Assembly (NCBI GenBank): GCA_964567435.1
Contig: CAZMMQ010000007.1
Coordinates: forward strand, 31,931-95,930
Length of the DNA: 64,000 nucleotides
Direction of reading: 5' to 3'
Source: an uncultured Saprospiraceae bacterium
Lineage (GTDB): Bacteria; Bacteroidota; Bacteroidia; Chitinophagales; Saprospiraceae
The translations under genes were made by a program, and so were the position numbers. Numbering within the stretch: the first letter of the stretch is position 1; the number at the start of each line of letters is the position of its first letter. Positions 1 to 64,000 of the stretch are shown piece by piece. The notes below the pieces were generated by a model that was given only the letters and a program-made list of their open reading frames with translations, ran no database searches and was not told the DNA's origin.

Positions 1-1320
1 TAACCCATAATGTTCATTAGGAGAATGGATGTCATCTGAATCCAATCCAAAGCCCATTAATACTGATTTTACTCCAAAAACTTTTTCGAACATAGCTACA
101 ATTGGAATACTACCTCCTCCTCTTACAGGAATAGGTTTCTTCCCAAATGCGTCTTGCATGGCTTTAGAGGCCGCTTGGTACTCCACAGTATTTGTTGGTG
201 TCACCGCTGGGAAGCCTCCGTGATGTGGTCGTACTTCGACCTTGACACCTGGCGGTGCTATCTTTTTAAAGTGATCAGAAAAGAGCTTAGTAATCTTATC
301 AGGATGCTGATCAGGTACCAATCTCATACTTATCTTAGCGAAGGCTTTAGAAGGTAGTACCGTTTTAGCCCCTTCGCCAATATATCCGCCCCATATACCA
401 TTGACATCCAACGTCGGTCTCGTAGATGTTCTCTCCAAGGTTGTATATCCTCTTTCTCCAGATACATCATCTATACCCAAGCCTTTTTTGTAAGCTTTGA
501 TATCGAACGGCGCTTTATTTATCGCTGATCTGTCTCCACTACCTAGCTCTACTACATCCTGATAGAATCCTGGTATGGTAATGTGTCCATTCAGATCATG
601 TAGTGAAGCAATCATTTTGCTCAGGGCATTGATAGGATTAGTGACTCCTCCACCATACACACCAGAGTGTAAGTCTTTATTTGGTCCAGTTACTTCTACT
701 TCTACATATGATAATCCTCTAAGGCCAATAGTCACACTTGGTGTTTTATTATCAATTATAGATGTATCAGAAAGGAGAACAACATCTGAACTCAGCATTT
801 TTGCATTCTTCTTACAGAATTTCTCCAGATTATCTGAGCCTACTTCTTCCTCACCTTCAATCATAAACTTGACGTTGCAAGGGATGCTGTTATTCTCATT
901 CATGGCTTCAAAAGCCTTCACATGCATATACAATTGTCCTTTGTCATCACAAGCACCACGAGCAAAAATGGCACCTTTAGGGTGGATTTTGGTTTTTTTG
1001 ACGACGGGCTCAAAAGGTGGTGAATCCCACAAATCAAGCGGATCCGGTGGCTGGACATCATAATGACCATAGACCAATACAGTTGGCAGTTTTGGATCGA
1101 TGATTTTCTCACCATATACTATTGGATGACCATCCGTAGGATATAACTTTGTCTTCTGAAGCCCTGCATCCGCCATTTTCTTTCTCAGCCATTCTGCTGC
1201 CTCTTTCACATCCTTTGCATACTTTGGATCTGCTGATATAGATGGAATCCTTAGAAAATCTAATAACTCATCTAAGTAGCGTTTTTTATTCTTGCTAATA
1301 TAGGTTTGGACATTTTTCAT
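1..1320 (-). CDS. M20/M25/M40 family metallopeptidase (dipeptidase/deacylase-like); C-terminal end runs off the window start
   Basis: This gene is absent from the supplied ORF track because no stop codon is reached. The reverse frame is open from ATG (1320-1318) to base 1, 440 codons. Translation: MKNVQTYISKNKKRYLDELLDFLRIPSISADP...VLVYGHYDVQPPDPLDLW...ARGACDDKGQLYMH...KFMIEGEEEVGS...HSPNEHYGL. It carries the typical M20 metal-ligand motifs HxD, DDKG and EGEEE. The plus-strand ORFs at 29-1063 are shadows of it. Confidence 0.8.
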   Translation of the reverse strand, partial: MKNVQTYISKNKKRYLDELLDFLRIPSISADPKYAKDVKEAAEWLRKKMADAGLQKTKLYPTDGHPIVYGEKIIDPKLPTVLVYGHYDVQPPDPLDLWDSPPFEPVVKKTKIHPKGAIFARGACDDKGQLYMHVKAFEAMNENNSIPCNVKFMIEGEEEVGSDNLEKFCKKNAKMLSSDVVLLSDTSIIDNKTPSVTIGLRGLSYVEVEVTGPNKDLHSGVYGGGVTNPINALSKMIASLHDLNGHITIPGFYQDVVELGSGDRSAINKAPFDIKAYKKGLGIDDVSGERGYTTLERTSTRPTLDVNGIWGGYIGEGAKTVLPSKAFAKISMRLVPDQHPDKITKLFSDHFKKIAPPGVKVEVRPHHGGFPAVTPTNTVEYQAASKAMQDAFGKKPIPVRGGGSIPIVAMFEKVFGVKSVLMGFGLDSDDIHSPNEHYGL

Positions 1321-1424
1321 ATTACAAATAACTGTTTAATAGATTTGTGAGGTACAAAAGTAACAGACTTGTCAAGAAAATATATGAACATCCATTGAGA
1401 TAGGTTACTTATCTTGTTAGTTTA

Positions 1425-2561
1425 GTGATTATGCAATATTCTTTTGTCATATGTGGCGTATTGACCCTTCTTTTTGCATTGTTGATTATATCTAGGAAGG
1501 GTAAGCAACTAGAACATTGGTTGCTTGGGCTCATATTCCTATTATTGACAATTAATTGTGCCTATGTTTTTTGCTTTTTCAATAGTGAAGCGTCTTTCCA
1601 TGTGATTTTGTTTTCGGAGCTCAATTATGCTATTCCATTATTATACGGCCCATTATTCTATTATTATACCAAAGCCCTGACAAATAGGGACTTTAAGATG
1701 AAGGCCAAAGACAGGTTACATTTTCTGCCTTTTCTTATTTTCTTCATTATTGTCTTAGTAGATCAGATATTACCTGATGGATTTCTACCTGATAATGCTC
1801 AGCATGGATATCCCTTCCCTAAGCTAATTCTGACACCACTCTATTTCTTTGCTTCTATCTTTTTGATAAGAAGATATCACAAAGGATATTTAGAAGAGTA
1901 TTCCTATGAGCAAGAATCCAATTTGGTATGGCTCAATTGGATAATAACAGGAGCAATTATTCTGTGGATTATTGCCTCCGTAGGATATATATTGAATCTA
2001 TTCAGGGAGCATCATAAGATCATGATTTATGATTATTACACCCTATCCTTTCTTGCATTTTTTATGTTCGCATTAGCCTTCATTGCCATTAAGAAAACAA
2101 ATCTCTTTGTTTTCAATGCACCCAACAAGAACAATAAAGTAGACAATAGGTACAGCTTACCACCTGACCTGGAACCAGAAGAACAACAAACTTCAAATAC
2201 AAAAATTGAAGATGAACCTATTGCACTAAAAGCAGACAAGGAGGCTCTGCTAAGAATCATGGAAAAAGAGCAACCTTATCTAAATCCAGTTCTCAGCTTG
2301 GCCAAGCTATCAGAAATCTCAAATATCCCTTCTTACCGCTTGACCAAAGTATTGAAAACCTCAGAAGGCAGCTTTTATGATTTTATCAACAAGTACCGTG
2401 TGGATCATATCAAATTACTATTGGATGATGGGAAAGCCACTCAATATAGTATTCTTGCCTTAGCAATGGATAGTGGCTTCAATTCCAAAGCGTCCTTTAA
2501 TCGGATATTTAAAAAACATATGGGGATGACCCCTTCCAATTACTTAAAAAACCTTGGATAG
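1425..2561 (+). CDS. Membrane-anchored AraC/XylS family transcriptional regulator
   Basis: 378-aa ORF. The track start is GTG 1425; ATG at 1431 is a plausible alternative. The N-terminal ~230 aa form several hydrophobic helices. The C-terminus carries the AraC HTH signature ...SILALAMDSGFNSKASFNRIFKKHMGMTPSNYLK. Confidence 0.75.
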   Translation: MIMQYSFVICGVLTLLFALLIISRKGKQLEHWLLGLIFLLLTINCAYVFCFFNSEASFHVILFSELNYAIPLLYGPLFYYYTKALTNRDFKMKAKDRLHFLPFLIFFIIVLVDQILPDGFLPDNAQHGYPFPKLILTPLYFFASIFLIRRYHKGYLEEYSYEQESNLVWLNWIITGAIILWIIASVGYILNLFREHHKIMIYDYYTLSFLAFFMFALAFIAIKKTNLFVFNAPNKNNKVDNRYSLPPDLEPEEQQTSNTKIEDEPIALKADKEALLRIMEKEQPYLNPVLSLAKLSEISNIPSYRLTKVLKTSEGSFYDFINKYRVDHIKLLLDDGKATQYSILALAMDSGFNSKASFNRIFKKHMGMTPSNYLKNLG

Positions 2562-2564
2562 GTA

Positions 2565-3293
2565 TTATTCGCGTAAGGATTCGGTGTAGTAGCTATTTAC
2601 TGTTTGCCTTATTACATCGTGCGAAACATTTCTGAATATCTTGCCTTCTGTAGCATAAGATATTTCTCCGTTCTCTTCAGAAATCATGATAGCCAACAAG
2701 CTTGTATTTTCTGTTGCTCCTAATCCAGCTCTATGACGCAAGCCCAAGTCTTCTTCTATAGATTGATTTTCAGACACAGGTAATATGCAAGAAGCAGCAA
2801 CCACTTTATCGCCTTCAATAATTACAGCTCCATCATGCAAAGGGGCATTTTTAAAAAAGATATTCTCTAACAATGGTGATGATACTTTAGCATCTAAGAC
2901 TCTCCCAGTCTTGGTTAATTCTGGTACATCTTTCGTGGTTAATATCATCAGACCTCCCGTTTTGGTTTTACTCAATTCCTTAGTTGCTTTAACTATCTCA
3001 TTAGTGAGCAAAGTGGCCTCTTCTTTATTCTGAAGTACCGATGGATTAAAAAACTTATCAAAAAAGTCTGATCTTCTTTTAAGCATATTATCACCTACCA
3101 TCAAAAGAAATCGCCTTATCTCTGGTTGGAATATGACCATAATACCTATAAGCCCAATACCAGCCACTGATCCTAACATAGTCCGAAGGAGTCTCATATT
3201 GAGATAGGTAACTATTGTATAGAGGAGGAAGAAAATAATAATCCCAATGAAAATATTAACTGCAACTGTCCCCCTAACATACTTGTAGACCAT
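2565..3293 (-). CDS. cdaA: Diadenylate cyclase CdaA (c-di-AMP synthase, DisA_N domain)
   Basis: DAC-domain motifs are present: ...APLHDGAVIIEGDKVVAASCILPVSEN...LGLRHRAGLGATENTSLLAIMISEENGEISYA. There are N-terminal TM helices. The same frame stays open upstream to 3401 and encodes the expected first TM helix, but without an ATG (see findings). Confidence 0.85.
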   Translation of the reverse strand: MVYKYVRGTVAVNIFIGIIIFFLLYTIVTYLNMRLLRTMLGSVAGIGLIGIMVIFQPEIRRFLLMVGDNMLKRRSDFFDKFFNPSVLQNKEEATLLTNEIVKATKELSKTKTGGLMILTTKDVPELTKTGRVLDAKVSSPLLENIFFKNAPLHDGAVIIEGDKVVAASCILPVSENQSIEEDLGLRHRAGLGATENTSLLAIMISEENGEISYATEGKIFRNVSHDVIRQTVNSYYTESLRE

Positions 3294-3430
3294 ATATATT
3301 AAATAGGCTGCAATGAGTACATCAAGAATATCCAGTACTCTTATATCAAAACCACCTACACTAAATAAATATTCGATAAGTCCTTTGTTTGGATTGTAAA
3401 ATTACTTTAAAAAAAGAAATGCTTTTTTAC

Positions 3431-5578
3431 CTAACCGTCAATATATTTCACTGGGCTGTTTGTATTGTAGAAGAAGAAGGCCCATCTGTCTGCTTGCTCG
3501 TCTATTATCTTAGATGTGGGTTTGCCAGCCCCATGACCTGCATTAACATCTATTCTTAGCAAGACCGGTGACTCTCCATCATGACATTCCTGCAACCGTG
3601 CACCAAACTTAAATGAATGAGCTGGGACCACTCTATCATCATGATCGGCTGTAGTGACCATGGTGGCTGGATAATCTACACCTGGTTTGAGGTTATGTAA
3701 TGGAGAATATGACAATAAATTATCAAACTGTTCTGGATCATCACTCGATCCATACTCAGGCACCCATCCCCATCCTACTGTAAACTTATGGTAACGCAAC
3801 ATATCCATCACCCCAACTGCTGGAAACGCGACAGCAAACTTATCTGGTTCTTGCGTCATACAAGCGCCTACTAGCAATCCACCATTGGAGCCTCCAGCAA
3901 TAGCTAATTTTTCTGACGAAGTATATCCTTGTTCTATTAGATAATCAGCTGCCGCTATGAAGTCATCAAATACATTCTGCTTCTTATCTAACATCCCCGC
4001 CTTATGCCACTCCTCTCCATACTCTCCACCTCCTCTCAAATTAGGCATAGCATATACCCCACCATTTTCCAATAAGATCAGTCGTGAAACAGAAAAAGAC
4101 GGTGTCAAATTCACATTAAATCCTCCGTAGCCATATAGATAAGTTGGATTATTGCCATCTTTTTTAAGTCCTTTCTTATACACCAAAAACATAGGGACTT
4201 TTGTGCCATCCTTGCTGGTATAAAAAACTTGTTCCTCCACATAATCTTCTGGGTTAAATTTCAAACTCGCTTTAAAAAATGACTCAGATGTATTAGATTC
4301 TATATCATATCTATATATTGAGTTGGGTATGATAAATGAGTTAAACGAATAGAAAAACTCTTTATCTCCTCTCTGCCCTCCAAATCCATCAGCTGTACCC
4401 AAACCAGGTAATGAAACTTCTAATTCATTAGATCCATCTTTATCATATCTTTTGATAACGGTCTTAGCGTCTTTAAGATAATCCGCCCACAAGTACCCAC
4501 CACCCGTAGATACTCCATCCAATAACTCATCCTTCTCGGGGATGACCGTCATCCAATTAGATTCGCTTGGCTGATCAGGGTCAATAGAAACCAGTCTATA
4601 CTTCGGTGCACCTATATCCGTTAGGACCAGAAAGCGATCGCCAACATAATCAACAATGCTACTTTTATTCTTGAATCCAGTAAACAGAGCTCTGTATCCA
4701 TCTGATTTTCTCAAATCTTTGTAATAAGTTTCGAAACCATCAGTACCAGTAGATGCATAGACAATATGATAGTGCTTATCTTCTGTCAATCCTCCAAAAT
4801 GGTATCTCTTTGGTTCTGATTTATTATCAAAAATCAATTGATCTTGACTCTGATCATCTCCCAATTTGTGGAAATATATAGAATGGTAGTCATTGGTAGC
4901 AGATAACTCAGTACCATCTACAGGTGTCGGATATTTACTATAATAAAAACCATTATCCAACCAGCTTGCGCCAGAAAACTTAACCCACTTCAGTTCATCT
5001 GATAGTTTTCGTCGGGTTGCAATCTCCATCACATAGATAGTCTGCCAGTCGCTCCCCGCATTAGACTGACTGTAGGCCACATATTTGTCATCAGGAGAAA
5101 AGCCTAAGAAATTAATAGCCGCTATTCCATCTTCAGATAGCTCATTGGGGTCCAAAAATACTTCAGGTATGGCATCTTTCCCTTTTTGATTGTAAATCAC
5201 TGCTTGATTCTGCAGACCATCATTTTTCCTGTAGAAATAGTATTCTCCCCTTTTTGAAGGAGAACTCAATTTTTCATAATTAAATAGTTCTTCATAACGA
5301 TCACGAATTTTATCTCTGTAGGGTATCTGATCCAGATATCCTTGTGTCACTTCATTTTGGGATGTCACCCACTTTTTGACATTAGAAGCTGTATCTAACT
5401 CTAACCATCTATATGCATCAGAAACTTTTACACCATGGTAATCATCTACAATACTGGAGTCTTTTGTTGTGTTTGGATATGAAACTTCAATCATTGCCAC
5501 CTTATTTATTTGACGTTCTGGGTTACATGAGATAATACTGAAAGTAATTATAATGATAGGAAGGATCAATTTGGACAT
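3431..5578 (-). CDS. Prolyl oligopeptidase (S9A family serine endopeptidase), probable lipoprotein
   Basis: 715 aa. The N-terminus has a signal/lipobox-like sequence MSKLILPIIIITFSIISC. An S9A N-terminal propeller region follows. The catalytic domain has the nucleophile motif AIAGGSNGGLLVGA, with ...TADHDDRV...NAGHGAG downstream. Confidence 0.85.
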   Translation of the reverse strand: MSKLILPIIIITFSIISCNPERQINKVAMIEVSYPNTTKDSSIVDDYHGVKVSDAYRWLELDTASNVKKWVTSQNEVTQGYLDQIPYRDKIRDRYEELFNYEKLSSPSKRGEYYFYRKNDGLQNQAVIYNQKGKDAIPEVFLDPNELSEDGIAAINFLGFSPDDKYVAYSQSNAGSDWQTIYVMEIATRRKLSDELKWVKFSGASWLDNGFYYSKYPTPVDGTELSATNDYHSIYFHKLGDDQSQDQLIFDNKSEPKRYHFGGLTEDKHYHIVYASTGTDGFETYYKDLRKSDGYRALFTGFKNKSSIVDYVGDRFLVLTDIGAPKYRLVSIDPDQPSESNWMTVIPEKDELLDGVSTGGGYLWADYLKDAKTVIKRYDKDGSNELEVSLPGLGTADGFGGQRGDKEFFYSFNSFIIPNSIYRYDIESNTSESFFKASLKFNPEDYVEEQVFYTSKDGTKVPMFLVYKKGLKKDGNNPTYLYGYGGFNVNLTPSFSVSRLILLENGGVYAMPNLRGGGEYGEEWHKAGMLDKKQNVFDDFIAAADYLIEQGYTSSEKLAIAGGSNGGLLVGACMTQEPDKFAVAFPAVGVMDMLRYHKFTVGWGWVPEYGSSDDPEQFDNLLSYSPLHNLKPGVDYPATMVTTADHDDRVVPAHSFKFGARLQECHDGESPVLLRIDVNAGHGAGKPTSKIIDEQADRWAFFFYNTNSPVKYIDG

Positions 5579-5673
5579 AATCTATATTATTATAAGTTTA
5601 TCAAAATTATGATTGTTGAAAATACAGTAAATATGGACCTTCGTTTTATTTATCTTCGTTCTAATTTTAAGAA

Positions 5674-6294
5674 ATGTATCAGATTCAGATATTAGTGAGT
5701 TTTTGTTGCCTGATTTTAATAGGTAGCTCTGCATCAGGTCAGTCCAGTATGAGTTGGTTTGAGCCATCTAGCATTACTGATGAGAAGGATATTATTACCT
5801 CATCAGATTGCCAAATTGCAAAAGAAGACAACACAGGACTCTATTACGAAATCGAGTTTGAGCAAAAACCCTTCTTTGTCTATACACATCCTCAAGTAAG
5901 AGGTTTTGTGCAAGATGGTTTTCTGATGGAATGCCAAGCCAACATCCAGCAAGTAGACGAAAATAAATTCTTGATTTTGGAATATAAAATCAATTCTAGT
6001 CAAGCTAAAATCAGTTATGGAAATCTCGAAAAAGGAGAAAAAATAAAGGTAGACCTCATTAACAAAGAGCATATTTACTTAGAAAACATAGAACGAAGCA
6101 GAGGAAAAGTGAGAAAGTCTGATAACTACACTCTCTACTATGGCACCTACGCGATCAGCAAAGACAATATGAATATGCTCAAAAAACATAGCATAGATAA
6201 GATCACTGTATTGTGGGAAGAAGGCATAGAGACTTATGAAATACAGAACATTGATTTGATCAAAAATCAGTTGAATTTTCTTGAAAAGAGATAA
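5674..6294 (+). CDS. Hypothetical secreted protein
   Basis: 206-aa ORF with a signal-peptide-like N-terminus (MYQIQILVSFCCLILIGSSASGQ). I recognised no motif. Its stop lies 2 nt before the miaE start, suggesting an operon. Confidence 0.45.
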   Translation: MYQIQILVSFCCLILIGSSASGQSSMSWFEPSSITDEKDIITSSDCQIAKEDNTGLYYEIEFEQKPFFVYTHPQVRGFVQDGFLMECQANIQQVDENKFLILEYKINSSQAKISYGNLEKGEKIKVDLINKEHIYLENIERSRGKVRKSDNYTLYYGTYAISKDNMNMLKKHSIDKITVLWEEGIETYEIQNIDLIKNQLNFLEKR

Positions 6295-6296
6295 GC

Positions 6297-6878
6297 ATGT
6301 TAGGACTAAAATTACCCACTGATCCAAGATGGGTCAATATGGCAGAAATGAGCCTCGAAGAGATTCTAACAGACCATGCCTATTGTGAGCAGAAAGCCGC
6401 CACATCTTGTATATCTCTAATCCAAGGATATCCAGAGAAAGAAAGGATGGTGAGAGAGCTGGCGCCGATTGTTACTGAGGAGTGGGGACATTTTAGACAA
6501 GTACTCAGGGAAATGGATAGAAGAGGTCTTAGACTAGGCCACCAAAGAAAAGATGAGTATGTCAATAAGCTACTTTCATTCCAACAAAAAGGAGGAGGCA
6601 AGGATAATAGCCTGTTGGAGAAACTGTTGACATTTGCTCTTATAGAGGCCAGAAGTTGCGAAAGATTTAGACTACTAAGTCTTCATATTTCAGAAGACTC
6701 ACTTAAAGAATTCTATCACTCATTCATGGTGTCAGAGGCAGGACACTATCGACTTTTTATTGACCTAGCCAAGGAATATTTTGATGAAGATCGTGTCAAA
6801 ATCAGATGGCAGGAATATCTCACTTACGAAGCGGGTATAATGGAAGACTTGTCCTTAAGGGGTGATCGGATGCACTGA
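6297..6878 (+). CDS. miaE: tRNA-(ms2io6A37)-hydroxylase MiaE (diiron ferritin-like)
   Basis: Motifs DHAYCEQKAA, EEWGHFRQV, IEARSCERF and SEAGHY correspond to the four-helix diiron ligand motifs of MiaE. Length is 193 aa. Confidence 0.8.
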   Translation: MLGLKLPTDPRWVNMAEMSLEEILTDHAYCEQKAATSCISLIQGYPEKERMVRELAPIVTEEWGHFRQVLREMDRRGLRLGHQRKDEYVNKLLSFQQKGGGKDNSLLEKLLTFALIEARSCERFRLLSLHISEDSLKEFYHSFMVSEAGHYRLFIDLAKEYFDEDRVKIRWQEYLTYEAGIMEDLSLRGDRMH

Positions 6879-7465
6879 TGAGTAAGCACCCACAATCATA
6901 TTGGGAAGGTCGCTATGTGTCTGGACAAACAGGATGGAACATCGGTTATGCCTCGACACCTATCCAAGATTTTGCAAACAAACTCCCTTCAAAATCTCTT
7001 AAGATATTGATCCCTGGTGCAGGAAATGCCTATGAGGCTGAGCACTTACACCGCAAGGGATTTACGGATGTGCACATTCTAGATTTTGCACTTCAGCCTT
7101 TGGAAGCATTCAAAGCTCGGGTACCAGATTTTCCGGCTTCTCATGTTTACAATCAGGATTTTTTTGAGCATTCTGGTCAATATGATATTGTATTAGAGCA
7201 AACGTTCTTCTGCGCGCTTGATCCAATATTAAGGGTGGATTATGTGACTAAGATGCATGAGTTACTTCATCCAGAAGGCATACTCGCTGGACTGCTATTT
7301 AATATCTCATTTGCTGAGGATAAGCCGCCTTATGGTGGTCATGAGAGTATATACAGACCCTTGTTTTCCAAAAAATTCTTGATTCAAGAAATGTCAATTA
7401 GCAAAAATTCCATCCCAAGCAGACTTGGCAATGAACTATTTGTCATTATGAAGCCCCTCCATTAA
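6878..7465 (+). CDS. SAM-dependent methyltransferase, TPMT-like
   Basis: YWEGRYVSGQTGWNIG at the N-terminus and the SAM-binding motif ILIPGAGNAYEAEHL. The start overlaps the miaE stop (TGATG). Confidence 0.6.
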   Translation: MSKHPQSYWEGRYVSGQTGWNIGYASTPIQDFANKLPSKSLKILIPGAGNAYEAEHLHRKGFTDVHILDFALQPLEAFKARVPDFPASHVYNQDFFEHSGQYDIVLEQTFFCALDPILRVDYVTKMHELLHPEGILAGLLFNISFAEDKPPYGGHESIYRPLFSKKFLIQEMSISKNSIPSRLGNELFVIMKPLH

Positions 7466-7481
7466 CAATCAACCAGAAAGA

Positions 7482-8498
7482 TTATCCTCCTACCGATGCT
7501 ACATTTTCTTTCTGCTTCCTTCCTGCTAGAAAATCTGACTCAGAGCCTCCAGTCAATTTAATGCCTCCCCTATCTTTTCTTAATATCCTTGAGAAAAGTG
7601 ATAATTCCTTATCAAAAAGCCATTGAAATAAAAGCTTTGTCCAAGAGGTGTGGTAATATAAGCTATCATAATATTCCGGTGCTATGGCTCTAATCTTAGG
7701 AAGATTATTCCATGGCACATAGGAGAAGTCGTGATGTTCGTTGTGATAACCCACATTGAAGGCAACTTTATTAAGAATGCCATAGTAGCTGTAAGTCTCT
7801 TGAGGAGGAGCTACCAAAAAGTGTTCTTGTATCCATCTGGCTCCCAACGGGTGCAATCCAATAGAAAACAGAAATGAAGCAAACAGGTAAAGCAATCCTA
7901 TTGGACCAACAAAATAAAAGATCAGAGCATTGAAAGCTAGGACGGACAGAATATTGATGTAGATCCATTTGCTAGCAAACTTAATTTCCTTTAGCCTAGG
8001 TGGTCTCAATGCAGTAAAAAAGGGGAAAAATGCCAACCAAATGGCCTTCCCTAGAAAATTACTCCCCATCAATCTGGCTTCCCATCGACTTGGCAAGTCA
8101 GCATCTATATCATAGTGGCCCTGAAAAGCATGATGCTTAAGATGATATTTTCTAAATGATACCGAGGTCGGAAAGGCATTTGGCAAATCGCACAATATGC
8201 CGCCCCACAGATTAGCTAACCTATTCTTAAACACCATATTATGTGTAAACTCATGCATCAGTACAAAAAGTGCATGATTAGCAAAAGCACCGATACAATA
8301 AGCCACTATCAAGGCCATCCACCAAGGCTGAGCCTGCATAAACCAACAGATAACCACTTGCATCACCACTATCCCAAAAGTGTAATAAAACGTATTAGGA
8401 TTTCTTCCCATAAGTTGTTTTATTTCAGGATATTTACTGATGATTTCCTTTGTTCTTGCAATATGTGGCTCTGCTGTATGCGAATGATGAAAATCCAT
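7482..8498 (-). CDS. Sphingolipid Delta4-desaturase (DES1/DEGS-like) membrane fatty acid desaturase
   Basis: Three histidine boxes: HEFTHN, HLKHH, HNEHHDF. The N-terminal segment DFHHSHTAEPHIARTKEIISKYPEIKQLMGRNP resembles the Lipid_DES domain of eukaryotic dihydroceramide desaturases. Multiple TM helices. Confidence 0.7.
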   Translation of the reverse strand: MDFHHSHTAEPHIARTKEIISKYPEIKQLMGRNPNTFYYTFGIVVMQVVICWFMQAQPWWMALIVAYCIGAFANHALFVLMHEFTHNMVFKNRLANLWGGILCDLPNAFPTSVSFRKYHLKHHAFQGHYDIDADLPSRWEARLMGSNFLGKAIWLAFFPFFTALRPPRLKEIKFASKWIYINILSVLAFNALIFYFVGPIGLLYLFASFLFSIGLHPLGARWIQEHFLVAPPQETYSYYGILNKVAFNVGYHNEHHDFSYVPWNNLPKIRAIAPEYYDSLYYHTSWTKLLFQWLFDKELSLFSRILRKDRGGIKLTGGSESDFLAGRKQKENVASVGG

Positions 8499-8645
8499 AG
8501 TGAATCTTAGAGATTAATGTTATTTCTTATCAGAACATAAAATTAGCGCTTAAATACTTCTGAGTTTGCAAAAGAACAGCCATTTATTGTTTAAAATCGG
8601 AATCATTCTTGATATAGTTGATCCGAGAAAGACTGAAACATAACT

Positions 8646-9608
8646 ATGGATTTACCAAAAATTCTTATTGTTGATGATAGAGAGTTTGACAGAATCATCT
8701 ATCGGGAATACCTTGGAGAGACCAATTATCGATTTGAAGAAATGGATGATGGCTCTGGTATACTAGAACGACTTGCTGACATCAAGCCAGACCTCATACT
8801 ACTGGATTGGCAAATGCCAAGACAAGGAGGGTTAGAAACCCTTAAGCTTATCAAAAAGAATCTGGCCTTTAAGGACATTCCAATCATCATTATCACTGGA
8901 CTACAAGACGAAAAAGTACTGGAGGAAGCCTTTGATTTTGGAACCCTAGATTTTCTTAACAAACCGGTAAGCAAAATAGAATTGATGGCTCGTGTACTCA
9001 ATGCCATTAAATTACATGAAGCGACCAAATCTATGGTCACTCAGAAGAAAGAACTATTAGAGCTTAATAAGATCATCAATAATCAAAAAGATGAGCTAGC
9101 AAAATCTCTAGCTATCAAAACTGAATTATTAGATACCAATGAAGAAGAACACAAAAAAGGTATAGATGAGGTCCATCGTAAGATGATGACTCTAGAGATG
9201 GATAATACAAAAGTAACCTCAAACCTAAAGGCTATACATGCCTTAGTGGACGAATGCTATACACAACTCAAAAGTGAAAGTCCAGAGAGTAGTGTACTAA
9301 GAAGATTACGTCAACTAGATAGAAGGGTTAGTGAACTAATCACTCAGGACAGATCTTGGGCAGAATTTAAGGAAGTATTTGAAAGTATGGATAGTGAGTT
9401 TTTCAATAAACTAACGGAAAGAAATCCTAAACTAACAAGCTTAGACCTTAAGCACTGTGCCTATATCAAAATGAATATTGATAATTACGAACTGGCCAGA
9501 ATCCTTAATGTTGAGATGAAAAGTTTACAAATGACTAGATATCGTCTTAAGAAAAAACTGAGTCTTGACCAGAAAGATAACCTGAGAGAATTTATCCAAT
9601 CCGTATAA
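8646..9608 (+). CDS. Response regulator: REC domain, coiled-coil linker, LuxR-type HTH
   Basis: REC motifs: ILIVDDREFDR, phospho-acceptor context LILLDWQMP, and FLNKP. A long charged helical linker follows. The C-terminal HTH is LTSLDLKHCAYIKMNIDNYELARILNVEMKSLQMTRYRLKKKL. Confidence 0.75.
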   Translation: MDLPKILIVDDREFDRIIYREYLGETNYRFEEMDDGSGILERLADIKPDLILLDWQMPRQGGLETLKLIKKNLAFKDIPIIIITGLQDEKVLEEAFDFGTLDFLNKPVSKIELMARVLNAIKLHEATKSMVTQKKELLELNKIINNQKDELAKSLAIKTELLDTNEEEHKKGIDEVHRKMMTLEMDNTKVTSNLKAIHALVDECYTQLKSESPESSVLRRLRQLDRRVSELITQDRSWAEFKEVFESMDSEFFNKLTERNPKLTSLDLKHCAYIKMNIDNYELARILNVEMKSLQMTRYRLKKKLSLDQKDNLREFIQSV

Positions 9609-9658
9609 ACTGAATATTATTTTCTAATCGCCAGAAAGATAGCAAAGTTGATCTTTGT

Positions 9659-12600
9659 CTATAATATGGTAACCTCTAGTTTTTTACTCACTGTGAAGTA
9701 GAAGGAAGATCCTTCCCCTACTACAGAATCTAGCCAAATATCGCCTTGGTGCTGCTCAATGATTTTCTTACAGATTGAAAGTCCTATCCCAGTTCCTTTA
9801 TATTTATTCTCGCTATATAACTTCTTGAACATAAGGAATACCTCATTGTGGTAGTCCTGCTCTATGCCGATACCTCTGTCGGTCACAATAAATTTATAAA
9901 AGTCAGTTTCCTCTTCAAAATCGATTTCCACGTAAGGTGTCTCACCTTCTTTGTGAAATTTCATGGCATTGGTTATGAGATTCTGGAATACTTGCCTCAG
10001 TCTGGACGCATCACAAGTCATCTTCTCTGGTAAGGAGATTATATTTACTTCTCCGCCTTTCTCCTCTATACTTTGATTGATTTCGATTAGTAAATGATTG
10101 AGAAGTTTTGGCATTTCGACCTCTTCAAACTCAATTTCTTGGGTATTGATTCGAGAGAAAGCCAATAAGTCATCTATAAGCACTTGCATATTAGTACTTG
10201 CTGTAATGATGATGTCTAAGAATTTACCGTCTTTCTCTCCTAACTTATCATAAGAATTATTCTTTAATAATTGAGCAAAACTGATGACTGACCTTATTGG
10301 TGCTTTCAAATCATGAGATGCGATGTATGCGAAATTTTCTAATTGCAGATTACTATCAATGTATTTTTTAAGTTCTTCATTTTTGAGCTCTAGTATATCA
10401 AACTGACTCTGGATAATCTTTTGTTGACGCAGTTCTTCAGTAATTTCACGGAAATTTTTAATAAGATATACAAAGGTGTTAATCTCTATCAATTGGTGAG
10501 AAATCTGAAGATCTTTCAAACCCCCGCCATTTCCGAGAATTTGACATCTTCTCTTTGAGGCACCATTTCTAATTGTTTCTATCATAACTTCCTTCAACCA
10601 ATCCTCACTTAATTGACCATTAGGTTGATATTCGGGCACCTTATTTTTAAAATTTTCAATAGAATCTAACCGTGTCTTGGTGTCTGTTGACATGATCTCT
10701 AACATCTTATTATTTCTAATTAAGATATTTCCATTGATTAGAATATTGTCATCCAATTCATATCTGACAACCTCTATACCTTCAAAGCTATTTTTGATGA
10801 GAGCTTCGTATACTGATGACTTTTCTCGAATTTCTCTCAAAGAATAGTATATCTCAGTCTTATCGGTATACATCGCATAGTAAATATCATCATTCTCATT
10901 CATGGCGATGAACTTAATTTCTACCAGACGTTCTTCTCCATTTGGCTTGACTATGACGCTTTCTATATCGATCTCGCTAAGTTCATTATTGGACAGTTTG
11001 AACCTGACTTTCTTAAAGGTGTCATGTAAGTTGGCGTCAGTTACAAACCTTGAAACTTCAGGTACAAAATCCAAATACTGACTATCTACAAGAGAATCCC
11101 TCTCAACCCCATATAATTCTAATGCTGCCTTATTACAACCTAAGATCTTATCCTTAGCCATATCATAGATTATTATTCCACTATTGATATTGGCGAATAA
11201 TGAATTATAATTCTCTTGTTGGACTTTTATATGTTGATCCTTTTGAGATTTTTCTGTTGCATCTGTCACAACAATTAGAAACTCCCACCCTTCTCCCTCT
11301 TCTAAAGGTTTGAGACTTGCTGTCCCTTCCAAGACCATATAGGTCCCGTCATTCTTTGCAACTGAAAAAGTATTATAGACATTCTTTTTGTCTCTAAGGA
11401 GTTGGACGGTAGCCAGTTGAAATCTTCCTAAATCTTCTTTCTTTATATAGTCTATAATAGGTTTGCCTTTGACATCAGATAATTCATATCCCAACTTTCT
11501 GGAGAGATAAGGAGACAAGTAAGAAACATTTGAATTGGCATCAACCCTTAATACACCAACAGGCATATCTTCCAGGAGTGACCTGTATTTCTTTTCATTG
11601 ATTTTAAGCAGTTTATCTTTCTTGACATCCTCTGTCATATCTCTACTCACCTCAAGGACGCCAACCACCTCTCCAGCATCATCCTTCACAGATGTATATA
11701 TATTCTTGTATATCGTCCCATGTTCTTTTCGCTCCACAACAGATTCTATCGTCTCTCCATCCTGTAACACTTTGTCATAAAGTTGTTCACGCCAATCTAA
11801 AAATTTGGTTTTGTCATAATTGTCACCCCAACATTCTCCAATTTTTAGATCTACATTGACATACTTTTTGAATTCTGCTCTAGCCCGCTCATTGAACATC
11901 ATGACTTTGTAGTCTTTATCAAGTACAGACATACCGTCGCGTGTACTTTCAAGAACTGCCTTAAGGTTTGCATTTAGGGCTTGAAGTTTCTTCTCGTTTG
12001 ACTGAAGCGCTAAGTTTGATTTAACCAGATTAGTGACACTCTTACCATATTCCAGAATGCCAATAGATTGACCTTTATCATTGAAAACATTCTTATAGAT
12101 AACTTGGATATAATTTTTACGACCCTCATCATCAAATTCTATCATTCGCTCATAGGTTCCATCTGCAATAGTCTTATTATAATATTCCTTTTGCCTTTTC
12201 TCTAACCCATCTTGTCCATATAATTCAATAAGTGTCGTGACGTCCGATAATTTAGTACCTATAATGCTCCGATGAATGTGGTCCGCTGTGTCATTATACC
12301 CTATTATCTTATAATCATTATCGAAGTAAACATAATAACCATCCTCTTGAATCCCCAACTCGTCTTGCAATTCCAACAGATCAATAATTCTGTCATGTTG
12401 AGAATTTTGGGCAGGGGTAATGGTCAATAGGTACTTTTGGGTGTCACCACTCTTATCCTTTTGTGGTTTGGCATTGACTAGCGTAGGTAAGGCTTTACCT
12501 GAGGATAAAATCAGCTCTGTATTAGATTCTGCATTAAACAACTGATTGGCTTCGACAGAAAATAAATCTGAAAGCAGTGTACCTATGAGTTCGTTGTTAT

Positions 12601-12742
12601 TGAATCCAGTCATATCAGCCATCGCCTGATTGGCTAATATAACCTTTGATGTATCCACTAAGAGGCAGCCAATTGGCAGTGCATCATATGGTTTGAAATA
12701 GTCAACATCATCAATTTCCAGTAAATACCAAGCAGTCTTCAT
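9659..12742 (-). CDS. Cytoplasmic multi-PAS sensor histidine kinase
   Basis: 1027 aa. It has several PAS-like repeats, the H-box FAYIASHDLKAPIRS, and HATPase_c motifs (NLITNAMKF, DRGIGI, GTGIGLSICKKIIEQHQG). No obvious TM segment. Confidence 0.85.
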   Translation of the reverse strand: MKTAWYLLEIDDVDYFKPYDALPIGCLLVDTSKVILANQAMADMTGFNNNELIGTLLSDLFSVEANQLFNAESNTELILSSGKALPTLVNAKPQKDKSGDTQKYLLTITPAQNSQHDRIIDLLELQDELGIQEDGYYVYFDNDYKIIGYNDTADHIHRSIIGTKLSDVTTLIELYGQDGLEKRQKEYYNKTIADGTYERMIEFDDEGRKNYIQVIYKNVFNDKGQSIGILEYGKSVTNLVKSNLALQSNEKKLQALNANLKAVLESTRDGMSVLDKDYKVMMFNERARAEFKKYVNVDLKIGECWGDNYDKTKFLDWREQLYDKVLQDGETIESVVERKEHGTIYKNIYTSVKDDAGEVVGVLEVSRDMTEDVKKDKLLKINEKKYRSLLEDMPVGVLRVDANSNVSYLSPYLSRKLGYELSDVKGKPIIDYIKKEDLGRFQLATVQLLRDKKNVYNTFSVAKNDGTYMVLEGTASLKPLEEGEGWEFLIVVTDATEKSQKDQHIKVQQENYNSLFANINSGIIIYDMAKDKILGCNKAALELYGVERDSLVDSQYLDFVPEVSRFVTDANLHDTFKKVRFKLSNNELSEIDIESVIVKPNGEERLVEIKFIAMNENDDIYYAMYTDKTEIYYSLREIREKSSVYEALIKNSFEGIEVVRYELDDNILINGNILIRNNKMLEIMSTDTKTRLDSIENFKNKVPEYQPNGQLSEDWLKEVMIETIRNGASKRRCQILGNGGGLKDLQISHQLIEINTFVYLIKNFREITEELRQQKIIQSQFDILELKNEELKKYIDSNLQLENFAYIASHDLKAPIRSVISFAQLLKNNSYDKLGEKDGKFLDIIITASTNMQVLIDDLLAFSRINTQEIEFEEVEMPKLLNHLLIEINQSIEEKGGEVNIISLPEKMTCDASRLRQVFQNLITNAMKFHKEGETPYVEIDFEEETDFYKFIVTDRGIGIEQDYHNEVFLMFKKLYSENKYKGTGIGLSICKKIIEQHQGDIWLDSVVGEGSSFYFTVSKKLEVTIL

Positions 12743-12838
12743 ATTATAAAGTTATATAATATGAATAGGATCAGCAAATTTGTCTGTTTATGTATGAGTA
12801 GAACGCTTCATATTTAACAATAAGAAAACCCCAGATGG

Positions 12839-13177
12839 CTATTCGCCTTCTCCAACTGGCTCATCTGACGTCGTGATGTAGGATAGGTTCTCATCATAGT
12901 GGTAGAAAAAGTAAAGCGGCTTTTCGTTTCTAAGCAAGTCTATAAACTGAAGGTATCTGTCTCCTGACACATACACCTCATACAAGGTAGATTTACCCTT
13001 TTTTGTCATGCTATTGCGTTTGAGCCGTCCATCCTTAAACCTGATAATGGCCTTTCCTGATGGTAAGGAGAGGTGAATAACGGCTCTACTCATCGTCGCA
13101 GCTCCTCCACTATAGAGAAAGACTTTATATTTTTTGAATTGAGTTATTATAAAGTTGGATTTTGCCATTTTGGTCAA
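12839..13177 (-). CDS. Hypothetical small protein
   Basis: 112-aa ORF in an otherwise empty interval. No recognisable motif. Coding status rests only on ORF length and context. Confidence 0.35.
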   Translation of the reverse strand: MTKMAKSNFIITQFKKYKVFLYSGGAATMSRAVIHLSLPSGKAIIRFKDGRLKRNSMTKKGKSTLYEVYVSGDRYLQFIDLLRNEKPLYFFYHYDENLSYITTSDEPVGEGE

Positions 13178-13337
13178 TTTTTACTTTGGATTTAGAAAGA
13201 ATCTAAATTTACAAATCCTTGATCACATTTTTCAAGATTGTAAATGAAGCACTATTAAAAAGTCTGTTAATCATTTTTTTTGCCTTCATATTTTTGAAAA
13301 GAGCGATTAGTATTGTTTAGTTTGCCGTCCATTTACA

Positions 13338-14018
13338 ATGACTCAAAACAGAATTAATATTGCGATAGACGGCCATTCTTCTTGTGGCAAGTCTACCCTA
13401 GCCAAGCAGCTCGCTGCTACATTAGGCTATCTATATATTGATTCTGGAGCTATGTACAGAGCCGTCTGTCTCTACTTCCTTGAAAATGATGTGGACCTCG
13501 CTGATCAAAATCAAGTCTCTCAAGCCTTGGATCAGGTACATATTAAAATGGAGAACAATGACAACACCTTCCAGATTCAACTCAATGGAAAAAATGTCAC
13601 TAGTAGAATCATACAGCTTGATGTATCCAGTCGCGTCTCTGAGGTAGCGGCTCTCAGCATTGTAAGACGTAAATTAGTTGAGATCCAAAAACAACAAGGT
13701 ATAGACAAAGGGGTCGTCATGGATGGCCGTGATATAGGTACTGTGGTCTATCCTCAGGCTGAACTCAAACTTTTTGTCACCGCAGAAATAGAAGTCAGAA
13801 CTCAGAGAAGATATACAGAGCTTAAGGAAAAAAATATGGAAACCCCCTATGACGCCATCAGACAAAATTTGATGCACCGCGATCATATCGACAGTACGAG
13901 AGCTGACAGCCCACTAATACAGGCGGATGATGCTATTCTAATAGACAATAGTTTTATGTATCGTTCTGAGCAATTATACCTCTGTCTGAAGCTAGCCAAG
14001 GAGCGGATAGATGGCTAG
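13338..14018 (+). CDS. cmk: Cytidylate kinase
   Basis: P-loop IAIDGHSSCGKSTLAKQLA followed by YIDSGAMYRA and GRDIGTVV, which are typical Cmk motifs. Confidence 0.9.
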   Translation: MTQNRINIAIDGHSSCGKSTLAKQLAATLGYLYIDSGAMYRAVCLYFLENDVDLADQNQVSQALDQVHIKMENNDNTFQIQLNGKNVTSRIIQLDVSSRVSEVAALSIVRRKLVEIQKQQGIDKGVVMDGRDIGTVVYPQAELKLFVTAEIEVRTQRRYTELKEKNMETPYDAIRQNLMHRDHIDSTRADSPLIQADDAILIDNSFMYRSEQLYLCLKLAKERIDG

Positions 14019-14048
14019 CTAGCCAATTCCAATTATGTAAAAATTTAA

Positions 14049-14076
14049 AAAGGGTTCACCCGAAGGTAAACCCTTT
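14049..14076 (-). terminator. Hairpin between convergent cmk and giant gene A; likely intrinsic terminator for the minus-strand gene
   Basis: AAAGGGTT-CACC-CGAA-GGTA-AACCCTTT: an 8 bp plus 3 bp stem with one mismatch and a CGAA loop. On the minus strand it is followed by TTTTAAATTT. On the plus strand the trailing sequence is A-rich. Confidence 0.6.
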
Positions 14077-14112
14077 ATAAAAAGACATCAGTTAAACTTT
14101 ATGGTTATTGTC

Positions 14113-17100
14113 TTATCTAAACACGGTGATATCACCGGCTTCTATTTCTGGTCTTTCTAGTGGACCACCCTCGTCTATAACTAGATTAATCACATACACA
14201 TATACACCTTGCTCTACATTACCTGCAGCATCATTACCCCAGCGGCCTGTAAAGCCAAGATCCCATACTTGTCCTGTTGCATCAGTATCACTATCATCCA
14301 TTACATCCACTAAAGGATCTAATTCCTTGATATATACAAGTTCTCCCCATCTGTCATAGATTGCTACATCTCTTACGGTTACACTTCCTTGAGTGAACAT
14401 GGTCCATCTTGCATTCTCGGCGTCAGCTTGGGCAGAAATCACATTCGGGATATACCATCTTTCGAAATCAATGATTGTGATATCTCTGTCATCAGTTAAG
14501 AAACAGTTATCTGCAAAGAAGACCTGTACACCCAAAGTAAATTCTCTACCTAATTCTTCTAAATTAGCAACGATATCAATAATTGATTGCTCTTCAGAAT
14601 TGACCACAACTGGTACACCATCTATAAACCATATCACATCTGTAGGCTCTGCTGAAATACCTCCAAGCTCAAAAGTGAATGTACCATTCTCATCTACCAT
14701 CAGCGTCTCATCACCTACGATATTGACTTCTCCGACTGGAGCAGCTTCTACAGGAATGGATAGCATATCAGTACAACCATTAGCATCTCTGACAAGCATA
14801 TCATAGATACCAGGCCCTGGTATAGTGTATACAGGGTCAGCCTGCGATGGAGGATTATCTAACCACTCATAAGTATATGGCTCTGTACCACCTGTCGCTT
14901 CTATAGTAATAGTCGGTGCTACATCAAAAATACAATCAGCTGGATTCGCTGTAATACCAAGTATTCTAGGTCTCTCAAAGACTTCGAAATCATACATGGT
15001 CGTATAGACACAATCATCACCTGTTACAGTCGTATATGTCGCAGAGTAGGTAATATCTATTACTCCAGATGATAAGTCAGCTACTGCTACATTACCATTA
15101 GATGGATTAACAGCCGTACTGCTACTCATCCAAGCTTCTTCCAGATTACTGCCTGCAGGTGGTGTGCCTTGGAATATCTCACTTCCTGGTAAAGTAAAAT
15201 CACTAACATCTCCTTCACAGAAGTCTTGTAATGTTAAAGAAGATGGTATCAACTCTGGACAATCAGACGGTGTACATACTACTGTTGCACTCGGAGATGT
15301 CAGACACAGCTCTGGCCCAACAATATTAATCGGCGTCACCACAATAGTGACAGGATCTTGAGAGGTTAGGTTATCAGCTACGAAGGTCGTTTCCTGAGTT
15401 GTCTCTGTTGTTCTTCCAGGAATACTAATCTCATATCCTTCTGCACCTTCCAGTTCATTCCAGATAAAAGTCACTGAACTTATAGTCACAGAACCACATG
15501 ATACCATAAGAGTCTGTGATAGACCCACATTAAATGATACTTCTACTGGGTCACTTACACAATCTGATGCACTTTGCTGGGTCAATGAAATTGTTTTCAT
15601 ACCATCATCATCATATCTTACAACTACACCATCTGGGAAGTCTCCTCCTACGACTGTTCCACCATCATAATCAAGCATACTTGTCACTTGAGGGTCAACA
15701 ATTGCTGGTCCACTCACTGTGATTATGTCTCCTTGACAAATGTCATCAATGTCATTGATAGCAGCTGTAGGTCGGATATTAACTTGAATCTCTACAGTCT
15801 CCGAGAATACGCATTCAAGAGGGAAACTAGCATCTGCCCACTCAAAGTCTATCTCATATAGCGCACTAACCTCTTCGTCATCTGGTGTAAATAAGCCATT
15901 GGCGTCTACTCTACTATCCAACCATGTTATAGTACCTGGTAGAATAGCACCAGTCGCATCTAGCACCTCTCCTACCTCCAATTGTATTGGAGCAGCTCCA
16001 GCTTCCCAACATGCTTCTTGTTGTGGTACATCAAACTGAGGGACTATACAACTCGTCGCTATACAATCTTGTTCTTCAGACATTCCATTACCACAATCCA
16101 CATCTATATTAAGAGCCGTAATCGTAATATCGACCTCATCATCTTGACTTAGATTATCTATTGTTATCGTCGTTACCGATGGATCATTAATTGTATCTGG
16201 ATCAGCAGTATTACCGTTAATAGTTATGATGACTTCATACCCTGAGATATCAGAAACTTCTGTCCATTCGAATGTGACAAAATCAAGACTTGAATCTACA
16301 CAATTGATTGGAGACATATTTGGAACGCCAGGACAAGGTGCTGTACATAGTCTTGTCTCAGCAGGAAGTGTACATCCATCCTGAGGATGAATCGGCTGTA
16401 CCGATAATATGTAATCTTCCATAGGTCCAAGATTATTGACCGTGAATGACAACTGATCTGTTCTTTCTATAAAGATCGGATTAGCTGGATCAGTCACATT
16501 GACCAATTCAAATGAATCAATATTAGTGATGGCTTCCCACGCAAATATGATCATGCCTGGTGTCTCGTCGCAAGACTCAAATGTTACTCCTGCAAAAGTG
16601 AGACAGTTGCTCGCCATGCATGTTACTGAGTTGGACGCGTTACAGCTGCCACTAGCAAAATTGTCATTGATAGCCGTCACAGTAACAATCACCTCGTCGC
16701 CTTCATTTAATGTATTGTTTTCGTATTCTAATACGTCACTGGCATCATAAGCAAATGGAGATCCTGGTATGGCTGTGCCATTAATAGTAACAGCTACTGA
16801 ATAACTTGTCGCTCCAGCAACCTGATCCCATCCTGCAGTGATAAAGTCTAATCCCTGATCTATACAATTTGGATTAGGCGCTTCTAGCTCAGGGATGACA
16901 TCAACCATAAAGGTGGTCATATCTTCACAGCCTGCTACATTTGAAATTGCCTCTATTAGATAGCTTCCAGGCTCTGTGAATCTTATATCTCCATCTGCAT
17001 TAGCGACTGGATCATCAGTGGCTATATCATTAACATCATAATTCCATGATACAGAACCTTCTGGGGCATCCAAAAGTAACGATACATCATTGACACAGAC

Positions 17101-20100
17101 AGGCGTCTCAAACTCAAATGATGGATCTGGAACTTGTAATACCTCATATGATAGGTTAAATACTCTTTCTGGACACTGTGGATCAAAAGTATAGGTGACT
17201 TGGATATCATAGGTGCCCGGCGCTAATCCATCTGTATCAAACTCACCAGTGACAGGATCTACAAACCCTGCTGGTGTACTCTCAAAAGATAACATACCAT
17301 TAGGTTCAGAGAATGGAAATCCGTCTGCCAATGTCAATACACCAGGTGTATCATTCTGGCAGAAATCAGTCCCTTGTATTTCCTGAGTCACACTCGCTGG
17401 CGGACAATTAGAAGTCGTACATGGCACCGCTGTCGATGGCTCACTATTAAAGCAAGGCATGCCACCTAAAGCTGTTACCGTATATGTGACTGTTGTGCCT
17501 AAAGCTAAACCAGTCGTGGTATGACTAGTAACACTGTCATCATAATCCATAACTGCTGCGCCATCTTCAAATACAGTATACCCTGTCGCTCCAGGTATAG
17601 GTTCCCAAGTGATCTCCAGATCATTTTGACCTTGATTTCCACAAGTAACTTTCGGTGCTTCTAAAGGCTCTATCACCATGAAATTAGCTGGTAGTGACAC
17701 TCTAGAAGAACAACCAGAAAGTGTATCCTCTATACTGACGATCACTTGTTGCATTCCAGCACCAGGAAAATCATAAGTTGTAAAATTATCAAAGGTCTTT
17801 ATAGAGTTAGTCCCATTGACAAAGGTATACTCGTAGTTAGGACTTGGTGGATTAGCGGTAGCCGTCACCGTCACCGATGTCATCGCATTGGCGTCTGGTG
17901 CACCGATAATACAAATATCTGATATAGGATCTACGGCCACTGTTGGCGGATCTGTCAAGTTAACACAAACAAAGGCAGGATCTGATAGTCCACATACTGC
18001 ATCTGCAACCACAGATACACAATCATCCGGATCATAGCCTGATGGGAAAGTGATATCCACAACTGTACCATCTCCATTTGCAGACACATCTGTCACTACT
18101 ACACCTGGAATTATTGGGTTGTTATTCCAGATATAATCTGTATCTGGTGCAGCATTTGTTACCATAAATCTATGATCTTCCAAATCTGTCGCACAGAAAG
18201 TATCGTCACCTGCAACAATTGGTGGTGGTGGCATTGCCACTCCCCAAGCAAATGGACCATAAGTCGTGGTACATTGATCTATTCTTTCTTCATCATGGAA
18301 TGGACCATAAGTCCCTTCTCCTTCTTCTGAGTCCCACCAAGCTCCATCGACAAAATCAAAGGTGATACGGACACAGACATCCCTTGGCTGACTGAGCTGG
18401 ATGGTTCCAGTTGTATTACCCGGTGAAATATTTTCACCTGTATTACAATCAATAAATTCGACTACTTGGGAACTTTGAAATATCTCTCCCCACTCTTCGT
18501 ACTCATCATCCAAAAGATCAAAATCAATTCCCGCTGTATAAGCACCACAACCCAAATCCTCGGTTATGATTGGCACAGTACCAACTGTGATTGCTATGTT
18601 AGGTAAGGTATCACAATATTGATCTCTGCCTGGTCTCCATGTATCCATCTCATCACTATACCCTTCTATTCTTAGACATATAGCGGCATTAAGCGAATCT
18701 GGCGCTTCTAAGTCTCTTATCACATTATCTTGTCTCCAATCCCATTCCCACTCATACACTTGGTCATCGCAGTCCAAAGGATCATTGATTTCGCACTCCA
18801 TGAACTGGCATCTCCACATAAAAGCTTGCACATCTGTCTTGACTCTATTACCAACAGGTCTGATGCATAGTTCTTGAGGCACCTCACAATCGCAATCAGG
18901 ATCAAGGAAGGTAAACAGATTGCAGTTATATCCATCTGCATTCAATGGCCAAGAGTCTACATCTGCTAGGAAAACGGCATCCCCTAACCATTCTAATCCA
19001 TCCATATTTGGATCTTGGTCAGAATCTGCTGGATCAAAACCTGCAGGGTTCTCTGCTGGGTCCAAGGTTTCTATACATACATCGAACTGATAGGTCTCAG
19101 GTAGTATATTGACAACATGGACATCTAGGCAGACAGGTCCTGGCTTAGGGTCGCATTCGAATACTATTTCTTCAAGGCAAATTTGATGAAGACCTTCTGT
19201 ATCTGGTGCTTCTAGGGGAGGAATAAAGCCGCCACCATCTATTAGCGGATTCCATTCTATGTCACCCATCCAAGTTGTTGACCATCTAAATATGGTGTTT
19301 AAAGATTCTGCATATTGTCCACATTCATCCTGTAACTCAGGAATAGAACTAACAGGGTTACCTTGATGGATAACACCAAATTGGATCTCTTCACCTGGAC
19401 ATACAGTCACACTACTTGTTAGTTCGCAGTTACCAGTTGGACTTGGCAAAGAAGGATCATCGAAGTTATCTGTCAGCATCTCGTCTCTACAAGGACTAAA
19501 AGCTGTAATGGCATCTATTTCTGGTAAGCCAAGAAAATCTAATCCCTCAACGGTGACTGTATACAAACAATCATCTCCATTACAACCATCCACAAACATG
19601 TAATAAGTCTGACCAGGCACAAAATTACCTGAAGATAAGTTTTGTTGAGTAGTTGTACATCCACCTGTCCAGACGACACAGTCATCAAACTCACAACTAT
19701 CATAGATACCCAGCTGTACCCCTTGTCCAGTACTACACATGTCCAAGTCCACGATGATTTCTAATTCCTCAGCACTTGCTACAAAGGCAAACCACGACAT
19801 ATTATGTGGTACATTACCTCCATCACCACATAGTGGGGTCGGTTGTGAACCATCATTTATCGGCGCACATCCTGGGTTAATAAATTCACATTCTGGGTTA
19901 CATGAGGTATATCCTTCTTGTAGCTCCACTGGATCACATAATCGACAACCATTTGGAAATACAGGATCTGCATCTTCACAAGTCTCACAGAATATCGATC
20001 CTACATCTCCACAACTACCACATTGTAAGGTAAAGTCAAAGCAGTGCTCCAAATTACCAGAGGGATCACACATATCAGTAATAGTGATACATACCTGAGT

Positions 20101-22236
20101 TGTAGTTATTGAATTTGTAGCAAAATCAACAAGCATTGGTGGTGTCGGTTGATCAGCAAAGTCTGAAATTGCAGCAGAACATGGTAAGTGAGAATAAGTA
20201 ACCATCACATCACATCCACCTTCCCATACAATATCTTCTATAGCTTCCCACATCCATGTGTTCATATCATTATCCATCCATACACATGGATCAAAATCAT
20301 TGGTACATTGTGCATCTGGTAAGTTTAATGAAATATCTTCTGGATAGTGATCAGTAGGATCTCCTATCCAATCCAATGGCTGTATACCTCCACCTATATC
20401 TACAGTCCACTCTAGTCTATATACATCTCCATTACCACACTCATCAATCAAATTCCATTCTATAAATCCAACTTCTCCACAGAGATTAGGGTAAAATTCA
20501 TCCTGAACTGCAATATCTTGGATTGTCAATACTGAAAAGTCAGTACAGTTATCGGTTATGGCATTAATATTAATTTGGACCATAGCTGTGAAGTCATCTA
20601 TTGTCTCTATCTCATTAGGACAAAATGTACCTACATTCGTTCCATTTCCAGGGAATAAATCTGCTAATATTGGAGCCTGAGTATCATCTACATCTAGAGT
20701 CAACTGGTCAGTATTACTTAAGTTACCACAAGGATCTTCGTACTCTATACTAAAAGTAATTTCAAAGCAAGTATTCGTTCCAGGATCTAAATCATCCGCG
20801 GTGATACTTCCTGGATCTGGCGTGATTGTAAAATCACCAATACTTAACCCAGATAAATCTGTACAATCATCTGTCACAATTCCACCACCCGTAAGTATCG
20901 CATCTACCTCTGATTGAATAGCAGCCAAATTGCTACATTCTGGAGTAACACTTTGAGCGGCGCCCGACAAGTCTAATACAGGGGGTGTATTATCTACTAC
21001 CTCTACTTGACCAGTCCATGAGAATATATTACCACATAGATCCTCAATCTCAAAATCTATATCGTATGTATCAGCTACGCAGGTCGAGAAATCTAATGGT
21101 GTAGGATCGCCACCTACCAAGCTGATCACAAGGTCACCTGGTGCAGTACAAAGATCACTAAAATAATTAGCACCTCCACCGTTATTGAGTATATCTGTGA
21201 TGTACGCTTGGATATCGGCATCAGTGGTTACATTATCACAGGTAAATACCATCAAGCCTGGTGCGGCATTGTCGAAAGGATCTTGTGTATCTAAAATCTC
21301 ATAAGTAAAATCCTCATCAATGGTATTACCACAAGCATCCTCAGCAGTCGCCGTAATGGTGATAAGATTATTATCCACACAATCAGTAAAATCTATGGAT
21401 GGTAGAGGTGTTGCTGTAATTATTAGAGACGCCACATCAGTACAATCATCCATGAAGATGGAATTCTCATTTGGATCCAAATTATCTAAGATATCATCAT
21501 ACCATGTCTGTAACATAGACATAGACTGACCCATGTCACACTCATTACTGGTTGTACTAGGATCACTATCTACAAATGGATCTTCGGTATCTTCTACTTC
21601 GTAATCGAAGTCAAACGAAACCGAGTTGCCACATTCATCTTCAACATCAAAGGTTACTGTATACACTTGATTACCACATACAGTAAAGTCCACTACTGGT
21701 GGGTTAACTGCGGTGATGGTTAGTGCCGTTGGGTCAGCACAGTTATCATCGAAGACAAAATTACCGTTGAGAGAATTGGCTTCTATATCTGCGATCCAAT
21801 CATCAATATCGGCTTGCAGATTCATTGTACACTGCTCGCCAGATACATTGGCATCTTCTAAGGAACTGTCATCGTTGTGATCAAATGGATCCGTTGTATC
21901 ATCTGTATCTAGAAATACAGTGATCGTCACTATACTTCCATCGCAGTCCAAATCGACTTCCACCTCTACAACATCTGTCCCATTACAATCATAAGGGGGT
22001 GAAGTAACAATGTTATTAATCTGGTCATAGGTAATATTCCCATTACAGTCTCCAGTAGCTGAGGTCCATGAACTAGCTTGCAAAATAACCTCTATAGCAT
22101 CCATGAAGTCATCCGCATCGAGGTTATTACACTCCACGGTACCAACAGTAGTATTATCCTGGTCTATAGTCTGGGCGGTAAGAAAATTAGAAGTTAAAAG
22201 AAAGATTGTAAGCGGTAAAAATAGCTTTTTGATCAT
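14113..22236 (-). CDS. Giant secreted modular protein A (2707 aa) with T9SS type B (CHU_C/gliding-motility-associated) C-terminal domain
   Basis: Signal peptide MIKKLFLPLTIFLLTSNFLTAQ. Five HYR-like modules end in ..D.CGN...[VL].D[TN]..P. The Cys-rich centre includes a PPC-like module (NMSWFAF...GVQLGIYDSC...TYYMFVDGCNGDDC). FN3-like modules are present (ITWEPIPGATGYTV, AGWDQVAGATSYSV). There is one SprB-like repeat (ATGGTEPYTYEWL...LVRDANGCTD). CTD: RWYIPNV...IYDRWGELVY...QGVYVYVI...GDITVFR. Confidence 0.85.
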   Translation of the reverse strand: MIKKLFLPLTIFLLTSNFLTAQTIDQDNTTVGTVECNNLDADDFMDAIEVILQASSWTSATGDCNGNITYDQINNIVTSPPYDCNGTDVVEVEVDLDCDGSIVTITVFLDTDDTTDPFDHNDDSSLEDANVSGEQCTMNLQADIDDWIADIEANSLNGNFVFDDNCADPTALTITAVNPPVVDFTVCGNQVYTVTFDVEDECGNSVSFDFDYEVEDTEDPFVDSDPSTTSNECDMGQSMSMLQTWYDDILDNLDPNENSIFMDDCTDVASLIITATPLPSIDFTDCVDNNLITITATAEDACGNTIDEDFTYEILDTQDPFDNAAPGLMVFTCDNVTTDADIQAYITDILNNGGGANYFSDLCTAPGDLVISLVGGDPTPLDFSTCVADTYDIDFEIEDLCGNIFSWTGQVEVVDNTPPVLDLSGAAQSVTPECSNLAAIQSEVDAILTGGGIVTDDCTDLSGLSIGDFTITPDPGSITADDLDPGTNTCFEITFSIEYEDPCGNLSNTDQLTLDVDDTQAPILADLFPGNGTNVGTFCPNEIETIDDFTAMVQININAITDNCTDFSVLTIQDIAVQDEFYPNLCGEVGFIEWNLIDECGNGDVYRLEWTVDIGGGIQPLDWIGDPTDHYPEDISLNLPDAQCTNDFDPCVWMDNDMNTWMWEAIEDIVWEGGCDVMVTYSHLPCSAAISDFADQPTPPMLVDFATNSITTTQVCITITDMCDPSGNLEHCFDFTLQCGSCGDVGSIFCETCEDADPVFPNGCRLCDPVELQEGYTSCNPECEFINPGCAPINDGSQPTPLCGDGGNVPHNMSWFAFVASAEELEIIVDLDMCSTGQGVQLGIYDSCEFDDCVVWTGGCTTTQQNLSSGNFVPGQTYYMFVDGCNGDDCLYTVTVEGLDFLGLPEIDAITAFSPCRDEMLTDNFDDPSLPSPTGNCELTSSVTVCPGEEIQFGVIHQGNPVSSIPELQDECGQYAESLNTIFRWSTTWMGDIEWNPLIDGGGFIPPLEAPDTEGLHQICLEEIVFECDPKPGPVCLDVHVVNILPETYQFDVCIETLDPAENPAGFDPADSDQDPNMDGLEWLGDAVFLADVDSWPLNADGYNCNLFTFLDPDCDCEVPQELCIRPVGNRVKTDVQAFMWRCQFMECEINDPLDCDDQVYEWEWDWRQDNVIRDLEAPDSLNAAICLRIEGYSDEMDTWRPGRDQYCDTLPNIAITVGTVPIITEDLGCGAYTAGIDFDLLDDEYEEWGEIFQSSQVVEFIDCNTGENISPGNTTGTIQLSQPRDVCVRITFDFVDGAWWDSEEGEGTYGPFHDEERIDQCTTTYGPFAWGVAMPPPPIVAGDDTFCATDLEDHRFMVTNAAPDTDYIWNNNPIIPGVVVTDVSANGDGTVVDITFPSGYDPDDCVSVVADAVCGLSDPAFVCVNLTDPPTVAVDPISDICIIGAPDANAMTSVTVTATANPPSPNYEYTFVNGTNSIKTFDNFTTYDFPGAGMQQVIVSIEDTLSGCSSRVSLPANFMVIEPLEAPKVTCGNQGQNDLEITWEPIPGATGYTVFEDGAAVMDYDDSVTSHTTTGLALGTTVTYTVTALGGMPCFNSEPSTAVPCTTSNCPPASVTQEIQGTDFCQNDTPGVLTLADGFPFSEPNGMLSFESTPAGFVDPVTGEFDTDGLAPGTYDIQVTYTFDPQCPERVFNLSYEVLQVPDPSFEFETPVCVNDVSLLLDAPEGSVSWNYDVNDIATDDPVANADGDIRFTEPGSYLIEAISNVAGCEDMTTFMVDVIPELEAPNPNCIDQGLDFITAGWDQVAGATSYSVAVTINGTAIPGSPFAYDASDVLEYENNTLNEGDEVIVTVTAINDNFASGSCNASNSVTCMASNCLTFAGVTFESCDETPGMIIFAWEAITNIDSFELVNVTDPANPIFIERTDQLSFTVNNLGPMEDYILSVQPIHPQDGCTLPAETRLCTAPCPGVPNMSPINCVDSSLDFVTFEWTEVSDISGYEVIITINGNTADPDTINDPSVTTITIDNLSQDDEVDITITALNIDVDCGNGMSEEQDCIATSCIVPQFDVPQQEACWEAGAAPIQLEVGEVLDATGAILPGTITWLDSRVDANGLFTPDDEEVSALYEIDFEWADASFPLECVFSETVEIQVNIRPTAAINDIDDICQGDIITVSGPAIVDPQVTSMLDYDGGTVVGGDFPDGVVVRYDDDGMKTISLTQQSASDCVSDPVEVSFNVGLSQTLMVSCGSVTISSVTFIWNELEGAEGYEISIPGRTTETTQETTFVADNLTSQDPVTIVVTPINIVGPELCLTSPSATVVCTPSDCPELIPSSLTLQDFCEGDVSDFTLPGSEIFQGTPPAGSNLEEAWMSSSTAVNPSNGNVAVADLSSGVIDITYSATYTTVTGDDCVYTTMYDFEVFERPRILGITANPADCIFDVAPTITIEATGGTEPYTYEWLDNPPSQADPVYTIPGPGIYDMLVRDANGCTDMLSIPVEAAPVGEVNIVGDETLMVDENGTFTFELGGISAEPTDVIWFIDGVPVVVNSEEQSIIDIVANLEELGREFTLGVQVFFADNCFLTDDRDITIIDFERWYIPNVISAQADAENARWTMFTQGSVTVRDVAIYDRWGELVYIKELDPLVDVMDDSDTDATGQVWDLGFTGRWGNDAAGNVEQGVYVYVINLVIDEGGPLERPEIEAGDITVFR
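20400..21850 (-). repeat. Five tandem ~100-aa HYR-like modules in protein A
   Basis: Module ends recur: VTFDVEDECGNSVSFDFDYEVEDTEDPF / ITATAEDACGNTIDEDFTYEILDTQDPF / DFEIEDLCGNIFSWTGQVEVVDNTPPVL / SIEYEDPCGNLSNTDQLTLDVDDTQAPIL / NLIDECGNGDVYRLEWTV. Boundaries are approximate. Confidence 0.6.
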
Positions 22237-22394
22237 AACTGATGTTTGTCTCTTAATAACAATAGTTCTGTGGTTCGAATCTGCTTTGGACGCTACTATA
22301 ATACTATAGTTTGCGGACTATCAAGAACAAACAACCACTTACTGTCTGACAAAAGCCATCAGTTGTAATGAAAAAGGGTGGACTGTCAATTTTT

Positions 22395-22424
22395 CGATAG
22401 ACAACAGTCATTAGTTGTCTATCG
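22395..22424. other. Perfect 11-bp inverted repeat (stem-loop) between giant genes B and A
   Basis: CGATAGACAAC-AGTCATTA-GTTGTCTATCG. No T-tract follows on either strand. Confidence 0.5.
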
Positions 22425-22450
22425 GCTAGGTTCTAAAAATAAGTCACATA

Positions 22451-25400
22451 CTACCTAAATATAGTAACGCTTCCAAATCTGATCTCAGGCTCTCCTTCGA
22501 TCAGGAGTTCTATCACATAAGTATAGACACCCTGTTCGGCTGGTTCGCTGCCAAAGAATCCGTCCCAAATTAAGAATTCGTTAAAATATTCCAGTGTATT
22601 ATTCTCAAAATCTCTCACTTTATTGCCCCATCTGTCAAAAACTTGCACAGATGAGATAAATGTTTCTGCACCTTTAACAAATGCGGTCCATTCGTTATCA
22701 GGGGGTAATGCTGTCCCTGTAAAATCTACCACATTAGGAATATATACATCATTTACAAAGTTGATATCCAAGGATTTAGAGGCTGTAAGCTCACAAAACC
22801 CATCCAATTCTAGTATCACTCGTAACTCGCCTGTATCGACCACATTCTCCAGTAAAATAGGGTCACAAAGCAGGCCTTCGCATATATTATTATCATTGTA
22901 AGTCCAGATAATATTTGTGACCCTATCTGGGTCTATATCTTCTAATTCGAGGAAATATTCCTCATCTGAACCTTCAACGACAACGCTTTCACCTTCGATA
23001 TCTACGGTAGGATCCAGGTCAGAATCCATTACTTCATCCAATACAGAGACCAAACAGCCATTGCCATCACTCACTTCTACAAAGAATGAACCGACATCTA
23101 CACCTTCGAATATATTATCTGGCTGGACTTCTCCACCATTCAATGAAAATCCGAAATCTGGTGTTCCTCCTAGCACAGAGACAATTACCGTGCCTGAGAC
23201 ATCCTCTCCACATTGTGTACTCAGGGTTTCCAATGTTACTTCTGGTGATGAAGTTAGTTCTACATTGACAGGTACGACTGTCACGCAACCCCCTTCTACA
23301 AAGGTATACTCCATCTCAAATATATCTGGCTCTGTAGCGAAGCTAATATCTACTAGTCTATTAATATCGATAAGCGGTCCTGTCCAGTTACCCTCTCCGC
23401 CTGCAATTTCTCCTGTTGTCTGTACATCCACATCTAAGGCAAAAGGCGCAAGATCAGCTCCAAAACAAGTATCTACAGGAAATACAGTGATCGTAGGTAC
23501 CGGGCAAGCCTCGGTCGTACATCTACCTCTGGCAACCTCTCCATTACATCTGGCATTACTAATAGGTTCTACGATCCATTCGAACTCTTGTTCTCCTTCC
23601 AAGCCAATAACTGTGGTAGAAGTGCCCGTCACATTCTGTACAAATTCACCATCTATAAATATCTTGTAAGTAGAGACATTATTCATAGGTAGCCAAGATA
23701 ATTCTAGACCTCCAAAGGTTCCTTGACATGACACCTCGGGCATACCTAGATTTGGCTCCACGGTGACTTCTACAAATTCTACTGTTCCAAGACATCCATC
23801 CTCTTCTACAGCAATCCCTAACTGATAGGTGCCCTCCTGGGTAAATGTGATTTCGTATGGTCCTGCATCAGAACCACTCTGCACAACTGCTTCTGACGGA
23901 AAGTCTGTGGTGTAAATCACAGAGCCTCCTTGAGACATATAGTTACTTATAATCTCTATACTCTCTCCACTCATACAGATAGAATCATTGCTTAGAATCT
24001 CTATCTCTGGACGAGGACTTTCCATATAAGTAAACGATAGAGTAAAGACATCCACACAATTATTATCATCCGTGTAATTTATATCTAAGTCATATTGGGT
24101 GACATTAGGCTCTGGAGTAAACATATTATTCGCATCTACAAGTGGTGTATCCCACTCAAAGCGCCCATTGGCGTTAGGATCCATAGAACTAATACTCACA
24201 TCTAGTAAAAAAGGACCAGTTCTACTATCGTGACAAATCACAGAAGGCACAGCAGAAAAATCCATGTCTACAGGCGGACAGATGAAAGTTCGGCATGTGA
24301 CCATATCTCTGACGAGGCCACAATCTGGAATAAGCGTTTCTATCACAATATCATAGGTCAATCCCATTTGTAAATTACCTATCGTCGTCTCAGTCATATT
24401 TGCAGATGCTTGTGGCAAGCCATCAAGAAAGACCTGATAATCATCAGCGCCTATGTCATCCCACAATACGGTGACTGAGGTATCTTCTTCGTTTCCACAT
24501 ACCAGATTGAGCTCAGGCATTGCCATCACATAGATTTCCTGATTAACGGTTACGCCTTCACATCCGAAGTAGTCTACTCTTAAGCCAACATCATAGGTTC
24601 CTGGACCATCAAATGTCAGGGTATATTGTCCAGGTGAGATTTCTGTACCATTAACTCCGGCAGGAAATTCTGATACATAGGCTATCTCGCCAGGTACCAA
24701 GCCTGCGAAGTCACCAACCAAAGTCACCTCTGCCATATCACCACATAAGGTGTCCGCACCGATGAGCGAAAGAGCAACTTCTGGTGTCTGCACAAAAGTG
24801 AAGTCGACGGTGATAGTTTCTACACAGCCATCATCATCTGAGTATATGCCGTCTATCGAGTAATTGACTTGTAATGGGTCTACTGGTGTAAATTCTCCGC
24901 TGGCATTCACGAAAGGTGAATCCCATTCAAACCTACCATCAGCACCTCCAACTCCTGGCTGGACTGTAACATCTAGTGGGAAACCACCCATAGAAGCGAC
25001 ATCCCAACAAATTGGGTCCTGAGGAATATTACTGACAACGTCAGGGTCAATACAGGCAAAGGTCACACAAGAGATAGTATCGGCGATGATACCACAATTG
25101 GGATCATTTCCAGAGATGATAAATTCGAATGTTGTATTAGCTAGTAAACCCGTGACTTCAAGCATCTGATTAGAAATACTGTTAGCGATTTCAAGACCAT
25201 CCTGACTGATAGCGACAGGTACGCCAATATCATTCCAAGCCAGAGTTACTGAATCTTCACCTTGACTGGCGCATCGTGCATCCAACATTGGTGTCTCTTC
25301 GACAGTGATGGTTACTTCTTCTCTCGGTCCTTCGCAGCCCTCTAAGCTCGCTACCATACCGATAGTATAATCTCCAGCAGCTGCAAAACCTATGTCAAAA

Positions 25401-27544
25401 ATTCTTCCTGTAGCATTAATTAATGTAGCACCTGGCGGTAATGGATCATCTAGCTGAATAACTACATTGCCGTCTATGTTATTACTTTGTAGTGACACTT
25501 GACCATTCTGCAGACAAACTGAATTTAGATTGGCTTCCAAAAATGGCCTAGGCCGAAACAACACTGACACAGGTACATCTATACGTTGGGAGCAACCATT
25601 ATCCTCACCATATACTGCAGTCAGTACATAATCTCTTATGCTATTATCGTTTGGCGTAAAATTATTGAACTCATCTACCAGTGGTGTATCCCAAGTAAAG
25701 TTCCCCATGACGCCTGGTGCACCTGGTTCTATATTAACATTAATTGGGATTGGCAATCCTGCCTCTGGATCATAGCAAATTGGATCCGTAGGCACATTAC
25801 TGAGATCAACCAATGGCGGTACGCAAGATGTTGTCCGACAGACTATCGTATCGCTAATAGATCCGCAAGTCAAGGTCTCAATATTTATTATAACTTCATA
25901 GCCGGTGTCAAGACTAAGGCCATCAATTCTCAGCGAATTATTAAGTGTAGTCACTGGATTATTTCCATTAAGGGTAACCACAGCTTCAAGTCCTAAATCA
26001 TTCCATTCTAAATTAATGGCTTCTGTTTCTTCATTACCGCATTGCAGGTCTATCTCTGGCCTTGCTGTGGTAGTCACAAATACGGATTCTATCTGAGGTT
26101 CGCAATCAGGGATGTTGTCGTAAGCTACAACGAGCTCATAGGTCTGATCCAGATTACCAAAAGTGACTCTTCGAGTGCTGTCTGTCAGCGTTTCTATTTC
26201 CAAACCACCTACAACGGTTCGGGAAAATACATTCGGTGCAGGCAGGTCTTCATATCTTGAAAAGGTAAGTATAACTTCATCATCCGCACAGATATCTGTT
26301 TTATCTACTCTCGCATTAGGAAGTGCACGTTCCATAACTGTGAAGAAGATAGCATCCATAGTCGTACAGTTATCATCAGGATTGGTATAGGTATATTGGA
26401 TTGGACAACTACCAATAGGTAATCCTGTAGGATCCCAAGTTGCAGATGTACCATCTGGGGATACAGTAAACCCTTCTTTTACTTGAGTCTGTGATGAAGT
26501 TGGCCCCCACTGTCCTGTAGCAGGATTGGCTTCCCCATTGACTACTGCTATCAATTCTACAGTAACAGGTACGTCTCCAAGACAATGTGTTGTTTTATCA
26601 GGATTGTGTTGAAAGCTAAACTCTGGCCTTGGACTAGGTCTGCATAGTGATGTTTCAGAGACCATATCACAGGGTGCTGGATTAGTCCCGAATACCTCTA
26701 CCGAAAATATGGCAAATTGACACGGATCGAAAGTGCCATTTGGCCTAAGAAATCCTGTAACAGTCATCTGCGTAGGACCAGTCATCGTACCAGTGAGGTT
26801 GCTTTCGAATTGACTTGTATTTATATCATAAATAAATGCTGGGTCCTCAATCCAATCCAAAACGACATGATCAGGCATACTTGTACACTGAATAGTCGGC
26901 TGAGGTGGTGCATCATAGATCATGACTTCGTAGTCCTGAGTATGCTGACATCCATCCTGGTCTGTGGCGATAATTGTGTAGGTTTGTCTTCCTTGACTAT
27001 TAAATCTGATAGTGAAAGGCTCCTCGTTTGTTGGCTCACCTGACACTACTTCCCCACCATTAAAGTCCCAATCATAACTCGCAATTCGAGAACTAAAAAA
27101 TGGGGAAATCCTAATGGCACCACCTGTACAGAATGTATCCAAAGGCTCTTCTGGTATTGTCAGTGGGGCACCCAAGTCTATAAATGGACGTTCTATAACG
27201 TCACCACATGAATTAGATGCTGTAATAGTAATAATTTCAAATAAGGGATTGAGTGCTGAAATATCTGCAATAAACACAGTATCTCCATTTGCAGAAAACG
27301 TGGTTTCGTTCTCAATACTTGCAGGTATAGCCCAAGTATAATCGACACCAGGTTCTCTATCTATCAGAAAGAGTACCACATCCGTTTGCTCATCAGCACA
27401 TAGAAATGGATCGAAATTAACTCTAGGAGGCCTAGGTGGATCTACCATTTCCGCACTATGAGCACTCATAATATGATCACCTGCAGTTAAACTTTGAGTA
27501 CAAAGTGCAGTGATTACAATGCAAAGAAGAATTATTAGTCTCAT
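22451..27544 (-). CDS. Giant secreted modular protein B (1697 aa) with T9SS type B C-terminal domain
   Basis: Signal peptide MRLIILLCIVITALCTQSLTAG. About 3.5 copies of a ~255-aa tri-module super-repeat. SprB-like repeat VLGGTPDFGFSLNGG...VEVSDGNGC. CTD: VYIPNVVDF...VFDRWGNKV...WDGFFGSEPAEQGVYTYVI...GSVTIFR. Confidence 0.85.
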   Translation of the reverse strand: MRLIILLCIVITALCTQSLTAGDHIMSAHSAEMVDPPRPPRVNFDPFLCADEQTDVVLFLIDREPGVDYTWAIPASIENETTFSANGDTVFIADISALNPLFEIITITASNSCGDVIERPFIDLGAPLTIPEEPLDTFCTGGAIRISPFFSSRIASYDWDFNGGEVVSGEPTNEEPFTIRFNSQGRQTYTIIATDQDGCQHTQDYEVMIYDAPPQPTIQCTSMPDHVVLDWIEDPAFIYDINTSQFESNLTGTMTGPTQMTVTGFLRPNGTFDPCQFAIFSVEVFGTNPAPCDMVSETSLCRPSPRPEFSFQHNPDKTTHCLGDVPVTVELIAVVNGEANPATGQWGPTSSQTQVKEGFTVSPDGTSATWDPTGLPIGSCPIQYTYTNPDDNCTTMDAIFFTVMERALPNARVDKTDICADDEVILTFSRYEDLPAPNVFSRTVVGGLEIETLTDSTRRVTFGNLDQTYELVVAYDNIPDCEPQIESVFVTTTARPEIDLQCGNEETEAINLEWNDLGLEAVVTLNGNNPVTTLNNSLRIDGLSLDTGYEVIINIETLTCGSISDTIVCRTTSCVPPLVDLSNVPTDPICYDPEAGLPIPINVNIEPGAPGVMGNFTWDTPLVDEFNNFTPNDNSIRDYVLTAVYGEDNGCSQRIDVPVSVLFRPRPFLEANLNSVCLQNGQVSLQSNNIDGNVVIQLDDPLPPGATLINATGRIFDIGFAAAGDYTIGMVASLEGCEGPREEVTITVEETPMLDARCASQGEDSVTLAWNDIGVPVAISQDGLEIANSISNQMLEVTGLLANTTFEFIISGNDPNCGIIADTISCVTFACIDPDVVSNIPQDPICWDVASMGGFPLDVTVQPGVGGADGRFEWDSPFVNASGEFTPVDPLQVNYSIDGIYSDDDGCVETITVDFTFVQTPEVALSLIGADTLCGDMAEVTLVGDFAGLVPGEIAYVSEFPAGVNGTEISPGQYTLTFDGPGTYDVGLRVDYFGCEGVTVNQEIYVMAMPELNLVCGNEEDTSVTVLWDDIGADDYQVFLDGLPQASANMTETTIGNLQMGLTYDIVIETLIPDCGLVRDMVTCRTFICPPVDMDFSAVPSVICHDSRTGPFLLDVSISSMDPNANGRFEWDTPLVDANNMFTPEPNVTQYDLDINYTDDNNCVDVFTLSFTYMESPRPEIEILSNDSICMSGESIEIISNYMSQGGSVIYTTDFPSEAVVQSGSDAGPYEITFTQEGTYQLGIAVEEDGCLGTVEFVEVTVEPNLGMPEVSCQGTFGGLELSWLPMNNVSTYKIFIDGEFVQNVTGTSTTVIGLEGEQEFEWIVEPISNARCNGEVARGRCTTEACPVPTITVFPVDTCFGADLAPFALDVDVQTTGEIAGGEGNWTGPLIDINRLVDISFATEPDIFEMEYTFVEGGCVTVVPVNVELTSSPEVTLETLSTQCGEDVSGTVIVSVLGGTPDFGFSLNGGEVQPDNIFEGVDVGSFFVEVSDGNGCLVSVLDEVMDSDLDPTVDIEGESVVVEGSDEEYFLELEDIDPDRVTNIIWTYNDNNICEGLLCDPILLENVVDTGELRVILELDGFCELTASKSLDINFVNDVYIPNVVDFTGTALPPDNEWTAFVKGAETFISSVQVFDRWGNKVRDFENNTLEYFNEFLIWDGFFGSEPAEQGVYTYVIELLIEGEPEIRFGSVTIFR
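23240..26060 (-). repeat. ~3.5 copies of a ~765-775 bp (about 255 aa) tri-module super-repeat in protein B
   Basis: FN3-like module starts recur at about 26055, 25290, 24520 and 23745: LQCGNEETEAINLEWNDLG / ARCASQGEDSVTLAWNDIG / LVCGNEEDTSVTVLWDDIG / VSCQGTFGGLELSWLPM. Each is followed by a ..P.DPIC.D...GNFTWDTPLVD/GRFEWDSPFVN/GRFEWDTPLVD.. module and then a ..GCEG/GCLG.. module. Confidence 0.7.
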
Positions 27545-27850
27545 CGATATAATATATACTGTGACACGATATACTGTTGCAACCTGTTAAGATTATCAGT
27601 ATTGGTGTCGGTTGTAATTAAATCCAAAGAATTAGGCTTACAATCAGGCCTAAAATCTCTTAATTATGCTCTTAAATTTTTTTTGGGTGTTTCTGACTTA
27701 GGAATGGTTAGTCATTGTATGCCATTTTTACATGATTGTAAAGTCGACTTGTTGACAAACCAGTATATAATCAGAAAATACTCTAACCTAAAATCAAGGT
27801 AGGTCAGATGATAGATATGACAAATGTTTTACAAAAATACAACCAATTTA

Positions 27851-30800
27851 CTATCTAAGTAAGGTTATATGTCCACTATTCACGTCTTCCAAACCATCAA
27901 CTTGCAATAATTTTGCCATATATACATAAACACCTTGCTCAGCGGGCTTATTTCCAAAACGGCCATCCCATAGAAGTATCTCATTGTTATCCACAGGCCC
28001 ATCAGATTGGGTTACAAGATTGCCCCATCGATCATATAGATAGAAGGAAAACGCGGTATATTTATTAGAATCTATTCCCATTACCAACTGATTATCAGGT
28101 GCTGGAAGTGTGGGTTGGAAAATCGTTGGTATATAAATGGAATTATTCTCCGATGCAGTAGGCGGAGACATATCATCGATAATCATAATCAAAAGGCTAT
28201 CAATAGCCTGACAACCGTTGACATCAGTAATTTCTAGGATAAGTAAGGTATCCTGAGTTAATTGGATTGTAGGATCTAGACATTGGGTACATGACACTAA
28301 GTTAGGATCGGACCAGCTTAGTGTAAGCTCATCATCTAATCCAGAGAGGCTAATAGGAATCGGAAAGCTTTCTCCAGATTCAAGTGTCACATCAGGACCC
28401 AGATTTAAAGAAGGTGGTAAGGCATCATTCTCCAGTTGCAGCATAGTATCCAATCTGCATCCATTGCCATCTATAAGAGTCACATCATATAATCCATTGG
28501 CCAGCAAATAGTCTGAAGACAAGCCTAAATCCTCATTATTAAAGAGAATCTGAGACAAATCAGAGAAAGGGCCTGTCAACTTAATGGCTGTGCTATCCAG
28601 CGACAAGCAACTGCCTGGCTGTGTGGATATATCTATTTGCTGTATGATACTTTGCTCAGATTCCAAGAGGGCTATAAAAGTCCGAGTGCCCGAACATCCA
28701 TTTCTGTCAGTCAGCATAAAGGTGTAGGTGCCTTGCTCAGTTATCCTAAGATTGGGATCTTGGGAAATAATCTGACCCATACTATCTCTCCAAGCGATCG
28801 TATTGGTTGGATCCAATATATTGGGGTCATCATTGGTTATCAATAGCGACCCAGGTCCGCAAGGAATAAGGACATTCTCTTCTGATTGGAATAATGGAAT
28901 ACCATCAGATGTAACAGATACAGGAATATCGAGCAAGTCACATCCTTGCCTCTCAAAGACTGATAAAAAATAGATACCTGTATCAGAGACCATAGGGTTA
29001 TCACCCGGTAAAACAAGGCCTTCTGGACTAACCCATGTTATAGAGTCTACACTACCTGTGATAGTCGCCTCGAGACTTATCGAGCTGCCACAAGGAATAA
29101 TTAAATCCGGGATATCTATCATAGGTTGGGTCACCTCACTAAAAACTTCTATTGAGGTAGAGGCCGTGCATAGATTAATATCAGTAACTGTCACGGTATA
29201 TACACCAGCAATCATGACAGATGGATTGGTGTTCCCATCTGGCAGCATCTCTGGTCCATCCCAGGAAAATGTTGGATCAGCAACATTGGTCGTCAAATCA
29301 ATGACAACCGGTGTGCCATTACACCCAAGTGTGTCAGCTACTGAGGCGGAAATATTAATTTCTTGAGTATTGTCTACAACTGTAATGGTATCTTCACGTA
29401 TACAACTACCTGCCATTATCTCGATCGTGTATAATCCTGGGTCAGACACATTGATCAGATTTCCAATCTGATCCACAACCGAACCAGGTGGTCCATTAAT
29501 ATCTGCAATAGAAAGAGAAATTGGTCCGACTGTCACATCAAAAGAATCTCTCAAACTAATATTCAGTGAATCTCCAAAACAAAGTGGTGGATCTTGTTCC
29601 AAGAACAGAAAAAAAGTGTCTACCGCATTCAAAACAATAGAATCCATATCGGAGCATCCTCTGTCATTTAGTTCTAAAAAATAAGTGCCTCCTGCATCCA
29701 CCGTTGCGACAGAGCCAAGCCCATTAGTGATATTACCATCATTGGTTGTCCACTCGAATTGCGTTTGCAGACTCGCAATGCTTTGGCTTCCATCTAAAAA
29801 TTGTCTTTGTCCGCAAACAACTGGGTTTCCATTATTTGATATAATTGCATCTAATCTAACCACTTCGATTTCTAATTGAATTAGTGTATCACACATCATG
29901 GCAGAAGATGGGAAGAAAGTTGTATCTATCGCTTCGGTAAATATATTATTGTCTATTATCAATGTATCTCCTTCACAGAGTGCCACCTCCATATCTTCTA
30001 TATGGATAGCATCTATATATCTGATAGCTAGGTTGTTATCAGATACATCAAGACAGAGACTCATATCTAATATAGCTTGCAAATCAGTCAACGTCGTAAT
30101 CGCATCCACTGTCGGCAAATTTTCATCTGTAGTTGTCACGACTTGGATATCAAGCGGACCTTCTGGTAAGGCTTGAATGGCTTCCCATGACTGAAGCACA
30201 CTAATAGTTCCTGTCCCATCATCTACAAGATATCTGACCTCAGTCCCCATTGTAGGCAACGTGCCAAAGACAGACATGGAGTCGAGCTGCGATAACTGGT
30301 CAGCACCTTCACAAAAAATAATCTGAGGTGTAGAAAAATTTCCAGCATCGACTAGACATTGGAAACAGCTAGCAATGCCTTCACAGAAAAATATTTCAAT
30401 AAATATCAGGACACCCGAATTAGTACCTTGATTGACAATATTTAGTCTCCAATCCCCATTTGCACTACCTATATTAAAATCTTCCAAGCACCCTGAATGG
30501 GGATGATAAGTGCCAGTATAATTGGTTAAAAATTCCCATCGTTGGTTATTATTCCAGATAGGTTCTATCCCAGGATCTGGAGATGTAGGCAAATCACATT
30601 CTACAAAATTGATATTCCAATTGACCCTCGGAGACAAGGCTCCATTGATTATACCTGGACCAATAAGTGGTACGACCTGACCTGATGGCGATATCAACTC
30701 AAATCTTAAATTCTCTTGCCGACCATGTTCCCATTCGATATTAATCGCACATATACCTTGATCACCAGCCAGATCATCTGGACTAAGCCCTGATACATTA

Positions 30801-30916
30801 ATTATAAGATCCATATCAGATTGCGGAGATATAGTTACAGGACTGGATAGGAAGCACTGCCCTATCATCGCTGAAGGAAGTATAAAGAATAATATGGCTA
30901 TGATCTTGTCCGTCAT
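27851..30916 (-). CDS. Secreted modular protein C (1021 aa): orphan proprotein-convertase P-domain-like N-terminus, Ig-like modules, T9SS type B CTD
   Basis: Signal peptide MTDKIIAILFFILPSAMIGQ. P-domain-like segment INIEWEHGRQENLRFELISPSGQVVPLI...GDWRLNIVNQGTNSGVLIFIEIFF. Cys-bounded Ig-like modules: VTVTDINLCTAS, FMLTDRNGCSG, VTLIDGNGCRLD, ILEITDVNGCQAID. CTD: IYIPTIFQP...LYDRWGNLV...WDGRFGNKPAEQGVYVYMA...GHITLLR. Confidence 0.85.
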   Translation of the reverse strand: MTDKIIAILFFILPSAMIGQCFLSSPVTISPQSDMDLIINVSGLSPDDLAGDQGICAINIEWEHGRQENLRFELISPSGQVVPLIGPGIINGALSPRVNWNINFVECDLPTSPDPGIEPIWNNNQRWEFLTNYTGTYHPHSGCLEDFNIGSANGDWRLNIVNQGTNSGVLIFIEIFFCEGIASCFQCLVDAGNFSTPQIIFCEGADQLSQLDSMSVFGTLPTMGTEVRYLVDDGTGTISVLQSWEAIQALPEGPLDIQVVTTTDENLPTVDAITTLTDLQAILDMSLCLDVSDNNLAIRYIDAIHIEDMEVALCEGDTLIIDNNIFTEAIDTTFFPSSAMMCDTLIQLEIEVVRLDAIISNNGNPVVCGQRQFLDGSQSIASLQTQFEWTTNDGNITNGLGSVATVDAGGTYFLELNDRGCSDMDSIVLNAVDTFFLFLEQDPPLCFGDSLNISLRDSFDVTVGPISLSIADINGPPGSVVDQIGNLINVSDPGLYTIEIMAGSCIREDTITVVDNTQEINISASVADTLGCNGTPVVIDLTTNVADPTFSWDGPEMLPDGNTNPSVMIAGVYTVTVTDINLCTASTSIEVFSEVTQPMIDIPDLIIPCGSSISLEATITGSVDSITWVSPEGLVLPGDNPMVSDTGIYFLSVFERQGCDLLDIPVSVTSDGIPLFQSEENVLIPCGPGSLLITNDDPNILDPTNTIAWRDSMGQIISQDPNLRITEQGTYTFMLTDRNGCSGTRTFIALLESEQSIIQQIDISTQPGSCLSLDSTAIKLTGPFSDLSQILFNNEDLGLSSDYLLANGLYDVTLIDGNGCRLDTMLQLENDALPPSLNLGPDVTLESGESFPIPISLSGLDDELTLSWSDPNLVSCTQCLDPTIQLTQDTLLILEITDVNGCQAIDSLLIMIIDDMSPPTASENNSIYIPTIFQPTLPAPDNQLVMGIDSNKYTAFSFYLYDRWGNLVTQSDGPVDNNEILLWDGRFGNKPAEQGVYVYMAKLLQVDGLEDVNSGHITLLR

Positions 30917-31045
30917 ATATAGATCGGCCTAATTGTCCAAAACAATAAAACGGCAATAAGGCTTGAGATGTTTCTCCATTAAGTAATTAGATTCTTCAGC
31001 TGATCTACTCAAGAATATGCAACTCAATCACTTTCATATACTTAA

Positions 31046-31089
31046 TAAAAATAAAAATTGGCAGCAACTCTGGTATTGAGCTGCTGCCA
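31046..31089 (-). terminator. Rho-independent terminator downstream of giant gene D
   Basis: Minus strand reads TGGCAGCAGCTC-AATACCA-GAGTTGCTGCCA, a 12-bp stem with one mismatch. It is followed directly by AATTTTTATTTTTATT. Confidence 0.65.
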
Positions 31090-31125
31090 TGTATCATTGG
31101 TTAACTTAAGGCAAGTTCAATTAAT

Positions 31126-34100
31126 CTATCTTAAAAGAGTAATGTCACCTGCAAAGATGTCAGTCTCTGGCATACCATCAAAGGCGCTATATCTTACTTT
31201 GATAAAATAGACATATACGCCTTGATTGAGCAAGCCACCTGTATTACCCCATCTACCGTTCCAGCCTACAGAAGGATCATTTGGTAGGACTTCCGTCGGA
31301 ATAGAGTAGACAAGTTGACCCCATCTATCGTAGATACGCATTTCTTCTACCGCTTCCACAAATCTGTCGGTTTGTACAAAGAATGTTTGATCGGCTGTAT
31401 TATCTGCACTTGTACTGAATACTGTCGGTATAAAAACATCTCTGACTAATTGTTCTCTTAGTATAACACAGTCTGTTGCTTCACAACCATCAGCATTGAC
31501 TATAGTGACACAATATTCATTAAAAATTTCAGGATCTACTTCTATTTGACCACAGAGAGAAAGTGGGCCTGAACAAAGTTCTTCTCCAGAATCAGCATCT
31601 ACCCAAGTTACAGATACTATCGTCGCTGGATCTATGTTTGCAGATATTGCTGCATTGAGGATATAAAGTGAATCTCCTAGTTCTACTTCTCTGTCTTCTC
31701 CAGAATCTACATCCAGCACTTCTGGTTCTGGTATCACAAAATCAAGCATGATCTCACACCCATTATCATCTGTAACAACAATTGTGTGAGGACCTGTAGG
31801 CAGATTTCCAAACATATCAGACTCTTGAAATTCTCCTCCATCCAAGGAGAATAAAACAACACCTGCACCATTAGTTGTGGTCACGACTGCTTGACCAAAA
31901 TCACTAGGACAGTTTGGTTCTGAGATATCTACTCCAGCAGTCAATCCTCCATCGGAAGTCACTACAACCATATCCTGAGCAGTACACCCATCTATATCAG
32001 TGACGACAAGTGTATATGTTCCTGCTTGACTGACCATAATCACAGGTTGGTCATCTACAGTCAGAGATCCCCCATCAGTTGCTGTCCATTGGTAGTTAAA
32101 GTCTCCACCCACTGAGGTACCTGATCCTCCTAATTCTACACTTGCATTGCATGTAATGACACCACCATCTCCCGCATCTGCTACTGGATTAAACAGCAGA
32201 TTGACTGTTACAACTTCTTCATCTGCAGGGCATGACCCCGCTTCAGGAGCCGTATACATAAATTCGTAGACACCACTTCTTTGACCTAATGTATTAAAGG
32301 TTCCAGCTATATCATCAAAACCTGTTTGGTTAGGGTTTGTACTCGCCTCTGTCCATACACCACCTAGAGATGCACCACTCAACTGTCCAAATAAATCAAC
32401 TACAACTTCTTCTCCAGAACACAATTCTACCGGCGTCGCTGTACCTGCAGACTGAGGTATAGATATCTCTACCGAAACCATCCCAAGATCACATAACGGA
32501 TCGAACACACCAGAAGGCGTAAATAAGAGGTCGATGATGCCATCTAAATCTCCAGTTTCCAATATCTCATTTTGTAAGTCTATGCTTGTACCTCCCTGCG
32601 ATGCAGTCCAAGTACCATCTGATGTCAGCCCACCTTCTAGTGTTGTCAAATCCAATGATTCTCCTTGACAAAGAGGGTCTGGAGATGCTATATCCACATT
32701 TGGACAACTACAATCTCTCACTACGATTGTAGATCTTTCGATAACCGGATCACATAAGCCATTATCATCTTCAGCAGTGAATGTAAAGCTGTACGAAGTG
32801 TTGAGAGGGAGGCCATCAAAACATATATTGGTTATATCACTATCATCACCTCCATCGGCTAGGTAAAAAGGATCTACTGTCCATGTTCCTGTTCCTCCAG
32901 AAATGGTTACAAAATCGTTCAAATTGATACAATGCGAACCATCGTTCTGAACGACGTTACATGGACTAATGAGGGCTTCCACTGATACGTCAACTGCTTG
33001 AATAACGTTAATGACTATATTAAGATTTCGCACTGTACAACCCATTGGCACATTATCCAATCTATACTGATACTCATATGGCCCTGTCACATAATTGGTG
33101 AGGTTAACCATTGATCCATTAAGATTAGGCGGAGACGAACCAGATACGATGAACCACTCTCCATCAGGAAGGCTACCAATATTTGTGATAAATTGGTCTA
33201 AGTCGATATTGCCATCTGTGTTGCAGAAGTCATCGGGAGTTGTAAACAAGAACATTGGGCATCCGCAGGCTCTGACATCTATCGCCAACGGTATGTCTAC
33301 CTGTTCGCATGGTGTTAAGGCATTATCCGTAGTAAATACAACTTCGTAAACATCTGGTGGTACGCCAGTAAAGTCTATAACATTCTCGTTGTCATCAAAG
33401 ACTCCAGGAAATGATGCACTTACAGACCAATCACCAGATCCGCTCGCCAACAAAGTATCAAGATCTACCATAAATGGAAGGTTATCCATTTCTTCTGCAT
33501 TACAGACACTAATCGATGCTGTTGTCAAACTTACCTCTGGCTCATCGTTAATGGTTATGTCCTGTGAGACTGTATTTATCAAATCACATCCTGTAATTGG
33601 CGTAATCAGTGAATAGCTTACGGTATATGTACCTGGAGGCAGGCCATCTGATTCAAATCGATCTCCAATAAGTGAACTAGTAGGTACTGGCATACCACTA
33701 GGATCATTAACTGACCATTGGCCCTGTTCTCCTCCAGGATTAACTAGAAATCCATTCAAATTAATAGTCGTTCCTGTAATACAAAGATCATCTAAAGGCA
33801 TAATAGATATATCCGGACAGTTACAATCTATTACACGTATTGTCGTCATTAATTGTAATGGCATGCAAAGAGAACCAGCTTCCACGTCTAACGTATACTC
33901 ATATATGTAATCTCCTAAATCAATACCAGCAAAATCAACCATGGTGCCATTGACAGCAGGTCCTGCTCCACTATGAGACCAGGTTCCAGAATTATCTCCA
34001 GCAGTAATTAGTGTATTCAAGTCTAATCCGGTAGGCTCACCAGTTGCATTCGAATTACATCGACTAACAGAATTTTGATCCAATTCTGCAAATGGTTGTC

Positions 34101-37100
34101 GGAAAACCTCAAAAGTAACCGGCATTGATTGCGAAGCACAAGGTGAAGGCGGTGCTGTATCTAAGATATATATCAAAGTAAAAAGGCCTTCTCCTGTAGA
34201 TGCTGTAACTAAAATCTCATCATCAGAAAAATCTATTTCTCCTGCTCTATCTATTATCCATCGACCTGGTTCTGTTGTAAATTGAATTTGAGTCAAGTCA
34301 AAAGCCATATTATTATCTGATGCACAATAATCCGATATGCTACCTACGGCCACACTAGGGCAACCGCAGTTATTGACAATGAGTTGAAATGGAACTGTTT
34401 CGTTAGGACACGGATCTGTAGCATTTGTTGTGACAAATGAAAAATCATAGGTCCCAGCAGGTAGTCCAACGACGGAAAAGTCATTAGAATTCGCACTGAT
34501 ATTATTGTCGTTATTATCTCTCCAGAATCCTTGGATACCAGAATCCACCAGAGCATCAAGATTAATACTCGTAGGGTCAGTTCCTCCACTATCATTGCAG
34601 AGTGTTGCTGATACATCGGTTAAGACATTAGGCAATCTGCTAATTTCTACAACTTCTACAGTGGTAGCACCAGTACATCCTGAAATATCTGTGACCGTAA
34701 GGGAATAAATTCCTGGCACAGAAACATCTATAGTCTGACCTCCACCTGATATCTGCATGTCATTAGGATCTCTCCACAAATACATATCAAAGGCACCAGC
34801 ACTTATGGTAGTCATATCACCTTCGCAGAAACTAGGTGCAGTAGCCACTGGTGTTAATTCTGAGGCAGGTGACACTTCAAAGTTCGCAGAATTCATACAA
34901 TTATTTGCGTCCGTCACATTGACTGTATAAGTAGTCGGTGTTGTTGGTGATACTGTAATGCTTTGAGACATTGAGCCATCCGACCAATCAAAATCAAATG
35001 GGCTCATTCCTCCTGTGATATTGGCTATAAGATCAGTAGTCCCACCATTGCAGACAGTACTTGATCCTGATACATCTACCTCAGGGATAGAATTGACCAC
35101 AACCTCATGTGATTCAATTACCTCACAACCATTAAAGTCAGTACCTACAAAGGTGTATGTCGTACTAGAAGAGGGTGTATCTGTAATAATTGCAGACGTA
35201 AAAGTCATGGTACCAGCAGTCCACACAAAACTCGTAAATGCTGTTGGATTATTGAGTGTCAAAGTAACTGTCTGGCCAGCACATAAACTTGGTGGAGATA
35301 CGAACACATCTGGTGTAGGCTGAGGAGGAAGAATTAGAGGGACGGAAGACATACAGCCTCCTACAGAAGCGCCTCTTAATTCGAATAAACCACTGAAGTC
35401 TGAGACAGTGACACCAAGAGAATCTGTTTGGAGCGGCCCGATTAAGGTATCTATGATATTCGGATTAACTGTTGTGTCTATCTGTACGATATGCATGTTT
35501 GTCGCCATGACATTCGCATTTGTATTTTGTCCAATAAGGGAAATCTCATTGCCATTACATTGACCAGAAGTCAAAGTAAGTGCTGGGCCATTATCTACTA
35601 AAATTTGAAATGTAGTATCATACACACATGACAATTCATCAGTGACAATCACAGACATGTTATAGGCACCAGGCGTAGACAACTCATCCATAACGACGAT
35701 GCAAGTATCTCCATCCTGTACGTCAAAATCCAATCCTACAGGAGGATCTACTATCCATTCGTAGTCCAATTGGAAAACTGGTGTCTCATGTCGGACGCAA
35801 TATTCCGGATTGTCAGGTCCATCTCCTATGCATACACTAGGTGGTCCTGCAATATCTAAATTAAGCTGTTGCGAGGTTTCATATCGAAAATCCAGATCTA
35901 AGGTACATCCATTATCATCGGTTACAATAACTGATACCCTCTGCTCTCCTGGTGGTAAAAATTGTTCGTGAGGTAAATTAATACACTCAGTTGTCGCTCC
36001 AGTGTCCCACTGATAAGTGTATGGTGGTGTACCACACATATTCTCTGTACCTAATTTTAAATTTTCGCCAGGGCAAAATAATTCGCCAATATCTTGATTA
36101 AAATTAATTTCTAATTCTGGAAAGACAGTAACCACTACTTCAATCGAAGGGCCTCTACAACCGGTTTCAGCGTCCAACGCATAAATTTCATAGATGGCGT
36201 CTTGAATGGAACATGAGGTATTTTCAAGGTCGTCTTCTATAAACCCAAAATCTCCTATACTTCCTTCAGTCATTCCATCTATTTCCGTACTACTATCTTC
36301 TGATATGCTGACCATTATCTCTGCATCACGACCATCGCATATTTCTAACGGTATACTCAGCATATCTCCTGAGCATATCTGTAACTCTACTTCATCACAG
36401 ACCTCAGGTAAGCCATCACATGCTACTTCATAATTTTCTATGGCCGGTGCATCTTCACTACAGGCATTATTGACCCAACAACCTGTCATTCCATCTGCCA
36501 TTGTAAATATATGCACCTTCATATACTCAGGATCCATGCATTGATTTAAATCTATATCATCTCTAACCTGTAAGAAAAATGTAATTTCAAATGTCATAAC
36601 AGAACCACAGCCTTGCGGTATTCCCCACTGAGTATTTGGGTTACCTGTATTAGCACATCCAGCGCCACCATCTGAGATGGAATACCAACCTTGAGGAATA
36701 GCATTTCCTATTTGTAATGGTTGTCCACCATCAAAAACAAGTTCATTTCCTCCATGAGGACTAGGTTGTAAGCCTAACCGTGCACTATTGACTTGAGAGT
36801 CTACTTCTCCTTCAGCAAAATATTCCCAGCCTCCTGCTGGTGTTTGTGATTCAATACTGCAAGCATCCAAATCCCAACCTGGGCCAAGAGAAGGAATTAT
36901 CCCTTGCAACCACTGACAATTATTACCCATACCAAGCGGATCAGAAGTAAAGGATACAATATAGTCAAACTGAACTTTTTCTCCAGCACAGAAAGGCCCT
37001 TCAGGTGGGCCATCATTACTTGGTCTTGAAGACACAAGTGTTCCCACAGCACATTGTGCAGAAGCCACACTTGTGGACACGCAAAACTCAAAATTTCCAG

Positions 37101-38886
37101 GGACACCTGATCCTGACGCATTTGATACTTCTATAAAATACTCCACATTACCATTAACAGCTAAGGTAAACTCATCTCCTGGTGTACAACCAAGTAAGAC
37201 ACCTTGCTGACCTGTACCTGAACAGTCGCCTTGTAAAACTTGAACGACAGGCTCAAAACTTCCACCACCATCTACTGTGATGGTCATTTCAGAGGCATCT
37301 ACATCTGTAAAAACTGAAAACCAAAAACCTTGTTCTCCACAATCGCTATCGCAGAAATAGAGATTACAAGTATTGGCACATTCGTCACCGCCTCCAGTGG
37401 TAGGGCTCAAAGCCATAGCGTCATCGCAGTTCTCATGTTCGACTGGGCATAGTTGCATATCAACCAAAGCCATTAACTCAATCTCTCCGCAATCAGCAAC
37501 ATCAGACATCACTCGGACAAATCTTTGACCTGATCCACAGGTAGGGAAAGCCTGATCTGTAAAATCTCCAGTAGCACTGAATAATAAGGTAGAGCAGTCA
37601 CTATCGAAGACATCAATTTGCAATGATGGCCCTATAGAAATATTAGTTGCTGATAGCAATCTAGCACCACCTTCTTCACTTAACACATACCAAATCTCAC
37701 CATTTGGAGAGCAGCAGTTCGTATATATTTCAGGTGAAGGAACAAGATCTTCTGTCGCATCATTACAAGTTGTATTATCAGGAAGTGGTGGTGTTTCCAC
37801 AGTAAAAGAGCCACTATTGTCCATCAGTACCCAGTATGATTCTGTAGCATCCGCTGTTATTGTCAGTGGACTATCATTGCAATCTCCCAGAGAAGATAAG
37901 CTCGTGCAATCTGCACCTATAAAAAGTTCGAAATCTCCAGTTATGGTAAACTGAGGGAGTGAAGCATCAGTATTAAAAGTATACCAGATACCTGGTACTC
38001 CATCCATACAATCACCAGGTGTTGCCTCACTGTCAGGACAAGCATCACCGGCAGGATTCCCATTCTCAATGTCACCACAAGCAAGAGTACCTGAGCCTAG
38101 TGCCAATGCGTTGGAGCACACATCTTCTGGTGGCCCTGTCATCATTTGCGTCTCTTCGATATCGAATGTCCCAGGCAAATCACTTGATACTTCAACTAAA
38201 TAGTCTCCTGCGGCTAGACAAGTCGCTTCGACAACATCATTACAAGCACCAGACGTAGATACTTCCAGACCTCCACAGGCGTCATAGATATTAATTTCTG
38301 GATTGGATATAGTCCCCCCTGTAATCTCGACTATTAGCGTAGTTCCATCAGAACCAACGCTAACTTCATACCACACAGAATGGTCCCCACCGCAAGATCC
38401 TGTTGGCGCAGAAGCACAACCATTATTCTGACCACTAAGTGTACCACTAAGAGGGTCTCCAGGGCAATCTTCGTTAGAAGGAGCTGTAAAAGGATTCAAG
38501 TCAAAAGACTCCCCGTCTTCTACAGCAATGAAATAGATTAAATTAGGATCAATAAGCCAATTGATTACACCACCACACTCGATTTCTGATAATGAATTAC
38601 AGTCAGTACCTTCAAATAGGACAGCAGTACCACCACCGTCAAACTCAAACATTAAAACATCTGAAGTAAATTGGTAGGAGAACCATACTACGTCTGCACC
38701 ACTAAGGCAGCCAGTTAATTCCGGATCGGGAATTCCATCTCCTGCAACACCAGTCTCATTAATACTAGATGAGCAATCTTCTACCATCGTATTGGCTTCT
38801 GCATCTGCGCAGGTTAATTCTTGTCCTATTAGTGGAGTATTAAGCAGTAGAAAAGTTCCAATAATTAGAGTGTAAAATACTTTCAT
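31126..38886 (-). CDS. Giant secreted modular protein D (2586 aa) with T9SS type B C-terminal domain
   Basis: Signal peptide MKVFYTLIIGTFLLLNTPLIGQ. Five N-terminal Cys-framed modules with [VI]W[YF] cores. Central Ig-like modules. About 11 modules of 90-100 aa, in which alternate modules end in a C-x-C-P motif. SprB-like repeats (GGDFNYQWTATDGG...LVVTDIDGCTA, TTNGAGVVLFSLDGG...IVVTDDNGCEI). CTD: VFIPTVFST...IYDRWGQLVY...WNGRWGN...QGVYVYFI...GDITLLR. Confidence 0.85.
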   Translation of the reverse strand: MKVFYTLIIGTFLLLNTPLIGQELTCADAEANTMVEDCSSSINETGVAGDGIPDPELTGCLSGADVVWFSYQFTSDVLMFEFDGGGTAVLFEGTDCNSLSEIECGGVINWLIDPNLIYFIAVEDGESFDLNPFTAPSNEDCPGDPLSGTLSGQNNGCASAPTGSCGGDHSVWYEVSVGSDGTTLIVEITGGTISNPEINIYDACGGLEVSTSGACNDVVEATCLAAGDYLVEVSSDLPGTFDIEETQMMTGPPEDVCSNALALGSGTLACGDIENGNPAGDACPDSEATPGDCMDGVPGIWYTFNTDASLPQFTITGDFELFIGADCTSLSSLGDCNDSPLTITADATESYWVLMDNSGSFTVETPPLPDNTTCNDATEDLVPSPEIYTNCCSPNGEIWYVLSEEGGARLLSATNISIGPSLQIDVFDSDCSTLLFSATGDFTDQAFPTCGSGQRFVRVMSDVADCGEIELMALVDMQLCPVEHENCDDAMALSPTTGGGDECANTCNLYFCDSDCGEQGFWFSVFTDVDASEMTITVDGGGSFEPVVQVLQGDCSGTGQQGVLLGCTPGDEFTLAVNGNVEYFIEVSNASGSGVPGNFEFCVSTSVASAQCAVGTLVSSRPSNDGPPEGPFCAGEKVQFDYIVSFTSDPLGMGNNCQWLQGIIPSLGPGWDLDACSIESQTPAGGWEYFAEGEVDSQVNSARLGLQPSPHGGNELVFDGGQPLQIGNAIPQGWYSISDGGAGCANTGNPNTQWGIPQGCGSVMTFEITFFLQVRDDIDLNQCMDPEYMKVHIFTMADGMTGCWVNNACSEDAPAIENYEVACDGLPEVCDEVELQICSGDMLSIPLEICDGRDAEIMVSISEDSSTEIDGMTEGSIGDFGFIEDDLENTSCSIQDAIYEIYALDAETGCRGPSIEVVVTVFPELEINFNQDIGELFCPGENLKLGTENMCGTPPYTYQWDTGATTECINLPHEQFLPPGEQRVSVIVTDDNGCTLDLDFRYETSQQLNLDIAGPPSVCIGDGPDNPEYCVRHETPVFQLDYEWIVDPPVGLDFDVQDGDTCIVVMDELSTPGAYNMSVIVTDELSCVYDTTFQILVDNGPALTLTSGQCNGNEISLIGQNTNANVMATNMHIVQIDTTVNPNIIDTLIGPLQTDSLGVTVSDFSGLFELRGASVGGCMSSVPLILPPQPTPDVFVSPPSLCAGQTVTLTLNNPTAFTSFVWTAGTMTFTSAIITDTPSSSTTYTFVGTDFNGCEVIESHEVVVNSIPEVDVSGSSTVCNGGTTDLIANITGGMSPFDFDWSDGSMSQSITVSPTTPTTYTVNVTDANNCMNSANFEVSPASELTPVATAPSFCEGDMTTISAGAFDMYLWRDPNDMQISGGGQTIDVSVPGIYSLTVTDISGCTGATTVEVVEISRLPNVLTDVSATLCNDSGGTDPTSINLDALVDSGIQGFWRDNNDNNISANSNDFSVVGLPAGTYDFSFVTTNATDPCPNETVPFQLIVNNCGCPSVAVGSISDYCASDNNMAFDLTQIQFTTEPGRWIIDRAGEIDFSDDEILVTASTGEGLFTLIYILDTAPPSPCASQSMPVTFEVFRQPFAELDQNSVSRCNSNATGEPTGLDLNTLITAGDNSGTWSHSGAGPAVNGTMVDFAGIDLGDYIYEYTLDVEAGSLCMPLQLMTTIRVIDCNCPDISIMPLDDLCITGTTINLNGFLVNPGGEQGQWSVNDPSGMPVPTSSLIGDRFESDGLPPGTYTVSYSLITPITGCDLINTVSQDITINDEPEVSLTTASISVCNAEEMDNLPFMVDLDTLLASGSGDWSVSASFPGVFDDNENVIDFTGVPPDVYEVVFTTDNALTPCEQVDIPLAIDVRACGCPMFLFTTPDDFCNTDGNIDLDQFITNIGSLPDGEWFIVSGSSPPNLNGSMVNLTNYVTGPYEYQYRLDNVPMGCTVRNLNIVINVIQAVDVSVEALISPCNVVQNDGSHCINLNDFVTISGGTGTWTVDPFYLADGGDDSDITNICFDGLPLNTSYSFTFTAEDDNGLCDPVIERSTIVVRDCSCPNVDIASPDPLCQGESLDLTTLEGGLTSDGTWTASQGGTSIDLQNEILETGDLDGIIDLLFTPSGVFDPLCDLGMVSVEISIPQSAGTATPVELCSGEEVVVDLFGQLSGASLGGVWTEASTNPNQTGFDDIAGTFNTLGQRSGVYEFMYTAPEAGSCPADEEVVTVNLLFNPVADAGDGGVITCNASVELGGSGTSVGGDFNYQWTATDGGSLTVDDQPVIMVSQAGTYTLVVTDIDGCTAQDMVVVTSDGGLTAGVDISEPNCPSDFGQAVVTTTNGAGVVLFSLDGGEFQESDMFGNLPTGPHTIVVTDDNGCEIMLDFVIPEPEVLDVDSGEDREVELGDSLYILNAAISANIDPATIVSVTWVDADSGEELCSGPLSLCGQIEVDPEIFNEYCVTIVNADGCEATDCVILREQLVRDVFIPTVFSTSADNTADQTFFVQTDRFVEAVEEMRIYDRWGQLVYSIPTEVLPNDPSVGWNGRWGNTGGLLNQGVYVYFIKVRYSAFDGMPETDIFAGDITLLR
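32185..34605 (-). repeat. Tandem ~90-100 aa modules organised as ~180-190 aa di-modules in protein D
   Basis: The pattern C..(D/N)....(L/I)(D/N)L..L......G.W...........F.G(L/V)P.G.Y.(F/Y).(F/Y).......C recurs. Every second module ends in NNCGCPS / IDCNCPD / RACGCPM / RDCSCPN. Spacing between these motifs counts to 181 and 186 aa. Confidence 0.7.
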
Positions 38887-39316
38887 AGAGTTTCTGATTT
38901 ATTGTTGCTAAACAGAATAATAGTTGTAGATAACACATACACTATTATTACAAAAACTAGCAATTCACTAAAATATAGAATTAATGTTTTTTATTGAAGT
39001 ATGAAAGAATAGTTCTCACTTCTTAGGTGCTAATGGGTAATTGCCTAAAAATGTATTATTGATTATCAATTGATTATACATTGAATAATATTACCATATA
39101 TAGTCGTGTCAGATCTAACCTATATATTGTTGTGAAAAACTAACTACCATACAATGAAAGTGAAGACGATCACGTCTTATGATAAATAAGTCAATTTTCG
39201 GAGCTAGATATTATGAGATTGTACACTTAATGCCTAATTGTAATATATTGTGGATGGAAATCGGTTGTTTTTAATAAGCAGTTTTCTTCTGATTTAACTA
39301 CTATAAAAATTAAGAT

Positions 39317-39931
39317 ATGGAAAGGAAGCATATAATTATATTTCTATTAGGACTATTCATGCTCAGTTATGTGAATGACAGTTTTTCGCAGAGACGATCA
39401 TCAAGAAGTAGAACTACAGACAGAGATCGTGACAGAGGCACAGAGAATACAAGTTCATTTAAGGATAACCTGGCCTATGATTTATTTGTTGGAACCTTAG
39501 GTTTTAATGGTGGTTTTTCCGCCTCAGCAAAGGGGGGTGTAGGATATAAGCCAGTTGACATAGTCACTGTAGGAGGCGGTGCAAAATTTCTTTACCAATT
39601 TGTCAATAGATTTGGAACTGATGATTTTAGTTCATTCAGCTATGCTCTTTTCCCATATGCAAGAGTCAAGCTTGGCGAATCCTTCTATCTAAAGGGAGAA
39701 TACAACTTTTTTTCCTTTGATACAGGATTTCCAAATGCAGATAGAATCAATTTCACCTTCCCTATGGTTGGGGGTGGATACTTACAAGGATTTGGACAGT
39801 GGAGATTTGGATTTGAGGTGTTGTTATTAGTGAATGACAGAGTTATAGATAATCCGTTCTTTGCAGGTGTTGAGGCCAGTGACTTATACACGCTTATAGA
39901 ATATAACATATCATTTTTGTATAATTTCTAG
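39317..39931 (+). CDS. Small predicted outer-membrane beta-barrel protein (hypothetical)
   Basis: Signal peptide MERKHIIIFLLGLFMLSYVNDSFSQ. An Arg/Asp/Ser-rich linker (RRSSRSRTTDRDRDRG) follows. The rest has alternating hydrophobic G/Y/F-rich strands and a C-terminal aromatic residue (..ISFLYNF). Confidence 0.45.
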   Translation: MERKHIIIFLLGLFMLSYVNDSFSQRRSSRSRTTDRDRDRGTENTSSFKDNLAYDLFVGTLGFNGGFSASAKGGVGYKPVDIVTVGGGAKFLYQFVNRFGTDDFSSFSYALFPYARVKLGESFYLKGEYNFFSFDTGFPNADRINFTFPMVGGGYLQGFGQWRFGFEVLLLVNDRVIDNPFFAGVEASDLYTLIEYNISFLYNF

Positions 39932-39950
39932 TACCAAAAATGTGTCATCA

Positions 39951-39985
39951 AAAAAGCCTTCAAGAAAAATATCTTGAAGGCTTTT
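39951..39985. terminator. Bidirectional intrinsic terminator between convergent genes (39317-39931 and the TonB-dependent receptor)
   Basis: AAAAAGCCTTCAAGA-AAAATA-TCTTGAAGGCTTTTT: a perfect 15-nt inverted repeat. The arms themselves begin with an A-run and end with a T-run, so a T-run terminates the hairpin on either strand. Confidence 0.75.
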
Positions 39986-40008
39986 TAATTATCACCAGGT
40001 TCAATCCA

Positions 40009-42480
40009 TCAAAACATGACACTTGCACTAAGAAGAAAGTTAGTTCCTGCTTGAGGATAGAGATAATTCTCTGTAATCAATCCACCGAAGATATAACTAT
40101 AGGTATACCCGTTAGATGCATATCTGGTATTGAATATATTATTGACCAGTAATTTAAATTCAATTTCTTGAACCAACTCTGTTTCTATCTTATATCGTAA
40201 ATGAAAGTCGTTCACGAAATAAGGGTCCAATGATCTATTTTCATTACTTGTGTTATCTAGAAACTGTCGTCCTACATATTTGGATAACAAACTCGCATCA
40301 AAATTTGGGAGGATGTGATATGTAAATTTACTTCCGGCAATGACAGAAGGAGAAAAGGCAATGTCGGTATCTGTAAACAAAGTCTCTTGAACACCACCAT
40401 TGTCAAAATCTGCTATCTTCTCTACAAACTCTGAGATCCTGTTTCTACTGAAGGTTACATTTGGCTCCCAAGTCAATAGTTCTGCCAATAAAAGACTTCC
40501 AGACAGTTCTACACCAAATCGCACAGAGTTATCGACATTGGTTCTCACCGGGGCACCTACATCATTAACCGCGCCTGTAAGTACTAACTGATCATTATAT
40601 AACATGTAGTAAAAATTAGCTTCAAAGGTATGATCTGGTTTCTCAGCTCGGTATCCAAATTCAAAATCGTGTAACTGCTCCGCCTCGGGCACAGTAGTCC
40701 CTATAGCATCCAGAAAATCAGATCTGACTGGCTCTCTCTGTGCTGCAGCGTATGAGGCATACAATTTACTATGTGGCGTAAGATCAAAGCTTAATCCAAC
40801 TTTGGGATTGACAAAGGTGTAACTGGTATCTATACCCGAATCTCTACCAGCAATCAGTGACTGATCACTATCTAATCCTGCTGTCTTGTAACTGATGCTA
40901 CGAAATTGAAGGTCTCCAAAAACAGATAGTTTAGGCAATAATTGATAATCTGCTTTCATGTAACTATTAAATTCGTTCTTGGTAGCATCACTTCTATAAT
41001 ATTCTGGCTCCTCAGGCAAAATGGCCTCTTCTATATTGATAACGTTACCAAAATGGTCTCCTAAGTAAGAGTTGTATGCTGCACCCAAGATAAGTGCTAA
41101 GTCATTATTTGGCTTATACTCTATATTAGCAATAGCCCCAAAGAAATCATTGTCTAACCACCTTCTCCATACCAAGTCACTGACGACACCTTGGAGTGAT
41201 GCTTCAGCAGGAAATATATTCCCTACATCTTCCTGGAATCTAAATTGCTCGAAAAAGCCTTTTCCCTTTGTATAATGACCCGTTAAGTTCAATTTGACAA
41301 GTTCACTCAACTGCGAATTGACAAATAATTGAAGATGAGTCTGTCGATAACTATCTACTTGATTTTCATAAGTGTACGCATTGAATGATTCATTTGAACT
41401 AAACAAATTGATACTATCTTGAACGGTATTATAATCCCCATTTGAGTTGTTCAAAAAGTGAATTAAAAGTGCTTCTTCATCTCCATTAAATCTGGCTTCA
41501 GGCACACCATTCCAAGCTTGGTAAGTTCTCTCATTTCCAGAGAAAGCATTTATTTTTATAGAGGTCTTTTCAGTAACACTAGCAGCAGATAGATACCACG
41601 AGTCTAAATCCGAGGTAGCTCTATCTATAAATCCATCAGAATTAATTCGAGAATAACGTCCTTCTATGTTAAACTGATTATTCATCAGACCTGTATTGAC
41701 GGTTACACTTTGTTTCTGTGTACCAAATGATCCTACTGTGAAGTCTCCTCTTACGAATGGATTCTGACTTATATAATTAGTATTGAGGCTGACTGAGCCT
41801 CCAAAAGCACCACTCCCATTTGTAGAAGGTCCTACTCCTCTTTGAATCTGGATTCTATCTACGGAAGATCCGAAGTCTGGCAAGTCTACCCAAAACACGC
41901 CATGACTCTCAGAATCATTGAGCGGTATGCCGTTAATGGTGACATTGACTCTTGTTGCATCAGAACCTCGTATACGCATACCAGTATATCCTATACCTGC
42001 ACCAGCATCAGATGTAATAACCATAGATGGCGCATGTTCTAACAAAAAAGGAACATCCTGTGCCATATTCTTAAACTGGATACTTTCTCTATCCATTTCA
42101 GTATAGGCATATGGAGACCTTTTGTCTAACTTATTGGCTACAACTTCTATGTTCTCTAATTGGAAAAGACTTTGTTGCATATTGATATCCAACAATTCAT
42201 TTTGCTCTAAGATCAATGAATAAGTCTCGTCACCATATCCAAGGTATGTAACCTTGACCGTGACATCACCAGCAGGGACATTCTCTAACAAATATCTTCC
42301 TGCATAATCAGTAACAGTGGCCAGAGATTCAGAGCCAACTACAAAAACCGAAGCGCCTTGCAATTTCTCACCATTGGCATTCTTGACTTTGCCAAGAATA
42401 GAATACTGAGCTTGGCACAGCATACATGTAAATAATAATGAAGTAAAAATGATTGCTTGTCTTTTAATCATAATTTTCAA
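40009..42480 (-). CDS. TonB-dependent outer-membrane receptor with N-terminal CarboxypepD_reg-like domain; riboswitch context predicts a thiamine-related substrate
   Basis: 823 aa with a signal peptide. CarboxypepD_reg-like segment: YSILGKVKNANGEKLQGASVFVVGS...VKVTYLGYGDETYSL. Plug domain: ..GMRIRGSDATRVNVTINGIPLND...IQIQRGVGPSTNGSGAFGGSVSLNT. Long beta-barrel ending ..LLSASVMF. A TPP riboswitch lies directly upstream. Confidence 0.9.
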   Translation of the reverse strand: MKIMIKRQAIIFTSLLFTCMLCQAQYSILGKVKNANGEKLQGASVFVVGSESLATVTDYAGRYLLENVPAGDVTVKVTYLGYGDETYSLILEQNELLDINMQQSLFQLENIEVVANKLDKRSPYAYTEMDRESIQFKNMAQDVPFLLEHAPSMVITSDAGAGIGYTGMRIRGSDATRVNVTINGIPLNDSESHGVFWVDLPDFGSSVDRIQIQRGVGPSTNGSGAFGGSVSLNTNYISQNPFVRGDFTVGSFGTQKQSVTVNTGLMNNQFNIEGRYSRINSDGFIDRATSDLDSWYLSAASVTEKTSIKINAFSGNERTYQAWNGVPEARFNGDEEALLIHFLNNSNGDYNTVQDSINLFSSNESFNAYTYENQVDSYRQTHLQLFVNSQLSELVKLNLTGHYTKGKGFFEQFRFQEDVGNIFPAEASLQGVVSDLVWRRWLDNDFFGAIANIEYKPNNDLALILGAAYNSYLGDHFGNVINIEEAILPEEPEYYRSDATKNEFNSYMKADYQLLPKLSVFGDLQFRSISYKTAGLDSDQSLIAGRDSGIDTSYTFVNPKVGLSFDLTPHSKLYASYAAAQREPVRSDFLDAIGTTVPEAEQLHDFEFGYRAEKPDHTFEANFYYMLYNDQLVLTGAVNDVGAPVRTNVDNSVRFGVELSGSLLLAELLTWEPNVTFSRNRISEFVEKIADFDNGGVQETLFTDTDIAFSPSVIAGSKFTYHILPNFDASLLSKYVGRQFLDNTSNENRSLDPYFVNDFHLRYKIETELVQEIEFKLLVNNIFNTRYASNGYTYSYIFGGLITENYLYPQAGTNFLLSASVMF

Positions 42481-42492
42481 ACCTAATCAATT

Positions 42493-42625
42493 AAAAAAAC
42501 TAAGCGAGGTCGAGATAGCCAATACACTCCTATTGCCTTAGTGACTCCCTTCTCAGCATTACCTGAGCAGGTTCTATGGGTATAATCTCAGCACATTTCT
42601 ATTATAGAAAAAGCACCCCTCTTAA
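42493..42625 (-). promoter_or_regulatory. TPP (THI-box) riboswitch with putative terminator-type expression platform, in the 5' leader of the TonB-dependent receptor
   Basis: Minus strand reads AGGGGTGC-TTTTTCTATAATAGAAATGT-GCTGAGA-TTAT-ACCC-ATAG-AACCTGCTCAGGTAATGCTGAG-AAGGGA-GTCAC. This matches the conserved THI-box elements in order: GGGGUGC, P3 hairpin, GCUGAGA, ACCC, ACCUG...CAGG-UAAUGC, AGGGA. Downstream, ACTAAG...CTTAGT can pair and is followed by seven T (42493-42499 on the plus strand are A). Confidence 0.85.
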
Positions 42626-42635
42626 AAAATCAGTG

Positions 42636-42643
42636 CAAAGATA
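42636..42643 (-). promoter_or_regulatory. Candidate Bacteroidota -7 promoter element (TAnnTTTG) for the riboswitch-receptor transcript
   Basis: The minus strand reads TATCTTTG about 15 nt upstream of the GGGGTGC aptamer start. I saw no clear -33 TTG at canonical spacing. Confidence 0.3.
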
Positions 42644-42721
42644 ATCAATTGAATCAGTTAGAAGTGTCTTGTAGAAAATAAAATCAACAGTCGATAAAGA
42701 CATAAATTTAAAGATATGGAA

Positions 42722-43222
42722 TTATGCTATCGAAAAGTAATGCAATACATTTTGAAGCCGACTGTCACCTACTCCATTTATGATATGATATGGCGCATCG
42801 TACCTCTCCAACAACGTTATAAAACTGTCAAATAATTCAACACGTCTGTCAGCGTCTTCTCTTAGTCCATCATCAATCCAAGGTGTATCTGGGTACATTA
42901 AAAATATATAATCGAAAGGCTCCAAATTTTCAAGAGCTGTCTGTATCACAATAGGCACCTGACCGTATTTGTCCATAGCCCAAATGGACAGATTATACAT
43001 GTATGTATCCAAAATTAATGGACTACCCTTTGGATGACTATTGACAATACGTTGATGCTCTTCGGCTATAGTGATAATGGAGTCAAGTGTATACCCTGGA
43101 CCATTTTCCTGCAAGTAAGTTCTGGCGAATTCTGGAATAATAAGGACATCTAGTTCTTGACTTAATTCAGATGCAATGGTTGACTTACCTGAACTCTCAG
43201 GACCAGTGATGAGGATTCTCAT
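42722..43222 (-). CDS. NadR-C-terminal-like P-loop kinase (AAA_28, ribosylnicotinamide-kinase-like), stand-alone
   Basis: 166 aa. Walker A: ILITGPESSGKST. EFARTY follows shortly after. Later come ..LDTYMYN.. and ..DTPWIDDGLRED.., a layout like the NadR RNK domain. The start overlaps the pnuC-like stop by 4 nt. Confidence 0.55.
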   Translation of the reverse strand: MRILITGPESSGKSTIASELSQELDVLIIPEFARTYLQENGPGYTLDSIITIAEEHQRIVNSHPKGSPLILDTYMYNLSIWAMDKYGQVPIVIQTALENLEPFDYIFLMYPDTPWIDDGLREDADRRVELFDSFITLLERYDAPYHIINGVGDSRLQNVLHYFSIA

Positions 43223-43815
43223 TCTGAACTATTTGCGGTTGTATCATTCAAACTACTCTGATAACTATGACGCCATTGAATGTATCCCGCGACAGAAAAG
43301 AGAAAGAAGATCACCATCAAACCACTGTAAATTTTTAAGCCTCTATCCAAGTACAGCCACACTGAAAAAAGGTTAATAAATATCCAAAACAACCATGAGG
43401 ACAATACTTTGTGTGCTTCCATATAACTAGCAATTAAGCTGAAGATAGTAGACGTCGCATCAGCAAATGGTCGAGGAGAATCCGTGGCTTTATTGAGTAC
43501 AAAACCAAGTAAAACTGAGAAGAGAATCCCAATAGAAATAGATGTAATGAAATACCAGCCTTTTTTGATTTGTACCGTAAAATCTCTGTCCCGATTCTTT
43601 TGCCAAACATACCATCCATAAATACCGATCAAAACGTAATAGAAATACAAGATGGACTCTGCATATAATTTAGAACAATAGAACAGATATATACTACTCA
43701 AGCTGGAGATAATCCCAACAGGCCAGGCCCATATCTTTTGGTAAATCATTAAAATGATAAACCCAAGTCCTGTAATAACCGAAAAAATCTCAAGCAGCAG
43801 CAAAAACTCCATCAA
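43219..43815 (-). CDS. pnuC: PnuC-family vitamin transporter (nicotinamide riboside PnuC or thiamine PnuT type)
   Basis: 198 aa with about 7 TM helices. It has the Pnu-typical W-rich motifs (..KIWAWPVGIISS.., ..GIYGWYVWQK.., ..GYIQWRH..). Confidence 0.75.
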   Translation of the reverse strand: MMEFLLLLEIFSVITGLGFIILMIYQKIWAWPVGIISSLSSIYLFYCSKLYAESILYFYYVLIGIYGWYVWQKNRDRDFTVQIKKGWYFITSISIGILFSVLLGFVLNKATDSPRPFADATSTIFSLIASYMEAHKVLSSWLFWIFINLFSVWLYLDRGLKIYSGLMVIFFLFSVAGYIQWRHSYQSSLNDTTANSSE

Positions 43816-43886
43816 AAGCTAAATTAATCAATGAATACTACAAGATTAGAATAGAAATAAGAATATTCTAGGTAGCTCAATATTGT

Positions 43887-44507
43887 ATGAATCTTGAGTT
43901 TCAAATAAACATATATTTGCAATCAGTGCACGACATTGAACCATATCATAAATGGCGACAGTATTATATCTCCGCCGAGGATAAAAAATCTCAATTCTAT
44001 GGGACTGTCCATAGTGAATTCACCTTTTCCAACAAGGTGTACAATTACTTTATCCATCCGCAGTGGGATTCAATAGGAAGCCAAACTTTATATGTCAAAA
44101 ATATCTATACTGACTATGATGAGGGCTATGCCATGATAGAACTTATAGGAGAATGGAATGATTGTCTAAATAATGACATCATGTACCTCAAAAGGAAACT
44201 TGTGGATAACCTTATGGCAAAGGGCATCTATAAGTACATTATCCTCTGTGATAACGTCCTTGAGTATCACGGTTCAGACGACAGCTATTATGAGGAATGG
44301 TGGGATGATGTCAAAGAAGATGATGGGCTGATTGTACTGATCAACCTACGTGAGCATATATTGAAAGAAATGGAGTCTCTTCGAATTCAACAATATGCGC
44401 ATATTGGAGAGCATCTCAATGAGATCAATTGGCGTAAGGCTCAACCAAAGTTAGCTATACAAGAGATAGAATTACGAGTCAGACAAGCACAGAAGCAACT
44501 TATATAA
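43887..44507 (+). CDS. Hypothetical cytoplasmic protein
   Basis: 206-aa ORF with no signal peptide and no motif I can name. It is W/E/D-rich with a helical C-terminus. Confidence 0.4.
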   Translation: MNLEFQINIYLQSVHDIEPYHKWRQYYISAEDKKSQFYGTVHSEFTFSNKVYNYFIHPQWDSIGSQTLYVKNIYTDYDEGYAMIELIGEWNDCLNNDIMYLKRKLVDNLMAKGIYKYIILCDNVLEYHGSDDSYYEEWWDDVKEDDGLIVLINLREHILKEMESLRIQQYAHIGEHLNEINWRKAQPKLAIQEIELRVRQAQKQLI

Positions 44508-44548
44508 TGTGCCCATATATCCTCATACAGTATTAAATCTTCATCCGA

Positions 44549-45454
44549 ATGACTGAAGAAAAAAAACACTTTTCTGGTTTTGTGAATATAATAGGTAAAC
44601 CCAATGTGGGTAAGTCAACCTTACTCAATGCTTTTATGGGTGAGAAAATGGCAATTATATCATCCAAACCTCAAACGACGAGACATCGGTACAAGGGCAT
44701 CATAAGTGGAGAAGATTTCCAAATAGTATTCTCTGATACACCTGGCCTTATCTCTGATCCCAACTACAAATTGCAGGAAGCGATGAATGATAGTGCCATG
44801 TCCATATTTGAGGATTCGGATGTGGTACTCTTCATGATAGACCCCTACAATGAATATTCTGGAGAAGAAAAAGTTATTCGAAAACTAACCAGCACCAAGG
44901 CACCTAAATTTCTAATAATAAATAAAGTAGACACCTCTGATCCAGATATACTCAAAGCGCTGGAAAAGAAGTGGCGGGAAATAATCGATTTTGACGAAGT
45001 CCATCATATAAGTGCCCTTATGGCATTAGGTGTTCCTCATCTGCTCTCAAGCATTAAAAGTCGATTACCAGAAGGTCCAGCATACTATTCCAAAGATGAT
45101 ATCTCTGATAAATCTGTCAGGTTTTTTATATCAGAAATCATCCGAGAAAAGATTCTACACAACTACAAGCAAGAAATCCCTTACTCTGTAGAAATACATG
45201 TAGAATCCTATAAGGAATCCCAAAAGCATGGTAAACCATTTGTACATATTAGTGCGATTATCTACGTCATGAGAAACACCCAAAAGGGTATTATTATTGG
45301 GCACAAGGGAGCGGGTATTAAAAAGTTAGGTATCGATTCTAGGAAGGATATCGAAAAATTTGTAGGATCGAGATGTCATCTAGAACTTTACGTAAAAGTA
45401 AAAGATAAGTGGAGAGATGATGATAGGATGCTTAAGAGTTTTGGATATTTGTAG
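44549..45454 (+). CDS. era: GTPase Era
   Basis: G1 motif GKPNVGKSTLLN, G3 DTPG, G4 NKVD. C-terminal KH domain (..YSVEIHVESY...IIIGHKGAGIKKLG..). Confidence 0.9.
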   Translation: MTEEKKHFSGFVNIIGKPNVGKSTLLNAFMGEKMAIISSKPQTTRHRYKGIISGEDFQIVFSDTPGLISDPNYKLQEAMNDSAMSIFEDSDVVLFMIDPYNEYSGEEKVIRKLTSTKAPKFLIINKVDTSDPDILKALEKKWREIIDFDEVHHISALMALGVPHLLSSIKSRLPEGPAYYSKDDISDKSVRFFISEIIREKILHNYKQEIPYSVEIHVESYKESQKHGKPFVHISAIIYVMRNTQKGIIIGHKGAGIKKLGIDSRKDIEKFVGSRCHLELYVKVKDKWRDDDRMLKSFGYL

Positions 45455-45498
45455 TATTCAGGTATTAACGCAATTAATTTTTTAGAAAAACAAATCAC

Positions 45499-46806
45499 TT
45501 GGCACAAGTACTAGCAATTGTAGGCAGACCAAATGTGGGAAAATCCACCCTATTCAACAGGCTTATTGGCCAAAAGAAAGCCATCACCGACAACATAAGT
45601 GGCGTCACGAGAGATCGGATATATGGGACCAGTGAATGGAATGGGAAGCAGTTTACTGTAATAGACACTGGTGGGTTTGTCCAGAATAGTGATGATGTTT
45701 TTGAGAAAGCCATACGAGAGCAGGTGCATATTGCTATAGAAGAAGCCGCTGCTATCATCTTTATGGTAGATGTAACAACAGGGGTTACAGATTTGGATGA
45801 GCAGATGGCCAATATCTTAAGACGTCAACCCAAGAAAGTGTTCGTTGCTGTCAATAAAGTGGACAATAATAGCAGAGCATTGATGGCCAATGAATTTTGG
45901 AGTTTGGGATTTGACAACACCTTTTTCTTATCATCTATGAGTGGATCTGGATCAGGAGAATTACTTGATGCCATTACAGAGTCCTTAGATGATACACCTG
46001 AAGACCCTGACGACCATACACCTAGGATAGCCATAGTTGGTCAACCAAATGTGGGTAAATCTTCATTGACAAATGCCTTACTTGGTGAGGATCGTAATAT
46101 TGTAACGGATATTGCCGGCACCACTAGGGATAGTGTCAATTCTTACTATAACAAATTTGGTAAGACATTCTATTTGATGGATACTGCAGGCATTCGAAAG
46201 AAAAATAAGGTTAAAGAAAATTTGGAGTTCTACTCTGTGCTAAGAGCCATCAAAGCCATGGAAGACTCTGATGTGGTTTTGTTGGTGCTGGACGCCACGA
46301 CTGGCATAGAGAGCCAAGACTTAGCCATTTTTACCCTTGCCGTCAAAAGACACAAAGGCATAGTCATTCTTGTAAACAAATGGGATCTTATTACAGATAA
46401 AGAAACCAACACCGCTAGAGATTTGGAAGAAAAGTTGAAAGCGAAACTTGCGCCATTCAATGACGTTCCTATCTTATTTATTAGTGCATTGGAAAAGCAA
46501 AGAATTCATAGAGCATTGGATGTGGCCTTAGAGGTATTTAATAATCGGTCTCAAAAAATTAAGACCTCAGAGCTCAATGAAATTATGTTGGAAGAAATAG
46601 AACGTAAACCTCCAGCAGCTGCCAGAGGAAGATTGATAAAGATTAAATACATAACTCAACTTCCTTTACGGTATCCTGCTTTTGCTTTCTTTTGCAACCA
46701 TCCAGATCAGATAAGAGAGAATTATGCTCGATTCTTGGAGAACAGGATGAGGCATAATTTTAAATTTACCGGCGCACCCATGACTATCTTTTTCAGATCT
46801 AAATAA
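45499..46806 (+). CDS. der: Ribosome-biogenesis GTPase Der (EngA), TTG start
   Basis: Two tandem GTPase domains: GRPNVGKSTLFN...DTGG...NKVD and GQPNVGKSSLTN...DTAG...NKWD. C-terminal KH-like domain. The start codon at 45499 is TTG. Confidence 0.9.
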   Translation: MAQVLAIVGRPNVGKSTLFNRLIGQKKAITDNISGVTRDRIYGTSEWNGKQFTVIDTGGFVQNSDDVFEKAIREQVHIAIEEAAAIIFMVDVTTGVTDLDEQMANILRRQPKKVFVAVNKVDNNSRALMANEFWSLGFDNTFFLSSMSGSGSGELLDAITESLDDTPEDPDDHTPRIAIVGQPNVGKSSLTNALLGEDRNIVTDIAGTTRDSVNSYYNKFGKTFYLMDTAGIRKKNKVKENLEFYSVLRAIKAMEDSDVVLLVLDATTGIESQDLAIFTLAVKRHKGIVILVNKWDLITDKETNTARDLEEKLKAKLAPFNDVPILFISALEKQRIHRALDVALEVFNNRSQKIKTSELNEIMLEEIERKPPAAARGRLIKIKYITQLPLRYPAFAFFCNHPDQIRENYARFLENRMRHNFKFTGAPMTIFFRSK

Positions 46807-46827
46807 TTAACAAGAAGAATATTTTCG

Positions 46828-47379
46828 ATGAGTATCACTAAGACCCCTTTCAAAGGACTATACCTATTTGAGCCAAGAATATTTGAGGATGAGAGAGGTT
46901 ACTTCTTTGAGTCATATAGTGAGAAGCTGTGGAAGGAGGCTGGCGTCCATCATGAATTTGTTCAGGACAATGAATCTAAGTCTCAGTACGGCACTCTTAG
47001 AGGATTGCATTACCAATTACCACAGTTTGGGCAGGATAAATTAATAAGAGTGACTCAAGGAAAGGTTCTCGATATCGTAGTAGATATCCGACCAGATGAG
47101 CCAACTTATGGACAGAGTTTCTCAGTAGAGCTCAGTCAGGAAAATAAAAAACAGATGCTAATACCTCAAGGCTTTGCCCATGGCTTTGTGACTTTGAGTG
47201 AAGTAGCTGTCTTTAATTATAAATGCACAAATTTCTATAGCAAGGATCATGAGGGGCATGTCAATCCCCTAGATAATGCATTGGCTTTAGATTGGGGTAT
47301 ACCTAAGGAGGACATGATATTTTCGGAGAAAGACAAGGCAGCTCCAAATTTGGGCCATCATAAGGTATGGCCTACTTAA
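46828..47379 (+). CDS. rfbC: dTDP-4-dehydrorhamnose 3,5-epimerase
   Basis: FEDERGYFFESY...GTLRGLHYQ...KLIRVTQGKVLDIVVDIR...IPQGFAHGF are typical RmlC cupin motifs. Confidence 0.85.
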   Translation: MSITKTPFKGLYLFEPRIFEDERGYFFESYSEKLWKEAGVHHEFVQDNESKSQYGTLRGLHYQLPQFGQDKLIRVTQGKVLDIVVDIRPDEPTYGQSFSVELSQENKKQMLIPQGFAHGFVTLSEVAVFNYKCTNFYSKDHEGHVNPLDNALALDWGIPKEDMIFSEKDKAAPNLGHHKVWPT

Positions 47380-48046
47380 TGATAAAGGTTGTCATTAGCT
47401 GTTCTGCAATAATCCAATCATGAGGTTCATCTAATTCAAGAGCGGAGTATTCTGGCATTGTATAGAGACCGATATTGCCTGAGATTCGAGTCCTTGATTT
47501 CAATATTTGTTTGACGTTAGAGATATAAAAAGCTCCATTCTCCATCCGTTGCCCTTTGAATTCCTGACGTCGAGGTCTCTCTATAGGATTATAGTTCATA
47601 GGGGTACCATCACTGTTCCAAAAAAATCTCTTAGATAAGGTTACACTCAATAAGCTGTCTACTGAGGAGTCACGATATTGCTTGAGTGCTTGTGATAAAT
47701 ACACCGATGTTGTGAATGGTGAAGTCACTTGTAGCAATATGAGAATATCCTGTTCTGCGAGCTCCAAGTCTTCAATAAATTCCAATAAGACACTCTCAGT
47801 GGAAGAGTGATCTAAGGCATTACGAGCTGATCGATGATGGATTTTGCATTCTAGATTTTCTTTAACAATTGTCGCTTTAATCTCATCTGCATCTGTTGAA
47901 AGATAAACCTCATCTATTAAATCACAACCTATGGCGGCACTGGCAGCCCAATGCAATAAAGGCTTACCTGCCAAAGGCTTGATATTTTTAAATGGAATAG
48001 ATTTACTCCCACCTCTGACAGGTATAAAGGCGATTACCTTACTCAT
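47372..48046 (-). CDS. Acylneuraminate (nonulosonate) cytidylyltransferase, NeuA-like
   Basis: IAFIPVRGGSKSIPFKNIKPLAGKPLLHW is the CMP-NeuAc synthetase N-terminal motif. Its 5' end overlaps the upstream synthase gene end by 8 nt. Its 3' end overlaps convergent rfbC by 8 nt. Confidence 0.8.
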   Translation of the reverse strand: MSKVIAFIPVRGGSKSIPFKNIKPLAGKPLLHWAASAAIGCDLIDEVYLSTDADEIKATIVKENLECKIHHRSARNALDHSSTESVLLEFIEDLELAEQDILILLQVTSPFTTSVYLSQALKQYRDSSVDSLLSVTLSKRFFWNSDGTPMNYNPIERPRRQEFKGQRMENGAFYISNVKQILKSRTRISGNIGLYTMPEYSALELDEPHDWIIAEQLMTTFIIK

Positions 48047-48914
48047 TTGACTTGGGGTTATATTTTAATTTGTCACGCTGAGCGACTTCAATGTCTACAA
48101 TGTCTGTCGGTTTCATAGCAAGACTTGCATGAGTGGCTTGGAGATTTCTTACCAGTTTTTGCAATCCACCTGGTTCTAATGAGGCCGCGTGGTCAGTACC
48201 TTTCCAAGTTCGGTCTTTGGTGAAGTGGCGCTCAATCCAAGTAGCACCTAGGGCATAAGCTGCAATGTCAATAGCAATGCCTAGGTGATGTCCAGAGAAT
48301 CCGACCGCAGCTAACTTAGAACCATATTCATCCTTGAGTCGATTCAGCTCCAGCAGATAGACCTGATCAAATGGCACTGGATAACCTGAAGTACAACTAT
48401 ATAATACGACCCTTTTCATTTCCTGTTCCATGATCGTCATTAGGGTTGACTCCTCCTCCTTAGTAGTCATCCCTAGTGATACATGAATCTGACCTTTATA
48501 CTCATCTCTCAATAGTGTCAGCAGCTCTACATGTGTATTGCAGGCTGAAGGCACTTTGATAAAATCCGGACTCAGTTGGATTACTTCTTTTGCAGAGGTC
48601 AAATCCCACACAGAAGTGGCATAACCAATTCCTATTTTATCACAGTGAGATTTCAAGACTTTATGCTGGTCAATACTCAATTCTAAAAATTCACGGTGCT
48701 CTCCATAAGAATTTCCATAAGCGTTGTATGGCACAGGATGAGCTGCTTCAAAGGCCTCAGTACTCAAAAGCTCTTTAGGTGTACGCTTTTGAAACTTTGC
48801 GTAATCGGCTCCAGCTTCTTTAGCTATTGTAATCAGGTCTATAGCTATATCAAAGTCTCCTTTGTGATTACAGCCTATTTCAGCGACTATCTTCGGTTTT
48901 GGATATGAAGGCAT
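48039..48914 (-). CDS. NeuB-family nonulosonate synthase, short form lacking the C-terminal SAF domain
   Basis: IVAEIGCNHKGDFDIAIDLITIAKEAGADYAKFQKR is the NeuB TIM-barrel N-terminal motif. The protein is only 291 aa and ends before where the SAF/antifreeze-like domain would lie. Confidence 0.7.
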   Translation of the reverse strand: MPSYPKPKIVAEIGCNHKGDFDIAIDLITIAKEAGADYAKFQKRTPKELLSTEAFEAAHPVPYNAYGNSYGEHREFLELSIDQHKVLKSHCDKIGIGYATSVWDLTSAKEVIQLSPDFIKVPSACNTHVELLTLLRDEYKGQIHVSLGMTTKEEESTLMTIMEQEMKRVVLYSCTSGYPVPFDQVYLLELNRLKDEYGSKLAAVGFSGHHLGIAIDIAAYALGATWIERHFTKDRTWKGTDHAASLEPGGLQKLVRNLQATHASLAMKPTDIVDIEVAQRDKLKYNPKSNE

Positions 48915-49101
48915 TACTTTATATTAAGACGATGATTTAGCTAAAGATTGTTAATTATATAATTCTTACCTCTAAATACCTTAGGTTTATATTATAATAT
49001 AGTTGAATGTGTACGCCATTCAAATAACCCTAGATACAATATTGGTGATTATAATTGATATTACATATCATGTACTAAATTATTGTCTTTATTAGAAGTT
49101 T

Positions 49102-49701
49102 ATGAAGGAAAGAGAATTTTTGGATCGCTTAGACTCACTATATGAGAATATATCTACACAGAGAAAAGAGGAGTTACAAGCATTATCTAGTGGTATAAAT
49201 GCTGCTATCAAAACTAAGGGAAAGGCCACTGTTAAGTTTATATGTACTCATAACTCTCGCCGTTCACAGGCAGCAGAGTTTTTATTGGATGTATTGGCTA
49301 GAAAAAAATCCCTACCTATATTATCATTAAGTGGTGGCACAGAGTACACGGCATTCTATCCTACTATGGTAGAAGCCATACAAAAATTTGGCTTTGAAAT
49401 ATTAAAATACGGGCACGATAAAAACCCATTGTACATATATAGGGTCAAAAATGATGACTTATATTATTTCTCTAAGGTCTATAACAATGACATTATAGCA
49501 GTGGAAGACCCTATAATCGTCACAGTCTGCCATTCTGCGAAGGAAAACTGTCCAATCATTCCTGGTGCTTTCAAAAGATTCCATATTGGATATGAAGATC
49601 CCAAGTACTCAGATGGATCAAGTGAAGAATTAGAAGTTTATAAAAATAAAGTTCTAGAAATAGGCACAGAAATGGCATACCTTTCCAGTCTTATATCATA
49701 A
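49102..49701 (+). CDS. Low-molecular-weight phosphatase / ArsC-family protein
   Basis: CX5R(S/T) P-loop FICTHNSRRSQ, plus downstream VTVCHSAKENCP and YEDP, as in the LMW-PTP/thioredoxin-type ArsC fold. An ~45-aa N-terminal helical extension is present. Confidence 0.55.
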   Translation: MKEREFLDRLDSLYENISTQRKEELQALSSGINAAIKTKGKATVKFICTHNSRRSQAAEFLLDVLARKKSLPILSLSGGTEYTAFYPTMVEAIQKFGFEILKYGHDKNPLYIYRVKNDDLYYFSKVYNNDIIAVEDPIIVTVCHSAKENCPIIPGAFKRFHIGYEDPKYSDGSSEELEVYKNKVLEIGTEMAYLSSLIS

Positions 49702-49718
49702 TATAGTTAGTCTTTATA

Positions 49719-50798
49719 TTGGCAAAGAAAGTTCTGTTTATATTAGGTACACGACCTGAAGTCATAAAGCTAGCACCTCTTATAGCTGCTATGAAGGAGA
49801 ATGAGCACTTTGAAGTAACAATATGTAACAGTGGTCAGCATAGAGAGTTATTGGAAGAGCATTTCAAGGAATTCTACTTACATGCAGATTATGATTTGGA
49901 TGTCATGCAGCAAGGCCAATCCCTTAGCTCGTTGGCAGCTAGAATGATTCTTGGATTAGGCACTACCATCTCACAGGTGCTCCCAGATTTAGTCATCGTT
50001 CAAGGAGATACGCAGACTGCTTTTTGTGGTGCACTTACAGCTGCATATGCACAGATACCTTGTGTGCATGTAGAGGCAGGATTAAGAACTTATGACAAAG
50101 AGAATCCTTTTCCTGAAGAATTGAATAGACAAGCTATAAGTAGATTAGCCTCCATACATTTTTGCCCTACAGAAAAAAACAAAGATTACTTATTATCAGA
50201 AGGTATCACCAACAATGTATTTGTTACAGGAAATACAGTGATAGATAGTCTGAAACGGATCCTCAGGAATGAGGAGATTACTCATAGAACAAAAAATATA
50301 CTGTATACAGTACACAGACGTGAAAATTCTAATAATATAGAGAGTATCGCAGGTGCCATCACAAGAATCATGCAAGCTTATCCTGGTTATAAGCATGAGA
50401 TAATCTCACATCCCAATGAGACTACATCCCAGCTTATCCATACATTAGAACAAAATGAAGCTAGTCCAGATATCCTCCAACCGCTTTCGTATAGTGAGAT
50501 GATCAAAAAGCTAAGCGTATGCCAACTCGTCATCACTGACTCCGGAGGTATTATTGAAGAATGTACCTATCTGAAAACACCAACTATTATAATTAGAAAG
50601 ACGACTGAGCGACAAGAAAGTCTATCACAAGATTGGATTACAATAAGCAACCCAGAAGACCATGATTTGCTTTCAAAAGTCAATTCATTGCTAGAAAAGT
50701 CATCAGTCGTTAGTCAAGAAAGTCAATGTACTGTATTCGGTGAAGGAAACGCCAGTGCTCAAATTCTGACTCACTTAGAGCAATTATTGGGGATATAG
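49719..50798 (+). CDS. wecB: UDP-N-acetylglucosamine 2-epimerase, non-hydrolysing type
   Basis: TTG start. FILGTRPEVIKLAPLI...HVEAGLRTYDKENPFPEELNRQ...SDSGGIIEE are WecB/MnaA-type motifs. Confidence 0.85.
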   Translation: MAKKVLFILGTRPEVIKLAPLIAAMKENEHFEVTICNSGQHRELLEEHFKEFYLHADYDLDVMQQGQSLSSLAARMILGLGTTISQVLPDLVIVQGDTQTAFCGALTAAYAQIPCVHVEAGLRTYDKENPFPEELNRQAISRLASIHFCPTEKNKDYLLSEGITNNVFVTGNTVIDSLKRILRNEEITHRTKNILYTVHRRENSNNIESIAGAITRIMQAYPGYKHEIISHPNETTSQLIHTLEQNEASPDILQPLSYSEMIKKLSVCQLVITDSGGIIEECTYLKTPTIIIRKTTERQESLSQDWITISNPEDHDLLSKVNSLLEKSSVVSQESQCTVFGEGNASAQILTHLEQLLGI

Positions 50799-50973
50799 AG
50801 AGCCTCTAGTGAATTTGAGGTCTACTGACTATCAATACTTTATGTATGTGAGTAGCTATTATCTTACTTTTGTGGACCTCAGAGGAGTTAAAAACTACAT
50901 ATTACGATTATATTTAATGTTTTGTTTTCAGAGCATATTATCTGTTACAGAAAGTAGAACATAAAGGCAATAA

Positions 50974-52251
50974 ATGTCAGTACTGGAAAATTCAAAAATA
51001 GGTGTCATTGGGATGGGATATGTCGGGCTACCCGTTGCATTAGGTTTTGCTTCCAAGTACCCAGTGAGAGGATTTGATATTAATGAAGAAAAAATAGCAC
51101 TGCTACATCAAGGTAAGGACCCTGCAGATGAAGTGCCTCCTGAGGAATTTGATGGAAAACAGATTTCATTTACTGCTAACATTCATGACTTATCGGATTG
51201 CAATTTTTATGTAGTAGCTGTTCCCACACCTGTGGATAGATATAAAGTTCCAGATCTAACAGCACTTAAGATGGCCTCTGAGTCAGTAGGACAAATTCTA
51301 AACCAAGGAGATTATGTTGTATATGAGTCCACAGTTTATCCTGGGTGTACTGAAGAAGTTTGTGTCCCGATACTGGAAGAAAAAGCGGATATGAAGATGG
51401 GCATCGATTTTAAAGTTGGCTATTCACCAGAACGTATCAATCCCGGAGATAAGAACCACACCCTCACAAAGATTATAAAAGTAGTTAGTGGTAATGACGA
51501 AGAAGCCGCTGAGCATATTGCTGACATGTATGGTTCTATCATAGATGCAGGCGTCCACAAAGCCAGCTCCATCAAAGTGGCAGAAGCCTCTAAGATTATA
51601 GAAAATACACAAAGAGATGTCAATATAGCACTGATGAATGAGTTGGCAATAATCTTTGACAAATTGGATATCAATACGAGTGAAGTGTTAAAAGCTGCTG
51701 GGACTAAGTGGAATTTTCTAAACTTCTATCCTGGTCTCGTAGGTGGACATTGTATAGATGTTGACCCATATTATTTGACATATAAGGCCAACCATTTGGG
51801 ATATAATCCACAAGTGATTTCAAGTGGAAGAAAAGTTAATAGTGCGGTACCACAATTTGTGTGTAAAAAAATAATCAAGGAGTTACTTGCCCAAAACAAG
51901 AAGCTGAATGAGTGCAGAGTTTTGATAAAAGGGCTGACTTTTAAGGAGAACATCAATGACATTAGAAATTCAAGGGTCTTTGATTTAATAGAAGAGTTAG
52001 AATCGTTTTCAATTAGAGTTGAAGTGGAAGACTATCATATTACTTCTCAACAAATCCAACCTCCCATCAATCTAATAACTAAACCCGATGGCATGTATGA
52101 TGTACTCATCCTTGCAGTTCCTCACAAAAAATTTGTAGAAGAACATACTGATACGTGGAGTCGGTATATGAAAGCGAACGCAATTATCTTTGACATCAGA
52201 TCTATAAAACCTGAATTAAGAGATGGTGATTATTCATATATGAGTCTTTAA
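50974..52251 (+). CDS. Nucleotide-sugar dehydrogenase (UDP-ManNAc / UDP-GlcNAc 6-dehydrogenase family)
   Basis: NAD-binding motif IGVIGMGYVGLPVALGFA. Catalytic region ..GLVGGHCIDVDPYYL... 425 aa. Adjacent to wecB. Confidence 0.8.
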   Translation: MSVLENSKIGVIGMGYVGLPVALGFASKYPVRGFDINEEKIALLHQGKDPADEVPPEEFDGKQISFTANIHDLSDCNFYVVAVPTPVDRYKVPDLTALKMASESVGQILNQGDYVVYESTVYPGCTEEVCVPILEEKADMKMGIDFKVGYSPERINPGDKNHTLTKIIKVVSGNDEEAAEHIADMYGSIIDAGVHKASSIKVAEASKIIENTQRDVNIALMNELAIIFDKLDINTSEVLKAAGTKWNFLNFYPGLVGGHCIDVDPYYLTYKANHLGYNPQVISSGRKVNSAVPQFVCKKIIKELLAQNKKLNECRVLIKGLTFKENINDIRNSRVFDLIEELESFSIRVEVEDYHITSQQIQPPINLITKPDGMYDVLILAVPHKKFVEEHTDTWSRYMKANAIIFDIRSIKPELRDGDYSYMSL

Positions 52252-52947
52252 ATGAGTAAGCGAATAGGCTGTGTCATATTATCACGAATGGATTCAAAAA
52301 GATTGCCTTGCAAGGCGCTTAAAACTTTAGGAGATAAGCCGCTAGTACATTGGCCAATTGATGCTATTACATCATTAAATAAAAAGATTAGTGTCATTCT
52401 TGCAACAAGCGACCGTAAGATTGATAGTATTTTGGAAAATGTAGCTCATGAAAAAAATATAGATTTTTTTGCTGGCCCACTGAATAATGTATCTAAAAGA
52501 ATAGCCACTGCAGCATCAGCATTTAATCTAGATTTTGTTTTTAGAATCAATGGTGACAGTCCTTTTATATCAACAGAACTTTTTGGTGAAGCAATAGATA
52601 TAATAGAGCAACAAAATGTGGACTTTGTTTCGAATTTGTATAATAGAACATACCCTTATGGTGTAAGCTGTGAATTAATAAAAGTTTCAACATTTAAAAA
52701 TTTGCTTGCTGAATTTGACGAATATGAAGCAGAACATGCCACATCCTATTATTATAAGAATAATTCTATAATTAAGTATGCAGAAATAAGCCAGTTAGAA
52801 AACAATTATTCGGACTTAAGGTGGACTGTAGATACAGCTACAGATCTTGAAAAATTGAACAGCTATTTGAATAAAACCAAAATTAAAAAGATTAACCTTC
52901 AGCCAATACGTAAGGTTGTCGAAGATTACAAATTAATTATGAGCTAA
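52252..52947 (+). CDS. Cytidylyltransferase, SpsF/PseF-like (CTP_transf_3)
   Basis: N-terminus IGCVILSRMDSKRLPCKALKTLGDKPLVHW, then ..RINGDSPF... The start abuts the previous stop (TAAATG). Confidence 0.6.
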   Translation: MSKRIGCVILSRMDSKRLPCKALKTLGDKPLVHWPIDAITSLNKKISVILATSDRKIDSILENVAHEKNIDFFAGPLNNVSKRIATAASAFNLDFVFRINGDSPFISTELFGEAIDIIEQQNVDFVSNLYNRTYPYGVSCELIKVSTFKNLLAEFDEYEAEHATSYYYKNNSIIKYAEISQLENNYSDLRWTVDTATDLEKLNSYLNKTKIKKINLQPIRKVVEDYKLIMS

Positions 52948-52956
52948 TATTACACT

Positions 52957-54027
52957 ATGATTAACTTATACTCAATAAGACCAAAGGGATTCAACGTTGG
53001 AAACGACGTCATTTACATTGCTCTAAAAGGATTTGTAGAAAATGCCTTTAAGGATAAAGAAATAAATATCATTTCATTGCCCGCTACTAATAAATATGAA
53101 TCAAACAAAAAAGCTGGATTTACAAAGAGTACCATATATGAGATAAATCAATTTGGCCATGGTGTTATTCTTGGTGGTGGCAACTTATTTGAAAACGGAG
53201 AGATTGACATAGATCCAATCGCACTTAAAGCTCTAGACAAGCCACTCATGATTTGCAGTGTATCAAGAGGAAAGATTTATAACAAAAATGGCAATCTGGT
53301 AGATAGAACTGATGTCATTTCTGATGGTAACTTAAAAATGCTCAACGACAAATCAGCTATATCTATGTCTCGAGATTCAGCGACAACTAAATACGTGACG
53401 GATTTAGGATGCAACACAATGAATGGCGCTTGTCCAACACTCTTCCTTAATGATTTTATCCCGAGAGAAAATACTCTAGGCAATAAATACAAGACAGATT
53501 GCCTTATCTCAATAAGGACACCAAATCTTATGTCTGTTCCTCCAGTTAAACAATATGCATTACGACAAATACTTCTAGAAACTATAAATCATTTAAAATC
53601 AAGCGGATATACAAATGTCAAGATTCTTTGTCATGATCATCGAGATATTGGTTTTGCCGATTCATTTACTGATATTGGATATTTATATACTGATGATGCT
53701 TTTAAGTTTATCAATCTTTTGAGAAATACACGTCTAAATATCACGTTTAGATTACATTCCTTTATTCCATGTCTTTCCATGGATGTACCTACTATAAAAG
53801 TAAGCTATGACGAAAGAGCACTTAGCTTGGTGGATACACTTGGAATGGATGAATGGAATATTAATTACGTCAAAGAAAATGTTGTCAATGAGATAAAGAA
53901 TCGAATAGATAACATTAATGATTTAGATAGCATTAAGAATAAATTAAAACAAGGGCTTTGGACTGATATCAAGAATCAATTTGAAATAAACTTTAATAAG
54001 TTCTTTGAATTAACAAAAAGGTCATAA
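52957..54027 (+). CDS. Polysaccharide pyruvyl transferase family protein (tentative)
   Basis: N-terminal ..GFNVGNDVIY.. and C-terminal ..TFRLHSFIPCLSMDVPTIKVSYDERA.. resemble the conserved PS_pyruv_trans ends. No other motif recognised. Confidence 0.45.
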   Translation: MINLYSIRPKGFNVGNDVIYIALKGFVENAFKDKEINIISLPATNKYESNKKAGFTKSTIYEINQFGHGVILGGGNLFENGEIDIDPIALKALDKPLMICSVSRGKIYNKNGNLVDRTDVISDGNLKMLNDKSAISMSRDSATTKYVTDLGCNTMNGACPTLFLNDFIPRENTLGNKYKTDCLISIRTPNLMSVPPVKQYALRQILLETINHLKSSGYTNVKILCHDHRDIGFADSFTDIGYLYTDDAFKFINLLRNTRLNITFRLHSFIPCLSMDVPTIKVSYDERALSLVDTLGMDEWNINYVKENVVNEIKNRIDNINDLDSIKNKLKQGLWTDIKNQFEINFNKFFELTKRS

Positions 54028-54034
54028 TTGAAGG

Positions 54035-55039
54035 ATGAATCAAAATAAAGCTCATATTATAGCTGAAGCTGGTGTCAATCATAATGGAAAAATTGATTAC
54101 GCCGAAAAACTAATCAGCATTGCAGCCAAAGCAGGGGCTGACTCTGTTAAGTTTCAAATCATAAACCCTTATGGATTATATCTCTCAGGGAAATATAATT
54201 ATGGACACTATGACATAAAGAAAGTCATTGAAAACAGATTTAGCACGGTATTATCAGATAAACAATACAGACACTTGAATGGATACGCCGCAGAGAATAA
54301 TATTCAATTTAGCGCATCAATATTCGATTCAAAAGGTCTGGATTTACTTGCCTCTATTAATCCTCCCTATATTAAAATAGCGTCATGTGACCTTACAAAT
54401 ATCAGACTACTGAGAAATGTAGCGGAGAGAGGTATTAAAATGATATTATCTACTGGCATGTCTTCAATGCAAGAAATTGAATTTACACTCAATGAACTGG
54501 CCAAAGTGAATTTTCAAGATATTGTACTGATGCATTGTGTTTCCATATATCCTTGCCCGCTAGATAAATCCAATGTTGTTATTATCGATAAGTACAAATC
54601 ATCGTTCGGCTATGAAATTGGCTACTCTGATCATACGAGGACAAATGAATCAGCAATAGCAGCTTATTGTTTAGGAGCCAGGTGGTTTGAAAAGCACTTT
54701 ACCTTCGATAATTCATTGGAAGGTTTTGATCATAAACATGCCCAGGATGAAACTGGATTTATTTCATATGTAAATGCAATTCGAGCAATTGAGACTTCAC
54801 TCAGCTTACAAAAGCAAAAGGTTTCGGAAAAAGAAGCTTACACAGCTGAAAGAGCAAGAAGGTCATTATATGCATCAAGAGATATGAATGTCGGAGAAAT
54901 AATTAAAGATGAAGATGTACTCTGCGTAAGGCCTTCTTCTGAAATGAATCCTAATCAAATTGATTTATTAATTGGATCAAGTCTTAAAAAGTCCATCAAA
55001 AAAAATGCAGCTTTTACACTAAACCATATTAGTCAGTAA
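54035..55039 (+). CDS. NeuB/PseI/SpsE-family nonulosonate synthase, full length with C-terminal SAF domain
   Basis: IIAEAGVNHNGKIDYAEKLISIAAKAGADSVKFQ. 334 aa. C-terminus ..RRSLYASRDMNVGEIIKDEDVLCVRP.. is typical of the SAF domain. Confidence 0.8.
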   Translation: MNQNKAHIIAEAGVNHNGKIDYAEKLISIAAKAGADSVKFQIINPYGLYLSGKYNYGHYDIKKVIENRFSTVLSDKQYRHLNGYAAENNIQFSASIFDSKGLDLLASINPPYIKIASCDLTNIRLLRNVAERGIKMILSTGMSSMQEIEFTLNELAKVNFQDIVLMHCVSIYPCPLDKSNVVIIDKYKSSFGYEIGYSDHTRTNESAIAAYCLGARWFEKHFTFDNSLEGFDHKHAQDETGFISYVNAIRAIETSLSLQKQKVSEKEAYTAERARRSLYASRDMNVGEIIKDEDVLCVRPSSEMNPNQIDLLIGSSLKKSIKKNAAFTLNHISQ

Positions 55040-55041
55040 AA

Positions 55042-56028
55042 ATGAAGCTATGTTTCATATGTAAGGCTTCTGTCTCGGAAGGTATTGGGCATTTAATCAG
55101 ATCTATTACACTGGCGAATTACCTAAATAAACATCACCAAAATATAAATATAGAATTTCATCTAATCACTAATCTTAACTTAAGTCACAAATTTCAAGAT
55201 AAAAAGTATTCGCATTTTATTCACCACTCCGAAGAATTTATTTCTACTATAAAAAATGGTGAAATAATTATTCTTGATATGCTAACTTTAGCTTTGACTA
55301 ATTTCAACATCATTAAAGATAAGTTCATTAAGATAATTAGCATTTCTCCGATCTTCAATCATCTTGGAAATTGTGATTTACTGATAACCAGAACTAAGTA
55401 CACAGGGGAGGAATCACAACTAAATATTGAAATGAAAGCAGGTCTACAATTCAGTATTATTAGAGATGATTGTGAACGTATAGACTCTGGTTTATTTAAT
55501 TCCAACCTGAAAAGAAATAGTATCAATATCGCCTTAAGTATGGGTGGAACAGATCCAGAAAATGATACATTGACATTTCTTAATGAGTTAAACAAATTGA
55601 ATCATAAGGCCGTCTTTTGGGTATTATTAGGTGAGGAATATCCGCATACCTACGCTGATTTAATAGAATCGATAAATGCAACCAGACATCATGAAATTAT
55701 TCTTGCTCGAACAAATAGAAACATGTGGCACATTTTATCAAATTGTTCACTTGCAATATTAAAAGGAGGGCTTACCTCTTACGAGGCTGCTTATGCAGGA
55801 CTTCCAGCTATAAATATTTTCAAGGATAAGAAGAAGGCATTTTTAGTAAAGGAACTGGAAGAAAATGAAATCTGCTTTCCATCGTGTTTCAGTATTAGTT
55901 CTGTCGTTTCACAAATTGAAAAATACCTTTCCAAAAAAGAAATACTTCAGAAAAAGCATGAAAAAGCAAAGCAATATTTCACTATTTCTCCAATAAAAAA
56001 TGTAGCGGATGTCATCCTTAGTAGTTAG
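55042..56028 (+). CDS. PseG/SpsG-like UDP-sugar hydrolase / GT28-like protein
   Basis: The N-terminus KASVSEGIGHLIRSITLANYL matches the G.GH..R...LA motif of PseG-type proteins. A C-terminal Rossmann half has ..GGLTSYEAAYAGLPAI... Confidence 0.55.
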   Translation: MKLCFICKASVSEGIGHLIRSITLANYLNKHHQNINIEFHLITNLNLSHKFQDKKYSHFIHHSEEFISTIKNGEIIILDMLTLALTNFNIIKDKFIKIISISPIFNHLGNCDLLITRTKYTGEESQLNIEMKAGLQFSIIRDDCERIDSGLFNSNLKRNSINIALSMGGTDPENDTLTFLNELNKLNHKAVFWVLLGEEYPHTYADLIESINATRHHEIILARTNRNMWHILSNCSLAILKGGLTSYEAAYAGLPAINIFKDKKKAFLVKELEENEICFPSCFSISSVVSQIEKYLSKKEILQKKHEKAKQYFTISPIKNVADVILSS

Positions 56029-56053
56029 CTAAAGGAAATAATTTTAAATAATT

Positions 56054-56926
56054 ATGCTAGAAAAGACTTTCTGGTTTTTAAACAATCTTACAAAAAGTGG
56101 CTTAAGTACACTTAAGATAATTGTGCTATCTAAGTATTTTAATTCAGTAAAGAAAGCTGAGAATACGAAAAAAGTAATCATACTAGGTACAGGTCCATCG
56201 TTTAGTCATACGTATTCTAATCATCTAACGTACTTAAAAAACACAGATACCATTGGCTTGAATCATTTTGCTACCAAAGATGAATTCTCAGTTATTAAGC
56301 CAAATTTATATGTTATAGGTGCACCAGAATTATGGGATGAGACACTCTCTGAATCATATGTCACTAGAGCTATAAAATTATATAGGACAATTACTAATAT
56401 AACAGAATGGAAAATGACTCTCATGTTAGGAATAAATGCAAAAAATACATCATATGTTAAACTACTGAGAACTAACCCTAACATTACAGTTGAGTATTAT
56501 AACAGAACACCCGTTGATGGCCTTTCCTTTTTTAATCACTTGTTTTTCTCTATGAAACTAGGTATGCCAAGACCTCATAATGTCATGATACCATGTATTA
56601 TGATAAGTATATGGAAGGGTTATAAAAAAATTTATTTGGTTGGAGCTGATCATTCATGGCATGAACAGATAAGGGTAGATAACGACAATGCTGTAATTTT
56701 AAATCAGGAACACTACTATGACAAGAAAGAAAATTGGCGCCAAATGCATATGGCTGGTACTAGATGGAGGCTAATTCATGAGGTTTTTGACAAATTCAGA
56801 TTAGCCTTTTATGGTTATCATGTCATCAAAAAGTATGGAGACAGTAAGGACATCTACATATTTAATGCTTCAAAAAAGTCATATATAGACGCCTTTCCAA
56901 GGGTAGAATTAGAACAAAAAAAATAG
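56054..56926 (+). CDS. Candidate nonulosonic-acid transferase (GT42 CstII-like / Maf DUF115-like Rossmann motifs)
   Basis: KKVIILGTGPSF resembles KKVIIAGNGPSL at the CstII N-terminus. ..WKGYKKIYLVGADHSW.. resembles ..LGYKEIYLSGIDFY... Both comparisons are from memory of the families. The gene is last in the NulO gene string. Confidence 0.4.
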   Translation: MLEKTFWFLNNLTKSGLSTLKIIVLSKYFNSVKKAENTKKVIILGTGPSFSHTYSNHLTYLKNTDTIGLNHFATKDEFSVIKPNLYVIGAPELWDETLSESYVTRAIKLYRTITNITEWKMTLMLGINAKNTSYVKLLRTNPNITVEYYNRTPVDGLSFFNHLFFSMKLGMPRPHNVMIPCIMISIWKGYKKIYLVGADHSWHEQIRVDNDNAVILNQEHYYDKKENWRQMHMAGTRWRLIHEVFDKFRLAFYGYHVIKKYGDSKDIYIFNASKKSYIDAFPRVELEQKK

Positions 56927-57130
56927 AAAATAAGGCTAATTAGAGACGATATATAATTTGAATTAAATTTATTAGAATTATTATATCCACATTCCAGCTT
57001 ATTATTACTCTATTTAGGTCAAATTTCATAAACGATCGTTGAATATTTTCAAGGATCAAGTTTTACAAGGAATAAGTCTTATCTCTACTCTATCTTAAAG
57101 AAATTATGAGAATAAAATCTAGCTAAAAAA

Positions 57131-60100
57131 CTATCTAAATAATGTCAAGTCACCAAAAAGTCTAATCGGGGTTGAGTTGCAAGTATTTAATTCGACATTA
57201 ATTAAATATACATAAACACCTTGCTCTAACTGCCTTCCATTCAATCTTCCATCCCAACATTCATCTATATCTGAAGATTCAAATACTAATCCTCCCCATC
57301 TGTCAAATATTCTAAAGTCAAAATTCATAAGATCATATTCAGGTGCTTTGAATACTTGAAAGCAATTATTGTTGATAGAATTTGGTTGAAATATATTTGG
57401 GAGATATAAAACTTCTTCAACCAAAGCACTTTCCATCTCTGGCAATTCTACTTCAAACTCATATTCACAATTAAGTAAATCTCTGACAAAGAAGGTATAG
57501 CTACCTGGAGGTAAATTGTCGAAAACAGGTACTGAATTATATGTTATCTGGTCAATAGAATATTGAAACTCATTATCTCCTTCAATTTTTATTTCAATTG
57601 TCCCAGTACTTTCTCCCCTGCATGATGGGGCAACGGTCATATCTATATCAGGAAATGTAGCTTCTACTATTCTATAATGAACAGTTGAATCACATGTTTC
57701 TGTAAAGAACACCACTGTCGTATCTAAAGATGAACTGAAAGACTGGCTCATAATAATAAATGACTCATTGGGACACAATGTAATGTCTACGTCAGTCACT
57801 ATTGCATTAGCTTCTATAACATTTATATGCACTATTGAATCACAATTATCTACTGTATTCAAAATAAATTCCATTGATTCCCCTCCAGGTATTTCCAAAC
57901 CTAAGTACTCATAAGTTCCACCTGCGCAAACCTCTTCTTCTCTCATCACTTCAAAGGTTGGCAACTCACTAACCCACAGTATAGATATTGAATCACATCC
58001 ATCCATTGTAGATGCTACTATCGGATTAAAAGTATTAGGTCTAAAGTTCTCTCCATTTAACAAATAGGTTTCATCTGGACAAACACTTACAACCATTGTG
58101 TCCATACTTTGGACTATATCTATTTCTGATACAATCACAATTACTATAGAATCACAATTATCTATAGTCAGCAATTCGAAAGTTGCTGACTCCCCTCCCC
58201 TAATCTCGATACCCATATATTCAAAACTATCATTTGGACAAACTCTTTCTTCTATTTGCACCTCATAGCTAGGCAACTCTTGTACTATTAATACATAAGT
58301 GGAATCACAACCATCCAAGGTGCTTACAACTATTTCGTTTAGTGAATTCGGACTATAGTCTTCACCATTTAATGTATAAGTTTCATCTGGACAAATACTT
58401 ACAGTTAAGGTATCCATGCTACGAAAGACTTCAATCTCTGATACTATTAGCGTTACAATTGAATCACAATTATCTACAGTTTTGAACTCAAATTCTGCCA
58501 TCTGACCCGCAGTTAGTATAACTCCTTGATACTCGAAACTATCATCTGGACATACTTCTTCTTCAACGATCACTTCATAGTTTGGTAAGTCTTCTACTTT
58601 TAATATGAAAGTCGATTCACAACCATCCTGAGATGTTATTTCTACTGTATTAGTTGTATTTGGGAAATAATCAATACCATTCAAAGTATATACCTCACTT
58701 TGACAAATACTCACGAAAGTGGTATCAGTGTTTTGCAAGTCTATCTCTGTAACTGAAACGATTACTGTGGAATCACAATTGTAAGCAGAAACTAATTCAA
58801 ATTCAGTAGACTCGCCACCTCTTAGTTCTCTGCCCATATATTCGAAAGTCTCGCCAGGACAAACCAATTCTTCTTGTTTAGTCTGAAAATCAGGAAATGC
58901 ATCTACTATTAATATAGAGGTAGAATCACATCCTTCGAAGCTCGTTAACTCAATAGTATTGGTTGTATTAGGTAAATAATCAATACCATTCAATGTAAAG
59001 ACCTCATTCTGACAAACACTGACAAAAGTGGTATCAACACCTTGTAATACATCCATCTCTGTTACTGACACAATAATAACAGAATCACAATTGTCCTTTG
59101 TTTTTAAATAAAATTCTACAGTTTCTCCAATTGAAATATAAGTTCCTAAGAATTCAAAAACTTCATTTATACAAATTTCTGGATTAAGATGATTCTCATA
59201 ACTGGGTAATTCCTCAATCTTTAGTATGACTGTTGAATCACATCCTTCAGATGAGTTTAACACAATAGAGTTTATTGTATTGGGCAAATAGTTTATTCCC
59301 GCGTAATGATATACATCATCTGGACAAAGGCTGACTTGAATACTATCACTAAGCAGTGAAATATCCGCTTCCTCTACGTATAATATAATAGTTGAATCGC
59401 AATTATCTACTGTTCTAAGAGCAAATTCTACAATTTCTCCACCTTGGATACTGGTTCCCATAAAGTCATAACTCTCTCCAGGACATACTTCCTGTTCTAT
59501 CGAAATTTCATAGCTTGGTATTTCATTAGTCTTTAATATGAAGGTCGAATCACAAAGTGAACTTGCAGGAAGCACTATGGAGGTAACAGTATTAGGAGGA
59601 TAATATTCACCAAAAAAGTTATAGGATTCATTGCTACAAACATCAACTTCAAGCGTATCGAATCCTCGGGAGTAAAAATTGATAATGTTCGGCAATCCAA
59701 ATCGACAGTTTCTACCTTCATCTAAAGGGTCAATATCTAAATGATTTATAGATAAACTAGCATTGGTAGAACTGGGATTCACGATTGCGCTTAAATAGTG
59801 TAAGTGCCTGATAGTTACATATATATTCTTATCTGGTCCAAGTTGTAAAGCTCTTACTGCATTCGAACTATTTAAATTGCCGTTTACTAGAGGTATTTGG
59901 TCCAATAATTCTGTAGCCAACTCATATCTATAAATAATGCTAAAGCCTCCGATATAGAGATATCTGTTGTCAAAAGTAAATTCCAATCCATACAAGCTTT
60001 CACCAGGAATTTCAATAATCTTAGGATTTGAAATTGCACCTGAACTTGAATCAAAATCAAATAATTCAATAGCACCAATGCTTCTATTTACTAGAGCAAT

Positions 60101-60796
60101 TTTATTCCTATCAAAACTAGACTTCAAATAACCAACGCTATTAATAGAACTACCTCCATGAACGTTGCCAATTTTGTAAACATTTGGAGTATGGTTCACT
60201 CCTGCACAATCAACTGAAAAAACATAGAATTCATCATTATTCCAACCATGAGTTATTACCCAAAATCCAGAATTATCACTTTTTAGTACTGCATTAATTT
60301 TCTCAGATGCTGGACTAATCAAATCTATATTAAACCTACCTGGGACGATATCTCCTAGTGGATTAACCAAAGTACCGTTTCCTGGTAAAGTAATGTCTAT
60401 CTCTGTGTACTTAATGCCATCCCTTCCAGCAAGTTCATCTACCGTGAAAATGAAAAATAAATTGGGGTTTGACGGATTAGGAACTATCACTGCGGATTGA
60501 GATGAAGAGGAATGACCGCTTAAGGTTCTTGACGGATTTAACACTCTATGTGTATTATCCCATACTAATCTTCCATCTGTATAAAAAAGTAACTTGCCAT
60601 TACTATCAGACACACTTGCAACTCCTTCTTGAGTATTTAAAAGACCATTTGTCAAAGCAGAAGGTGGAGAAGTATTAAAATCTACTCCAGCTCTGTCTCC
60701 TAAATACCAAATATTTGAAGTATTAGATATATCTTGGGTGTAAATTATCGACGTACTAAGAATAGTAAAAACTAATAACGATTGTAAAGATTTCAT
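57131..60796 (-). CDS. Secreted repeat protein E: N-terminal ~350-aa propeller-like domain, 13 Cys..GCDS modules, SprB-like repeat, T9SS type B CTD
   Basis: The track ORF begins at TTG 60835. ATG at 60796 gives a clean signal peptide (MKSLQSLLVFTILSTSIIYTQ). N-domain: NIWYLGDRAGVDFN...TQEGVASVSDSNGKLLFYTDG... CTD: LYLPNIFQP...IFDRWGGLVF...WDGRLNGRQLEQGVYVYLI...GDLTLFR. Confidence 0.85.
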   Translation of the reverse strand: MKSLQSLLVFTILSTSIIYTQDISNTSNIWYLGDRAGVDFNTSPPSALTNGLLNTQEGVASVSDSNGKLLFYTDGRLVWDNTHRVLNPSRTLSGHSSSSQSAVIVPNPSNPNLFFIFTVDELAGRDGIKYTEIDITLPGNGTLVNPLGDIVPGRFNIDLISPASEKINAVLKSDNSGFWVITHGWNNDEFYVFSVDCAGVNHTPNVYKIGNVHGGSSINSVGYLKSSFDRNKIALVNRSIGAIELFDFDSSSGAISNPKIIEIPGESLYGLEFTFDNRYLYIGGFSIIYRYELATELLDQIPLVNGNLNSSNAVRALQLGPDKNIYVTIRHLHYLSAIVNPSSTNASLSINHLDIDPLDEGRNCRFGLPNIINFYSRGFDTLEVDVCSNESYNFFGEYYPPNTVTSIVLPASSLCDSTFILKTNEIPSYEISIEQEVCPGESYDFMGTSIQGGEIVEFALRTVDNCDSTIILYVEEADISLLSDSIQVSLCPDDVYHYAGINYLPNTINSIVLNSSEGCDSTVILKIEELPSYENHLNPEICINEVFEFLGTYISIGETVEFYLKTKDNCDSVIIVSVTEMDVLQGVDTTFVSVCQNEVFTLNGIDYLPNTTNTIELTSFEGCDSTSILIVDAFPDFQTKQEELVCPGETFEYMGRELRGGESTEFELVSAYNCDSTVIVSVTEIDLQNTDTTFVSICQSEVYTLNGIDYFPNTTNTVEITSQDGCESTFILKVEDLPNYEVIVEEEVCPDDSFEYQGVILTAGQMAEFEFKTVDNCDSIVTLIVSEIEVFRSMDTLTVSICPDETYTLNGEDYSPNSLNEIVVSTLDGCDSTYVLIVQELPSYEVQIEERVCPNDSFEYMGIEIRGGESATFELLTIDNCDSIVIVIVSEIDIVQSMDTMVVSVCPDETYLLNGENFRPNTFNPIVASTMDGCDSISILWVSELPTFEVMREEEVCAGGTYEYLGLEIPGGESMEFILNTVDNCDSIVHINVIEANAIVTDVDITLCPNESFIIMSQSFSSSLDTTVVFFTETCDSTVHYRIVEATFPDIDMTVAPSCRGESTGTIEIKIEGDNEFQYSIDQITYNSVPVFDNLPPGSYTFFVRDLLNCEYEFEVELPEMESALVEEVLYLPNIFQPNSINNNCFQVFKAPEYDLMNFDFRIFDRWGGLVFESSDIDECWDGRLNGRQLEQGVYVYLINVELNTCNSTPIRLFGDLTLFR
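57665..59640 (-). repeat. About 6 tandem copies of a 309-bp (103-aa) di-module repeat in gene E
   Basis: Two module types alternate. Type 1 example: VCQNEVFTLNGIDYLPNTTNTIELTSFEGCDSTSILIV. Type 2 example: VCPGETFEYMGRELRGGESTEFELVSAYNCDSTVIVSV. Copies starting at 58981 and 58672 are 309 bp apart and share 48 of the first 56 nt. Confidence 0.85.
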
Positions 60797-61260
60797 CTGA
60801 AATTGTTGATTAATGATTACTACATAAAATAGCAATATAGAATAAGAATTTCAAAAGGTAAAATACATTATCATCTCAAATCAATGAATTTGAAAACATC
60901 AACAACATGAGGATTTCAGATTCCAGCCTGAGTAATTATCATACATCTACCCTCATTTTTTACTGAATTAATTTCTTCGGTCACCAAAAATTCAGTTGAG
61001 ATTTTAAATTACTGAATATAATTTCCTCATTGATTTTACTTCTTAATCCGAAAAAGCATATGAGTCACTTAAAGAATAGATTCCCATGGACTTTATCATA
61101 TTTGAGGCTTTCGTAAAATCAATAAGTAGATGCTTTATCAAGGTATAAAAAATATGAAAGAAAAAGCCAAACTAAAAGACAATATTTAATTACATTTACT
61201 TCTATTAGAACCAAGAATTCACCAATTTTACCTAATCTTTTACTCATTTCAGCCAACCAA

Positions 61261-63801
61261 ATGAAAAAGTCTCTTCTATTTATTTTTATGTTACTGTTTA
61301 TACTTGAGCTATCTGGACAGGAATTCCTAGGATTTTCTAACAATTGGTATTTCGGAAATCGAGCGGCAATATCCTTTAATACTGATCCTCCCACTGCCTT
61401 AGCTGATAGTCCTCTGAATACACAAGAAGGTGTTGCGACCATATCGGATTTTGAAGGTCAATTATTATTCTACACGGATGGAATTACAGTTTGGGATAGA
61501 AATAATATACCTATGCCAAATGGAAATGCCAGCCTTTTGGGTAATTTTTCATCTACTCAGTCAGGAGTCATCGTACCTAATCTCATGGATCCGAACCTAT
61601 ACTATCTATTTACGACTGATGAATTGGCTGGGGCAAACGGACTGTCTTATTCAGTTATTGATTTAAACTTACAAGGAAATGGCTCTGCTGCCAATCCAAT
61701 GGGGGATGTCGTACTTAGTGAAAGAAATATCCAATTAGCAACTCCTGTTACCGAAAAGATAACCGCTATAGTAAAAAGTGACAATTTAGGATATTGGCTA
61801 ATTGCTCATGGATGGAACAACAATGATTTTTTGGTTTTTGAAGTGACCTGTGATGGCGTTAATGAAACACCTGTTATCAGTAGTGTTGGTCCTGAACATG
61901 GAGGCGATATGATAAATGCAGTTGGCTATTTGAAAGCTACCTTAGGAGGAGAAATGTTAGGGGTTACTAATAGATTAGACAACAGTGTTGGTCTTTATGA
62001 TTTCGATACTGAAACAGGTGTTGTCAGTAATTATCAAAGAATAGTTACGCCAAGCACCTCTCTGTATGGTCTAGAATTTTCACCTTCAACTGAATTTTTA
62101 TATATAGCTGGATTGGATGAAATATATCAATATAATCTATCCACACAACAACAGCAATCAATACCAATTACAGGACAAGCAATCTTGAACAGCAATAATG
62201 TATTCAGAGCCCTCCAACTTGGTCCAGATAATAGAATATATGTTTCTGTTAGGGATTTATCTTATTTGTCCTTTATAGAAAATTCGGATGAATCGAATGC
62301 CTCAGTAACTATAGAAGGCATATTCCTAGATATAGATAACTCCGGAAGGGCCTGTGACTTTGGATTACCAAATGTCTTTTTCTTCGATCAAAATCCGATG
62401 AATATTGTCACCGCCTCTAGTTGTGAAGGCGTACCTTTTATATTCAATAATGAGCCATTTGATCCAGGTGATGTATATGAGGTTAATCTTGTCAGTGTAG
62501 ATGGATGTGATTCGACAATAATATTAGATGTAGCATTATTAGAGAATTCCAGTCTTGATACACAACTGTCGACTTGCAACAATGAACCAGTCACCTATAA
62601 TGGAGAACAACTACAAGGGGGGACCACAACCATGTTTACTTTTACAAATAGTATAGGATGCGATAGCATTGAAACTGTTACTGTACTCAATGAAAATTCA
62701 ATTGAACTCCAAATTTCCGAATCTATCTGTTCTGGTGAATCTATCACGATTAATGGGGAAAACTTTAGTCAAGGTGGGTCTTTTACACAAATTTTAGATA
62801 ATCCTAATGGATGTGACACAATTCTTTCAATCCTAATTGAAGAAAATTCAAATGTTGTAAATTCTCTCTTTTTTGAACTTTGCGAGAATGAGTCCATAGA
62901 AATTAATGGTGTTAATTTTCAAGCTGGACAATCTGAAGATTTCATTCTACAATCAGCTTCAGGTTGCGATAGCATTCTTACAGTAATGACTTCTCTAGTA
63001 GAATCAGTTGTTACCGATTTAAATGAAATAATTTGTGAGGGAGAACAATTTATCCTGAATAATCAGACATTTGACACTGAAGGTACATTTACTGAAATAA
63101 TACCTTCTTCTAATGGTTGTGATAGTATTGTAATTCTTGACTTAGAGGTTCAACCATCACTAATGTCCACACAATCTATAGAACTGTGCGATGGTGATAC
63201 ATTTCAGTTCGGTAATGAAACAATTAATACAGGAGGGCAATTTGCTCAATCGTTTACTTCAAATACAGGCTGCGACAGTATAGTTACTTTAAATGTGGAA
63301 GTTATATCACCAATGAATGAAGAAAGAGACTTCTCATTCTGTGAAGATGACGGTATTGAAATTAATGGTATTTTCTTCACAGAATCAGGAACTTTTATTC
63401 AGGATATTATAGACGACAATGGATGTCAGGCAGAATTAATTTTGAATTTAACAGGACAGCAGTGTTCTGAATGTTTTCCAAGTATTCTTTCTAATAAAAT
63501 CTCAATACAAATTTATAAGAATAATCATGATTCATATAAAGTTGAGTTCTCAAATGAAATGTTTGGAACAGTAAGTCAGGTTATTAATTCTGAAAAAATA
63601 CCTGATATACTTTTATTGTATACTGCTATTACTCAAAATAAATTAAAAGAAAATCACGAATCATTAATAAAGAAATATATAGAAAAAGGCATTCTTCCAA
63701 GTCTAACAAAAAAGCAATCTACCGCATTGCAATATCATATGGACAGCAAATTCAAACATATACTATCTATGAAATTAAATAGTTCCTATCGACTATTTTG
63801 A
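61261..63801 (+). CDS. Secreted repeat protein F: paralog of E (same N-domain and about 8 Cys..GCDS modules) with no T9SS CTD and an unrelated Lys/Asn-rich tail
   Basis: Signal peptide MKKSLLFIFMLLFILELSGQ. The N-domain NNWYFGNRAAISFN...TQEGVATISDFEGQLLFYTDG.. is colinear with E. The C-terminal ~110 aa (..ISIQIYKNNHDSYKVEF...KKYIEKGILPSLTKKQ..SYRLF) lacks the DRWG / QGVY.Y motifs. Confidence 0.8.
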   Translation: MKKSLLFIFMLLFILELSGQEFLGFSNNWYFGNRAAISFNTDPPTALADSPLNTQEGVATISDFEGQLLFYTDGITVWDRNNIPMPNGNASLLGNFSSTQSGVIVPNLMDPNLYYLFTTDELAGANGLSYSVIDLNLQGNGSAANPMGDVVLSERNIQLATPVTEKITAIVKSDNLGYWLIAHGWNNNDFLVFEVTCDGVNETPVISSVGPEHGGDMINAVGYLKATLGGEMLGVTNRLDNSVGLYDFDTETGVVSNYQRIVTPSTSLYGLEFSPSTEFLYIAGLDEIYQYNLSTQQQQSIPITGQAILNSNNVFRALQLGPDNRIYVSVRDLSYLSFIENSDESNASVTIEGIFLDIDNSGRACDFGLPNVFFFDQNPMNIVTASSCEGVPFIFNNEPFDPGDVYEVNLVSVDGCDSTIILDVALLENSSLDTQLSTCNNEPVTYNGEQLQGGTTTMFTFTNSIGCDSIETVTVLNENSIELQISESICSGESITINGENFSQGGSFTQILDNPNGCDTILSILIEENSNVVNSLFFELCENESIEINGVNFQAGQSEDFILQSASGCDSILTVMTSLVESVVTDLNEIICEGEQFILNNQTFDTEGTFTEIIPSSNGCDSIVILDLEVQPSLMSTQSIELCDGDTFQFGNETINTGGQFAQSFTSNTGCDSIVTLNVEVISPMNEERDFSFCEDDGIEINGIFFTESGTFIQDIIDDNGCQAELILNLTGQQCSECFPSILSNKISIQIYKNNHDSYKVEFSNEMFGTVSQVINSEKIPDILLLYTAITQNKLKENHESLIKKYIEKGILPSLTKKQSTALQYHMDSKFKHILSMKLNSSYRLF
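62405..63465 (+). repeat. About 8 tandem ~44-50 aa Cys..GCDS modules in gene F
   Basis: CEGVPFIFNNEPF..VDGCDSTIILDV / CNNEPVTYNGEQL..SIGCDSIETVTV / CSGESITINGENF..PNGCDTILSILI / CENESIEINGVNF..ASGCDSILTVM / CEGEQFILNNQTF..SNGCDSIVILDL / CDGDTFQFGNETI..NTGCDSIVTLNV / CEDDGIEINGIFF..DNGCQAELILNL. Confidence 0.8.
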
Positions 63802-64000
63802 TGGAGAAACTATCTGTTATTATTTGCACATATAATCGAGTGAAATTTATTTCTTCTGCACTGGACCATTTAGTGCATCAAGATTTAAACTCAAAGGAAT
63901 ACGAGATTCTAATTATCAACAACAATTCTACCGATGATACTGAAAGAGTAGTTGAGGAATACATTAACAGTAATACTTCTCATAACATTCGTCAAGTCTT
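63801..64000 (+). CDS. Family 2 glycosyltransferase (partial; continues beyond the window)
   Basis: MEKLSVIICTYNRVKFISSALDHLVHQDLNSKEYEILIINNNSTDDT is the canonical GT2 N-terminus. The ATG overlaps the stop of gene F (TGATG). Confidence 0.75.
   Translation, partial: MEKLSVIICTYNRVKFISSALDHLVHQDLNSKEYEILIINNNSTDDTERVVEEYINSNTSHNIRQV

Follow-up and report, generated by a model that had tools for sequence, protein, structure and literature searches.

What do four giant T9SS cargo genes, placed head to tail in the genome of an uncultured Saprospiraceae bacterium, contribute to the cell that carries them? Members of this family are abundant on marine particles, algae and wastewater flocs and are mostly uncultured, and to our knowledge their attachment to surfaces or prey is largely unexplained. 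Bacteroidota genomes commonly encode giant T9SS cargos with Ig repeats, and literature searches found no earlier account of this particular array. A first-pass annotation of the window (the whole 64-kb stretch of DNA analysed) had described the four genes, here called A to D, as separate type-B-CTD cargo genes composed of binding or structural modules, and had named a surface fibril or adhesin repertoire as a plausible role. Our analysis bore out this overall description: the genes are intact, their modules are of the β-sandwich type, and a surface fibril or adhesin is the most plausible role.

Layout and conservation of the array

The four minus-strand ORFs total 8011 aa and occupy 24,774 bp, or 38.7% of the window. 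The ORF call reproduced their annotated coordinates, strand and lengths exactly:

14113..22236, minus strand: gene A, 2707 aa (ORF)
22451..27544, minus strand: gene B, 1697 aa (ORF)
27851..30916, minus strand: gene C, 1021 aa (ORF)
31126..38886, minus strand: gene D, 2586 aa (ORF)
31059..31089, minus strand: intrinsic-terminator-like hairpin after D (12-bp stem with 7 GC pairs, then a T-tract)
14049..14076, minus strand: intrinsic-terminator-like hairpin after A, at the array end (12-bp stem, then a T-tract)

The spacers between the genes are indeed AT-rich, measuring 209, 306 and 214 bp with a GC content of 31–36%, and the terminator previously noted 3′ of D was recovered as a strong hairpin followed by a T-tract. 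A hairpin scan of the array revealed nothing comparable to the D and A terminators 3′ of C or B. Since strong terminators follow D and A only, the earlier proposal of separate transcription units was supported in part. A sigma-70 scan returned 61 sites, where chance alone would give 62.5, and the Bacteroidota −7 motif TAnnTTTG gave a single, badly positioned and uninformative match in the spacers. We also considered a phase-variable invertible promoter upstream of D and rejected it, as a search for flanking inverted repeats found none. No RNA genes emerged when the window was scanned for tRNAs and Rfam families. Downstream of A, the terminator is followed by cmk.

The D-C-B-A order and the flanking genes are kept, with intact ORFs, in at least nine Saprospiraceae MAGs. 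The housekeeping genes in the flanks are syntenic as well, so general collinearity may explain part of the conserved order. Each of the four genes forms a separate orthologue group of its own: D orthologues span 2445–2590 aa at 85–32% identity, B orthologues occur in nine loci, and A orthologues occupy the same array position in loci L007, L009, L010 and L012. The lengths of B and C vary between genomes, some lineages have added a fifth, D-like gene to the array, and distant relatives of D stand alone (L016, L017 and L019). The possibility that the ORFs are pieces of one decayed gene was rejected, given that each has its own signal peptide, its own CTD and full-length orthologues elsewhere.

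Export signals, sorting domains and composition

All four proteins begin with an ATG start and an n-h-c N-terminus, in agreement with the annotated signal peptides; these were read by eye rather than with a predictor and comprise a short basic n-region, a hydrophobic stretch of 12–15 residues and a c-region of small residues. The CTD hallmarks reported earlier (IP[NT], [YF]DRWG, W[DN]G, QGVY.Y and G.[IV]T[LVI][FL]R) were likewise present in four of four. Searched as chunks of ~300 aa, the proteins matched Pfam CHU_C (PF13585) at 31.5 (A), 26.0 (B, E = 1e-5), 28.7 (C) and 36.9 bits (D), so that B fell just under the gathering score of 27 bits; searched whole, they scored 25.9, 22.8, 27.0 and 34.4 bits, respectively. 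The second type B family that the first-pass annotation had named, TIGR04131, did not bear out the assignment: in NCBIfam, C scored 22.4 bits against a cutoff of 35, and A, B and D had no match at E ≤ 0.01. The window also contains a fifth T9SS cargo, at 57131–60835, which passes TIGR04131 with 36.5 bits, showing that this model works in this genome.

14116..14451, minus strand: type B CTD of A, with an acidic insertion of ~20 aa (CHU_C 31.5 bits; alignment)
31129..31431, minus strand: type B CTD of D (CHU_C 36.9 bits; column identity 0.54 among orthologues)

Alignment revealed that the ‘SPNGDGxND’ block, N-proximal in canonical type B CTDs, is degenerate in A–D. Judged by sequence, the four CTDs are a divergent type B subtype without this usual block. 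A recent study describes five conserved motifs, A–E, in the last ~100 aa of type B CTDs, and reports that secretion of SprB in F. johnsoniae required all five (PMC12618676); the blocks kept in A–D are putative counterparts of these published motifs. Each of the four CTDs is closest to the CTDs of its own orthologues, and the source annotations of relatives describe gliding-motility-associated or T9SS type B sorting-domain proteins.

The composition of the four proteins is unusual, with 13.7–17.9% Asp and Glu, 1.6–3.1% Lys and Arg, and 2.5–4.0% Cys. Housekeeping proteins of the same window contain 9–16% Lys and Arg and at most 2% Cys. The Lys/Arg depletion is specific to A–D, and it is common to this class of cargo. 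A halophile-type acidic proteome was ruled out by the normal Lys and Arg content of the housekeeping proteins. The excess of Asp and Glu, combined with the extreme shortage of Lys and Arg, may yield a polyanionic fibre that resists trypsin-like proteases.

Module content of the four proteins

The proteins are built as follows, from N- to C-terminus, with the main features listed under each:

Protein A: signal peptide; HYR_4C-like repeats; Pfam-dark Cys-rich region; fn3-containing tri-modules; SprB-like repeat; type B CTD
19081..22236, minus strand: ‘head’ of A, residues 1–1052, a portable module (36–54% identical to P0088 1–850)
20287..21981, minus strand: ~86–650 of A, about six Cys-framed repeats related to HYR_4C, PF23237 (in-register alignment with P0092)
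Protein B: signal peptide; PKD-like modules; three full tri-modules of ~257 aa plus partial copies; type B CTD
23750..26062, minus strand: 495–1265 of B, three tandem tri-modules, fn3-like plus two β modules (profile search)
Protein C: signal peptide; N-terminal P-domain-like jelly roll; Ig-like modules; type B CTD
Protein D: signal peptide; five GBD modules; hub; PKD_5; Ig_7; ‘DCxCP’-linked Ig-like modules (Pfam-dark); PKD; type B CTD
37063..38823, minus strand: five galactose-binding-domain-like modules of D, residues 22–608 (family profile; PF23759)
36367..37089, minus strand: hub domain of D, residues 600–840 (GNNCQWLQGIIP..GWD ... FTMADGMTGCW)
32197..34629, minus strand: ~1420–2230 of D, run of Cys-bounded Ig-like modules of ~95 aa (pattern read from sequence)

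Protein A matched Pfam fn3 (26–31 bits) and SprB (26.4 bits), and its residues 1–1345 had no Pfam match. The modules that the first-pass annotation had called HYR-like received no direct Pfam match, but they gained transitive support through P0092, a protein with seven HYR_4C domains (185 bits) that aligns with the A repeats at a pairwise E of 2e-18. The head of A recurs on P0088, a protein with MopE motifs and a Por_Secre_tail (a type A CTD) encoded by the same MAG as locus L007. The presence of this head on a type A CTD protein of a related genome suggests that it is a separable functional unit. Protein C matched P_proprotein at 21.9 bits (cutoff 21), and B gave weak matches to PKD_6 and PKD_4.

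A profile built from the tri-modules of B scored 416–420 bits per copy in B, and the number of copies ranges from three to four among orthologues, so that the length of the B stalk varies. With A the same profile scored 60 bits, whereas none of 200 shuffled versions of A exceeded 4 bits, which supports the earlier remark that the tri-module is common to both proteins. Where the first-pass annotation had seen mosaics drawn from a shared module pool, the array is a fixed-order, deeply conserved and syntenic set and not a freely shuffled repertoire. Internal repeats were detected by profile methods; BLAST self-comparison found nothing. The paralogues are not simple duplicates, being only 20–27% identical and without long DNA repeats, and on the same grounds we rejected recent duplication or gene conversion.

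In D, the family profile recovered the five predicted [VI]W[YF] modules (E from 5e-9 to 2e-35); it did not recover the single such module claimed for A. The modules first labeled PPC-like are better named after PF23759 (GBD_T9SS_assoc). The five N-terminal modules of D match the jelly-roll families PF23759 (17.8 bits) and PPC (PF04151, 15.6 bits) weakly and below cutoff. The relative P0007 scores 30.5 bits with PF23759, and relatives with 11–16 copies pass its cutoff. Two chunks of the Cys-bounded Ig-like run matched no Pfam family at E ≤ 0.1, and one stretch of D matched SprB at 18.8 bits (cutoff 28).

The five galactose-binding-like modules are followed by the hub, a β-rich domain of ~230 aa that the first-pass annotation had overlooked. 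It is the most conserved part of D (0.56, compared with 0.42 overall) and, together with the CTD, forms the best-conserved portion of the protein. One copy is present in each of 21 of 21 homologues, and A, B and C have none. The hub had no Pfam match at E ≤ 0.1. Its AF2 model (pLDDT 86, pTM 0.83) found no match in a fold search of PDB and BFVD, with a TM score of at most 0.35, and the only folds remotely near it are adhesin or pilin sandwiches. An enzyme, a known lectin or a phage receptor-binding fold was rejected as an identity for the hub, as PDB and BFVD offered no significant sequence or fold match. At E ≤ 1e-3 we counted 731 hub-carrying cluster representatives, a sizeable uncurated domain family that merits a profile and a structure.

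Searches of whole proteins and chunks against Pfam, NCBIfam and PDB sequences returned no enzyme family, in line with the absence of a catalytic motif noted earlier. The families that did match (fn3, PKD, PKD_5, PKD_6, Ig_7, SprB, P_proprotein and GBD_T9SS_assoc) are all binding or structural.

Candidate function and the neighbouring barrel gene

Judging from these features, we consider it probable (roughly 0.6) that A–D are four different giant fibrillar adhesins, exported by the T9SS, anchored in the outer membrane and carrying distinct lectin-like heads. The literature describes type B cargos as adhesins, either known or predicted, that are anchored through PorP/SprF (PMC12618676, PMC9143113). 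Sec would export each protein via its signal peptide, disulfides would staple the many β-sandwich modules in the periplasm, and the T9SS translocon would then recognise the divergent type B CTD. The cargo would be handed over to a PorP/SprF-family outer-membrane shuttle, necessarily encoded elsewhere in the genome, with the C-terminus remaining bound to the shuttle and the N-terminus pointing outward. The C-terminal two thirds, comprising fn3, PKD, Ig-like and SprB-like modules, would form the stalk, and the four N-terminal heads would be the tips that bind ligands, probably glycans of particles, algae or prey. The putative heads are the five galactose-binding-like modules and the hub in D, the P-domain jelly roll in C, the PKD-like modules in B, and the HYR_4C-like repeats with the Cys-rich region in A. 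Ligand binding by the heads is weakly predicted, from marginal family matches (17.8 bits for the GBD, 21.9 bits for the P-domain). The locus would be inherited as a fixed set of four genes (five in some lineages), with selection keeping each member.

Because the 64-kb window contains no T9SS core gene, the presence of the system is assumed from taxonomy alone. Similarly, none of the 45 ORFs searched across the window, all of 100 aa or more, matched PorP/SprF (PF11751), which makes A–D ‘orphan’ cargos; outside the larger genes, the search covered every ORF of that size but the one at 55042–56028. A cognate porP/sprF-like gene directly downstream is usual but not universal, occurring in 9 of 12 cases in F. 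johnsoniae, and orphan cargos share an orphan shuttle (PMC12618676, PMC9143113). [quoted passage not shown] Like A–D, these orphans combine a Sec signal with a type B CTD, are predicted adhesins and have no porP/sprF directly downstream; unlike them, A–D lie in one conserved tandem array, are far larger (1021–2707 aa), and have CTDs without the canonical SPNGDGxND-type block that score near or below family cutoffs.

Two larger fibres provide further comparisons. In SprB, the gliding adhesin of F. johnsoniae (6497 aa), the C-terminus is fixed to a PorP-family barrel (SprF) and the N-terminus is distal. A–D are less than half the size of SprB, differ in their heads, have no adjacent sprF, sprC or sprD, and contain at most one sub-threshold stretch of the SprB repeat (PF13573) per protein. 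GhpA, the grappling hook of Aureispira, is a heptamer of a 5898-aa protein from the Saprospiria (10.1101/2024.01.29.577165). It resembles A–D in class, in being a T9SS cargo, and in its Ig-like repeats, stabilising disulfides and distal N-terminal tip. In contrast to the four-gene array, GhpA is a single gene with a PorP (ghpB) and a PorE (ghpC) directly downstream, neither of which occurs in our window. When A and D were searched with phmmer against every chain in PDB, where fragments of GhpA should be present, no match appeared at E ≤ 0.01. The array is SprB/GhpA-like cargo and not a new kind of system. It offers four candidate attachment fibres, each with a head of its own, as a concrete and conserved set, and it takes the recently described idea of the orphan type B cargo beyond a single model Flavobacterium, to a tandem array from a different class.

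The same genes could instead encode SprB-like mobile gliding adhesins, carried by an SprF-like shuttle onto the GldJ/GldK track for traction on different surfaces. Saprospiraceae are generally described as gliding bacteria, and both the type B CTDs and the weak SprB-repeat matches in A and D would suit such cargos. Gliding has been described for Aureispira, which belongs to the class Saprospiria (10.1101/2024.01.29.577165), the CTD of the orphan Fjoh_1123 can direct helical movement (PMC12618676), and no PorE-like gene is adjacent to the array, a feature that correlates with mobile cargos in F. johnsoniae (PMC12618676, PMC9143113). Yet SprB-type proteins carry many SprB repeats, compared with at most one below threshold here (26.4 and 18.8 bits, cutoff 28), the sprC/sprD/sprF operon context is absent, and the CTDs are divergent. 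Track attachment needs the twin cysteines of the shuttle’s C-tail (PMC12635249), and mobile and static cargos cannot be told apart from sequence. We regard mobility as rather unlikely. Somewhat less likely still is that A–D jointly make up a single composite surface appendage as its subunits, co-assembled for example as parallel protomers in a GhpA-like but hetero-oligomeric manner. Co-assembly would account for the strictly kept order and number of the genes, held over deep divergence, and for the fixed length of D (2445–2590 aa). The common strand, the short spacers, the strong terminators after D and A only, and the stalk tri-modules shared by A and B point the same way, and GhpA is an example of a T9SS cargo that forms a rigid fibre by oligomerising (10.1101/2024.01.29.577165). 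However, the 2.6-fold spread in length (1021–2707 aa) and the variable lengths of B and C fit parallel in-register packing poorly, some lineages have a fifth, D-like gene, the D relatives at L016, L017 and L019 occur singly, and the equally syntenic housekeeping neighbours make the conserved order weak evidence. A specific form of this idea, equally improbable, is that D-C-B-A is a fixed multi-component organelle of an uncultured Saprospiraceae clade, served by one orphan shuttle, in which the hub is a new oligomerisation or glycan-binding fold organising a ‘claw’. If true, it would be a composite appendage with an N-terminal multi-lectin ‘claw’, formed by four cargos of a motif-degenerate CTD subtype.

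A very unlikely alternative to anchored adhesins is that the proteins are released and build up an extracellular matrix, sheath or coat, polyanionic and Ca2+-binding, rather than discrete fibres. Many Saprospiraceae are filamentous or sheathed, and the extreme acidity with very low Lys and Arg, the degenerate CTD motif block and the absence of a local shuttle or anchor gene would be compatible with release. The Lys/Arg depletion is nonetheless class-wide and extends to nearly uncharged relatives (P0028 and P0029), indicating that acidity is not the selected trait; the head-plus-stalk build and the distinct, conserved heads suit adhesins better, and characterised type B cargos are surface-anchored via PorP-like proteins (PMC9143113). 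The least credible reading, to which we give hardly any weight, is that A–D act as secreted enzymes or toxins of an ordinary kind, with catalytic domains residing in the ~1345 aa of A and ~1000 aa of D without a Pfam match. These dark regions appear, from their sequence pattern, to be Cys-framed β repeats (HYR_4C-like in A, ‘DCxCP’-linked Ig-like in D), the hub is β-rich with only adhesin or pilin sandwiches as remote neighbours, and Pfam, NCBIfam and PDB yielded no hydrolase or toxin family.

Next to D, on the opposite strand, lies a gene that we list as context only:

39317..39931, plus strand: s204, small outer-membrane β-barrel, divergent from D (predicted 8 strands)

The PorP/SprF shuttle is a 14-stranded outer-membrane β-barrel of the FadL family (PMC9143113). 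We rejected s204 both as a mini PorP-like shuttle and as a PorG-like disulfide partner, since its model is an 8-stranded OmpA-like barrel and it has no Cys. The protein had no Pfam match at E ≤ 1, to PF11751 or any other family. Its AF2 model (pLDDT 82, 8 strands) best matched the OmpA TM domain, OprF-N, Ail and OmpX, and the gene adjoins D (or D′) in eight syntenic loci.

Four giant cargo genes with divergent C-terminal domains

The array consists of four minus-strand genes lying head to tail in the order D-C-B-A, at exactly the coordinates that the first-pass annotation had assigned:

14113-22236 (-), gene A, ORF of 2707 aa
22451-27544 (-), gene B, ORF of 1697 aa
27851-30916 (-), gene C, ORF of 1021 aa
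31126-38886 (-), gene D, ORF of 2586 aa

Together they take up 38.7% of the window (24,774 bp). Chance alone cannot produce reading frames this long at ~40% GC, and full-length relatives of each were found elsewhere. All four begin with an ATG and a signal-peptide-like N-terminus, in agreement with the earlier claim of a separate signal peptide per gene. Nor are they simple duplicates, as had also been argued: the paralogues are just 20-27% identical and have no long DNA repeats in common.

Each protein ends with the type B hallmarks previously read from the sequence (IP[NT], [YF]DRWG, W[DN]G, QGVY.Y and a terminal G.[IV]T[LVI][FL]R). The Pfam type B model, CHU_C, scored 22.8-34.4 bits on whole proteins and, on ~300-aa chunks, 31.5 (A), 26.0 (B), 28.7 (C) and 36.9 bits (D) against a cutoff of 27; all four remained under the cutoff of the NCBIfam counterpart, TIGR04131. 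Alignment of the C-terminal domains (CTDs) accounts for these weak scores, since A-D have only a degenerate version of the “SPNGDGxND” block known from canonical relatives, and the CTD of A carries an acidic insertion of ~20 aa. The C-termini are predicted to be divergent type B CTDs, a class assignment supported by the motifs and, for three of the four proteins, by Pfam, not by TIGR04131. Over their last 100 aa the CTDs are 34-53% identical to one another, and the nearest match of each is its own orthologue (for B, 93%, 72% and 58% identity across genomes).

Modules, a portable head and an uncurated domain

All families matched in A-D are binding or structural: fn3, PKD, PKD_4, PKD_5, PKD_6, Ig_7, SprB, P_proprotein and GBD_T9SS_assoc. 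A sequence search of the PDB with A and D returned no match. A family profile recovered the five [VI]W[YF] modules described in D (residues 22-608) but not the single copy attributed to A; these modules correspond to PF23759, “galactose-binding domain-like, T9SS-associated” (17.8 bits in D, 30.5 in the relative P0007). The N-terminus of C barely reached the P-domain cutoff (21.9 bits against 21). The repeats of A labeled HYR-like (residues ~86-650) had no direct Pfam match but aligned in register with a protein containing seven HYR_4C domains (E = 2e-18). Three full tri-modules of ~257 aa were found in B (416-420 bits each in a profile search), and their presence in A was borne out, as the profile derived from B scored 60 bits on A and ≤4 bits on shuffled A; it had no match in C or D.

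The first ~1050 residues of A are 36-54% identical to P0088, a protein that continues beyond this head with MopE metal-binding motifs, fn3 and a type A CTD. P0088 (locus L030, 8001-12332) is adjacent to another type A CTD protein with MopE copper-binding motifs (12845-16318), in the same MAG (GCA_964591455.1) as array locus L007. Type A and type B T9SS anchors therefore both carry this head, a finding that supports a division between head (function) and stalk plus CTD (delivery).

The most conserved part of D had been overlooked by the first-pass annotation. This domain, here termed the hub (residues ~600-840), shows a mean pairwise column identity of 0.56 versus 0.42 overall in the D orthologue alignment, and carries the motifs GNNCQWLQGIIP..GWD and FTMADGMTGCW. 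Each of 21 homologues has a single copy, invariably behind its GBD modules; A, B and C have none. An AlphaFold2 model built from a 20-sequence alignment was β-rich and confident (pLDDT 86, pTM 0.83). A Pfam scan gave no match at E<=0.1, a hub profile was negative against PDB sequences, and Foldseek of the model against PDB and BFVD returned nothing significant (best E 6e-3, TM <=0.35), the remote fold neighbours being adhesin/pilin sandwiches. Among 1.84 billion cluster representatives, 731 carried the hub at E<=1e-3, of which 238 also reached E<=1e-30. The hub is a real, uncurated domain family, and its conserved Trp, Asp and Asn residues might serve in sugar binding or in oligomerisation.

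An old locus of orphan cargos

The window has a match in a metagenome contig from JGI (sample 3300002923), and all genome matches are uncultured Saprospiraceae or Lewinellaceae MAGs. The D-C-B-A order is kept, and so are the genes upstream of it: PnuC, AAA_28, a TonB-dependent receptor and a divergently transcribed gene of ~200 aa, s204 (39317-39931 (+)).

Loci with the D-C-B-A order: identity of D, and position of any extra D-like paralogue
L007: 74%
L003, L008: 49%
L010: 40-41%
L005: 39%
L012: 36%; 7544-13572 (two ORFs)
L009: 33%
L013: 33%; 5009-13729
L004: 33%; 987-9695 (three ORFs)
L022: 32%; 5261-13441

D is nearly constant in length (2445-2590 aa), and B is 1443-2159 aa long, a spread due in part to whether it has three or four tri-modules. 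In four lineages the extra paralogue lies upstream of D, between s204 and D; its splitting in L012 and L004 suggests frameshifts, decay or assembly errors. Divergence is far more rapid in the cargos than in the genes around them (in L005, for example, 39% identity for D versus 80% for Der). The remotest relatives of D (27-28%) are single genes in other contexts, with no PorP-like neighbour in their loci. The locus is old and has been passed on vertically, every gene forming an orthologue group of its own; it is no shuffling repertoire.

In F. johnsoniae, the cognate shuttle gene lies directly downstream for nine of 12 type B cargos, and the three “orphan” cargos use one common orphan shuttle (PMC12618676). 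Type B cargos remain at the surface, held by PorP-like 14-stranded barrels (PMC9143113). No PorP/SprF homologue turned up among the 45 ORFs of at least 100 aa scanned across the 64-kb window; A-D are therefore orphan cargos and, unlike the usual type B cargo, have no shuttle gene downstream. The array stands out because this orphan set of four genes is deeply conserved, because its CTDs form a divergent subtype, and because D carries the uncurated hub.

The conserved gene s204, flanked in every case by the TonB-dependent receptor on one side and the first cargo gene on the other, was examined as a possible partner. It was modelled (pLDDT 82) as an 8-stranded barrel, best matched by the OmpA TM domain, OprF-N, Ail and OmpX, and this predicted OmpA/OmpX-like outer-membrane fold rules it out as a PorP/SprF-type shuttle. 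It contains no cysteine, which excludes a disulfide-linked PorG-like protein (cf. PMC12635249). A disordered linker rich in Arg, Ser and Asp follows its signal peptide. The search recovered just 17 relatives, none of them named.

The terminator proposed after D is present as a strong terminator-like hairpin. Another follows A but none of this strength follows B or C, so the suggested separate transcription units are only partly supported. A perfect 11-bp hairpin (CGATAGACAAC...GTTGTCTATCG) at 22395-22424 (-), ~25 nt past the stop codon of B, precedes an A-run rather than a T-run and was thus not called a terminator.

Proposed mode of action, alternatives and neighbouring genes

We favour, with a probability of about 0.6, a model of A-D as exported, shuttle-anchored adhesins. 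They would cross the inner membrane by Sec export, disulfides would staple their β modules in the periplasm, and their divergent type B CTD would be recognised at the T9SS translocon. They would then be passed to, and anchored by, a shuttle of the PorP/SprF family whose gene would lie elsewhere, with fn3/PKD/Ig stalks carrying the N-terminal heads outward, where these may bind glycan-type ligands.

The closest analogues are the F. johnsoniae orphan type B cargos, SprB, and GhpA of Aureispira (10.1101/2024.01.29.577165). A-D are not orthologues of SprB or GhpA, and a role as SprB-like mobile gliding adhesins, which is compatible with the anchored-adhesin model, is possible though unlikely. Assembly of all four into a single composite, hetero-oligomeric appendage would fit the conserved gene order, but the housekeeping flanks are equally syntenic, so that order alone is no proof of joint action, and we consider this improbable.

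A released polyanionic matrix would draw on the acidity of A-D (D+E 13.7-17.9%, K+R 1.6-3.1%, Cys 2.5-4.0%). The window's housekeeping proteins have 9-16% K+R and low Cys, so the bias is a property of A-D, not of the proteome. Their relatives are equally K/R-depleted (0.3-3%), some without any acidity, which makes K/R avoidance a trait of the protein class rather than a peculiarity of this array. These compositions suggest that Lys/Arg avoidance, rather than acidity, may be the common selected trait in this class, and we regard a released matrix as very improbable. Hidden enzymes are scarcely credible: in line with the first reading of the sequence, which saw no catalytic motif, the Pfam and NCBIfam matches included no enzyme family.

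Two giant T9SS cargos related to D (P0028, P0029) are nearly uncharged (D+E ~1%, K+R 0.3-0.5%). Several neighbouring features were also observed:

8646-12742, PAS-rich hybrid histidine kinase (1027 aa) and response regulator, 1.4 kb past the array end, beyond cmk
46828-56926, sugar-nucleotide/nonulosonic-acid cluster: dTDP-sugar isomerase, two NeuB, two CMP-sugar cytidylyltransferases, UDP-GlcNAc 2-epimerase, UDP-sugar dehydrogenase, polysaccharide pyruvyl transferase
57131-60835 (-), fifth type B CTD cargo, 1234 aa, canonical (CHU_C 51 and TIGR04131 36.5 bits, both passed)
61261-63801 (+), K/R-poor, Cys-rich protein of 846 aa, transcribed divergently from the fifth cargo

The last two have very similar N-termini (NxWYxGxRAxxxFNTxPP..LNTQE); the one of 846 aa has a Lys-rich C-terminal tail without CTD motifs and had no Pfam or NCBIfam match. 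Copies of D[ST][AILVMT], the O-glycosylation motif of Bacteroidota, are depleted relative to shuffles in A (6 versus 18.7±4.3) and D (7 versus 15.4±3.7) and enriched in C (14 versus 6.1±2.2) and the fifth cargo (19 versus 5.0±2.0). From about 52 kb through the window end, GC falls from ~38% to ~32-34%.
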